Part shown: positions 1 to 64,000 of the stretch, in pieces
Position numbering within the stretch: the first letter of the stretch is position 1
Layout of the letters: every line of letters starts with the position of its first letter
Source of the DNA: Eledone cirrhosa
Taxonomy: Eukaryota
Reading direction: 5' to 3'
NCBI GenBank assembly: GCA_964016885.1
Contig: OZ024743.1
Coordinates: forward strand, 161,882,001-161,946,000
DNA: 64,000 bases
Notes under the pieces: generated by a model
What the model saw: the letters and a program-made list of their open reading frames with translations, nothing else
What the model was told of the DNA's origin: nothing
Databases searched by the model: none
Made by a program: the position numbers and the translations under genes

Positions 1-747
1 AAATGCACACAATGCAGATCTTGGGTACCCAAGAGATGTAGTGGGATAGCAGGCAAACTAACAGGTAGGGAGAAATACGTATGCAGTAGATGTACAGGGA
101 AATTAGACAGTAGAAGTCGCATTGATAGACACATTTTTCAAATGCAAGCGGGTGGTATAGAAGTGGTGGATAGCTTCCGGTACCTAGGAGATCAGATTAG
201 CATGGGAGGAGGGTGTTCCGAGGCCATAGTATCTTGAATAAGGACGGGTTGGAAGAAATTTAGGGAGCTGCTCCCTCTGCTGAGGAAGAAGGGTTTCTCC
301 CTGCGTACAAAAGGCCGGTTATATGATGCCTGTGTGAGGAGCGCAATGCTGCATGGTAGTGAGACATGGGCAGTAACTGCAGAGGATATGCGACGGCTGG
401 AGAGAAATGAGGCAAGCATGCTCCGTTGGATGTGCAATGTCAATGTGCGTGAACGACCCAGCATGAATGTGTTGAGAGAGAAACTGTGTCTGAAGGGATA
501 GAATGTAGTCTGCGAGAGAGGAGACTGCGGTTGTATGGACATGTGATGCGCATGGTGGATGACCGAAATGTCAGTTGAAGGAAATGCCAGTTGAAAGAAG
601 ACATGGTAGAGGTAGACCACGAAAAACATGGACGGAGGTGGTGAGAAGAGACCTCAGATCGCTGTAGATCATGATGGAGATGCTGTGCTGAATAAGACCT
701 GTCCCGCCCTTGAAAGCAGGGAAAAGTGGACATAAAATGATGATGTT

Positions 748-748
<1 letters not shown>
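1..748 (+). mobile_element. RTE-clade LINE, degraded 3' fragment (family B)
   Basis: + strand encodes ...VDSFRYLGDQISMGGGCSEA...RLYDACVRSAMLHGSETW... with stops; ends GAAAAGTGGACATAAAATGATGATG. Homologous to 15446-16476 and 33000-33800. Confidence 0.9.
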
Positions 749-793
<45 letters not shown>

Positions 794-799
794 GGATCT

Positions 800-1011
800 A
801 TCGACTTTCGTCAAATCGGACCGAGGAAAAAATGTTTCTGTTGGTCTTTCCAGTTGCTAATACTATCTATCGGTCGCAAGTCCAGGTATAAGGAGCAACG
901 TGAAATAAAGTGTCTTGCTCAAGGACATAACGCATCTCCTGGTCCAGGAATCAAACTCACAACTCAAGATTGTGAATCCAATTCTCTAACCACTGAGCCA
1001 CACACCTTCAC
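800..1011 (-). mobile_element. tRNA-derived SINE
   Basis: Minus strand reads TGGCTCAGTGG (A box)...GTTTGATTCC (B box)...CCTTGAGCAAGACACTTTATTTCAC; same head and core as SINEs at 25572, 56200 and 60237. Confidence 0.75.
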
Positions 1012-1013
1012 GT

Positions 1014-2545
<1,532 letters not shown>

Positions 2546-2892
2546 TGGCTGCCAACTCGTTTTCGAGTACGGCCACTACTTTACATCCATGTAGGATAAC
2601 CCCTACCGAAGCGCTGAACGAGTGTGACTTTTTAGTCCAGCCAGCGACTTGAAACCTCTGGTACAAACACTACACCTGTGACAATTATTGACACATAGTG
2701 CTAGGCCCATGGTAGGACAATTATTGACACATAGTGCTGGGCCCATGTGAGGACAAGTGCAGAGAGATCTCCAGATATAAAGCAATGCCTGTGCCGTGAA
2801 GCTTTTATAGTGAGCAAAGGCACTGCACAAAGCCAGTCCCACTCTCTTATATATATATATACATATATATATATGTACATATATATATATAT

Positions 2893-3177
2893 AAAATATG
2901 TAGTTTAGAAAGCCACAACAATGGAGATGGGAAATCTCGAGGTAGGAAGTGAGTGAGAAATAGGAGAAGAGTGAAAATTGAGAGAAACGAAAATGAAAAC
3001 AAAACAAAGGTAGAAGGGTTACCGTAGTGGAGATTTAATCCCAATATTTCGGGCTCACGCCCATCAACGGGGTTAAAGTTCGTTTCTCTCAATTTTCACT
3101 TTTCTCCTATTTCTCACTCACTTCCTACCTCGAGATTTCCCATCTGCATTGTTGTGGCTTTCTAAACTACGTATTTT
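2893..3177. repeat. Fold-back element with ~100-bp arms (2893-2991 / 3079-3177), probable PLE remnant
   Basis: AAAATATGTAGTTTAGAAAGCCACAAC...GAGAAACGAA is the reverse complement of 3079-3177; decayed hammerhead in the spacer. Confidence 0.85.
3034..3077 (-). ncRNA. Degenerate minimal hammerhead ribozyme
   Basis: TTTAACC-CCGTTGA(two changes from CTGATGA)-T-GGGC GTGA GCCC-GAAA-TATT-GGGATTAAA. Confidence 0.45.
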
Positions 3178-3220
3178 ACACATTTCACAATGCTTCAAGC
3201 AAACTTTAACACCCTCTTAT

Positions 3221-3241
3221 CATATATATATATATATATAC

Positions 3242-3273
<32 letters not shown>

Positions 3274-3303
3274 GTACATATATATATACATATATATATA
3301 TAC

Positions 3304-3370
<67 letters not shown>

Positions 3371-3408
3371 CATATATATATATATACATATATATATATA
3401 TGTACATA

Positions 3409-3446
<38 letters not shown>

Positions 3447-3452
3447 CATATA
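3221..3452. repeat. (TA)n microsatellite
   Basis: Seen directly. Confidence 0.98.
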
Positions 3453-3498
3453 TAATATAATAAATAAATAACAAAGAACGCTTATAGCATATGCATAT

Positions 3499-3556
3499 CT
3501 TTACTTGCTAACATTGTTTCATCCGCACTATAAGTGGGACTCATCAGAGCATAAAG
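3499..3556 (-). ncRNA. Type-I hammerhead ribozyme (left-arm copy)
   Basis: Exact reverse complement of 4871-4928. Confidence 0.8.
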
Positions 3557-4227
3557 GTTAATTACATACCATACAAGCAATAACAAATCCAAGACATTGA
3601 AGAATGAAAGGTAATAATAGACGATAGAGGATAAGAATAAAAATAAAAATAAAAATAAAAGTAAAAATAAAAATAAAAATAAAAATAAAAATAAGGGGTG
3701 CTATCAGTCACAGTTGGGCGGTGTGCTGTCAACATATAGTTACATACAAGCATACACATGGATAAGAGAACAGACAAGAGTAGACACATGGATAAGAGAA
3801 CAGACAAGAGTAGATAAGATAATGGGATTAGGTAAGAGTAGGTAAAAAATAGGTAAAAAACAGACTTATAATATATATAAAAAGAAATACAAAGAAATAC
3901 ATAACAAACTTACATATAAAATATAAAATATAGGGTAAGGAATGAGATAAAATAATATAAAATTAAAAATTAAAAATTATATACATAGAACATAATATAG
4001 TATAATCGTAAAATAAGATAAAATAAGGTAAACTAAAATCAAATAACATAGACTAAATTAAAATAATATATAAGATATAATTAAAATCAAATGTATAATT
4101 ATATGTATAATTAAATGTAATTAAATGTAATTAAATAAATAAATAAATAAATAAATAAAAATTAAATAAATAAATAAAATTAAAATTAAAATTTTAAAAT
4201 TTTAAAATTAAAATCTAAATTTAAATA

Positions 4228-4263
<36 letters not shown>

Positions 4264-4870
4264 ATAATGCGGTGACTTAATGGCTCTTGAAGCTATTTTT
4301 TTATATATCTTCTGTCTTTTTATATATATTTTGTATGCGCTACAACTGTGTCTGCTTGCTTTAACCTCACCTCGCTTGCTAATGCATGTGAATTCTTATT
4401 TTATCTTATTTTACGATTATACTATATTATGTTCTATGTATATAATTTTTAATTTTTAATTTTATATTATTTTATCTCATTCCTTACCCTATATTTTATA
4501 TTTTATATGTAAGTTTGTTATGTATTTCTTTGTATTTCTTTTTATATATATTATAAGTCTGTTTTTTACCTATTTTTTACCTATTTTTTACCTACTCTTA
4601 CCTAATCCCATTATCTTATCTACTCTTGTCTGTTCTCTTATCCATGTGTCTACTCTTGTCTGTTCTCTTATCCATGTGTATGCTTGTATGTAACTATATG
4701 TTGACAGCACACCGCCCAACTGTGACTGATAGCACCCCTTATTTTTATTTTTATTTTTATTTTTACTTTTATTTTTATTTTTATTTTTATTCTTATCCTC
4801 TATCGTCTATTATTACCTTTCATTCTTCAATGTCTTGGATTTGTTATTGCTTGTATGGTATGTAATTAAC

Positions 4871-4928
4871 CTTTATGCTCTGATGAGTCCCACTTATAGT
4901 GCGGATGAAACAATGTTAGCAAGTAAAG
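4871..4928 (+). ncRNA. Type-I hammerhead ribozyme (minimal)
   Basis: CTTTATGCT-CTGATGA-GTCC CACT TAT AGTG C GGAT-GAAA-C AAT G-TT-AGCA ag TAAAG: intact core, stems I and II pair, very short stem III. Confidence 0.8.
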
Positions 4929-5063
4929 ATATGCATATGCTATAAGCGTTCTTTGTTATTTATTTATTATATTACGGCTCTGTCCTCAGACATTGAGCTA
5001 ACCTCATACTGCCTGCTGGATAAGTGGAGTGTTATACACCCCTGATCCTTTCCCTAGCATACT

Positions 5064-5133
5064 ATATATATATACATATATATATATACGTATATATATA
5101 TATATACATATATATATATACATATATATATAC

Positions 5134-5164
<31 letters not shown>

Positions 5165-5165
5165 C

Positions 5166-5236
<71 letters not shown>

Positions 5237-5257
5237 CATACATATATATATACATAC

Positions 5258-5288
<31 letters not shown>

Positions 5289-5421
5289 CATACATATATC
5301 TATACATATATATATACATATATATATACATATATATATATTTATATATACATACATATATCTATACATATATATATATATACATATATCTATACATATA
5401 TATACATATATATATATATAC

Positions 5422-5497
<76 letters not shown>

Positions 5498-5531
5498 GTG
5501 TATATATATATATATATATACATATATATAC

Positions 5532-5564
<33 letters not shown>

Positions 5565-5603
5565 CATATATATACATATATATATATACATATATATATA
5601 TAC

Positions 5604-5672
<69 letters not shown>

Positions 5673-5687
5673 CATACATATATATAC

Positions 5688-5766
<79 letters not shown>

Positions 5767-5859
5767 TATATACATATACATATATATATACATATACATA
5801 TATATATATACATACATATATATATACATATATATATATATACATACATATATCTATAC

Positions 5860-5892
<33 letters not shown>

Positions 5893-5933
5893 AATATATA
5901 TATATAAATATATATACATATATACATATATAT
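5064..5933. repeat. Interrupted (TA)n microsatellite
   Basis: Seen directly. Confidence 0.99.
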
Positions 5934-6045
5934 CAGTAAATCAGACAAAGTTGGAATTCCTCTTATTAATATAATCTTCTATACACAATCATACACACCC
6001 GTGTATATTTACCTATCTATATCTATATACATATATATATATATA

Positions 6046-7140
6046 TACTCCTATACGCAGATGATCTAACGCTCATAGCTGAATCAATGGCTGAGCTAGA
6101 GAAGAAATTCCAAACATGGAAGCACGGCCTAGAATCAAAAGGCCTTAAAATTAACCTGGCTAAGACTAAAGTTCTAGTTTGTAAGAAAGAAAATAAGGCG
6201 GCGGTCCCATCTGGGAAATGGCTATGCTCAGTGTGTAGGAAAGGCGCAGGTAGAAACTCCATTTTGTGTCCCAAATGCAAAGTATGGGTGCATAAAAGAT
6301 GTAGTGGGATCACAGGTAAGCTAACTAAGAACATAGATTTTACATGTGGCCGGTGTTCTGGGGCAATAAGTAGCAGCAAGTGCCCACGAAATACTAGCTC
6401 TTTCAACTGCGCAGAGGGTTCTATAGAAATAGTGGACAGCTTCCGTTACCTGGGTGACAAAATCAGCAGTGGTGGAGGGTGCTCTGAAAGTACAGTAGCT
6501 AGAGTCAGAACTGGGTGGAAAAAGTTCAGAGAGCTTATACCTCTACTAGCCGCTAAAGGGTTCTCTCTAAAAATGAAAGGCAGGCTGTACGATGCCTACA
6601 TACGAACAGCAATGTTGCATGGCAGTGAGACCTGGGCATTGTGTGCAGAGGATATACGCAGACTAGAGAGAAACGAAGCTTGCATGCTCCGCTGGATGTG
6701 TAATAGTAATATATGTGAACGGCAAAGCATAAACGAACTAAGGAAAAAATTAGAAATAAGAGGGATCAGATGTTGTTTACTCGAGAGAAGGCTACGTTGG
6801 TATGGTCACGTGATGCGCATGAAGGACGATAGCTGTATAACAAAGTGCAGGGCAATAAAGATAGACGGTAGCCACGGAATAGGCAGACCCAGAAAAACCT
6901 GGGACGAGCTGATAAATTCCGACCTCACACACTTACACCTCACCAAGCCAATGTCACTGGACCGAGACCTTTGGCGGTACTCAGTAATAGAGAAGACCCG
7001 CCTTACCTAAATACAAAGTAAAACCTACTACAGACAGTAGGCATCTCTAACAAAATACACGCCCCCCCCCCCCCACATCCACACCGCCCCTTTCAATGTA
7101 AAGTTATGTTGGTGCCACAACATCCAGGCCGAAACAAATG
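6046..7140 (+). mobile_element. RTE LINE family A, 5'-truncated copy (YADD to partial 3'UTR)
   Basis: Starts LLYADDL; ORF 6087-7010 nearly identical to the C-terminus of 18303-20345. Confidence 0.95.
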
Positions 7141-10122
7141 GTCACGTTGGACAACATTGTGACGGCTATGACGGAATTCATGGAGGCTATGGGTTTGGTA
7201 CTAGAAATGAGGAAGGCTCCAGAATCCTGGAATTCTGTGACGCAAATAACCTAGCTATCTGTAACACTAACTTAAAAAAATGAGACAATCACTTGATCAC
7301 CTACAGATCAGGGGAACATACCAGCCAGGTAGATTATATCCTTACCAGAAGACGTGACAGAGTGTCTGTTGTAAACACTAAATCCCTCCCCCATGAAGAA
7401 TGCACCTCTCAACATAGACTGATAATTAGCGACCTCATAGTCAGGACGAGACGTACTCGACAACAGAAGAGGACTATCCTCAGGAGAAAAATATGGAAGC
7501 TAAAGGACCCCACAGCCAGTAATAAATTTAAAAGCATATTAGTTGATGCTTTCGACAGTAAGGAAGAGCAATTAGAGTCGTACAATATAGAGGAACAGTG
7601 GGGATTCCTGAAAGCAAACCTGCTGATGGCGGCAGATGAAGTCTGTGGCTGGAGCAGGCCTATAGGCAGGAGGAGAGTAACGTGGTGGTGGAACAGTAAG
7701 GTGGATGAGTCAATCAAGGCAAAAAAAAAAGGCTTGGAAAGTATGGCGGGATGGGGAAAGTAGAGAACACTATCAAGTGGCCAGGAGAGAAGCTAGGAGA
7801 CAAGTGTACTTTGCTAGAAGGGAAGCAGAGGAAAGAAAGTTCAAGCATGTTCTACAACGCGAGGACCAAAAGCGTGAGGTGTTCAGGATTGCTAGGCAAT
7901 GTGTCAAAGAAAACCGTGATATTGTCGGGGAGAAGTGTGTCCTTAATGATAATGGTGTACATGCCATCACTGACGCTGATAAGAAGGTAGCTTGGAAATG
8001 TCAATACGAAAGGCTACTAAATGAGGAGAATAAATGGGAGAAAGACAGTCTCCCCCACATCGATCCAATAGAGGGACCAGCAATGTTAGTCGAAGGTAGT
8101 ATAATAAGTAAGGTAATCAAAGATATGAAGACGGGTAAGGCGGCTGGGCCTTCGGAAATAGTTGCTGAAATGCTGAAAGCTTCTGGAACGGTGGGACACA
8201 CTATGGTCACCCGGATAGTAAACCAAGTCATACAGAATGGGCTTGTTCCGAAGGACTGGCGTAGCAGCATCATCATTAACTGCTACAAGCGTAAAGGAGA
8301 TCCCTACATAGGGGTAACTATAGAGGCATTAAATTAATGGACCAGGTCATGAAGGTCACAGAAAAAGTAATAGCGCAACTAATCAGAGAGCGAATTGATC
8401 TAGATGAAATGCAGTTCGGGTTTGTGTCAGGTAAAAGTACCACATATGCTCTTTTCATTGTACGACAACTACAGGAGAAGTACCTAGCTAAAAGGAAACC
8501 CCTATACTTAGCTTTTGTCGACTTGGAGAAAGCTTTTGACAGAGTCCCCCGTTCCATTATCTGGTGGGCTCTTAGAAAACTAGGTGTTGATGAATGGCTT
8601 GTGAGAGCTATACAAGCCATGTATAAAGAAACAGTCAGCAAGGTTAGAATTAACAACGAATATAGTGAAGAGTTTAGCGTAAAAGTTGGTGTTCATCAGG
8701 GCTCCGTTCTTAGCCCCATACTATTTATTATTGCCCTTCAGGCTATAACAGAGGAGTTCAAGACCGGTTTCCCATGGGAACTCCTATACGCAGATGATCT
8801 AACGCTCATAGCTGAATCAATGTCTGAACTAGAGAAGAAATTCCAAACATGGAAGCATGGCCTAGAATCAAAAGGCCTTAAAATTAACCTGTCTAAGACT
8901 AAAGTTCTAGTTTGTAGGAAGGAAAATAGGGCACCGGTCCCATCTGGGAAATGGCCATGCTCAGTGTGTAGGAAAGGAGTAGGCAGAAACTCCATTTTAT
9001 GTCCCAAATGCAAAGTATGGGTGCATAAAAGATGTAGTGTGATCACAGGTAAGCTAACTAAGAATATAGATTTTATATGTGGCCGGTGCTCTGGTGCAAT
9101 AAGTAGCAGCAAGTGCCCACGAAATACTAGCTCATTCCATTGCACAGATAGTTCTATAAAAATAGTGGACACCTTCCGTTACTTAGGTGAGAAAATCAGC
9201 AGTGGTGGAGGGTGCTCTGAAAGTACAGTAGCTAGAGTCACAACTGGATGGAAAAAGTTCAGAGAGCTTATGCCACTATTAGCCGCTAAAGGGTTCTCTC
9301 TAAAAATGAAAGGCAGACTGTATGATGCCTGCATACGAACAGCAATGTTACATGGCAGTGAGACCTGGACATTGTGTGCAGAGGATATACGCAGACTGGA
9401 GAGGAACGAAGCTTGCATGCTCCGCTGGATGTGTAATAGTAATATACGTGAATGGCAAAGCATAAACGAACTAAGGGAAAATTAGGAATAAGAGGGATCA
9501 GATGTTGTTTACTCGAGAGAAGACTACGTTGGTACGGTCACGTGATGCACATGAAAGACGACAGCTGTATAAAAAAGTGCAGAGCAATAAAAATAGACGG
9601 TAGCAACGGAGTAGACAGACCCAGAAAAACCTGGGACGACCTGATAAATTCCGACCTCACACACTTGCACCTCTCCAAGACAATCTCACTGGACCGAGAT
9701 CTTTGGCGCTACACAGTAATACAGAAGACCCGCCTTACCTAAGTACAAAGTGAAACCTACTACAGTTAATAGCACCTCTAACAAAAATACACCTCCGTCC
9801 CACTACCCCCACTCCATCCACACCACCCCTTTCAATATAAAGTTATGTTGGTACCACAACATCCAGTCCGAAGCAAATGAGGTCGTGTAGGTGTCACCTC
9901 AAAAAACACAGTCCACGCTGTAATGTGGCCGTGTAGGTAACACGGTAAAAACCTCCCAGTCCACACTGTAAACGTGGTTGGTGTTAGGAAGGGCATCCAG
10001 CCGTAGAAACCCCGCCAGACAGTCCTATGCGAGCAAGACAACCACTCTTGCTTCAAATGGGAAAACTCCCGTCCAAACCCATGCAAGCGTGGAAGATGGA
10101 CGTTAAACGATGATGATGATGA

Positions 10123-10125
<3 letters not shown>
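7136..10125 (+). mobile_element. RTE LINE family A, frameshifted copy (part of APE endonuclease + RT + 3'UTR + (GAT)n tail)
   Basis: SQVDYIL, QFGF, FVDLEKAFD, GVHQGSVLSP and YADD motifs across ORFs at 7293, 7705, 8337 and 9452; tail GACGTTAAACGATGATGAT then (TA)n. Confidence 0.95.
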
Positions 10126-10188
<63 letters not shown>

Positions 10189-10464
10189 ATAATAATAAAT
10201 TTGAAGACTAAAATCCAAAGAGGGCTCGATAAAGATAAATTTGTCTTTGCGTTGTTCTCCCCGTTCCACATATGATGTATTATCTTCGTTTTTTCCGTTC
10301 ATTGCCAGAGAACGTCTCTATGAACCACCTAATAGAATATATTAATCTAAGACATCTTTTATACCATAAACGTGGTTTTGTCTTTGCGTATAATTGTTTT
10401 TCACCGCTCCAAATAATTGTTTCTACTTTAGGCCAGCAATTTGCCAGTGCATTACTGGTACTCC

Positions 10465-10680
10465 AAATAATGACGTATTATATTCGTTTTTTTTTTCGTC
10501 CTTTGCCAGGGAACGTTTCCACGAACCAAAGTATCGTCTTCCTGTCTTCCTCCGGTTGCAACGTTTTTTGAAATATTTACTTCTGCGTTCACAGATTGAC
10601 TTTGTTAGTTTCAGAAGATCCCGTTAACGGTGAAAGCAGCGATTCTTTGCTTAAACTTTAATGTTATTTTAATAAATATA
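10465..10680. repeat. Unclassified dispersed repeat (also at 22527-22660 and 28645-28850)
   Basis: GTGAAAGCAGCGATTCTTTGCTTAAACTTT shared; reverse-complement match to 28645-28850. Confidence 0.75.
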
Positions 10681-10684
10681 TATA

Positions 10685-13600
10685 CAGGGTGTGGACGATA
10701 TTTGTTCGCAATTTTCAACTGCTAATTTTATGCAATTTTTTTTTACTTCCGTTGTCACTCTTGTCTTTATAAATACAGTGACTATATTTCCATTATTTTA
10801 TAGCGATGAACGGCTGCGTGTTCGTATCACGTCAGGGTTACCAATATAGAGAGGATACTGGGTTGTATGAATGTAACAAAACGAGACATGGTTTGGTATA
10901 TATAATATTTAATTAACAATGGTAGATAGTATAGTTGACATGTCAATAGGAATAGATGTTAGAATGAAACAAAGTTAGTAGTTACCGTTTTGATTGCCAG
11001 GCAAACGCGGCTGGCAGAAGACGCCTGGCTAAGGCCAGGCGCCTGTTGGCCAAATTAATGGCGGAGCCCAATGAGAGGCCCTTGGCCTGGTGCCGAAAAG
11101 GCAAAAAGAGAAAGGAAGCTTAAAGTTGTTAGTTTTATAGGGCTCTGACCGGAAGTTGCAGAAAGGGTTCCACTTCCCGTCTAGATCCTAATCAAAACAA
11201 GGGAGACAACCGCTACATAACCTCCCGCCAGAATTTTAGTGTATAAAAATCGAAATGAAAATATGTAGCAAGTTGGCGAGAATGTTGTAACAGGCATGAA
11301 AATTACGACAAAAGAATGTCTGGAAAAATCAATGATAGATATCAAGGTAGCCAACCGCTCTTGGCCAGAGAACGACTGGACATCCATCTATCCATCACCC
11401 AAAGATACAATGTAATAAAGTAAAAGTAATAGAAGAGCTCAAAGTTCAAAATATAGTTCACAGGTGTGCAATCACATGACAGCAGGAAAGAAAGTGTGTT
11501 CCAGAGAATGAATGCAGGTGGTTTCTGTTCTGTGGTATATCGTGAAATTTCCAACCTCCGAATGGATTTTCTCACAGGAAGAGTGCTGCAAAAATGAATT
11601 CTCTGGCTTTGGTGAAGCTGTATTGATGTATTGCTGTTGCTGTTATATTGCTGTTGCTGCTGCTGTTGTCTCGCTGAGTGAGCGTATTCGGTGTTTAAAT
11701 TCACAGTAAAAAAAAATTTTTTTTAGAAAAAATGAGTTGCGCAAAGTGCTAGAAATAGCAGCCGAAGTTGATGGTCGATGTTGAGAATGCGTTGACCTGG
11801 AAGGGTCAAGAGGCCAGCGACCAGAGAAATAAGCATTCTTAATAAATGCGCGGTTATCAACGGTAAATTTACATTGTAAATTTATAAACCGACAAATAGA
11901 AGAATATAGCTTAAGGCTGAAGAATCCCTGGTGAGAAATGTTATCTCTGGCGTGCGGCTGTCTGTGAGTAGAGACATCTCTGTGAATCGAGAACACGTGC
12001 CAATACAAGGTTGAAAAAAATAATATTTCTAACGCGCGAGAAAATGATAGTGCAATTTTGAAAGTAACAATGATGAAAAAGAAAGGCTTCACTCAGCATA
12101 ATTATTGGTGTGAACTTTGGAATAAAACAAAAAACTTGAACGATGAAGAAAACGATGAACAAAAAGGCAATGGTTCATCGAAAATAAATGTTCCTGTTGA
12201 AATGTTTTTTAAAGAATATCAAATTTCTTTTTTTTTTTTTGTGTGTGTTTTGAAAGAGTTCGTTGTAAGAAACGAGAAACATATATATATATCGTGAAAT
12301 GTTTTTTTTTTTTTTGTTGTTTTGAAAGTGTTCGTTGTGAGAAACGAGAAACATATATATATATATATTGGTGAAATGCGACAGTTAGTTGATGCGTGAG
12401 AGAAAAAGTCTGTCTGTGCGAATTCCACATGTGCGTGTGTGCGTGTTTCTTTTACTGAGTATTTTCATAGTTTGTCGATAAATTTACTGTGTATTCGTAA
12501 TGTTACTCACAAAACCAGATGTGCTATTTTTTTCTTTTTTTGGGGGGGTGACCACTTATAGCGATGAACGGCTGCGTGTTCGTATCACGTCAGGGTTACC
12601 AATATAGAGAGGATACTGGGTTGTATGAATGTAACAAAACGAGACATGGTTTGGTATATATAATATTTAATTAACAATGGTAGATAGTATAGTTGACATG
12701 TCAATAGGAATAGATGTTAGAATGAAACAAAGTTAGTAGTTACCGTTTTGATTGCCAGGCAAACGCGGCTGGCAGAAGACGCCTGGCTAAGGCCAGGCGC
12801 CTGTTGGCCAAATTAATGGCGGAGCCCAATGAGAGGCTCTTGGCCTGGTGCCGAAAAGGCAAAAAGAGAAAGGAAGCTTAAAGTTGTTAGTTTTATAGGG
12901 CTCTGACCGGAAGTTGCAGAAAGGGTTCCACTTCCCGTCTAGATCCTAATCAAAACAAGGGAGACAACCGCTACAATTTATTTTCAGAATAATTGATTAT
13001 GAATAATTTTGAACCTCTAAATTTATGGATGAGACACAGAGTTTTTCTTGGAATCCGCGCCGGGGGGACAAATAAGACCAGAATATCAACTCCCAGAACA
13101 ACAGGTGGCTCGCTGTCTCATCCAAAGACGTGCCCAGAGTCATGCAGACAAAGTTTCCAGCAACAACATTGGTCTTAGGTGTCGTCAGCAGTCAAGGTGA
13201 CGTCATGCCACCTCACTTCTTCCCTGAGGGCCTCAAGCTGAACACTGATGCCTACATCCGCGTTCTGAGCGAGGTAGTAAAGCCCTGGATCGACTAGGTA
13301 ACTGCAGGTAGGCCGTACGTGTGGCAGCAAGACTCAGCGCCCTGCCATACCAGCCGAAAGACCCAACCCTGGCTGTCAGAGAACTTCGTCGACCACACTT
13401 CACCTGACATCTGGCCTCCCAGCTCGCCTGACTGTAACCCTCTCGACTTCCTTGTGTGGGGTGCAGTAGAACGAGACACCAACAGATCTAGCTGCAATAC
13501 GAAAGACGATCTAAAGGCCAGGATCACAAGTGCCTTTAGGGGCCTAAGTCGGGGGGACAGTGACGAAGGCCTGTAGCCAGTTCCGTGGCCGCCTTGAGGC

Positions 13601-13747
13601 CGTCATCAAAGCCAATGGCAGGTTTATCGAGTGAGATCGAAAGAACAAGTCATGAAGACAAACTGACCCAAGTTTGATAAATATATCTTAAAAAAATAAA
13701 ACTACTGTGTTACTTTTATCTTGCGAACAAATATCGTCCGCACCCTG
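10685..13747 (+). mobile_element. Tc1/mariner-superfamily DD37D (maT-like) transposon, internally deleted
   Basis: 27-bp TIRs CAGGGTG(T/C)GGACGATATTTGTTCGCAA flanked by TA; transposase C-terminus WQQDSAPCH...WPPSSPDCNPLD has 37 residues between the 2nd and 3rd D; in-frame stop upstream. Confidence 0.92.
10799..12975 (-). mobile_element. Non-autonomous LTR retrotransposon (TRIM/LARD-like) nested in the DD37D element
   Basis: 419-bp LTRs at 10799-11217 and 12557-12975 (one mismatch seen); ATTT 4-bp TSD; minus-strand PBS-like TGGTCACCCC and PPT GGCGGGAGG; no coding capacity. Confidence 0.92.
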
Positions 13748-13764
13748 TATATATATATATACAT

Positions 13765-14196
13765 ATATTAAAATACAAATATTAATAAAATATTTCAGAG
13801 GTACAACAGTACGTCCTCATCAGACAAAATATAATGATACATGACATACCCTGAGATGTTAATTCAAGAGACGTTTTCCTAGATAACCATAACTTGTAGT
13901 ATCCCACATTTTAAAATCTCTATATCTGTCACATTAAGCAACGTTTTTCTTACTCATACATCCTCAATTGAATTTATTACGTTTTCGCATTTTCTCATTA
14001 TTAGGGTATAAATGTTGAATTTTCTCTTAGGTTAATCGCTATCTTGATTAAATCTTAACCATTTAACATCTCAGGGTATGTCATGTATCATTATATTTTG
14101 TTTGATGAAGACGTACTGTTGTACCTCTGAAATATGTATAATAAAAGTTAATTGACCAAAAGAACATCTATTTTATTAATATTTGTATTTTAATAT
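13765..14196. repeat. Fold-back element (arms 13765-13862 / 14062-14196) with hammerhead motifs
   Basis: Reverse-complement arms; the left arm lacks ~37 nt present in the right arm. Confidence 0.8.
14096..14146 (+). ncRNA. Hammerhead-like motif (C3>U in this copy; minus copy at 13790-13829 has CTGATGA but is truncated)
   Basis: TTTTGT-TTGATGA-AGA c GTAC tgtt GTAC c TCT-GAAA-TATGTA-TA-ATAAAA. Confidence 0.6.
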
Positions 14197-14303
14197 TAAT
14201 AACTCTGGAACCTTTTTTATCAGTAGAGTGCTTCCAATCTACTGTAAAACTCATTCTTTGATGTACTCATTGAATCTTGTTTAACTCTTTAATATATATA
14301 TAC

Positions 14304-14334
<31 letters not shown>

Positions 14335-14439
14335 CATATATATTCTTTAGGTAAACATTGATGCAATTCCATTCAAGCACTCAACGTACTTTTTCCACAT
14401 AGGAGTGATGGAGTATATATTGAATAAGAAAAAGCGAAG

Positions 14440-15440
14440 TAGTTTCAGATGTTAAAGTCCTTTAATGATAATGCTGTGATACATATTTCAATGACGACAG
14501 TGGCCACACGGTTCGGTGAGCCCAGTGCTGTGACATCATCAGACAGCTTCTTACATAATAAGGTTATGTTTCCGAGGCAATCCAAATTGAATCGACATGG
14601 GAACGGACAAAGCGTGTGCTCTTGAATTCTTCGCCCATTCCCCTGTGAGTCCCAATTCACCCCCACCGGTCTGTGCAGTCGCAAGTCCGAAGGAAGTTGA
14701 CCATTAACTACCCCAAAGTTCTACGAAATTCGCCTAGGCAGAGTTGTAAGTTTCAGGAGTCATGGTATATAGATTTTTGGTTTTGTCAGACATGTAAGAG
14801 GCGGCTATCCTTAAATTTTTTTATAGTTGTTGCTAATTTTGTGAGGAAATTATTCTTGTGTCTATAATGCTTTTTGAATTTAATGCTCCTGATGAAGTTA
14901 AATAGATCTTTCTCAAAAGGGTCCAGCAGGATGTTGTGTGGAGGGTTCTTGCAGGTGGTAAATCCATATCTCTTTGCTGTACTTCCGGCGTCAGCAGCAC
15001 CCTCATGGTCGAAGTGGAAGGCCTTCTATCGTATTCTTCGGATGAAAGAGTTGACACTCTGTATTAGGAGTTTGAGGTAGGTCTTCCTGTCCGGGATAGG
15101 AATGGACTTAAGTGATATCCTGAGTTCCTCAACATGGTTACTTCTAACAGTTAATAGTTCAACTACGGGAGCTCAAGTATACACAGTTCAAGAGTAACCA
15201 ATCTTAAAGAGAGATATGGAGATAGGAGAGGAGAAGAGAGATTGGTGAATTAGTTAGAAGCCAAAGCGTAAAGGCATGTGCTCAATGTGCAATATGCAGT
15301 AGAAAGCAGCTAGGTGGCTGGGTTCATGCAGATGTTAGATGCACAGAGCTGGAAATATTCATTAGTTAAGCAAAACAAGACCACAAATTTCACAAGGAAG
15401 ACATTATTTAAAGATTGTCAACATATTTTAATTTAATGTA
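14440..15440 (-). mobile_element. Internally deleted Penelope-like element (ORF N-terminus joined to the pLTR)
   Basis: Minus strand reads SLKSIPIPDRKTYLKLLIQSVNSFIRRIR*KAFHF...YGFTTCKNPP...LDPFEKDL...DKTKNLY, resembling the PLE ORF N-terminus; hammerhead downstream; inverted copy of 15178-15277 at 16683-16780. Confidence 0.75.
14473..14547 (-). ncRNA. Type-I hammerhead ribozyme with long, imperfect stem II
   Basis: GCTGT-CTGATGA-(TGTCACAG...CTGTCGTCATT)-GAAA-TATGTA-TC-ACAGC; perfect 5-bp stem I, AUC site. Confidence 0.7.
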
Positions 15441-15445
15441 AGGAA

Positions 15446-16476
15446 TCATCATCATCATCATCATCATCATCATTTTACGTCCGCTTTTCCCTGCTTGCAA
15501 GGGTGGGACGGGTCTTATTCAGCACAGCATCTCTCCACTCGTCACAGTCCTTCGTCATCTCCACCGTGAGCTTCAATGATCTGAGGTCTGTTCTCACCAC
15601 CTCCGCCCATGTTTTTCGTGGTCTACCTCTACCACGTCTTCCTTCAACTGGCATTTCCTGGCACTTCTTCACCCATCGGTCATCCTCCATGCGCATCACA
15701 TGTCCATACCACCTCAGTCTCCTCTCCCGTACACTACATTCTATCCCTCTCAGACACAGTTTCTCTCTCAACACATTTATGCTGGATCGTTCACGCACAT
15801 TTACACTGCACATCCAACGGAGCATGCTTGCCTCATTTCTCTCCAGCCATCGCATATCCTCTGCGGTTGCTGCCCATGTCTCACTACCATGCAGCATCGC
15901 ACTCCTCACACAGGCATCATACAACCGGCCTTTCGTACGCAGGGAGAAACCCTTCTTCGTCAACAGAGGAAGCAGCTCCCTAAACTTCTTCCAACCCGTC
16001 CTTATTCTAGATACTATGGCCTCGGAACACCCTCCTCCCATGCTAATCTGATCTCCTAGGTACCGGAAGCTATCCACCACTTCTATAGCGCCCTCTCGCA
16101 TTTGAAAAATGTGTCTATCAGTGCGACTTCTACTGTCTAATTTCCCTGTACATTACTGCATACATATTTCTCCCTACCTGTTAGTTTGCCTGCTATCCTG
16201 CTATCCCGCATTGTGTGCATTTTATAGAATTTATGCCAGTTCCTTTTCAGCATATCGAACATGGCCATTTCCCTGACGGAATCAGGGTTTTGTCCTCTTT
16301 TCTACTCATCAACACTTTTGTCTTAGCTAGATTTACTCTCAGTCCTCTTGCTTCCAACTGCTGTTTCCATAGCCGGAATTTATTCTCTAGCTCCTCTATT
16401 GATTCTGCTATAAGAGCCAGATCGTCAGCATAGAGAAGTTCCCATGGACAGCCAGTCTTAAACTCCTCTGTTATGG
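15446..16476 (-). mobile_element. RTE LINE family B, 5'-truncated
   Basis: ORF 15475-16101 (RT C-terminus), LYADDLAL at ~16420, (GAT)n tail; possible TSD AATGTAA(G/A)GAAT at 15435 and 16481. Confidence 0.92.
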
Positions 16477-16926
16477 TAAGAATGTAAAGAATAATAATAA
16501 TAATAATAATAATAATGTCCGTTTACAATTGTTTCGCTACTCCATATAATGTTTCTGGATCAAATGATTATAGATCATTATTGATCTGGTTCAGTTGAAG
16601 ATAATTAACTTAGGTAAAATTGGAGCAGTTCATCGGAACTTCAAAAGGAATATAAATTAAGGTAAAAAAAAATTACCTTAATTGCCGTTACGCCTTGGCT
16701 TCTAACTAATTCACCAATCTCTCTTCTCCTCTCCTATCTCCATCTCTCTCTTTAAGATTGGCTACTCTTGAACTGTATATAGATATATACATATATATAT
16801 GGATGTATATATAATGTATTTTGCAATACACTTTATGCTTAATTAAAAGCATTTTGAAGACCGTAAGCTATTGTTTTAAAGTAGTGACAAATTCACTCAC
16901 TTTGATCTCAGCAAACAGGGGAGATA

Positions 16927-16970
16927 AGCCGACAAGTCTTGTTTCGCTTTGGTTGAAGCTTATCAAGGCC
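16927..16970 (-). ncRNA. Hammerhead ribozyme, U3-A8 variant (copy)
   Basis: Reverse complement of 17267-17310. Confidence 0.75.
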
Positions 16971-17266
16971 AACTACCCCACCTGTTTACTGAGATCATTG
17001 ATGTTATATTCTTATAGAAATCTAGTAAATAATCAGGAGCTGATTATGCAGAGCGGTTGTTGGTCAGGCAGAAATTAAAAATTAGAATTGGAGCTCTGAA
17101 ATAGCAATATATATATGGATGTATATATAATGTATTTTGCAATACACTTTATGCTTAATTAAAAGCATTTTGACCAACAACCGCTCTGCATAATCAGCTC
17201 CTGATTATTTACTAGATTTCTATAAGAATATAACATCAATGATCTCAGTAAACAGGTGGGGTAGTT

Positions 17267-17310
17267 GGCCTTGATAAGCTTCAACCAAAGCGAAACAAGA
17301 CTTGTCGGCT
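17267..17310 (+). ncRNA. Type-I hammerhead ribozyme, U3-A8 core variant
   Basis: GGCC-TTGATAA-GCTT caacca AAGC-GAAA-CAAG a CTTG-TC-GGCT; GUC site. Confidence 0.75.
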
Positions 17311-17491
17311 TATCTCCCCTGTTTGCTGAGATCAAAGTGAGTGAATTTGTCACTACTTTAAAACAATAGCTTACGGTCTTCAAAATACTTTTAATTAAGC
17401 ATAAAGTGTATTGCAAAATACATTATATATACATCCATATATATATTGCTATTTCAGCGCTCCAATTCATATATATATATATACATATATA

Positions 17492-20400
17492 TGGGCTGGG
17501 TGGAGTAGGAATCATGGTAGCAGAAAAGTGGGCAGATAAGATAATAGACGTAAATAGAGTGAATGACAGAATAATTAAAATAAGACTTGTCCTCAATAGA
17601 ACTATGGTGACAGTAATATCTGCGTACGCACCCCAATCCGGACTGCCCGGCACTATAAAAGACAGATTCTATGAGACACTGATGCTCACTACCTCCCAAA
17701 TAACCGACAGTGACTATATAATTATTGCAGGTGACCTAAATGGTCACGTTGGACAACATTGTGACGGCTACGACGAAATCGATGGAGGCTATGGGTTTGG
17801 TACTAGAAATGAGGAAGGCTCCAGAATCCTGGAATTCTGTGACGCAAATAACCTAAATATCTGTAACACTAACTTCAAAAAACGTGACAATCACCTGATC
17901 ACCTATAGATCGGAGGAACACACAAGCCAGGTAGATTATATCCTTACCAGAAGACGTGACAGAGTGTCTGTTGTAAACACTAAATCCCTCCCCCATGAAG
18001 AATGCACCTCCCAACATAGACTGATAATTAGCGACCTAATAGTCAGGATGAGACGTACTAGACAACAGAAGAGGACTATCCTCAGGAGAAAAATATGGAA
18101 GCTAAAGGACCCCACAGCCAGAAATAAATTCAAAAGTATACTACTTGATGCTTTCGACAGTAAGGAAGAGCAATTAGAGTCGTACAATATAGAGGAGCAG
18201 TGGGAATTCCTGAAAGCAAACCTGCTGATGGCGGCAGATGAAGTCTGTGGCTGGAGCAGGCCTGTAGGCGGGAGGAGAGTAACATGGTGGTGAAACAGTA
18301 AGGTGGAGGGGTCAATTAAGGCCAAAAAGCAGGCTTGGAAAGTATGGCGGGATGGGGGAAGCAGAGAAGACTATCAAGTGGCCAGGAGGGAAGCTAGGAG
18401 ACAAGTGTACTTCGCAAGAAGGGAAGCAGAGGAAAGAAAGTTCAAGCATGTTCTACAACGCGAGGACCAAAAACGTGAGGTGTTCAGGATTGCTAGGCAA
18501 TGTGTCAAGGAAAACCGTGATATTGTCAGGGAGAAGTGTGTACTTAATGATGACGGCGTACTTGCCATCACCGATGCTGATAAGAAGGTAGCTTGGAAGT
18601 GTCACTATGAAAGGCTACTAAATGAGAAGAATAAATGGGAGAAAGACAGTCTCCCCCACATCGACCCAATAGAGGGACCAGCAGTGTTAGTCGAGAGTAG
18701 TATAATAAGTAAGGCAATCAAAGATATGAAGACGGGTAAGGCGGCTGGGCCTTCGGGAATAGTTGCCGAGATGCTGACGGCATCTGGTACGGTGGGACAC
18801 ACCATGGTCACCCGGATAGTTAACCAAGTCGTACAGAATGGGGTTGTTCCGAAGGACTGGCGTAGCAGCATCATCGTTAACTGTTATAAGGGTAAAGGAG
18901 ATGCCCTAGATAGGAGTAACTATAGAGGCATTAAATTAATCGACCAGGTCATGAAGGTCACGGAAAAAGTAATAGCGCAACTAATCAGAGAGCGAATTGA
19001 TCTAGATGAAATGCAGTTCAGGTTTGTGTCAGGCAAAAGTACCACAGACGCTCTTTTCATTGTACGACAACTACAGGAGAAGTACCTAGCTAAAAGTAAA
19101 CCCCTATACTTAGCTTTTGTCGACTTGGAGAAAGCCTTCGACAGAGTCCCCCGTTCCATTATCTGGTGGGCTCTTAGAAAACTAGGTGTTGACGAATGGC
19201 TTGTGAGAGCTATACAAGCCATGTATAAAGAAACAGTCAGCAAGGTTAGAATTAACAACGAATATAGTGAAGAGTTTAGCATAAAAGTTGGCGTCCATCA
19301 GGGCTCTGTTCTCAGCCCCCTACTATTTATTATTGCCCTTCAGGCTATAACAGAGGAGTTCAAGACCGGTTGCCCATGGGAACTCTTATACGCAGATGAC
19401 CTAACACTCATAGCTGAATCAATGGCCGAGCTAGAGAAGAAATTCCAAACATGGAAGCATGGCCTAGAATCAAAAGGCCTTAAAATTAACCTGGCTAAGA
19501 CTAAAGTTCTAGTTTGTAAGAAAGAAAATAAGGCGGCGGTCCCTTCCGGGAAGTGGCCATGCTCAGTGTGTAGGAAAGGCGTAGATAGAAACTCCATTTT
19601 GTGTCCCAAATGCAAAGTATGGGTGCATAAAAGATGTAGTGGGATCACAGGTAAGCTAACTAAGAACATAGATTTTACATGTGGCCGGTGCTCTGGTGCA
19701 ATAAGTAGCAGCAAGTGCCCACGAAATACTAGCTCTTTCAACTGCGCAGATGGTTCTATAGAAATAGTGGACAGCTTCCGTTACCTGGGTGACAAAATCA
19801 GCAGTGGGGGAGGGTGCTCTGAAAGTACAGTAGCTAGAGTCAGAACTGGATGGAAAAAGTTCAGAGAGCTTATTCCACTATTAGCCGCTAAAGGGTTCTC
19901 CCTAAAAATGAAAGGCAGGTTGTACGATGCCTGCATACGAACAGCAATGTTGCATGGCAGTGAGACCTGGGCATTGTGTGCAGAGGATATACGCAGACTA
20001 GAGAGAAACGAAGCTTGCATGCTCCGCTGGATGTGTAATAGTAATATATGTGAATGGCAAAGCATAAACGAACTAAGGAAAAAATTAGAAATAAGAGGAA
20101 TCAGATGTTGTTTACTTGAGAGAAGGCTACGTTGGTATGGTCACGTGATGCGCATGAAGGACGATAGCTGTATAACAAAGTGCAGGGCAATAAAGATAGA
20201 CGGTAGCCACGGAATAGGCAGACCCAGAAAAACCTGGGACGAGCTGATAAATTCCGACCTCACACACTTACACCTCACCAAGCCAATGTCACTGGACCGA
20301 GACCTTTGGCGGTACTCAGTAATAGAGAAGACCCGCCTTACCTAAATACAAAGTAAAACCTACTACAGACAGTAGGCATCTCTAACAAAATACACCCCCG

Positions 20401-20730
20401 TCCCACCACCCCCACCCCATCCACACCGCCCCTTTCAATGTAAAGTTATGTTGGTGCCACAACATCCAGGCCGAAACAAATGAGATTGTGTAGGTGTCAC
20501 GTCAAAAAACACACAGTTCACGCTGTAATGTGGCCGTGTAGGCAACACGGTAAAAACCTCCCAGCCCCACACTGTAAATGTGGTTGGTGTTAGGAAGGGC
20601 ATCCAGCTGTAGAAAACAGGTAGTCCTATGTGAGCAAGATAATCACTCTTGCCTCAAGTGGGAAAACCCCCGTCCAAACCCATGCAAGCGTGGAACACGG
20701 ACGTTAAACGTTGATGATGATGATGATGAT
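17492..20730 (+). mobile_element. RTE LINE family A, near-complete ORF (APE endonuclease + RT + PHD-like finger), slightly 5'-truncated
   Basis: GGVGIMV, GDLNGHVG, SQVDYIL, SQHRL (APE); FVDLEKAFD, QGSVLSP, YADD (RT); single in-frame TGA at 18291 where the other copy has TGG; (GAT)n tail; (TA)n on both sides. Confidence 0.97.
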
Positions 20731-20744
20731 ATATATATATATGT

Positions 20745-22425
20745 TTGTTTTGCAAGGTTTTTGATATGAAATCGTGTGTCAAAACAAATATTGTTATACT
20801 TGGGGAGGGTCATATTGTAATATTGCCAGAAATAATAACAGAACACAGTCACTGTTTGGTTGGTTTTCACTTCTGTATCTTTTATATAACCATAGTTAAT
20901 TTATTTGGCAATCAATGTTTATCATTGATTGACCAGTGGTTAAAAATACAGATATAAATCTATATATTTATAGTCAATCAAAGTTCTTTCGTTGCACATC
21001 TGCAACATCATCAGTGGTACTATTATGTTCCCTCCTATTGTATTGTAATGTCTACGCCATTTCTATTTTATTTATTTATTTATTTATTCTTGTCCCTATC
21101 TTTGCACATGCATTTGCGTGTGTGTATAATGTTTGGTGTGTGTGTTCGCGTTTGAGTGTATGTGTTTTTGTTTTTGTATTCTATCTTTGTTTAATAGTGT
21201 GTGTTTATATGTGTTTGTTATTATTGTGCTTGTGTATATATTTATTGATTTATTTATTTATATTTCCCTTAAGTCAGTATTGTTGTTTGGGTATGGTTGT
21301 TGTTGTTATTCCATTCATTTTTTCTGTTTAACTTTGGTCTTCTTCGGTCTATCTCCTTTGCTTCTCTGATTTACCTACCTGTTGAGTCATTTCTATGTTT
21401 AGATACTATTTTAATTTCTATGTTGTCTATATTATCGTCATGTCTTTGTCTGACGTGTTCGTATAGTACTGAACCGGTTTTTTGTCCTTTTAGTTCCCCC
21501 CTGTATTGGTCTATTCTTTCTGCTATTCTTTGAGCAGTCTCACCTATGTATGTCGGTGTCATGTTTCTGCAAGTACCCTCTGTACATCTTATGCTATAGA
21601 CTACATTTCTAGTTTTACAGTTTATCTGGGGGGTTCATTTTACATATAACACATATCTTAGTACAGTGGGTTTTCTTAAAGGGGTATGTTTTGCTAATCA
21701 GAGATTTTATGGTAGTTCCTGGCTTTTCTACCACTTTAATCTTTAAATGGGTCTTTCTTAGGACCTTTCTACATTGGTTAGCTAATTTCCCTCCAGGGGT
21801 AGCATCCACGAACATGACACTCTTGTATCTCTGGTTGTTGTACCATGAAGTGGCTTTCCCTATCTTATGTTTAGTTCTAGCTAAGCTATTCCATGATTTG
21901 CTCTTGTATAATGAGCAAATTCCTTTCATGTCCATTTCTGTGAGGGTCTTATACTTCTCCGTGACTCTTTGTATACTCTGATTCTGTCTCTTTGGTTGTA
22001 GCCAGAGAACTGCAGTTGATGAAGTGTTGGATGTGTCTTTCCATTTCAGTTGGGTCGCACATGCGGGACACATTCTTCATCACTCTTACCAAGTCTGCGA
22101 TCAGAATATTAAACTTAACACTATTGGACATTGCTGAATTTTTGAGTATCAGGTATTTGGAGGCCATGGGTTTAGCATAGTGTGAGTGGAGAATTTGGGC
22201 CCTCTCGTCTATAGTGTAAATGCAGAGTTCCGTGTCTAATACTAGTAGTCTATTGTTAGGGTATTTGGAAAGGTAGTCAACAGTTACAGTTATACTCTGG
22301 TGTATGGAGTTAGCTATCTGCTGGATGCTCTCCATTGTGCTATTTTCTAAATCATGTTTATTAGTACTATCTTGTGGAGGTGTTCTTATTACTATATTAA
22401 TATCGTCTACATAACGAGAGTACAT
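20745..22425 (-). mobile_element. Penelope-like element, 5'-truncated and degraded (RT C-terminus + GIY-YIG endonuclease + pLTR)
   Basis: YSRYVDDI (RT), VMFVDATPGGKL, C-x-x-C, RNVVYSIRC...PTYIGET...R...H...IREAKEI...LNRKNEW (GIY-YIG). Confidence 0.92.
20971..21022 (-). ncRNA. Hammerhead ribozyme motif in the PLE 3' pLTR
   Basis: TAGTACCA-CTGATGA-T-GTTGCA gatg TGCAAC-GAAA-GAAC-TT-TGATTGACTA; stem I imperfect. Confidence 0.7.
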
Positions 22426-22732
22426 GTACATACACACCTACCCCAAAATGTTATATATATATATATTTATTAAAATATATATATTTATTAAATATATATA
22501 TATATATATAACATTTTGGGGTATATATATATTTATTAAAATAACAGATTAAAGTTTAAGCAAAGAATCGCTGCTTTCACCCTTAACGGGTGTATCTTCC
22601 CGTTAAGGGTGAAAGCAGCGATTCTTTGCTTAAACTTTTATCTGTTATTTTAATAAATATTTGCTCTACGGTTCTTATATATTTGATATATATTTATCCT
22701 TATTGAGCCCCCTAGGGGTGTATGTATATGTA
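22421..22732. repeat. Nested hairpins (22438-22523; 22527-22660; outer 22421-22440 / 22712-22732)
   Basis: ...AAAGTTTAAGCAAAGAATCGCTGCTTTCACCCTTAACGG followed ~10 nt later by its reverse complement. Confidence 0.85.
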
Positions 22733-23780
22733 TTAAAACTATGTTCTGTCAATAACAATAACAATATTCAGTGCATCAGAAGTCTTATAATAGGAGAAAA
22801 GTTAACAAAAGTATTTAAGATGGTCTTGAAAAAGAAAATAATATCCTATATTGAAGTGGTTGTAAAACTTCCTGCTGGACACTTAATCACAAAGAAACAA
22901 CAACACTTCTGTGACATGTCATCAGTTAGGGTGAGTAGTCTTACAAGTGGCCTCCTCACACAGTGTGTGTGTGTTTGTTTAGTATTTCCGCTTGTAGCCA
23001 AGCTGGAGCATTTTAATCTTTATTATCACTTCAAAAACAGTGAAGTAGGTTTTTAAATAGACTACTTGTTCTACAGAGATAAAATTCTTGTTTTACATCT
23101 ATCTTTATCATCATGGTTTTTATATCTGCTTTCTGAGCTGACATTAGTTGGACAGGACATTCTGAGATAGGGTTTTATGGCTGTATGCCCTTCCTGATAC
23201 CAACCCTTTTAGTATCTTCTATCTACTGAAGAGAAATGGGGAACCTATTCTGAAAACCATACATACAGTAATATTGTCATTGTAGTTATTGTTATTGATT
23301 AATGTTGCTGTTGTTGTTTAGCTCTAGGTCAACCTTAATTGAGTAGATTTATTATCAGACATTCAAGCCATCATTTTCCCATCTTCTCAGAAGTATATAG
23401 AACTACATTATCCAAATATTCTTATTTGGTACGGTGTAATGTTAAGAAAGTTTGGCTATTATTTCTAGCAGTTCAAGTGATCATGCAAGGTTCTCTTATA
23501 GGCTTGTTATTGTTGGTCTCGTTGATGCTGCTGTTTATGATGATAATGGTAATGATGTAAAACAATACCAACATCAACTACAACAACAACAGTATCATAC
23601 AACCAGCACTGGCACTACACCAATACAATAGATATCATCAACCAAACGAGGGAGCCTCAATGGGGTCAGTTGATTTGCTGGAAATAGTAGCTAAATCTCC
23701 CTCAAATCACAGGCAATGCAGTCTTAAAAAGGTAAGTCATATATAATAATGTAGCTCTAGATACTCTATACCTAAAAATA

Positions 23781-24127
23781 CTCTCAGGTCCCAAATGATA
23801 AAGAGGTTTGGAATAAATGGGTTGGAGGGAATCAGTATATTTTCTAGGTTGTCTCCATTGATTAAAAAAAAAAAAAAATTAGTCATTTAGTTTACATATT
23901 GAGACCCCCAACACATTCTATTTATTTTATAATGTATGAGATACCTTGTAATGTTCTTTTTTGTCATGTCTAATGATTTTTAATGTCTAAAGAAAATTAA
24001 TTGTCGCAGGAATGCTACCACTTAAAATAAAATTTTGTTAAAGAAAGATTAGCAAAATTTAATAAGTAGTGTTGGAATAAGAGTAGGGGGATTTGGAAAA
24101 AATCTGAAAAGTTAATAAGCAAGGTGT

Positions 24128-24158
<31 letters not shown>

Positions 24159-24181
24159 GGCGATTATTTGAGACCCGAGAG
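23781..24181. mobile_element. MITE with TA flanks (Tc1/mariner-type)
   Basis: TIRs CTCTCAGGTCCCAAATGAT / CTCTCGGGTCTCAAATAAT (3 of 19 mismatched), TA on both sides. Confidence 0.6.
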
Positions 24182-25571
24182 TAAGACAAAATTGTCGCAG
24201 CTAGAAACATCACAAATCTACTCAATCAGAGCTGACCTGGGGTTAAAATAACAATAATCACAGATCACAAAACATTTTTTAAAGTGTTTATATTTATTTT
24301 ATATTTACTTCCATCATAATTTTAAATAGGATCATTTTTTAAGTCATGCTCCCAAAACCAGCATAATAGTGAGAAAGTTAGCTATATAACCAAATCCCTC
24401 CAAATTCTAGATTATTTTCAAAATTATAGACAACATCTTTCATTAGCAATATGGTAATGAAAAGGTTAAATTATCCTCTGTTTCTTATATCATTAATGCC
24501 TTAGGGCATCAATGATATAACAGAAATATGATAAAAAAGAGTTCCTATTTTTCCCATCCTGTTTTTTTTTGTGATATGTTGGACTACATTATCTAACATT
24601 TTCTTTCCTTATTTAAGATGGTAGGGTTGTTGTTTAGCTCTAGGTTAGCCATCATGGAGTAGACCTATAAATAAAGAATGACAATCATGTCAAGGACATG
24701 ACAGCCTCCCTAGTGTTGGTCATCTACATGATAAACACACCCAGTACATACTGTAAAATGATTGGTCATAGAAATCTTGCCAAACAAAAGGGCCAGGAGG
24801 ACCATCAGTTGTGTCAAAGACATGACAACCTCTCCTGTGCACTTGGTGTAGCGTTGACTGTACATAAAGCGAGACCCAGATCCCTGGCCTGCCTGGGAAA
24901 TCAGTGACTCTACTTCAGTACTGACTTGGTCTATGTAGCAGGGAAAGCAGATGTTAAAACGGCAATGATGATGATAATTTCCTGTTCTTTATTTAGATAT
25001 ATTGTATCTAGAACTACATAATATAATGTGTCTTTTTAAAATAAAACTAGAGTGTGATTTGAAGGAGAGTTCACTACTATCTATTGCAGTTAGACATACT
25101 GATCCATTATGTAGAAATGTAGCTCCATGACATGTAATGGTGTGTAGTATAGTGTGACACAGTATAGAGTAATACAGTTTAAAGAAGTGAAGTTAAGATG
25201 CATGCCTTAGTAATTAGAGTGTTTAGCTCACAATCATAAGGTCATGAGTTTAATTCCAGCAGAGTGTTGATTCTTGTACAAAAGTGAGTTGTAAATCAAA
25301 GGACTAGCTTTGTCACACACTGTGTCACACTGAATCTCCCTGAGAACTACAGCAAGGGTGTATGTGTCTGTGGTATGCTCAGCCTGGTGCATGTTAATTG
25401 TTTGAGCAAACTGCCATTGTTTAAACACTACTGAAATACTCCAACACATGAAGTGTAGTGTTAAAGAAGTGTATTACAATATATTTACCAGTGGATCCAT
25501 GCCATCAATTATGTTGGCAATAGGATTAAATATATTTCATGTTTGCAGTTCAGGATTTGTATGCTATATAT

Positions 25572-25956
25572 ATGGAGGCACATGGCTTAGTGGTTAGAGC
25601 ATTGGGCTTGCAATCGAAAGGTTGTCAGTTCAATTCTCAGACCGGGTGATGTGTTGTTTCCTTGAGCAAGACACTTTATTTCACATTGCTCCAGTTTACT
25701 CAGCTGTAGAAATGAGATGATAGGGACTGGGGTCCCTATCATTCCACTGCAAAGTGGTCGTGGAGGTGCCACAGCAAAAAAGCACCCAGCCCACACTGTA
25801 AAGTGGATATGTAGGCGCCACGAAAAAAAAAGCACCCAGCACTCACTGTAAATGAGGTTGGTGTTAGGAAGGGCATCCAGCTGTAGAAATCAAGCCAGAA
25901 TGAGTTCCCGTCCCACCCTTGCAAGCAGGGAAAAGCGGACGTAAAATGATGATGAT
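25572..25956 (+). mobile_element. tRNA-head SINE with RTE-derived 3' tail
   Basis: A box TGGCTTAGTGG, B box GTTCAATTCT, core CCTTGAGCAAGACACTT, tail matching RTE 3' ends, (GAT)n; copies at 56200-56533 (+) and 60237-60561 (-). Confidence 0.88.
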
Positions 25957-26261
25957 ATATACCAGGATTGCTGGATTATGAACAATCATACAAACTGGAA
26001 AATTTGCATTTTGATAAATTTATGGTTTGCATAAAAGAAACCTTATAGTTTATGTTGATTATTAACAGGTAGAAGGATTAAAGATAAAAATAATATTTTA
26101 ATAATTTTTTTCTAGGATGTAATTATATAAATTTCAGTATATATGTACAAATGACATACAGGATTAAATGTATAAATAATTTTGGAGAATAACTATTTAC
26201 AAGGACAACCTGGTGATTGGAAAGAGAACTTATCATTGTAGCAACATGACTGATATATGAA

Positions 26262-29200
26262 ATGCATTATATGGCAACTTCAATCACCCTGAGATTGATT
26301 GGGAAACCTTTCGTTGGCCACAGAGTGCAAATGATTTGCTTGAGCTAGTATTGGACTTGAGCTGGTCCCAACTAGTCACCTCCCCTACAAGACGTGACAA
26401 CACGTTGGATCTGCTTTTTACCACTACTCCCAAAACAGTTATTAGTGTCATTATTAAGGAATCTTTAGGTAACTCTGATCATGCTATGATCATTGCCAAT
26501 CTGTCTCTTATTGGCAGTAACAAAAACCGCAACCATTTCCAAACTGCTCGCTTTGACTGGAAGAAAGCAGACTGGAACTCTTACTGCACTGAGCTACAAC
26601 GCCCAAACTGGCTTGAATTTTACGACTCTGGGGATGTGAACACTATACTTCAGAACATCCTGAACTCAATATGGACAGCATGTGCAGCATCAGTACCATG
26701 TAAGCACATAAAACATCCCAAAAGTGCAATTTGGGAGACTGCAGCAGTCCGACTTGCCAGGAAAGAACGTTGTAATGATACATAGGAATTCAAACTACAT
26801 AGATCAGATATCAAAAGAAAAAAGCACAAAACAGTGCATAGCAAACAACCCTGACAGCAAAGTGTTCTGGAAATGTGTACATTCAAAGCAGAGACCTCAC
26901 TCTCCAGTTGGTCCTCTTCGCAATCCGCAAACAAGCCAGATTACTGACGATCCCAAAGAATGCGCAGAACTTATTGCTGAATGCTATGCAGGCATTTTTA
27001 CTGTTGAAAACTAAAACAAACATCTTCACCACTTCTGACATCAAATTCTATAACAACTATGGAATTTACACCTGCAATACTGCGATGTCACCTTAAGAAT
27101 AAGTGTAACTATGCCTCTCCTGGTCTTGATGGTGTTACATACCTGCTTCTCAAACGTGGTGGGTACTTTCTTCCACACCAGCTTTCACTCTTCTTTCAAT
27201 TCTGTCTTAACAACGGTGCTACTCTGGAGCAGTAGAAAACTGCCAGTGTCATTCCTCTGTTCAAAAAGGGTGACCGCACATCGCCTGTCAATTATCATCT
27301 AGTCAGTCTTACTAGTTGCATCGCCAAACTGATGGAATCCTGTGTCAGAGAAACACTCTGGAACTTCTGGAATTCTCACAGCCTTATCAAGCCCTTGCAA
27401 TTTGAATTTATCCCTAACTCCAGCTACTGTGATCAACTCATCGAGTTTCTTGAAGACATTACCTTGATCACTGATGGTCGATCATGGGTGGATGTTGTTT
27501 ATCTTGACTTTGCAAAAGCTTTTAATTGTGCCTCACAAAAGAATTATGGCAAAACTCTCTGCAATTTTTATGAGAGATGATCTTTTTAACTGGTTGGAGC
27601 CCTTCACCCTATAAGATGACATCTGGTGTACCACAGGGATCTGTTCTTGGTGCCTTTTCATTTGTTGCATACATTAATGACATAGATGCCAACTTAAAGA
27701 ATGCCACAGTGCAGAAATATGCAGATGGCATCAAGCTGTACCATGAGATAAAAAGGACAGATCCTGAACACTATATACAATGCAGGCTGTGGACAAGTGT
27801 ACTACCATGCATTTTTAGAGGAAAAACCCAGTGTCCACATACTCCCTCCACAACACTAATATCAAGAAGTCTTCTTGTGAATGTGACCTGGGCATTACTG
27901 CCAGCAGTGATTTGCGTTGGACAAAGCACAACTCTAAAATTGTCAAGAAGGCTGAGGGTGTCTTAGCATCACTCAGCAAGATCTTTGTCAGCCGCTCTCC
28001 AGCTATCTATTTAAAGATGTACTAGCAGTGGTACCCGGCGTTTCACAGGGTAAGGTATTTTGGAACGCGGGCCGCCAACAGACCTAATCGTGGAAAAACT
28101 GCATGCTTGGACAATATGTAAAGAAAATAAACCGAATACTCTGATGGATGGATAATCTAAGATTTTCCTCGATGAAGCAGGAAAAAGGCAGGTTTTCACC
28201 CTAGGAGATCAAGAAAATGAATTTTTTTTATGTGCATAATATACCTTGAAATTTCGGAAAAATTGACTAGACGCAACGCCTCAAAAAAGCCCTAAAAAGC
28301 TTTAAAAAATTAAGTTTTAATGCGGGCCCTAGGCCATAGAAAAAGTTGGATTTTCTTTGCTCACGAAGAAGAGACTGACTAATACAATGTTACAATTTCA
28401 AGGAAATCAGTCTGACGTAATGCCTCAAAAAACCCCTAAAAGTGCTGGAAAAAACGCAGTTTTTCCCCTAGACGATCAAAAAGTTGAATTTTTTATGTGC
28501 ATAGCACTCCCTGAAATATATGTAATACACATATAAAGTTTGAAAAAGATCGGTTGGGTACCTCTCGGGTTTCACACACACACACACATACACATACACA
28601 CATACATACATACATCCTTCCTCAGTTTTATATACATATATAGATTAAAATAACAGATTAAAGTTTAAGCAAAGAACCGTTGCTTTCACCCTTAACGGGA
28701 TCTTCTGAAACTAAAAACATCAATCTGTGAAAGCAGAAGTAAATATTTCGAAAAACGTTGCAACCAAAGGAAAATAGGAAGATGATACTTTGGTTTGTCA
28801 AGACGTTCCCTGGCAATGAACGGATAATAGCAAACATAATACGTCATCAAAGTTCCTCAGAACGTCATAATGCAGACAGCCAGGCATACAGACAGATATT
28901 ATAAGGGTGCGACAGAGATGGATAACCGGCGCCTAACACCCCTTTAACAACAGAGAATTGAAAAATAAAAGCTGCAGTTAATATCTTTAGACCGCAAGGA
29001 ATATATAAATGCAAGTTTGAAGTCAATCGGAGTAGAAATGTGGATTTGTATAGACTTTGCAAAAATGAGGACACATGCAGACAACATCAGTTTTATATAT
29101 ATAGATATAGTTCTGGTGCAGCCACACTTAGAATTTACGTCACCAGTCTGGAAACCCTATCTTGCTCAGAATATTGACCTCCTGGAAACTGTTCAGAGAT

Positions 29201-29380
29201 GTGCAACTAAGTGAATCCCCTCCATAAGGCATCTACCATACTCTGAACACCATGCTTCCCTGGGCATGGATACATTGAAACTCCGATGTCTGGCAACTGA
29301 CTTGGTAAACACCCAATGCCTTTGATGAATTGTAGTGCACTTGAGCACTGTACACAATAATTTCATTATTATTATTATTA
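26262..29380 (+). mobile_element. CR1/L2-group LINE, degraded, interrupted by a Helitron
   Basis: GNFNHPEIDW, PTRRDNTLDL, GNSDH (APE); VYLDFAKAF, SGVPQGSVLG, YADG (RT); LVQPHLEFTSPVW; (ATT)n tail. Confidence 0.9.
28022..29105 (-). mobile_element. Non-autonomous Helitron (composite)
   Basis: Minus strand 5'-TCTATATATATAAAAC...CTAG-3' with a GC-rich subterminal stretch; inserted between A and T with no TSD; removal restores the CR1 frame K-M-Y-I-V-L. Confidence 0.9.
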
Positions 29381-29439
29381 AATTTTATAGAATTATGGAC
29401 AGAGAAATATATGAATATACAACACAAGTGGTGTATTAT

Positions 29440-29830
29440 CATGGTTGTAAAGTGCCCAGCCCACACTGTAAAGTGGTCATGTAGGTGTCACAACAAAAAA
29501 GCACCCAATACACACTGTAAAGTGATCAAGTTGGTGACACAACAAAAAGTGCCCTGCCCACACTGTAAAGTGATCATGTTGGTGTCACAACAAAAAAGCA
29601 CCCAGCCTATACTGTACAGTGGTTGTGTAGGTGTCATGACAAAAAGCACCCTGTACACACTGTAAATGAGGTTGTCATTAGGAAGGGCACCCAGCTGTAG
29701 AAACCAAGCCAGTACGAGTTCTGAATGATGAAGACACAATCACTTGATCTGAATGTCCCCTCAATGGGACAACTTATCTAACCTATGCTAGCATGGACAA
29801 ATGAATGTTAAATGGTGATGATGATGATTA
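29440..29830 (+). repeat. SINE/RTE-tail derivative with ~5 diverged tandem ~49-bp units
   Basis: Repeats of (AGCA)CCCAGCCCACACTGTAAAGTG...GGTGTCACAACAAAAAAG; ends in (GAT)n. Confidence 0.7.
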
Positions 29831-30615
29831 CAGTGTTGTGTAGTATGTATTGCAGTAGTGTTTGTAATGCAGTTACTGTGTAGTATATATTACAGTACAA
29901 TGCAGTTTATATTGTAGTGCATGTGTATTACATTGAAGTGCATATTCATCTATCCTTTCTATGTATGTCAGTTTATATCACAAGACAACATATTCCAAAC
30001 TTCCACTTTTAGTTTAGTCCAGTCAACTGACACACCATGGGGCGTAGCAACATTGCTTGGAAGGTGTATAGTGATGAGGGGAGTGCTTCTCTCTTGTTGT
30101 TATTATTATCAAAGTTGTTTATATGATGACACTTGAAGAGGTTGTTCAGCCTCTTATCTTCTGTATGAGACACACATTTAGTTGCTTGTTCATTGGTCAT
30201 TCATTGCTCTTATCACATGAGGGCATATGACACCATTTATACTTCCTATAGTTGTTATGATGTTAGTGGTGGTGGTGGTGGTGGTGGTGGTGGGGGTTGA
30301 CGATTGTCATGCTTGTTGTTATTGATGATGATAATAAATGCAATCCGAGTTTTTCGAATCATCATCATCATCGTTTAACGTCCATCTTCCACGCTAGCAT
30401 GGGTCTGGACGAGAATTGCCCCCACTTGAGGCAAGATTGGTTGTCTTGCTCAGGACTGTCTGGTGGGTTTTCTACAGCTGGATGCCCTTCCTAACACCAA
30501 CAGATATTAATAATAATATTCGATTCGTTTGCAATTATGCAAACAAGCCTCATTTTTAAAGCCATGTCAGTAGAATGAGCCCCTCATTCTTGCTCTTGTG
30601 TTGGCATGTAAACAG

Positions 30616-30663
30616 AACTGCAGACTCTAATGTTTCTGGGTATCACCCTTCATCAGTACAGCT
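30616..30663 (-). ncRNA. Hammerhead ribozyme (copy)
   Basis: AGCTGTA-CTGATGA-A GGGT gat ACCC A-GAAA-CATTAGAG-TC-TGCAGTT. Confidence 0.75.
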
Positions 30664-31063
30664 CACTGTTCACCTGCCAACTGTTAAAAGCTAGTGAAAA
30701 TATATGCTATTTTCTAAAATATACAGTGACTGATCAGCCTGATTTGCATATTAGCAGACTGGCTGATCAGTCATATCTGCATATTAGCAGATCCACTGAT
30801 CAGCCAGATTTACCTATCAGCAGACAGGCTAGTCAGTTTCCTGTATATGAGCGATTAATGGCCGACTTTGCCATATTTAAATAAATCTTTTAAAAATTTA
30901 TCTCTCTACATGGCTGAATACAATAAATGCAATCCGAGTTTTCGAATATTAATAATAATATTTGATTCATTTGCAATTATGCAAATCAGGCTGATCAGTC
31001 ACTGTATATTTTAGAAAATATTATATATTTTCACTAGCTCTGACAGTTGGCAGGTGAACAGTG

Positions 31064-31111
31064 AACTGTACTGATGAAGGGTAATACCCAGAAACATTAG
31101 TGTCTGCAGTT
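31064..31111 (+). ncRNA. Type-I hammerhead ribozyme
   Basis: AACTGTA-CTGATGA-A GGGT aat ACCC A-GAAA-CATTAGTG-TC-TGCAGTT; 7-bp stem I, GUC site. Confidence 0.85.
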
Positions 31112-31539
31112 CTGTTTACATGCCAACACAAGAGCAAGAATGAGGGGCTCATTCTACTGACATGGCTTTAAAAATGAGGCTTGTTTGCATAATTGCAAAC
31201 GAATCGAATATTATTATTAATATTCGAAAAACTCGGATTGCATTTATTGTATTCAGCCATGTAGAACGATATTTTTTTTTTTTCATGATGATGATAATGA
31301 TATTTCTTTTTTGATTGAGAATCAGATGATTTTTTTAGGTGATACTCTGGTGTTGATACTGGTTTTTGATGTTGTTGTTCAACAACAATAACAACAGCAG
31401 CAACAGCAACAGTAGCAACAACATCATCATCATCATCATCATCATCAACAACAACAGCAACTACATAAATAATACCAATAATGATTACTTTGCTTTGATT
31501 CCAAGGATAATTTTAATAGTCATGAAGATATCTCAGTAA

Positions 31540-33798
31540 GCAAGAGATGGAATGAGACATACAGGAAGGTGTGGAGAAGAAAGGTCTGGAAGCTAAAAAA
31601 CCTTTCACTAAAATACAAATTTAGGAAAGCCCTTCAAGATGTGTATGACGAAAAAGAAGACGATTTAGAGACGTATGACATAGATAATAACTGGAATTTC
31701 TTATGTGACAACTTACTGCAGCCTACTGATGAAACTTGTGGCTGGAGCAGAGCTCCAACCAGACAGAGAGTGACCTGGTGGTGGGACAGCACAGTAGATA
31801 AGGCCATTAGAGACAAAAGACTAGCATGGAAGGCTTGAAAAAAGGGTGGGAGTAGAGAAAGATATACAGCCGCTAAGAGAGAAGCTAGATGTCAGGTGTA
31901 CTTAGCATGCAGGGAGGCTGAGAGTAGGAGGTTTGCCAATGTTCTGCGACGGGAAGATCAGAGGCGTGCGGTGTTCCACATTGCAAGGCAGTGTGTCAAT
32001 GCAAATCAGGATATTGTTGGAGATAAATGTGTCCGGAATGATGCCGGTGTACTTAGTGTCACGAATGATCAGAAAAAGGAGGCCTGGAAATGTCATTATG
32101 AGAGACTGATGAATGTGGAGAACGAATGGGAGAGAGAGAAATTACCCTTAGTAGATCCGACAGAGAGACCAGCTATTGAGATTGACGAATATACGGTCCA
32201 AGAGGCAATTCAGGAAATGAAAAAAAGGTAAGGCCGCTGGACCGTCGGGGATAGTTGCTGACATGCTGAAGGCATCAGGTGACGTAGGCACTAAACTGGT
32301 TGCACGCATCATCAATCAGGCTATATATGGTGGTGTCATACCCAAAGGCTGGTGCAGCAGTATTCTCATAAATTGCTACAAAGGTAAAGGGGATGCTCTG
32401 GAGAGGAGCAATTATAGGGGTATAAAACTGATGGATCAAGTTATGAAAGTGGCAGAAAGGATATTAGCACAACTAATTAGAGAAAGGGTCAAACTAGATA
32501 AGATGCAGTTTGGTTTTGTGCCTGGGAAGAGTACAACAGATGCCCTCTTCTTGGTGAGACAATTACAAGAGAGGTTCTTAGAGAAAAATAAGCCACTACA
32601 CTTAGCCTTTGTTAACCTAGAGAAGGCCTTTGATAGGGTACCCCGATCTGTCATCTGGTGGTCCCTAACGAAACTAGGTGTTGAGGAATGGCTTGTGAGG
32701 ACAGTGCAAACTTTGTACAGAGGTGCTGTCAGTAAAGTCAGGGTAGGAATGGAGTTTAGTGAGGAATTCCAGATACAAGTAGGAGTACATCAAGGTTTGG
32801 TCCTCAGCCCGCTCTGGTTCATTATAGTCCTCCAAGCCATAACAGAGGAGTTTAAGACTGGCTGTCCATGGCAACTTCTCTATGCTGATGATCTGGTTCT
32901 TATAGCAGAATCAGTAGAGGAGCTAGGGAATACATTCTGGTGATGGAAACAGCAGTTGGAAGCAAGAGCACTGAGAGTGAACCTAGCTAAGACAAAAGTG
33001 TTGATGAGCAGAAAAGAGGACAAACTCTGATTCCATCAGTGAAATGGCCATGTTCAATATGCAGAAAAGGAACTGGCATAAATTCTATAAAATGCACACA
33101 ATGCAGATCCTGGGTACACAAGAGATGTAGTCGGGTAGCAGGAAACAGGTAGGGAGAAATACGTATGCAGTAGATGTACAGGGAAATTAGACAGTAGAAG
33201 TCGCATTGATAGACAGATTTTTCAAATGCAGCCGGGTGGTATAGAAGTACCTAGGAGATTAGATTAGCATGGGAGGGGGGTGTTCCGAAGCCATAGTATC
33301 TAGAATAAGGACGGGTTGGAAGAAGTTTAGGAAGCTGCTTCCTCTGCTGATGAAGAAGGGTTTCTCCCTGCGTACGAAAGGCCGGTTATATGATGCCTGT
33401 GTGAGGAGTGCGATGCTGCATGGTAGTGAGACATGGGCAGTAACTGCAGAGGATATGCGACGGCTGGAGAGAAATGAGGCAAGCATGCTCCGTTGGATGT
33501 GCAATGTCAATGTGCGTGAACAACCCAGCATGGATGTGTTGAGAGAGAAACTGTGTCTGAGAGGGATAGAATGTAGTGTGCAGGAGAGGAGACTGAGTAT
33601 GGACATTTGATGCGCATGGAGGATGACCAATGGGTGAAGAAGTGCCAGGAAATGCCAGTTGAAGGAAGACATGGTAGAGGTAGACCACGAAAAACATGGG
33701 CAGAGGTGGTGAGAACAGACCTCAGATTGCTGAAGCTCACGGTGGAGATGACGAAGGACCGTGACAAGTGGGAAAAGCGGACGTATGATGATGATGAT
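31540..33798 (+). mobile_element. RTE LINE family B, degraded
   Basis: VTWWW, QFGFVPGKST, VHQGLVLSP, YADD and PHD-like cysteines; many stops and frameshifts; (GAT)n tail. Confidence 0.93.
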
Positions 33799-34159
33799 AG
33801 TAGCATTGAATTCCTACACAAATCAAGAGAACAGTCTTATTCCTCACCAGTTCTATACAAGAACAGCACACAATTGAAGGTTTTGAAATTAAAGAACAAC
33901 ATTCAACTCAATGTCTCTACAAAATATTTTCTGCTCTATCTGGTGATGCTACAACTACATCACACAGACTTAACTTACTATTTTAGGACAAGAAATACTC
34001 CTACCTTGGTCAGTTGCTGACCATCCATAAAGTTCACAGAGTACTGCTCACATATCTCTAACCATTGGCTTACAGACGTGCTACTGTCTGTTGCTTTTGT
34101 CTTTTTTATTCACATAATTATTGCTTTGGTGGAATGGCTGAATCTGTAGAGCATTGAAT

Positions 34160-34350
34160 AGTAATTTTGGGGAAGGGGAAAGTTGATTTAAATCGAACCC
34201 AGTACATGACTGGACCTTTATTTTAATGACCCCATAAGGATGAAAAGTAAAGTTGATCCCAGCAGGATTTGAACTCAGAATGTAAAAACCCAGAACAAAT
34301 ACCACAAAGCATTTTGTCAGGTGTTCTAACAATTCTGCCAATCTACCACC
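34160..34350 (-). mobile_element. Abundant SINE family (TTTCATCCTTA(C/T)GGGGTC core), minus copy
   Basis: Reverse complement of the copies at 48650, 52455 and 56690. Confidence 0.7.
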
Positions 34351-35112
34351 CTCCTCTTTTTATAATTATAATGACTTGGTAATTTGATTAAATATTTGTC
34401 CCACCCTTGCAAGCAGGGAAAAAGCGGACGTAAAATGAAATGAATGAATGAATGAATTTGTAGTTGCTTTAAAACCAAACAAATGATCCACAACTAGATA
34501 ACCTGCACAATCCATCTCTTTCTTTCTTCTTGTCTGTCAGCCCTACAGAGTCTCACTGAGTGGCACAGGCATGATCATCACCATTTAACGTCTGCTTTCC
34601 CTGCTAGCAAGGGTTGGACAAGTCTATATAGACTAAGTCAGTACTGAAGCAGAGCCACTGACATCCCAGACAAGCCAGGGAGGTCTGTATCCTGCTTAGA
34701 TACAGTCATTTTCAAGTGCAAAGGAGTTGTCTCTTTTGACACAAACTGAAGAATCCTTCTAACTAGTGCTAAATACATATGATTTATGTATGAGATGTAC
34801 ATGATATATTAACAAGCAACAGAACAAAACAAAAGAACTAGAACTTGAGGTGAATACACCCACTCAAAATTGTAATATGTGGTAACTGGTCTGTCTTCCA
34901 TTCACGAGTGCCTTTATCAGAATTCACTCCATTGCAAGCATTTGCACCAGGTTTCTTGTCAAATGATAACTTCCTCCCTCTTGCCATCAGTATAAGAGGT
35001 ATGCATACATGCCATTGGTGCTGGCCCTACCCGTGTAACCATGTCATAACACCCCACCCCCACCCCCACCCACACACACACACACACAAACACTCTTCAA
35101 CAGTATTAAACA

Positions 35113-35312
35113 TTAACCTTTTTGATACCATCCCAGTCATAACCGGCTCTGATTCTATGAAACAAAACCACCCATTTGAAAGGTTTCCAATTTAAATTAC
35201 AATCTTCCAACATAATTTTGTATAAGAACCTTATATTAATTTACTATCTTAGTAATGAAATAATTAATAATTTTTGTAAATCCCTCAAAATTCTTCATCA
35301 ATTAATTGAAAT
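35113..35312. mobile_element. piggyBac-like MITE end (related to 63207-63447)
   Basis: TTAACCTTTTTGATACC terminus; reverse-complement similarity to 63240-63447. Confidence 0.5.
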
Positions 35313-35319
35313 GCACTCT

Positions 35320-35842
35320 ATTTACCTAATTTTTCCTCTTAGTCCGTAGAAATTAACTAGACAAATAATCAATTAAACGGAGCTAAGTTTAAAATGTAAG
35401 TTTGGAGAAATAATAGATAAATGTTACCAAAATATCCCCTAGTCTCGACTGTCGACAGTTTCGTTCGTACTTTGTAAAAATGTTTAATCGTTGCATTATC
35501 CATGAGGCTTCGAGTTTATCAAGAGACTCCCTCAGTTAGGTCTGAAATTTCCGAAGTGATCGCCGTTAGTAACGAATTCAAGAGGGTAGACCAGTGGCAA
35601 GTGAGTTCATAGTTAGTTACCGCCAAAAGTTTACTCAACCGCAAGGGATGACTATTTATCTAGTTAATTTTTACGGACTAAGAGGAAAAATTAGGTAAAT
35701 GTTGTCTGAGTGTTCTTCATAGAGGAATATCGATAACATTTATCTATTATTTCTTCAAAGTTACATTTTAAACTTAGCTCCGTTTAAATGATTATTTATC
35801 AGGTTAATTTCTACGGACTAAGAAGAAATTTTGGGTAAATTT
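35320..35842. mobile_element. PLE-type fold-back element with hammerhead
   Basis: 35320-35427 inverted at 35733-35842, with a partial copy at 35655-35700. Confidence 0.78.
35441..35528 (-). ncRNA. Hammerhead ribozyme, U3-A8 variant, palindromic stem III, long degenerate stem II
   Basis: AGTCTC-TTGATAA-(ACTCG...CGAAC)-GAAA-CTGTCGACAG-TC-GAGACT. Confidence 0.7.
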
Positions 35843-36724
35843 TATCCATGCTTATGTTTAAATATATATATACGTTCTTTATGACTTTATATATATATTT
35901 ATTTATTTAAGTTTTCTGTGCGTTATACATGTGCGTGTAAGTAAACAAGAGAGATTTTCATTGCTTACTAAACAAATATTGTTGAAATTTCATCCCCACG
36001 GTTAAAGAGTCGGAAGGGATGAAATAGATAAAGTTTCACTAAATCTTACAAGTGTGTGTGTATGTACCCGTAACTCATGAGGAAGTCGTAGGGGTACCGT
36101 ATTGACATACGGCGTTTCTAGGGCATTTAAAACCTGACTGAGCCCATTTCCTCTCCAGGTCAGAATGCAGAAAATTTCTTCCAGAGAACGATAGAGAGTG
36201 CGAAAATAGAAGTGAGAAAGAGATATAGAGTAAAAATCGACCCAGTACTAGACTGGTACTTTTTTTTTATCAACCTTGAATGGATGAAAGACAAAGAATG
36301 CAACGAATACTGTAAAACACTCTATACGACATCGTCGCTTTTCACATCTTTATTATAAAGGGGGATAACAACAAAATATTATATTTAGGTTACTTCGCTT
36401 GAATACATTATTTAGTCTACTATAATTATTAATTTTTCCGCGGGAATGTTTTTGCGGCACAGAGCCCAATCATCCTCTCTCTTCTCACTCATCTGTGGCA
36501 CTAGAGTTTTTGCCATTCCTTTCCCTTCCCGTTTTTCTTTCCTTTTCTCCTTTTTCTCTATATTTTCCTATTTAAATTTCCATTCTTCTCAATCTAAATT
36601 TTCTTTTTTTCCCTTTTTCTATTAAACTGTATATACATGATATATTCCATGAATTCTGAAAATTTTTGGTATTGTGTCAAGTTAAAAATAAAATTACAAA
36701 TAGTCTATTAAAGAAGTGTTTTGA

Positions 36725-37205
36725 GGATTCTAAACTGAATCAATAACTACATTAACAATTATTTTGTCATCGATCTCACTTTCATCAATAATTAAAAATA
36801 CATTTTCATCAACCAGGCAGCTCTTGCAACTTTCAACCATCTTTGCACTAAGCATCGCAACATATTTTCGACACATAGATTGAGATGTCAGTGGTTTATT
36901 GATAGAATCGAAGAGACCTCTCAAACTTGCATTAGTGAGCTTGTACAAAAGAATGTCGGCTTCAAGAAACGCTTTGGTCACCATTGCACTCCAAGATTTA
37001 TCATTTTCCGTAAATTCAAATGATTTAATAGATGGCTATTCAATTTTAGTAGTCTTTTAAAGATAGTTTTGATGTCTTTGACTCATTCTATGCAACTCAA
37101 CAAAATGCCTTTTATTACATTTGACATCAACGAGGCATAATCTGCAGTGCAACTGGTTATTGGAAGTCAATACAAATTCTTTTGAGAATTTTTCTGTAAA
37201 TTCAA
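36725..37205 (-). pseudogene. hAT/CGGBP-like transposase N-terminal fragment
   Basis: NQLHCRLC...H..S.RH zinc finger; AFLEADILLYKL.N..LR; VFLIIDESE. Confidence 0.6.
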
Positions 37206-37379
37206 GGGCTTTTGCCTTCTGACTTGTTTTCCATCAGCGCCCGCCAGATCAGAGTTGTACTCGAACGATCGATCCCATATTCTGCTACCACCGTAAATTC
37301 GGCGGAAGAGCCCGTAGATGCCTATAACCTTGTTCTTTTCGGGGAGGGGGGGGGGGGGGGGGGACTCCAATTATGTTCC

Positions 37380-40108
37380 GGGAAAGGACGTGTGCAGTCA
37401 GTAACGGCGGCAACCGCACCTATCGCTTTCAAACCTAGTCACCTGTTCCATATTAGTGACCGATTGACCGGCATTCTGGTGGACATCGGGGCAGAGGTTG
37501 GCGTATTATGATCTGCCCTGGTGCCAGGCAGTACGAAACCCACAGCAGTTCTTCAGGCAGTGAATCACTCTCCCATCCCTACATTCGGAGAAATATCCCT
37601 AACCCTAGATCTGGGGCTTCACCGAATTTTCCAGTGGGTTTTTGTTATCGCCAAGTTGTCAACTCCGATCCTAGGAGCAGATTTCCTACACCATTTCGGT
37701 CTACTGCTGGACGTCAAACACAACAGACTGGTTGATTCCATCACTGGCGTCCATGTAGTTGGTATCAGCTCTAGGGCACCTTCCCTTATCCCTCTTTTCT
37801 TGAACCCAGGGCAGCCCAGCAGATACGACGTTATTCTGCGCAGACACACTAACATCACGCACCCGGTTTTTAACAGTCAGCACATCCCATGAGGAACATG
37901 AAAGGCATTACGACTGCTTTTCAATCGTTTTTCTCAGTTTGGTGTCATCATCAACCCCAACAAATGTCTTTTCAGCGTTTCTTCTCTTGATTGTCTGGGA
38001 CACCACGTTGACGAATAAGGTATTCTCCCTCACCACGACAAGGTTAAATCGATTTTAGATTTCCCAACTCCTACGTCCTTGAGGAAAGTACATGAGTTCC
38101 TCGGCTTCATAAATTTTTACTGCCGGTTCATTCCTCGCTGTGCAGAGCTTCTCCAGCCGCTAGCAGACATCCTACAGCAGTGCAAACGAAAGAACCAGCT
38201 CATCACTTTCGATGATGCATATGCAGCTGCCTTTCTTAAAATCAAGAGGGCCTTAGCCGACGTTACAATGTTGGTTCATCCCAGACCCGGCGCACAGCTC
38301 TGTCTATTGGCGATGTCTCAGATGTCGGGTCGGTGGCGTCCTGCAACAATGTGTAGACGATGCATGGCAGCCGATTTTTTTTTTCTCTTGGCACCTCAAC
38401 CGTAGTACAGCATATTCGGTCGAGAACTTTTAGCAGCTTACCTCAGTCTGAGATATTTCCGGCACATGTTGGAAGATTCTGTGTTCTCTATTTTCACAGA
38501 CCACAAACCTCTCACGTACACTTTACATTCCTAGCCTGACCGCCATTCACCTAGAGAAGTACGCCAACAGGATTATATATCTCAGTATACTATGGATATT
38601 CACCACGTTAAAGGTTCAGACAACTCTCGTACACACTTAAGTACACTGCACACCTCTGCTTCTATCAACCTCCGAGATATTGCCGCCGCCCAATAGATGG
38701 ACGAGGAGCTACTGACCCTCCGAAATTATCCATCTTCTTCCTTGTCTTTCAAACTCCTTCCTCTACCTTTTTCTCCCGGCCGTATTTGGTGTGATGTATC
38801 TACGGAACATGAACGCCTTTATGTACCTTTAATGCATGGGCGTTCGTTTTTTTTTTTCTGCTTTACACAATCTATCGCATCCTGGTGCCAACTCTACCCT
38901 GAAGTTAATAACAACCCAATTTATCTGGGCTGGTGTGAACAAGGATGTCAGGGAATGGACCAGGCGTTGCGTCTAGTGTCAGAAGGCAACAATTCACCAC
39001 CATCTCAGAACCTCATCAGGGAACCTTCGCATCACCAGATGCACGTTTCCTACATGTACACTTCGACATCGTCAGACCCCTTCTTAAGGTTGCACTCACC
39101 TTTTGACCTGTGTGGACAGATTCTCCCGGTGGCCCGAAACCATTCCTCTGCATATACTACAGCCGAAACTATTGCCAAGGCGCTGGTCTAGCATTGGATT
39201 TCGCATTATGGTACACCTTCTACCACCACAACATACAGAGGGGGGCCAGTTTGCATCGAAGCTTTTTAACGAATTGACACGCCCCCTAGGTCGTAACCGA
39301 ACACGTACAACGGCTTACCACGTTGTAGCTAACGGTATGGTGGAACGTTTCCATCGGCAATTAAAATCTGCCCTCAGAGCCTGTCAACAACAGCAACTGG
39401 TTGGTAATTTTACCTCTTATCCTTCTTGGAATTCGCTCCACCGTAAAAGAAGGACTTGGTTTTATGCCCGCTGAGCTGGTTTATGGTACGACATTAGTGT
39501 TACTCAAGCAAATGATTGTCCCTGATTCTCATCACCCCGTAGATCCAACGAACTGCAGCCATCATCTGCAGACATATGTCAAACCTGCTATCCGTTGTTC
39601 CTCGCCCTCAAGTGTTCCATCTGACATACAGCAATGGACACACGTTTTTATCAGCAGGGACACTATCAGAGCTCCTTTACAACCACCATACTCTGGACCC
39701 TACCTAGTACTCAAAGGGACACCCAAGCATTTCATTTGGGACATAAATTGAAACAAGGATTCTGTCAGTGTCGACCGTCTTAAAAAAGCCCATGCGGATG
39801 TGAAAGCATCCCCACCGTCAAACCAAGTTAACCCAATATCAGCGCTCCAGTCCACCGGTACTCCTAATTCTATGCCAACAAAAAACACCAGATTCGGTCA
39901 ATAGGTGTGCTGGCTATCTCGCTATGTCCCATATTTCGAGTAACATTCTTCATCACATTTATCATTTGTCCATCTTTTTTTTTCTTTTTTTTTCTACAAG
40001 GGAAATATGCAGCAGTTTTCTATGAGGCCAATAGTCCTCTCTTCCACTAGTTCATTACCCTTTCGGTTATCGATCGCTACTCCCGTTTCGATCCGGGCGG
40101 GGAACGAA
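37380..40108 (+). mobile_element. Ty3/Gypsy pol remnant (PR, deleted RT, RNase H, integrase)
   Basis: LVDIGAEV, ILGADFL, FLGFINFY, ELLAAY..., FTDHKPL, VDRFSRWP, ANGMVERFHRQLK, LQPPYSGPY; PPT GGGCGGGGAA before 40109. Confidence 0.92.
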
Positions 40109-40448
40109 TGTAGCGAAAGAAATGTATAACAATTTACTGGTGTGTATGAATATAACAAGGAGACGTGGTTTGTGTCTATAATATTTAATTAACAATTTGT
40201 GGATATATAGAACAGTATAGTTGACATGTCAATGAATAGATGAAAGAATGAAGCCAAGTTATTAGTTACCGTTTTGGTTGCCAGGCGAACGCGCCTGGCC
40301 GAAAGGGCAAATGAGAGAAAGGGAGCTGAAAGTTATTCGTTTTATAGGATTCTGCCGGAAGTTACAGAAAGGGTTCTACTTCCTATCTAGAGAGCGTTAA
40401 TCTATTGGTGATGTGAGTGTCACAACAAGGGAGGCAACTCATGCTACA
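40109..40448 (-). repeat. LTR related to the 10799/12557 LTRs
   Basis: TGTAGCG...TGCTACA termini; shares TATAGTTGACATGTCAAT and CAGAAAGGGTTC blocks; 40449-40590 matches 11218-11350. Confidence 0.88.
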
Positions 40449-40576
40449 TTACCTCCCGCCACATTTTTAAAATACAAAAATCGAATGAAATATGTACGTA
40501 GTAAGTTGGCGAGAATGTTGTAACAGGCATGAACATTACGAAAAAAAATAATGTTTGCAAAAATCAATGATAGATA

Positions 40577-42732
40577 TCAAGGTAGGCCAAGAAATTCTCG
40601 CAGTTTGCGGAAAGATATAGGTTGTGGAAAATCAATGATGGATTTGACTTTCTCCTTAAGTGGGCGAATACCATCTTTGTCAATGATGTGTCCCAGAAAA
40701 TGAAGGGACGCAACTCCGAACTCACATTTGCTGGGGTTGATAACGATTCCGTATTCACGCAAACGTGTGAATAGGAGATCCAGGTGTTTCTCATGTCCTT
40801 CATCGGAGCTGCTGGCCACCAGTAAGTCGTCAATGTATGCGTATACAAAAGGTAGACCCCTGGTGACTGTATCGATGAATCGCTGGAATGTCTGCGCTGC
40901 ATTTCGCAAACCGAAAGGCATACACAGAAATTCGAACATTCCAAAGGGTGTTGAGACTGTGGTCTTTGGAATATCTGCGGGCTCAACGGGTATCTGATTG
41001 TAAGCTCGCACAAGATCGATCTTCGAAAATATGCGAGCCCCGTGCAGCGAGCTAGAGAAGTCCTGTAGATGAGGCACTGGATAAGAGTCAGGAACTGTGC
41101 AGTTGTTTAGTGCACGGTAGTCGCCACAGATTCGCCAGTCGTTCGACGACTTCTTGGGTACACAGTGTATGGGTGAGGACCAGTTGCTGCTGGACGGACG
41201 TATGATGCCGAGATCCAGCATGTGCTGAAATTCTTGTTTGACGGACTTCAGCCGGTCTGGTGGTAGCCTTCTAGGTCGTGCAGCGACAGGTGGGCCGTGA
41301 GTTTTTATGTGGTGTGTGACATCATGTTTTACAGGGCAAGCGTTGAATAGTGGTTGAGCTACGTCTGGGTATTTCTTGATGATGTGGTTGTGCCGGGTTG
41401 TTGTTGTCGATCTTGAAATGACTGGACTGACTGTGGCTGTCCTAGCGGCAATGCCGCGCACAGCGAGACCAGTGGAGTTGTCAACGAGACGTTGGTTTTT
41501 CAGATCCACTAGAAGCGAAAAGTGCTGAAGAAAATCAGCTCCTAAAATAGGGGTCGACAGCTTAGCTACGACGAATACCCACTGGAAAGTGCGGCGTAGT
41601 CCCAAATTTAGTGTCAGGGACTGTTCTCCGTAGGTCGGAATATGTGAGTGATTCACCGCCTGGAGCCAGGCTGGTGTCTCTCTCCTTTTTCCAGGAACGC
41701 AGAAAACCGGGATGATGCTCACTTCAGCACCGGTGTCGTCAAGGAAACGCGTGCCTGTGACGTGATCCTGTATGAAAAATAGGCGACTTTGGTTATGAGG
41801 GCCAGAAACGTCTGTCGCATTCAGTTTCTGGCTGTGTTGTTTCCCTGATTTGTTTTCGAAACAAATGAACAGGGATGGCTGGACTTTTGCGCTCGTCTCC
41901 CGAATCTTTGGTGGTACCAACACATTTCTGGTGAATCTCGAGATGCGCTGGGACTTCTTGAGCGACCACCAAATCGGCGAATTCGGCTGTTGGACCGACG
42001 TGTGGCAGGGTTGCCCAGTGACAAGGCCTGAATTTGTTGCGTCAAGGCCTGTATCTGTGTTGCTTGCTGTGCCAGTAACTGGTGTAGATCGGGCATCTCT
42101 GTGGCACTGTAGGGCTGAAGAAAAGGATTGGTGGGAGGCACGGCTAAAGTTGAGTGCGGATGTGGTACCTCTATGATCTTATCTGCCAGCTCGGCAAGTT
42201 CTTCTATGGTGGTCGACTCCCTGGTGGATGCTAGTACCACTTGTGTGGCAGAAGGTAAACGCTGGAGGAAGAGTTGCTCGAAAATTTCATCCGGGAGTTT
42301 ATGTTCACCCAGAAGCTGCTTCATTTTCCGTAGGAGTTGCGTCGGCTTTTTATCTCCTAATTCCTCCGATATGAGTAGCTGGTGCAAGCGCTTCTGCTGC
42401 GACTCCGACGTCCGCTTAACTAATGGTCTTTTAAACGTGTCATATGACACAGAGCCGGGTGGTGCTAAAATGAGGTCTCGAACCTCATTCATAATCTCCG
42501 GAGACATCGAACCGATGAAATGTGTGAGACGGGATGCCTCGCTAACGATCCGGTTCGATGCGAACTGCGCTTCGATGTGCGCGAATCACAGTGTTGGATC
42601 ATGCAGCCAGAATGGTGGAATCCTTAATGTCGACCTGACTGCTATTTCTGCCGTAGATGAATCGTCGTGTGCTAGAGACATCGTTTGTTGTGGATGATCA
42701 GAAGGTTGTGTGTCTGTTTTACGGGGTCACCA
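40577..42732 (-). mobile_element. Ty3/Gypsy gag-pro-RT, 3'-truncated
   Basis: Gag IPPFW...LGDKKPTQLL...CWYH; [12 protein letters not shown]; [14 protein letters not shown]; PBS TGGTGACCCCG complementary to the tRNA-Trp 3' end. Confidence 0.95.
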
Positions 42733-42734
42733 GT

Positions 42735-43435
42735 TGTAACGGAATATTATGTGTGGTTGTAACGACAAGTGGATGGATGGATGTAACTGTTGGTATGGTG
42801 GTTTCGGTGTAAATAAAAATACCAAGAGTGTTGTTACAAAGTTTATTTTATTACAGCAATATTCAATTTGAATATTGAATGATAAAATAATTGACACAAA
42901 ATATTCATACAATAATTTGGTAGCTCTTCGAGCCACGTAAATTCAAATATCACAGAATACGATTATAATATGTGTAAACAGAAATGAATGGTGCGTGTAC
43001 AAATGTTGGACTCACTATGAATGCGTGTGTGCGGCGTATCAGTATATTTACTTATTTGTATTGCAGGAGTCAGCGATCAGCCAGGAAGGTGAGAATAAAT
43101 GGCAGACTGGTTTTTCGTGACGAGAGCCTGTAAAAAACGTCTCGTCTTGTCTGTATCCACTTTTTTTCTCCTTTAGGCGTAAACAATCCCTCTATTTATA
43201 AGAGTTGAAGTTAGAAGGATAGATATATCCTCTGAACTTTGGTTAGTCTCCCAAGGTATTAGTTTGCCAAGCGTAAACAAGTCAGAAAGATGGATATATC
43301 CTCTGACCTATTTTCTGTCTGACCTGTGTTTAGCCTCTCCCAAGGGGTTAGTCTCTTGAGCGTAAACAAGTTCCAACGGCTTGTCCCAGAGGCGGGAAAA
43401 CTCAGATTCGGTTTCGAATCTTCGCCGCCGTTATA
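42735..43435 (-). repeat. Probable 5' LTR of the minus-strand Gypsy
   Basis: Termini TGTAACGG / CCGTTATA next to the PBS; abuts an RTE fragment. Confidence 0.7.
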
Positions 43436-43645
43436 GTATCATGTCGTCTGCAAATTCCAAGCGACTTATCCTAAACCCACCAGTCTTGATACGATCTCCA
43501 ACACGGCTGCGCATGTCCGTCCTGTCCATGAAAATTGTGATCAGGAGAGGTGACAGTTCACACCCTTGGCGGAGTCCAACACCCACATCGAATGGTTTCA
43601 ACTCAGCAACATTTATCCGAACACAAATACTAGCGTTTTTTGTAT
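43436..43645 (-). mobile_element. RTE-like RT fragment
   Basis: VGVGLRQGCELSPLLITIFMD...LEFADDMIL. Confidence 0.8.
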
Positions 43646-44079
43646 ACCACATGGCGCCACACATGCGACCTTTACTCGCATCGTTGTAGGTACACTGGTT
43701 GTGAGAGTTTCCCTGGGAGGCAACAGTGTCTCCCATTCCTCAATCTTTTACCGCTGTTGGTCCGTCGTTGCTTATTCGTCCGACAGGAACCCGCATATAA
43801 TGCAACTAACCATCATATCTGGGGCCGTATCGTTATCTGTCACTTGTGACCTGTTCTCTTGCAAATAAATTAAACTATATACACTGTATATGTATGCAGA
43901 GATAAAGTTGGGAAAAGAAAAACAAACAAAGAGAAGGAAATCACAACCAAACACAATCATGCGACTACTGACTAATGTTACCACTCCTGTTTCCTTAGGC
44001 AATCAAATCAGCGAAACGAACCAGGATTATCTCCCTTTATTATTCCTTAGCATTTCGTGTGGAAGTCACAGCTGAAACC

Positions 44080-44150
44080 ATGTTACTCTTAAGACAGATC
44101 GCTCGCCAAGGTTTGAGGCGTCAACTTTATTTAAAAACACAAACGCACTG
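44080..44150 (+). CDS. ACADVL: ACADVL-like gene, putative coding exon 1 (mitochondrial presequence)
   Basis: AACCATG start; [23 protein letters not shown] is Arg-rich and acid-free; phase-2 GTAAGT donor. Confidence 0.65.
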
Positions 44151-44999
44151 GTAAGTAAATATAAATATATAAAACAATAGAATAGAGCTAATGACTTTTT
44201 TTTTTGGTAGGGTTATTTCTGTCAGTTGAAATTTTTTGTTTCGTTTTTCATCTTAGATATATATTTATATATAACGCCTTTCTATTGACAATCGTGTAAA
44301 CAAGTTTGTTTGTTGTGAGGTCAAGAATTGGAACAGTAACCATCGCTCAGCTGTTCTTTATTTATTTTAATTTTAATTTAGCACCTCTTCGAAATTTCAC
44401 CATTTTCTACACTGTACACCACCAAACTGGCTATAGGCTACTTTATTGTTTGTTTCTTGCTTCATTAACTGCTGTTACCGTTTAAAGTGGGATGGGGGAA
44501 CATTCAGTGACTTGATGAAATACTTCATTGATGAAAACCACTGTTCGACAACTTAAACTTTTAGCTGCTTTATAGTGAATTTATGTACTGGGTGGGTATC
44601 ATTAGTTTTCTGCTTTATAGTTGTCCCTGTTTTTCACCATTTTCTTATTTATGCTTCTTTATCCCCTCCCCAACTATCTTTCTCTTTTCTCTATCTGTTT
44701 TTGTTTCTTAAAAGTATTAGATACCTCGTTTAGTGCCATGGCTTACTAACTCTAGACGGACGTTTAAATAAAATAAATATTTTATCATACTCATCACCAC
44801 ATCATTAAAAACCACGACAAATATAACCAGATAAACACAAACACCAACACTCCACTATAACCTATTCTACATTACGACAGATACCACACCGCCACAATTA
44901 ATATTAAACAGAATCACCGTTCAATCGCTTTTAAATGGTTATGTTAGTGCCAGTGAAAAATACAATCCAAATGCACTTCATCTAGCTGTGCGATATTAT

Positions 45000-45150
45000 T
45001 TCCAGCATAGTTACGTCCCTTTACGATCTGAGTTCAGATCCCACCGAGGTTAACTTTGCCTTTCATCCTTACGGGGTCGATAAAATAAAGTACCAGTAAT
45101 GTACTGGGTAATTGCTGGCCTTGTGCGAAAAGTTGAAACAATTATTTATT
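45000..45150 (+). mobile_element. Abundant SINE family copy
   Basis: GAGTTCAGATCC B box, AACTTTGCCTTTCATCCTTACGGGGTCGATAAAATAAAGTACCAG core, GGCCTTGTGC...GAAACAATTA tail. Confidence 0.8.
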
Positions 45151-45287
45151 AAGAATTTGTTACCTTTATTCCTCTCAGAATGTGGAAGAAAAGTAAAAGA
45201 AAATATAATTGAAGCTAGGAAGTTGTCCAAATGTGTCCAAAAGTTGTCCAATTACTATGTGTACTTTTTCTTTGTATCTCTGTCCAG

Positions 45288-45348
45288 CCTTGTTCCAGCC
45301 ACATCAATCAATACATCGAAATGCCGAACTCAATCGACACAAGCAAAG
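45288..45348 (+). CDS. ACADVL: ACADVL-like gene, putative exon 2
   Basis: Polypyrimidine tract + CAG; (C)[20 protein letters not shown]; GT donor; phases 2 to 0 fit exon 1 and the 55984 exon. Confidence 0.55.
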
Positions 45349-45419
45349 GTATTTTTATATTCATTTATCTCTGTGTAATTTGTTTTTGGTTTTAACGTAG
45401 AAGTAACGTCCGAACAAGT

Positions 45420-45600
45420 ATCCTCCACCACCAACTAACTTGCCCTCCGCCTCTGGGTCCCGACCGACAGAATAGAGAATGCATTGCCCCAGACGACGGG
45501 GGAGACGCGCTGAAACAGCCACTCCATCTCACACCTGCAGGCGGCCAACTCCGCCCCGATAGCATTGAGTAGGGATGTGGTCCGGGGACCAAAAGCGCCG
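45420..45600 (-). mobile_element. CRE-like non-LTR retrotransposon C-terminal (RLE) fragment
   Basis: FGPRTTSLLNAIG...EWLFQRVS...GNAFSIL, resembling LFQRLS...RGNA. Confidence 0.6.
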
Positions 45601-46941
45601 GAGGTTTATTTGTTTATTGTTTACGTTTCTCCGAAGAATGACCCCCTGCTCAAAACAACAGATCGCACCTCTCTTCTTACGGTACACTAATTTGATTTTA
45701 CGAAGTTTATTAACATTTTTTTTTTTTTACTTGACATAGATTATCATTAATTTTCCCACATTCTTGTTCTATCCTGTTGTGCGTGTATGTGTGATTTTCT
45801 TTTCTCCTTTGGGTAATCGTTAACCAGAGACCTCTTTGTCCTTTAAGGTAACCAATTTACACTGGTGTAAACTCATAAAATGTAATATTTCCGATCAGTT
45901 AGGGTTGGCAAAAATATATATTTGTATATTCTAATAGTAAATACGAGAGACAGCGTCACTTGGTGAGGGTCTCATCCTGTTATTTACCAGAAAGCCTCAT
46001 CCCTATTAAAAAGAAAAAATACTGAATTCTAGAAAATATTGCGTAGTAGACATAGTTTTATTTAAGTGTACATTTTTGTTACGTAAGCTTAGTATTTCGC
46101 CTTAAAAATATCGCTAACATCTTAACAATAATAAACCATATCTCGTAGATGTAACCTGCCCCTTTAGGGACGTATATATGTATGGGACCACTTTCACTTT
46201 ACCTAACTGCAGCTAATAGCATTTCACTGTCAGTGACCTATGCTAAAGTACTAGGTAGCCAGCAACTGGAGCTGAAAATCTAATATACATATATATCACT
46301 GGTGTTTATTTTTATCTTATGCGAAGAGAAACAAAAGCCAAATCTATACACAAGGAATACAAAAATAAACAACAAAAAGTAAATTTGTAAGACAACGAAA
46401 ATGAACTGTTTCTTTTGCATAGGTGTTGTTTTTGACCTTCCCCGAATCAAATTTGTTCATATATATGTGTGTGTGAGAGTGTGTTGTTGCTTAGCTACCA
46501 GATCGCTGACGCCCTACTAAAAGATACTAGCTGCAGTTTGACAAAGTGAAAGTGGACCCCTATATTTAAGGATCGCATAAACCCTTCGCTACTGTCAAAT
46601 CACTTGAATCTGTCGTCTTTGACCTATTCTTTCATACTAAAAAACAACGATTTCAAACCTTGTGAACACATTTTAGAATGATACATAACTATTTGTTTAT
46701 TAAAGTATGAGAATCCATATACAGATGTTTGTTATGTAATTAACACTTCTTGTCTTAGACCTTCAATAAATATTTGACGCATGGTCTACTTCAAATGTTC
46801 TCAACGGGGGGCATATGCACCCCCGGGTGGCGTTTCGGAACTCCAGGGGGGGGGGGGCGTTTGGGAGCAAGGTCGCGTTAGGGGGTCGTTTGGAGCTGGG
46901 GGAAGGGGTTAGGAGGGGGGCGCTGGATTTTTCCATTTTTA

Positions 46942-47072
46942 GGATCTCAATTATCGGGCATGCCTGCACACCTTCTCACAGCTGCGGTCAGACTATAGTT
47001 ATGCTGTCTGCAGCTGTGAGCAGGTGTGCAGGCATGTCCGGTAATTGAGACGTTAACCGGTAATTGAGATCC
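46942..47072. mobile_element. Hairpin MITE
   Basis: GGATCTCAATTATCGG...CCGGTAATTGAGATCC termini with TA flanks; internal ~45-bp stem. Confidence 0.65.
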
Positions 47073-47267
47073 TAAAAACCCACAGTCAACTGGGTCAAAG
47101 ACACTTTGTTAGAATCTTATCTTTCCTTCACCGATAACAATGTATTTAATGTCTGAAATTATTGACTCAACCGTAACGAGTTAACACTATGTAGATCTAT
47201 TTTATTCCCTATTGTATAATTAATATTACAAATAAAAAAAAGAAAAGAAAAAAACAGAAGCGAGTAG

Positions 47268-48278
47268 CACACACATCTAGGACCACATACAACACATAAT
47301 CAGGTAATACACACATCTAGGACCACATACAACACATAATCAGATAATACACACATCTAGGACCACATACAACACATAATCAGGTAATACACACATCTAG
47401 GACCACATACAACACATAATCAGGTAATACACACATCTAGGACCACATACAACACATAATCAGATAATACACACATCTAGGACCACATACAACACATAAT
47501 CAGGTGATACACACATCTAGGACCACATACAACACATAATCAGATAATACACACATCTAGGACCACATACAACACATAATCAGATAATACACACATCTAG
47601 GACCACATACAACACATAATCAGGTAATACACACATCTAGGACCACATACAACACATAATCAGGTAATACACACATCTAGGACCACATACAACACATAAT
47701 CAGATAATACACACATCTAGGACCACATACAACACATAATCAGGTAATACACACATCTAGGACCACATACAACACATAATCAGATAATACACACATCTAG
47801 GACCACATACAACACATAATCAGATAATACACACATCTAGGACCACATACAACACATAATCAGGTAATACACACATCTAGGACCACATACAACACATAAT
47901 CAGATAATACACACATCTAGGACCACATACAACACATAATCAGGTAATACACACATCTAGGACCACATACAACACATAATCAGATAATACACACATCTAG
48001 GACCACATACAACACATAATCAGATAATACACACATCTAGGACCACATACAACACATAATCAGGTAATACACACATCTAGGACCACATACAACACATAAT
48101 CAGATAATACACACATCTAGGACCACATACAACACATAATCAGGTAATACACACATCTAGGACCACATACAACACATAATCAGATAATACACACATCTAG
48201 GACCACATACAACACATAATCAGGTAATACACACATCTAGGACCACATACAACACATAATCAGATAATACACACATCT
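47268..48278. repeat. 40-bp minisatellite, 25 copies
   Basis: Unit ACACACATCTAGGACCACATACAACACATAATCAG(G/A)TAAT; no spacers. Confidence 0.99.
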
Positions 48279-48649
48279 TTGGAATATTGTTAATCAATTT
48301 TTTAGTAATCTACTGATATAAAAATCAGTAGTATATTGAAAAATGAAAAAATAGGGTCGCGAGAGGAGGGGGGCGTTTCGTGATTTCGAGGGACAAAAGG
48401 GGGCGTTTGGCCTAAATGGGTTGAGAACCTGTGGTTTACTTCATGAAGATTTTGTTATCTAATGTAACTCCACCCGCATGGAATAATTCATTGTAGGAAT
48501 ATAATATAATTTTAAGTATTTTATTTTATCCAACTTCTAGAAGTATGAAAGTCAAAGTCTACCTCGGTGGGAGCCTCTAGTGACACCCACATTATTCATA
48601 ACTGGGTTTTTCTGAATGTAGCATGTGACACTCAGATCTATTATTCTCA

Positions 48650-48955
48650 GAATGGCAAGGGCCGCTTTGACGCAGAGAGTTACGGCCTTTGTCATTCTGA
48701 GTTCAAATCCTGCCGAGGTTAACTTTGCCTTTCATCCTTACGGGGTCGATAAAATAAAGTACCAGTAATGTACTGAGTAATTGCTGGCCTTGTGCCAATA
48801 GTAGAAACAGTTATTTATATGTAAACGATTTGCCATTCTCTGTTCAAATCCCGCCGAGGTTAACTTTGCCTTTCATCCTTACGGGGTCGATAAAATAAAG
48901 TACCAGTAATGTACTGGATAATTGCTGGCCTTGTGCCAATAGTAGAAACAATTAT
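48650..48955 (+). mobile_element. Two tandem SINE copies
   Basis: GTTCAAATCC...CTTACGGGGTCGATAAAATAAAGTACCAG...GTAGAAACA twice. Confidence 0.85.
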
Positions 48956-49078
48956 TTATATATAAACGATGTTGCCATCATCACCACCATCAGCAGTAGC
49001 GTTTAACGTCTATTCTCTATGCTTATATGAGTTAGACGGATTGTCACGTATGTACTGAGACCAGTACCTACGTTAGGT

Positions 49079-49335
49079 CAGGTTCTCATAGTGGGCGATA
49101 AACCCCCCACCCCCACCACACCACCGGGGGGGGGGGGGGTAGAGATGATATAATAGTATATTAAATATCAAATGATACAACATATATATAGGCGTTCCTT
49201 ACTTTTAGCGGTCGCAATAATGAAAGTAATTTTGTTTTTATTTTCGAACGTCGTGTTTACATTTTGTGTGTGTGTTTAGATCTAAATTAGTTAGTGAGAT
49301 TAAAGACAAAATCAGAGCATCTGTCGTTTTAACTG

Positions 49336-49388
<53 letters not shown>

Positions 49389-50277
49389 AGTTGACGGTTG
49401 AGAGAAGAGTACTCAATACCGAAGTAATCTTGTAATGAGGCTTGCAGAATGGTGAGCCCGCCATTCTGGACGCTGCTGCCCCGTAGAAGTCCCAAATCGA
49501 AGCCGTGACACTCTCGTCCCCATCATTCAGCAGGGATTTTGCCAGGCAGCCGCATCATCTCCGATGGGTGGGCTTCCTATTCGGAAATTGAGGAAATTGA
49601 AGGTGGAAGGTGGGATTTACGTTCATGCTGTTGTGGTGCACGAACGGAACTTTGTAGATCCTGCGGACCCTGATGTGCACACACAGCTCATAGAGAACAC
49701 ATGGAGCCGTGCAAAGAAGAAGCTTCGTCTCCAGCATGTTTCGTTTAAACACACACACAAAATGTAAACACGAAATGTTCGAAAATGAAAATAAATTTAC
49801 ATCATTATTGCGACCGCTAAAAGTAAAGAACGCCCATAGGCGTTCTTTACTTTTAGAAAATGAAAATAAATTTACTTTAATTATTGCGACCGCTAAAAGT
49901 AAAGAACGCCCATAGGCGTTCTTTACTTTTAGAAAATGAAAATAAATTTACTTTCATTATTGCGACCGCTAAAAGTAAGGAACGCCCATAGGCGTTCCTT
50001 ACTTTTAGAAAATGAAAATAAATTTACTTTCATTATTGCGACCGCTAAAAGTAAGGAACGCCCATATATATAAATATAGAAAAATAAAAATTATGTAATA
50101 TATATTCATACATAGTATATATTATATTATTTATTATATATAAATTAACGATTTTATTTATTATATATTATTTACAATTTTCGTGTAGGCAGGCCCCTCT
50201 GGAAATAGGGTTGGGGGGCGCTGAGCGTATTACGTTGCCGTGAGGAGGCGGTGGTCCAAAAAGTTTGAGAAACTCTG
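49079..50277. mobile_element. Non-autonomous hAT-like element
   Basis: Perfect 8-bp TSD CGTTAGGT (49071, 50278); ends CAGGTTCTCA / TGAGAAACTCTG. Confidence 0.82.
49191..50063 (+). mobile_element. Merlin (IS1595/ISXO2-like) transposon derivative with amplified right TIR
   Basis: TIR GGCGTTCCTTACTTTTAGCGGTCGCAATAATGAAAGTAA; HERNFVDP...HTQLIENTWSRAK motif; four right-TIR copies spaced 75-76 bp. Confidence 0.82.
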
Positions 50278-50349
50278 CGTTAGGTTATCACGTTTTGTTC
50301 CGTTTTAGGTTTGGATTCTCCAGCGTATACTGGAAACATTTTATGATGT

Positions 50350-50525
50350 GTAATAATTGTTTCTACTTTTGGCACAAGGCCAGCAATTATCCCAGTGGTG
50401 CTTTATTTTATCGACCCCATAAGGATGACAGGCAAAGTTAACCTCGGCGGGATTTGCACACAGACCGTAAAGGGCCGTGACTCAGTGCTGCAAAGCATGA
50501 CGTCCGACCTTCTACCGACACTGCC
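50350..50525 (-). mobile_element. Abundant SINE family copy
   Basis: Reverse complement of the 48650-type consensus; further copies at 52315-52640 (+), 53200-53350 (-), 56590-56900 (+), 57735-57890 (-) and 62278-62455 (-). Confidence 0.8.
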
Positions 50526-50981
50526 TATGTGTAATAATGTAATTTAAAAACGCATTGGCTTTCTGTCGTCTAGCTACACTACATTGTCTCTCTGTCATCT
50601 ACCCTTCTGTCACACATCAATTGATATAATAATAATGAAATTATTGTGTACAGTGCTCAGAGGCACTACAACTCATCAAAGGTGCATGTATAGTACATAG
50701 AATAATGTACAAATGTCAGGAAAGTGAACAGTGTATAAGTCATACATGTGTGTATGTGTATGGAGCGGGATATCAGGTTTTAGCAGAAAAATAATAATAT
50801 GCCATGTTGGCATAATATTAATAAGAAATATTATGAATGTTTTTGCGTGTTATTTTTGTTGTTATTTTCAGTACACGAGGAATTGTTCAGCTATTTGTTA
50901 TGGCGAGTTAACGTAACGTAGAAGTGAAAGAGAAGGCAATGTTAGACAAAGAAATATGTAATGCCATGTTGGCATTAAAGG

Positions 50982-51326
50982 TATAACAAAATACTGGTGT
51001 GTATGAATATAACATGAGACGTGATTTGTGTGTATAATATTTAGTAAACAATTTGTGGATATATAGAACAGTATAGTTGACATGTCAATGAATAGATGAA
51101 AGAATGAAGCAAAGTTATTAGTTACTTCTGCCAGGCGAACGCGCCTGGCAGAAGTAGGCTGGCGAAGGGCAGGAGCCGGAAAGGCAAATGAGAGGAAGGG
51201 AACTTAAAGTTGTTAGTTTTATAGGGTTCTGACCAGAAGTTACAGAAAGGGTTCTACTTTCTGTCTAGAGAGTGTTAATCTATTGGGGATGTGAGTGTCA
51301 CAACAAGGGAGGCAACTCCTGCTACA
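50982..51326 (-). repeat. Solo LTR of the 40109 family
   Basis: High similarity to 40125-40448; ends TGCTACA; AAGG on both sides is a candidate TSD. Confidence 0.8.
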
Positions 51327-51798
51327 AAGGTATGAGAGGATTAATGTTTAGTTATTTGTTACGGTGAGAAAATGTATTGTTTTCATTAAAGATGAATGCA
51401 AGAAGAATTAAGCTTTTTACATTATTTATTTATAAACCGACTACAAAAGTTGAGTTGAGTTGACCTGTCAAACAAATAGTAACAAACAAAAGTAAGAGTT
51501 TTAAGCAGAGAAGTCACAGTCTCTGACCGAGGTGCCGGCCAGGCCAACGCTGAGTTGTCATTACATAATGGCTATTGGTCGAACGTCAAGGATAAAACTG
51601 GTGTTTACCTTTTCATGATTAAAGCAGCAATTCTTTTGTGAAAACAAAAGAAGCGGAAAAATCTTTGTTTGGGCGGAAATTGAAATATATATCTGTGTGC
51701 GGCTTACGATTGGTCTAACTTAGCCAAGTCACGCACGAATAGATTATTGATACGCCAAGCAAGTAGTTTCGCTACATTTTTAAACAGTACAAAGTAGG

Positions 51799-52113
51799 CG
51801 AATTTCAGGAAGCATGGAGATTTTAAAGGATGCAGTGTCTTGGCAACTAACAACTGATGCAGGTAGTTTGTTCCATGCTTCAGCAACTCTGAGTGTGAAA
51901 AAATGGGAGCTGTGCTGTTTTCTGACTTTGTAGGCATGCCCCTATGTGTTAGACACATGGAATTCAAAAAGGTGCTCAGGGTTGTTGGATGTTTAGTAGC
52001 AAGTCAGTTGCCATATGTTGGAGCCCCAATGTATCCATGCCCAGGGAAGCAAGGCGTTCAGAGTATGGTAGATGCCTGATGGAGGGTATTCGTTTGGTTG
52101 CACATCTCTCAAC
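51799..52113 (-). mobile_element. CR1-group LINE 3' fragment
   Basis: RGHAYKV...FFTLRVAEAWNKLP; homologous to 29190-29310. Confidence 0.85.
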
Positions 52114-54489
52114 GTGATATTACAGTGAAGTTGGTCCCTGATATTACAGTGGAAGTTGCTGATTGTGATCGTTTTGTGACAAAATCTTTTTCATAACAAT
52201 GACCTGATGATAACATTAATTCTTAACGTTATATACTATATGAAACCACATTAGCAACACATTTTTAAACAGTACAAAGTAGGAGTATGACTACATCGTA
52301 TTATAATTTAAATACAGCCCTTTCCATTCTGAGTTCAAATCCCGCCGAGGTTAACTTTGCTTTTCATCCTTACGGGGTCGATAAAATAAAGTACCAGTAA
52401 TGTACTGGGTAATTGATGGCCTTGTGCCAAATGTAGAAACAATAATTAATCTTTTGGATTGGCAGTATCGATAAAGAGTCGGACACCATGCTTTGAAGCA
52501 TAGAGTTACGTCCCTTTATGATCTGAGTTCAAATTCCGCCGAGGTTAACTTTGGCTTTCATCCTTACGGGGTCGATAAAATAAAGTACCAGTAATGTACT
52601 GGGTAATTGCTGGCCTTGTGCCAAATTTAGAAACAATTATTAATCTATTAATGTTTTACTTCAGGCCCACTTTCTGAGTTTATCTAGTAATCTACCACTG
52701 ATAATGTATTAGTTTTATTTCAAACTGTTCTGTGAATTTTGCTAAGAGATGTATAGTTAGTGCTAGGTTTTTAGTTACCGGTTATGGGCATATATACAGC
52801 TATGTAATTAAGAAATTGCTGCACTATCTTGTACTTCTGGGATTAATTCTACTGTGCCTGCTACCTTTGTTTGGTACGTGTTAAATCATCCTTGATTGTA
52901 AGTGATGGCCTTAGTACTTGACTGCTACTTACTATATTGGTCACTGATAGATAAAAGATAAAGTTGAACTGAGAATATGAAAAATACAATGGCATTCAAT
53001 CCACTGCTCTACAAATATGGCAATCTACTGTTCTCACAATAATATGTTGTTGATAGATAATAATGTTGTATTTCCAAAGTATTCTATAATAAAATTAACA
53101 TTTTATAGTTTGCAGGGTATTGTTTTATTTCATTAATTAATCAATTAAAAGTAATAATAATTTTGGGTGATGGTTGTAGCCAATTTGACACTCTCCTCCC
53201 TTAGTACTTGACTGGTATTTCTTTTATTAAACCTGGAAGGATAAAATGCTAAGTTTACCCTGGCATGACTTGAACTCAGAACATAAAAGGACATAACTAA
53301 GTACTGCAAGGCATGTTGTCCATTGCTCTACTGATTCTGCTAATCTATTCCCCCCAATAACAGCAATAATAATAATTGGCAAAAAGAGAAGTTGATCTAC
53401 CCACACAGTGTGAGAAACAGTTTCAAATTCTTGTCTATACTAATATTCACCTATCAAAGACATTGCAAACCATTGCAAAAACTCACCTAGCATCAGACAC
53501 CTACAGTTATATTACCACCTGCTGCCTACATGAAAGTTGATGTGACATCTATCACATCTTGTAATAATATATTGTTAATAGACAATCTTGTTGTATATAT
53601 GGGAGGTGTAAAGGAAGGATTTTTAAATAGGTCACATATTAGTTTTAAAGTTATTGATTTATTTTATAAGCTTCATAATGTCTTACATCTAACAACCATC
53701 CTATAATTTGACATAGGGGATATTTTGGATATTGAACTGATAAACAGACCTTATCAGGCCAAATAATCTGGTTGCTTAGATCAACACTCATAGGAATTTG
53801 CTTTGTTTTTCAGAACTTTGGACTAAATCATATAGTTTGTGTATATTTTGTATTTAGGACATGTGATAAAATGTTTTGTGTGCCCAAGTAACAAAGCTGC
53901 AACCTAATTTTAATTATAATTTGGAACAACTTCACTTACATTACTAATGTTCTTGGGAAGTGCATGAATGTCACACAATCATGTATCTTACTCCACTATA
54001 ATTCTGAACTTCAATATACACATCTAAGAAATATATATATTTTTTCTTTTTGATTCTTTATTTACACAATAAATGTTAGTCCACATTAACCCACTTAATA
54101 AATATACCCACCTAATAAATATACATACCTATTGTACTGATTTAATCAGCGCAACAGTGTTATGTTAACTAGTTAAAGCAGTATTTTAATACATCTCACT
54201 ATATATAGTTTAGTATTATATAGTTGGAGAGAAGTTTTAATAATTCACTGTAAAATAGAATGCTGAGGATAAACAATAACTAATAATATTAATATTGATT
54301 TCTGATACAGACACAAGGCCATACACTTTGGAGGGGGGTATAATTAATTACATTGGTTAGGCACTTGTCTGGTACTTATTTTATTGGATCATGAAAAAAT
54401 GAAATATGAATGTAAAGGGTCTTAACTAAATGCTGTAAGATATTTACTCTGATGTACTAATTCTACATTTAATGATAATAATAATATTT

Positions 54490-55341
54490 TACTAGTAAGT
54501 AGGAAAGATAGGATCCTGATTCCTTTGAAAAAGTGGCCCTGCTCAATATGTAGAAAAGGAGTAAGCATAAACTCTGTACATTATACATAATGTACACAAG
54601 TGATGTAGTGGAGTAACAGATAGACTAACAGGAAGGGAAGATTTTGTATGTGGAAGATGCACAGGGGTAATCGAGGGGAGGAGCGTCAAGGATATAAACC
54701 TTTTTCAATCACAGGAAGGCGCCAAGGAAGTGGTTGATGGCTTCTATTTAGGTGACTTGGCAGTGAAAAAGGGTGTTCTGCGAGCATAATAATTAGAATA
54801 AGAATAGGATGAAAGAAGTTTAGAGGACTACTCCCACTGTTAACAAAAGGTTTCTTCCTATGTACAAAAGAATGACTGTATGATGATTGTGTGTGAAGTG
54901 TGATGCTGCATGGTAGTGAAGCATGAGCAGTGACTACAGAGGACATATGTAGGCTGGAGAGAAATGAAGTAAGTATGCTTCTTTGGATGTGCAATGTGAG
55001 TGTGAGAGAAAGGCAGAGCTTGGATGACGTGAGGGAGAAGCTGTGTTTAAAAGGAATCTGAGGTTGTGTGCAAAAGAGAAGATTTCGTTGGTACAGATAT
55101 GTGATGCACTTGTATGATGATCACTGGGTGAAGAAGTGCCAGGAAATCCCAGTGGAGGGAAGCTGCAGTAGAGGTAGACCAAAGAAGACCTGGGCAGAGG
55201 TGGTGAGAGCTGATCTCAAATTGCTGAGACTCATAGATGAGATAATGAAGGAACATGGCGAGTGGAGAGATGCTGTGCTGAAAAGAACCTGTCCAATCCA
55301 TGTAAGCATGGAAAAGCGGACATAAAAACAATGATGATGAT
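54490..55341 (+). mobile_element. RTE LINE (family C) 3' fragment, degraded
   Basis: KWPCSICRKG..., MLHGSEA, RWYRYV, GRPKKTW; (GAT)n tail. Confidence 0.88.
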
Positions 55342-55983
55342 TTGTACAGAACCACATATTTAATTTATTGATCTTTATAGTCTACCAGACACCCACACAG
55401 TGTATCTCTATACTGACCTCTGCAGTATTCCGTTGTATATCTGAGTTATCAGACACTCAGGCAGTGATTCTCTGTACTTATCCTACAATGTCCTGTTATA
55501 TTTTTAGACTACCAGATACCTAGCATATCTCCTATATCAGCTATGTAGTGTTCTATTATACTTTTAGTCTATCAAATATGCATGCAATGTCTTCCTGTGT
55601 CAACTTCTTCAGTGTTCAACTCTGTCTCTACTAAATCAGGCACACTGTGTATCTTTGTACCAACATCTACTGAATTCCACTGTGTTAGTCCGTAGTCCCA
55701 TACCTGCGCTTAGGTTTCATACCAGTCCATAGAGCCTCTATTAAGTTATCTTCCCATCCCTAGATAACATACCAGAACTTAGACATGGAACTGCTCCCTA
55801 GTGCCCACTAGACTTCCTGTCATTCCCTAGATATCATGCCACACCCAAGACCCTATACTAAACAGCTTGCCCGAGCATCTCTCCCAACCAAATGTATCAC
55901 CATGGTGCCCTAACATGTTTCTCACCCTCACATTGTTCTCACTTCTCTAATTCACTGTTTTTCTTTTTTATCTAATTCACTAG

Positions 55984-56056
55984 GAGTCTCGGTCTTTTGC
56001 CATGAACTTGTTTCGAGGAAATGTCATTGCTGACCAAGTCTTCCCATTTCCAGAAG
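55984..56056 (+). CDS. ACADVL: ACADVL-like exon (73 nt)
   Basis: TAG|[24 protein letters not shown]|GT; matches the VLCAD [23 protein letters not shown] region as I recall it. Confidence 0.9.
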
Positions 56057-56199
56057 GTTAACAATTTTTTAATTTTTACTTCTTTTATTTAAAAAATTTT
56101 ACAGAAAATAATAATTCTTTTCCTAAAACTAATATTTCCTGCTGTAATGTTTTCTTATGTATTCATGCTGGCACATCAACAGCTTTTTGGAACCACATT

Positions 56200-56533
56200 A
56201 TGGAGGCACATGGCTTAGTGGTTAGAGCATTGGCCTTGCAATCAAAAGGTTGTGAGTTCAATTCTCAGACTGGGTGATGTGTTGTTTCCTTGAGCAAGAC
56301 ACTTTATTTCACATTGCTCCAGTTTACTCAGCTGTAGAAATGAGATGATAGGACTAGGGTCCCTATCATTCCACTGCAAAGTGGTCGTGGAGGTGCCACG
56401 GCAAAAAAGCACCCAGCACTCACAGTAAATGAGGTTGGTGTTAGGAAGGGCATCCAGCTGTAGAAATCAAGCCAGAATCAGTTCCCGTTCCACCCTTGCA
56501 AGCAGGGAAAAATGGACGTAAAATGATGATGAT
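56200..56533 (+). mobile_element. tRNA-head SINE with RTE tail
   Basis: Near copy of 25572-25956. Confidence 0.88.
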
Positions 56534-58369
56534 TATCGTTATTGTACTAGTCATGTACACATGGCAACTGAATAAAATTCCCTCCTCCTTCTGAGGTTAA
56601 CTTTGCCTTTCATCCTATAATAAAATAAAGTACCAATAATGCACTGGAATAATTGCTGGCCTTGTGCCAAAAATAAAAACAATTATTATTGGTGGATTGG
56701 CAGTATCGGTAGAGTGTTGGACAATATGCTTTGCAGCATAGTTATGGCCCTTTACGTTCAGAGTTCAAATCCCTCTGACGTTAGCTTTGCCTTTCATCCT
56801 TATGGGGTCGATAAAATAAAGCATCAGTAAGTACTGGGGTCGATTTAATCGACTGTCCCCTTTCCCCAAATTACTGGCCTTGTGCCTATAGTAGAAAACA
56901 TTTTTAGTTGGTCTCTTTACTTTCTCATTTCAAATTTTACCAAGGTCCACTTTGACTTTCATTCTTCTGGTGTTGATAAAATAACTACCTGTTAATTCTT
57001 TTTCATGTTTTGAGGAAGGAGCGGACCCAAAGCCTTTCATGCTGTTCTGGGAAGGAATTTCAGAGGAAAGACATTTTGTGAAGGAATTACTGGGAAGTAG
57101 ATTGGCAGAATCGTCAGAGCATCAATCAAAATGCTTTGCAGTATTTAGTTACATCCCTTTGTATTCTGAGTTCATATCCTGCCATGATTTCAACTTTGTC
57201 TTTCATCTTTCTGAAGTTGATTAAATAAAGTACTAGTCAAATACAGGGTCAATTAGATTGTAATGGGTTGGTATATTGTTATTTAGCCTCAGTTCAGATA
57301 TATGATTGAGCAGACCCATGGTATATCAGTAGCTAGTTAGACAACTATGTGCAATCCATGGGTCCAATGTTCCAACTTTATCATGCCTCCATCTATATTG
57401 TGTACTCCAACATGGTGTAGTTTATTCTGTGGCATACAATGTTGCTGATTAGGTGTGTTGCTTTTTTCCCACTGTCCAATGAATGTGTCTGCAGGTTCTA
57501 GTAGTGGCTATGGAGGAAGTGGTCAAAGTGGATTAGGTCAGAGTGTGGCAGGTACTTCTACAGGCACAGTGTATTGGAACTTTATTGATGTTACTGATAC
57601 TTTTGTCTACTGAATTGTTGATGATGTACCTTGACTGAGTGGGAGAGAAAGATAGTGTTGTTAAGATGGTGTTATAGTAGTATTCTGGAGGTGTTTATAT
57701 ATATATATATATATATATACTGAGAGATAGAAATAATTGTTTCTACTTTTGGCACAAGGCCAGCAATTATCCCAGTGCATTACTGGTGCTTTATTTTATC
57801 GACCCGTAAGGATGAAAGGTAAAGTTAACCTCGGTGGTTACTCAGATCATACTGCAAAGCATGGCGTCCAACCCTCTACTGATACTGCCAATGTTCTCAG
57901 GATAGTAGGTGGTGTTAAAGAAATAAGTGTAATGTCATCTTTTTATGATGCTTGTTTATTATTTTTGGAGATTATTTATAGGCTAAAAAGTTTGGATGAC
58001 AGAACTGATCCTTGCGATACACCATTTCAAAAATTGCAGTATTGCCAGTATACTCTACATGCTTAGTGATCTAAACAGGAGGTGGTTCACTAACCAGCAA
58101 TTTGTGTTGTTGTTTAGGCCTGATCAAATAAATCTGTTATAAAATGCATCTTTTTTTTTATCCATAGTGTATCCAGGACTGTATTATCCTATGTGGCCTT
58201 CTTTTTTTTAAGACAATAGAAGGGGATTTGGCAACCATTTCTCGCAAGTTGTGACCACATAGAAGCTCCTTTATTAGTTCATGCATCTTGTGTTATTTCT
58301 TAAGGCAGTGTTTAGTATTTTCTATATAATTTGATTACTGTGTTTGAAGTTAAATGGTTGGCTAATATC

Positions 58370-59785
58370 TTCATCATTTTTACATCCCATTTCCATGCTT
58401 ACATGAGTTGGACAGGTTCTTTTCAGCACAGCAGCTCTCCACTCAATGTGTTCCTTCATCATCTCCTCTGTGAGTCTCAACAATTTGAGATCAGCTCTCA
58501 CCACATCTGTCCAGATCTTCCTTTGTCCACCTCTCCTGCAGCTACTGGGTTTTCCTGCCACTTCTTCACCCAGCGATCATCATCCAAGTGTATCACATGT
58601 CTGTACCAACAAAATCTCTCTTGCACACAACCTCAGATTCCTCTTAAACCCAGCTTCTCTCTCACTTCATCCAAGCTCTGCCTGTCTCTCACACTCACAT
58701 TTCACATCCAATGAAGTATGGTTACTTTATTTCTCTCCAGACTACGTATGTCCTCTGCAGTTGTCACTCATGCATCATACAAAGTCTTCCCTTCCTGTTA
58801 GTCAACTTGTTATCCCACTACAACTTTTGTGTACCTAAGATTTACATTGTGTACATTATATAGAGTTTATACTTACTCCTTTTCTACATATTGAGCGAAG
58901 CCACTTCCTTGAGGGAATCAGGATCCTATCTTTCCTACTTACTAACACTTTAGTTTTGGCTAAGTTTACTGTCAGACATTTTGCTTCTAAATTCCGTTTC
59001 CATAGTAGGAACTTATTCTCTAGTTCTCTTAAGGATTCAGGTATATAAGGACCAGATTACCTGCATAGAAATGTTCCTATGGACAGCCTGACTTTAACTC
59101 CACTGTTATGGTCTGGAGAACTATGATGAACAGCAGTGGGTTAAGAACTGAAGCCTGATGAACTACTTGTACCTTGAATTCCTCACTAAACTCACTTTAC
59201 TGACAGCTCCTCTGTACATAGCTTGCACTGATCTCACAAGCCATTCTTCTACACCTAATTTTCTTAAGGACCACTAAATAATATATCGAGGTACTCTGTC
59301 AAAGGCTTTTTCTAGATCAACAAAAGCTAAATATAGTGGTTTATTCTTGGCTAGGAACTTCTCTTGTAGTTGCCTCACTAAAAAGATCTGTAGTACTTTT
59401 TCCAGGCATGAAACCAAACTGCATCTCATCTAATTTGACTCTTTCTCGAATTAGCTGTGCTATAAACTCTTTCTGTCACTTTCATAACTTGGTCCATGGG
59501 ATTTATTCTTCTGTAGTTGCTCCTTTCTAGAGTATCACCTTTGCCCTTATAATTATTTATGATTGCACTGCTGCACCAGTCATTGGGTATGGCACCATCC
59601 TGTATTATTTGATTGACTGTGTGGGTTACTAGTTCGACTCCTACTTCTTTCGATGCTTTTAGCATCTCAGCAACTATATCTGATGGTCCTGCAGCTTTAC
59701 CATTCTTCATTTTGATTGCTTCTTTGACCCTGTCAATTTCAATAGCTAATCCATCTGTTAGGTAAGTTGGAGGTAGTCTCTTCTA
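58370..59785 (-). mobile_element. RTE LINE (family C), degraded
   Basis: MKNGKAAGPSDIVAEMLK, QFGFMPGK, FVDLEKAFD; 3' part is the inverse of 54490-55341. Confidence 0.9.
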
Positions 59786-59787
59786 TT

Positions 59788-60190
59788 CATCATCATCATC
59801 ATCTTCGTTTAACGTCCATTTTCCACGCTAGCATGGGTTAGACGGGAGTTGTCCTACTTGAGGCAAGGTTGGTCGGGTGACCATGTCTCGCTCATATAGG
59901 ACTATCTGGCAGGTTTTCTACGGCTGGATGCCCTTCCTAACACCAACCACATTTACAGTGTGGAACTGGGAACTTTTTACCGTGTTACCTAGATGGCCAC
60001 ATTACAGCGTGGACTGTGAGTTTTTTCTTGTGACACCTACACGATCTCGATCTCATTATCTCATTTATTTGGACTGGATGTTGTGGTACCAACTTTATAG
60101 AGAGAGGGTGGTGTTAGTGGGAGGATAGGGTAGGGGTAATGGATTGGGGCGTATATTTGGCTAAGACGTGCCTACTGACTGTAGGTTTCG
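59788..60190 (-). mobile_element. RTE family A-like 3'UTR fragment
   Basis: Matches 9760-10125, with (GAT)n tail. Confidence 0.8.
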
Positions 60191-60236
60191 CTACATATAT
60201 ATATATATATATATACATATTTTTTTTATTTTTTTT

Positions 60237-60561
60237 TTACGTCCACTTTTCCCTGCTTGCAAGGGTGGGATGGGAACTGATTCTGGCTTGATTTCTACAG
60301 CTGGATGCCCTTCTTAACACCAACCTCATTTACAGTGAGTGCTGGGTGGTTTGTACCGTGGCACCTACACGACCACTTTGCAGTGGAATGATAGGGACCC
60401 CAGTCCCTATCATCTCATTTCTACAGCTGAGTAAACTGGAGCAATGTGAAATAAAGTGTCTTGCTCAAGGAAACAACAACACATCACCCGGTCTGAGAAT
60501 TGAACTCACCACCTTTCGATTCCAAGGCCAATGCTCTAACCACTAAGCCATGTGCCTCCAT
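60237..60561 (-). mobile_element. tRNA-head SINE with RTE tail
   Basis: Reverse complement of 56200-56533. Confidence 0.88.
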
Positions 60562-60629
60562 ATATATATACGCACATATATATATACATATATATATACA
60601 TATATATATATATATACATATATATATAT

Positions 60630-61850
60630 CATCATCATCGTTTTATGTCCGTTCTTCCATGCTATCATGGGTTAGACGGGTTGTCCTGTTGTGGGCAGTG
60701 TCTGGTCGGCTGACCATGCCTTGCTCATATAGGAACTGATTTTGGCTTCATTTCTACAGCTGGATGCCCTTCCTAACACCAACCTCATTTACAGTGGGTG
60801 CTTTTTTCTGTGGCGCCTACACGTCCACTTTACAGTGTGGGCTGGGTGCTTTTTTGTCGTGGCACCTCCACGACCACTTTGCAGTGGGAGGGTGTGGGGG
60901 CATATTGTCTATATGCTTCAGCTTGTACCCATGGGAGGTCGGGTACTCTGTATTACTGCGTGACGCCAGAGGTCACGGTCGTGTGTCATCGCCTTTGAGA
61001 GGTGCAACTGGGTAAGGTCGGCCCCTATCACCTCATACCAGGTCTTCTTGGGTCTCCCCACTCCGCGGCTTCCATTGACTTCTAGTGCTCTGCACCTTTT
61101 TATGCAGCTGTCATCCTTCATACACATCACATGTCCATACCAACGCATCCGCCTCTCCTGCACACAGCATTTGATTCCTCTGATGCTCAGTCTCTCTCTC
61201 AATTCATTTATGCTTTACTGTTCGCATATATTACTATTACACATCCATCGGGGCATGCAGGCTTTGTTTCTTTCTAATCTACGTAAGTCTTCCACCTTCA
61301 GCGCCCAGGTTTCACTTCCATGTAACATTGCTGTTCGGATACATGCATCATACAGTCTGCCTTTCATTTTTGAGGGAAAAGCCTTTTGCAGCTAGCAGTG
61401 GCAGTAGCTCCCTGAACTTCTTGCATCCCGTTCTTACCCTAGTTATTGTACTTTCTGAACACCCATCTCCACTGCTAATTCGGTCACCTAGGTAGCAGAA
61501 GCTGTCTACTGTTTCTACAGAGCCCTTCCAGAGATTGGTAGTACTTGTTTCATTCTCTACATTTATCAGTCTCTTGTAGTAACATTTCCAGCCCTCTTTC
61601 ATTTGAGCATCAGTGGTGTGAAGTGCACCAGTGTCATTTCTAACACACTTTTCCCCAACAACATCCCAATTCACACAGATATACTGCCTTGCAATGTGGA
61701 ACACTTCACGTCTCTAATCCTCAGGCCTCAAGACATTGGTAAAATTTCTTTTTTAGCCTCTCTCCAAGCTGTGTATACCAGTCGTCTAGCTTTTCTCTTA
61801 GCTATCTGGTACCAGTTTCTGCTACCTCCATTTTTTCCTTCTTTTCACAC
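60630..61850 (-). mobile_element. RTE LINE with large internal deletion
   Basis: RLINVENE joined almost directly to VDSFCYLGD (RT core missing); RWYGHV...GRPKKTW; 3'UTR and (GAT)n. Confidence 0.85.
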
Positions 61851-63126
61851 CTGTATCTACCTCCAACTTAGTCTCTTCAGCCACAAACCCCGGTACAATG
61901 CAGAGGACAAGAAGACAAGCAAATACCGGAGCTTATCCGGCCACTTCCTCTCAGACCTCAGGCATCCTCAGACCCTGGACAGCTGACCTCCCTCTATAAA
62001 ATCAAATTGATAGCAGCCCGAGGAAGGAACCTCATGAGGTGGGATGGCTGTTGCAGCAGGTGTTGCTGGTCATTGTCTGCAGAAATGCCTTTGCCATTTT
62101 GTTTGCAGGCCACAACCCTGCTCAGACCTAGGCGTGGAGTCTGCCACCCTCCCCTCCCCCTTTCTTCCTTTGTCTAGTAGTCCTTGCTCTTTCCCTCCTT
62201 ATCCTCTCATTTATGGCATTTATAGTCCTTTATGGAAGCCAAAACATGCAATTAAAAATTTATTAGTAATAAAGATATAATTGTTTCTACTTTTGGCACA
62301 AGGCCAGCAAATACCAGTACATTACTGGTACTTTATTTTATCAACCCCGTAAGGATGAAAGGCAAAGTTAACCTCGGCGGGATTTGAACTCAGAATGATA
62401 AGGGCCGTAACTCTATGTGTCAAAGCATGGCGTCCGACACTGTCAATCCACCGGTGCAGTGATTGCAAGGTGTAAGTTATAAGAGAAACGTGTGAGTTGC
62501 TAATGTCAAGGATGAGTTGTTTAAGGGCTTTTGTGAATATACATTGGAGATTGATGGATCTCTGTGGTGCTGCTTCACTCAGGCTTTTGTTAAATTTTAG
62601 TATTTTTATAAATTTGTCTAGTTTCCAAATTGTGAGGATTTGGCAGTGTTTATATGGTTAGTTGAAGATGTTAAGTGCAATAATTATTTCAGATCTTAGA
62701 CATTTTGATTTGTTTTCTCTTTTCCTCTTTTTAAAATAGTGTGGTTTATGTTGGTAGAGATTTGGCTGCTATTTTTAGCAGGTTGAAGATCCAATAGAAT
62801 GGAGATTTTTATGTAAGGGTGTCAATTTTTAATTCACTCTTGTATATATTACTTATACATATTTTATCAGAACAGCTCAAAGGAAACAGAAATTAGTCAA
62901 ATCCCTGTGTATTAATGGTATATGTTTTTAATCTACACATTGGGATGCAATACAATAGTGGATCTTGCCGAATTTGAATTAAGAATATGAAGCATCAAAT
63001 CATGTACCTAGTTACATCTATCTTCTGTGTTAATTTTTCTATCCCAAATACTTGTGAAAATATGATATACCCTCATATGTGCAGAAATTTTAAGTAATAG
63101 GAGTTTTGTTTTAATTTCATTTTCAG

Positions 63127-63191
63127 TTCTAAATGAAGACCAGAAGCAGACGTTGTCTGAGTTAGTTGATCCTGTTGCCAAATTCTTTGAG
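63127..63191 (+). CDS. ACADVL: ACADVL-like exon (65 nt)
   Basis: TTTCAG|(V)[27 protein letters not shown]; matches VLCAD [22 protein letters not shown] as I recall it; in frame with the 73-nt exon. Confidence 0.92.
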
Positions 63192-63206
63192 GTAAGTTCA
63201 AAGAAT

Positions 63207-63447
63207 TAGCCATTTCATTACCATATATCTAATGAGATATGCTGTATTTGAATTAATTAATGAAGGATTAGGGGTGATATAAAAAATTATTAATAATTTC
63301 AATATTAAGATAGTATTTATAAGATAACTTAAAAAATAGTCCTTATATCAAATTATGTCAGAAGATTTTAGTTTAAATAGAAACCTTAGTGGTTTTGTTT
63401 CATAGAACCGGGGGCAGTATTGGGCAGGTTGGTATCGAAAGAGTTAA
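63207..63447. mobile_element. piggyBac-like MITE
   Basis: TTAG-CCATTTCATTACCA...TGGTATCGAAAGAG-TTAA; related pieces at 35113 and 24445. Confidence 0.5.
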
Positions 63448-63607
63448 ACTTTAAGGGTTTTTTTTTTGTTTTTTTTTTGTATTTGTTGATTCTTTATTCA
63501 TAGTTGTATAAATAACATTACAAATCGTTTGCAATTCTTTCAGAATGAAAATATAAACAGAGCATATAAATAAATTTACAGTAGAATAACATAACAAATA
63601 TGTTTTA

Positions 63608-63702
63608 AATATATACATAAATAACTTTACAAATGCTTCGATAACATTATAAATAATATATACATAAATAACTTTACAAATGCTTCGATAACATTATAAA
63701 TA
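63608..63702. repeat. Tandem duplication of ~48 bp
   Basis: AATATATACATAAATAACTTTACAAATGCTTCGATAACATTATAAATA twice. Confidence 0.9.
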
Positions 63703-63834
63703 GCTCACGGTTCATTCAGAAGGATATATTCTTTTAATGTTACAATATTAAAGAAAATGTAAAGGAAGGAGTGAACAACCGAGCCAACACCAAAGCAAAA
63801 GACAGCAGCATCGCGAGGAGTACTGGGCAACCTC

Positions 63835-64000
63835 TCTAATGATTTTTGAGGCAACCCAGCACACTTGCAGCGTTGCCTCGGGTGATGCAGAGGCTGATGC
63901 ACTGAAACAGCCAAGTGCCCTCGCCAGATTCGCCAGTTACCTCTTTTAGGCGAGCCACCAGTGAAGAGATGAACCCCAAACGTCTCGAAAGCCACAGGCT
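63835..64000 (-). mobile_element. CRE-like retrotransposon RLE C-terminus
   Basis: PVAFETFG...LKEVTGESGEGTWLFQCISLCITRGNAASVLG. Confidence 0.75.

Follow-up and report, generated by a model that had tools for sequence, protein, structure and literature searches.

Type-I hammerhead motifs at the 3' ends of Penelope-like elements and of ORF-less retrozyme-like units in Eledone cirrhosa

How is it that eight loci within one 64-kb stretch of the Eledone cirrhosa genome (hereafter the window) each carry the motif of a hammerhead ribozyme (HHR)? An initial annotation of the stretch had reported hammerhead cores at eight loci whose flanks have no sequence in common, and both observations stood: type-I HHR motifs were found at all of the loci A to H, and their eight 3' regions share only chance matches of 12-17 nt, with no alignable sequence otherwise. 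A three-stem descriptor gave 8 window matches with a score of at least 14, compared with an average of 0.06 in 100 local shuffles; these matches do not include A, H or the minus copy of C, and F was recovered only under relaxed settings. An Rfam scan of the window yielded nothing reaching threshold, the best match being HH9 on both copies of E, at a sub-threshold score (24 bits vs 52, E 0.15). At B to H, but not at A, the core reads C3/U3-U-G-A-N-G8/A8-A, G-A-A-A and U-H within a three-way junction, and helix III is a palindrome of 3-5 bp. Since all loci but A keep such a helix III and stem II of D and H carries insertions of 46-53 nt, the word "minimal" applied earlier to these hammerheads is loose. 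Repeats had been described at seven loci; inverted copies are clear at six (A, B, C, E, G and H). Several of the motifs are weak, for example those of B and F, which have U at the cleavage position, with a fixed C-A mismatch within stem I in F.

Table 1. Features of the eight hammerhead loci (positions of the window; each core is given by its first base)
Locus	Feature	Position	Strand	Details
A	RT-GIY-YIG PLE 3' end	2892..3223	minus (2892-3081)	inverted piece 3079-3223; basis: full-length L258 pLTRs
A	atypical hammerhead-like motif	3039..3072	minus	first core base 3070(-); C-N-G-U-U-G-A-U, 4-bp stem II, GAAA-UAU-U
B	fold-back of long Hydra-clade PLE 3' region (predicted)	3453..5058	both	cores 3547(-), 4880(+)
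C	fold-back pLTR of Hydra-clade PLE (predicted)	13777..14299	both	cores 13823(-), 14102(+)
D	5'-truncated copy of ORF-less ~1.38-kb unit	14327..14741	minus	HHR core 14542, 46-nt stem II
	fragment of a different Hydra-clade PLE (ORF start), adjoining D	14741..15440	minus	
E	fold-back of 316-nt ORF-less retrozyme-like monomer	16791..17460	both	U3-A8 cores 16966(-), 17271(+)
F	5'-truncated RT-GIY-YIG PLE with 3' HHR	20788..22427	minus	core 21014
G	fold-back of ~438-nt ORF-less unit	30504..31283	both	canonical cores 30656(-), 31071(+)
H	older ORF-less family	35320..35899	minus (HHR)	core 35522, U3-A8, 53-nt stem II; inverted pieces 35649-35846

All eight loci belong to multicopy families, one copy each; the family members share a constant 3' boundary at (TA)n, are truncated to varying extents at the 5' end and are often inverted there (Table 1). 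Only the top 40 matches per family were scored, and among the copies listed most 3' ends run into (TA)n in all eight families, while the 5' ends are ragged. With considerable confidence, we interpret the eight loci as copies that arose independently from eight repeat families, all of them 5'-truncated and most of them 5'-inverted, the 3' end of each family having a type-I hammerhead motif. Four of the families are ends of coding Penelope-like elements (PLEs), and the other four are ORF-less units for whose copying the same enzymes are likely responsible.

Families A, B, C and F are the 3' ends of endonuclease-bearing PLEs, in which RT and then GIY-YIG are encoded on the HHR strand, upstream of the 3' repeat (in B, the EN part only). 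Coding copies that are complete or nearly so were found for A (L258), C (L241 and L242) and F. All four families include 5' truncation and inverted 5' copies, and partial tandems of the form pLTR-ORF-pLTR occur in L258 (family A) and in L241 and L242 (family C), whereas no direct tandem was seen among the B copies examined. Locus A is 97-99% identical to the pLTRs of the full-length copy L258, which have a period of 3270 nt, and the family A protein has Pfam RVT_1 and GIY-YIG matches. Locus C is 91-95% identical to the pLTRs of L241 and L242, and an EN lies upstream on the same strand in 5/5 10-kb stretches; in the window, a deletion removed the cleavage site and the 3' stem I strand from its minus copy (13823), and its plus copy (14102) has a C3U change. 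For B, copies L252 and L255 are collinear over 2.9 kb, from the GIY-YIG C-terminus to the HHR; the EN link was found in 2/9 stretches, and the RT part of the parent element was not seen in the B copies examined. Because longer copies reach an EN, B is not an ORF-less 1.8-kb element, and because its inversion centres vary, it is not a fixed palindrome. Locus F is 88% collinear with L223, and an ORF is present upstream on the same strand in 5/30 loci of its family. Four features characterise the Hydra clade of PLEs, namely an RWK-like motif, DKT, a CxCX5C linker and CxxC/CxH in the EN. C possesses all four (its ORF reads RWRA, DKT and CxCX5C) and B the linker and EN motifs only; by these motifs, both are predicted to be Hydra-clade PLEs. 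Four of six proteins, including the Hydra-clade and window F fragments, had no Pfam match. Thus, A, B and C look ORF-less because they are truncated ends of coding PLEs; the earlier view of six ORF-less loci as PLE termini or non-autonomous retrozyme-like families was correct in that both kinds occur, but not in calling these three ORF-less.

The core of A, at 3034, had been taken as decayed. However, it is constant in 30/30 family loci and its motif has 4,484 exact matches in the genome, against 0 in the control, which rules out a decayed copy and reveals a variant fixed in the family. In the best register, it keeps C3-G8, G5, A9, G12-A14 and A15.1-U16.1, with U4 replaced by C/A and A6 by U; an alternative register lacks G8-A9. 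A sister PLE with ~65% protein identity has the same atypical core and a compensatory stem II. In the window copy, stem I is clipped by the inversion junction.

The remaining families, D, E, G and H, are ORF-less units of about 1375, 316, 438 and 557 nt. Tandem units with one type-I HHR each are clear for E, which forms 316-nt arrays of up to at least 11 copies, shows the 316-nt period at at least 8 contig positions and has 4,310 pattern matches (0 in the control). They were seen at few loci for G, where a spacing of 438-440 nt occurs in 3/30 loci and the longest ORF has 35 codons, and for D, with same-strand HHR spacings of 1375, 1384 and 1315 nt. In H, whose helix III is fully palindromic, there are only incomplete tandem pieces, with a spacing of ~557 nt at 4/7 loci examined, and its unit length is uncertain. 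No PLE protein match was found for the D unit. The initial annotation had tied the motif to PLE coding remnants at 14440 and 20745, which holds for 20745 (F) but not for 14440 (D), where the remnant belongs to another PLE family: in 19/19 other copies, the match to the window ends at 14740-14742, which rules out a link with the adjacent ORF. At another locus (L248), a Hydra-type ORF lies 1.3 kb behind D with other repeats between them; this case was left uncounted. A shallow search of 319 loci (1.43 Mb) found no autonomous PLE partner of D, E, G or H, so their dependence on PLEs rests on architecture, from which it appears likely that they were moved by the enzymes of coding PLEs.

Base pairing was evaluated across copies and families. 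Among 54 cores chosen without a stem I requirement, 34 had at least 4/5 Watson-Crick pairs in stem I, compared with 0/54 when slid and 0.25 per shuffle. This test provides the cross-family support, while compensatory changes were formally counted in two of the eight families, E and H. Covariation among genomic copies was found in both: in E, 5 pairs spread over stems I-III have compensatory changes, with a score of 0.316 compared with 0.157 after shuffling, and in H there are 4 such pairs (13 cells vs 5.6). When folded as monomers, the G motif stood out from shuffles (z -5.3), and 6/8 motifs were no better than shuffles (z -2.2 to +1.1), making this analysis uninformative for those six. Treated as circular molecules, the monomers of E and G have favourable folds, with z values of -6.6 and -10.1, respectively.

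The motifs are not confined to the window. In 39 arbitrary stretches elsewhere in the genome (389 kb in total), we counted 46 matches against 0.75, and one motif subclass alone has 80,656 exact matches in the genome against 193. We estimate roughly 2-3.5 x 10^5 hammerhead motifs in dozens of families, or about one every 8-12 kb genome-wide; the sample-based total overshoots, as the same pattern was predicted 107,709 times and counted 80,656 times, and the sample is uneven, with E over-sampled (3 matches) and A under-sampled (0). The high density noted earlier is thus real but genome-wide, and the abundance elsewhere rules out a local cluster. A record per-base density is not claimed, Schistosoma mansoni, with a genome of ~0.4 Gb, being of the same order. 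Chance occurrence of the motifs in a window rich in AT and in repeats, or a cluster with a special local cause, would fit the lack of Rfam matches at threshold; nevertheless, the excess over expectation in the window, in the arbitrary stretches and genome-wide, together with the stem I pairing of cores picked without it, makes this explanation practically negligible.

Another explanation is that all eight families are ends of autonomous PLEs and that the short periods of D, E, G and H are local tandem duplications of a piece of pLTR. The 3' regions of Hydra-clade elements are indeed 1.2-2.3 kb long, so that 1.5-kb flanks at first hid the ORFs of B and C, and the limit on the matches scored per family also leaves room for this scenario. 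However, it is improbable, as one and the same period recurs at unlinked loci (316 nt at at least 8 for E, 438-440 nt at 3 for G and 1375-1384 nt at 2 for D) and the units of D, E, G and H have no PLE coding match. Rather less improbable, though still doubtful, is the hypothesis that cleavage plays no role and that the hammerheads, for the most part inactive relics or hairpins bound by protein, persist because they lie within an RT-recognised 3' end. Weak or variant cores occur in the young, successful families A, B and F, the minimal HHRs of PLEs are described as poorly active in vitro (PMC4209133), and Naiad PLEs are reported to have spread without HHRs (PMC8557442). Against inertness, the catalytic residues are invariant in many families while the stems covary freely, C3-G8 is swapped for U3-A8, and changes in helix III preserve its palindrome.

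Under the preferred reading of PLE ends and dependent ORF-less units, the PLE GIY-YIG endonuclease would nick (TA)n and the RT would prime at the RNA 3' end, ~170-240 nt behind the hammerhead, copying towards the 5' end. Early termination would leave short 5'-truncated ends, second-strand priming or a template switch would give rise to fold-backs, and read-through of tandem or circular RNA could generate head-to-tail arrays. Multimeric transcripts would be processed into single units by the hammerhead, which probably acts as a dimer formed via the palindromic helix III, and short units such as E and G may circularise. Besides the weak motifs noted above, it counts against this reading that poor cleavage is common among published PLE and retrozyme HHRs, one of nine dimers having been active in the 2026 preprint (bioRxiv 10.64898/2026.07.22.740005). 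The retrozyme-like units with PLE-style truncation and inversion at (TA)n support PLE-driven mobilisation.

The class of elements as such is known; of interest are the sheer count and an atypical core common to two sister PLE families. We suggest, quite tentatively, that the hammerhead of A and of its sister PLE is functional despite two changes in its core (C-N-G-U-U-G-A) and escapes current descriptors, and that no genome counted so far holds more hammerheads than this one, in which Hydra-clade PLEs and their retrozymes would be the foremost carriers. If so, it would offer a natural collection in which the function of PLE hammerheads can be tested, and the fixed core variant of A, if it cleaves, would widen ribozyme searches. 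Its identical copies of young age, its arrays and its numerous subfamilies with covariation are suited to a pooled cleavage assay, which would address whether PLE hammerheads cut in vivo.

Matching architecture has been published (PMC4209133, PMC8557442, PMC7229834, bioRxiv 10.64898/2026.07.22.740005), and there are earlier publications on hammerheads in pLTRs, on inverted pairs, on the U3-A8 core and on retrozymes derived from PLEs. The initial annotation had held that novelty would be lost if every family were just the truncated end of a catalogued autonomous PLE, which is half the case; since half of the families are plain PLE ends and half fit published non-LTR retrozymes, novelty is well below what was then supposed. 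The A-type core was not found in the displayed text of the PMC4209133 and PMC8557442 supplements; figures or other supplements, including Perreault's Figs 5/S6/S7, may list it. In a literature search mostly without subscription papers, we found no report of such hammerheads in cephalopod genomes beyond a giant squid count of 235 Rfam matches, and a 2026 octopus repeat annotation describes active Penelope families with no mention of ribozymes.

A close parallel is with the pLTR hammerheads of metazoan EN+ PLEs as described by Cervera & de la Pena (2014, PMC4209133), which likewise lie in the terminal repeat, have an extra nucleotide after A9, a palindromic helix III and a U3-A8 core variant, occur mostly as single truncated copies or as opposite-strand pairs 100-700 bp apart, and belong to many unrelated motif families per genome. 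In contrast to that description, helix III still has 3-5 bp in most of the present motifs, two have a 46-53-nt stem II, the numbers are 10^5 rather than 10^3, and the core of family A departs at two positions. B, C and the element beside D resemble the Hydra-clade PLEs of Craig et al. (2021, PMC8557442) in their C-terminal EN, RWK-like motif, DKT and CxCX5C linker, as well as in the HHR, (TA)n targets and inverted 5'-truncated copies. However, that clade is presented there as having few families, most of them short (<3 kb), whereas the units here are 3.7-4.1 kb, with the long 3' regions given above, and seemingly very abundant. E and G match the metazoan non-LTR retrozymes (Cervera & de la Pena 2020, PMC7229834; Li et al. 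2026, bioRxiv 10.64898/2026.07.22.740005), described as ORF-less, low-GC, head-to-tail units of 300-450 nt with a type-I HHR each, for which derivation from PLE pLTRs has been proposed. Retrozymes are further characterised by unit-length linear and circular RNA. The copies here differ in being scattered, 5'-truncated and inverted in the manner of PLEs, and D, at 1.38 kb, is longer than the 51-972 nt given for non-LTR retrozymes. In copy number, the comparable systems are Sm-alpha of S. mansoni (~38,500 motifs) and the axolotl satellite (126,247), as reported in PMC2770079 and PMC7229834; our estimate is larger than either and is spread over dozens of families, at a per-base density of the same order as in S. 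mansoni.

HHR motifs, found by a core regular expression and a three-stem descriptor (8 window matches at score 14 vs 0.06 per local shuffle), were confirmed at all eight loci of the initial annotation, labelled A to H in window order; A, H and the minus copy of C were missed by the descriptor and recognised by eye. An Rfam scan of the window returned only HH9, at a sub-threshold 24 bits, to two E copies. The 3' regions of the eight loci were mutually unrelated in sequence comparison, as had been claimed for the flanks. Inverted or partial-tandem repeats had been described at seven loci; fold-backs were present at six, D and F not being fold-backs. The window, animal DNA of 38% GC from an assembly of 3.0 Gb, is rich in repeats (RTE-type LINEs, SINE-like repeats and (TA)n), and these resemble octopod repeats.

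Features of the window (core positions are first core bases)
Feature	Position	Remarks
A, HHR	3070(-)
B, HHR	3547(-)/4880(+)
C, HHR	13823(-)/14102(+)
D, HHR	14542(-)
E, HHR	16966(-)/17271(+)
F, HHR	21014(-)
G, HHR	30656(-)/31071(+)
H, HHR	35522(-)
Hydra-clade PLE fragment	14741-15440 and 16480-16781	own inversion, 15178-15276 vs 16683-16781; halves split by RTE insertion
Small palindromic MITE-like family	10497-10684, 22524-22663, 28633-28822	three copies
Hairpin	22551-22638	perfect, 88 nt, within MITE-like family
LTR retrotransposon, one or two copies	37200-42700	broken gag/pol-like frames, opposite orientation
Minisatellite	47269-48278	40 nt x 25
Self-complementary tandem	49781-50066	76 nt x 3.8

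Each of the eight loci is a member of a multicopy repeat family; a first look in the same genome yielded 660 to 3,527 candidates for each. The closest 40 candidates per family were scored and the closest 30 copies examined, so the conservation figures are biased upward; among these 30, the core pattern was intact in 30 (A), 30 (B), 29 (C), 28 (D), 30 (E), 27 (F), 26 (G) and 20 (H). In all families, the common sequence stops, in most cases at (TA)n, ~170-240 nt past the core, the 5' start is variable and an inverted copy is often present; a fixed end, variable start and inverted copy form the PLE insertion pattern published in PMC8557442. At L257:3078-3925, elsewhere in the genome, the inversion junction of a fold-back B copy contains an unrelated L1/Tx1-like RT fragment of ~850 nt, which suggests a template switch between RNAs. 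An H copy (L140) carries 130-nt repeats bearing telomere-like (CCCTAA)n upstream of the HHR, about -700 to -100 from the core.

A, B, C and F are ends of coding PLEs. An RT-GIY-YIG frame lies upstream of A on the same strand in 12/30 loci, one copy (L258) has the order HHR-ORF-HHR with a period of 3,270 nt, and the ORF matches Pfam RVT_1 and, slightly below cut-off, GIY-YIG. Two C copies (L241, L242) are likewise HHR-ORF-HHR (4,069 and 3,751 nt), EN was upstream in 5/5 10-kb stretches, and the C ORF carries RWRA, DKT and CxCX5C, matching the RWK-like motif, DKT and CxCX5C linker given in PMC8557442 as marks of the Hydra clade. For B, two of nine long stretches connect a Hydra-type EN with the HHR in collinear sequence of 2.9 kb (97%); no RT was found. 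The proposed link of F (20745) to a PLE coding remnant held: a broken RT-EN is present in the window itself, and 5/30 loci also have RT-EN. The corresponding link for D (14440) did not, since 19/19 other copies stop matching the window at 14740-14742 and the ORF piece beside D therefore belongs to a different Hydra-clade PLE. With C, D and E nested around this fragment, at least six elements are piled up in window 13.7-20.7 kb.

Six loci had been described as ORF-less, which stands for E, G and H but not for A, B and C, whose longer copies reach RT/EN or EN; D is ORF-less as well. Units of D, E, G and H gave no match to ten PLE protein pieces, and their longest ATG frames span 28-86 codons. 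E has a period of 316 nt, its longest array counting at least 11 copies over 3.2 kb; periods were 438-440 nt for G and 1,375, 1,384 or 1,315 nt for D (3/30 loci each), and H forms partial tandems ~557 nt apart in 4/7 loci examined. Circular folding of E and G monomers was far better than that of shuffles (z -6.6 and -10.1; 40 shuffles). These four fit the non-LTR retrozymes described in PMC7229834 and bioRxiv 10.64898/2026.07.22.740005; no autonomous partner was found in the 1.43 Mb examined. Contigs 95-100% identical to E (window 16816-17128) occur in two sequencing runs coded as other organisms (X5, X6) that contain little or nothing of C and D; the contigs could be host material or a wider spread of E. 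Elsewhere, L286:456-3366 (15000001-15010000, contig G000:C11) holds an array of seven 482-492-nt units with an HHR, 72-78% like units adjoining the Hydra-clade PLE fragment family (L302, L307, L316); they make up another retrozyme-like family, which may derive from the end of that PLE.

The HHR structure is under selection. Covariation among genomic copies, one of the tests named in the initial annotation, was seen: eight E-type sequences retained 97.8% of pairs and showed five compensatory ones across stems I, II and III, and among 100 genome matches listed, stem II was fully paired in at least five different versions. Thirty H copies kept 93.4% of pairs, and a G-C to A-U swap, probably one event, keeps the helix III palindrome in 8. 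In 39 arbitrary stretches, 54 cores were picked without a stem I requirement (9.6 shuffled), and stem I had at least 4/5 Watson-Crick pairs in register in 34/54, vs 0/54 when slid by three. Against this, six of the eight motifs folded no better than shuffles as monomers, and B and F have U at the cleavage position.

The A motif had been called decayed (3034), a reading ruled out by the recurrence of its variant core: with four free stem positions, the pattern had 4,484 exact genome matches and 0 in the control, and almost all of 100 matches listed were of two paired stem versions, GGGC/GCCC or GGAU/AUCC, the latter belonging to a sister PLE with a protein ~60-70% identical to that of A. The best register would have C3-G8, G5, A9, an extra base before stem II, G10.1-C11.1, GAAA and 3-4 bp of stem I kept, with C or A at position 4 and U at position 6. 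The single natural changes U4C and A6C are known and both slow the ribozyme, according to PMC3088659; a double change at positions 4 and 6 was not found in the published texts searched, as far as these were available. The A motif could represent a slow ribozyme, or else a relic.

Beyond the motifs, families, ORF links, unit lengths, covariation and density, which were observed directly, the cited work suggests a cycle in which EN would nick the target at (TA)n, priming would occur at the 3' end of the RNA, truncation and inversion would arise while copying, the HHR would cut multimers, probably as dimers, and short units would form circles.

HHR density is a genome-wide property. The density noted earlier, about one locus per 4 kb, is not specific to the window: 39 stretches of 10 kb, placed at round coordinates and totalling 389.4 kb, gave 46 descriptor matches vs 0.75 shuffled. 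These came from 21 stretches and represent ~22 motif clusters and 32 insertions, with 8 inverted pairs. The extrapolated genome total was 354,000 (bootstrap 215,000-500,000). Counted directly, one subclass had 80,656 exact matches (193 for the reversed pattern), below the 107,709 predicted from the sample, and the total was thus taken as 2-3.5 x 10^5. PMC7229834 and PMC2770079 give 126,247 motifs for axolotl and about 38,500 for S. mansoni, respectively.

The HHR loci of this window are real and of a known kind, and the remaining interest lies in the HHR count and the core variant of family A. PMC4209133 already reports HHRs in PLE terminal repeats (pLTRs), pairs on opposite strands at distances of 100-700 bp, the U3-A8 core and genomes with many HHR families.
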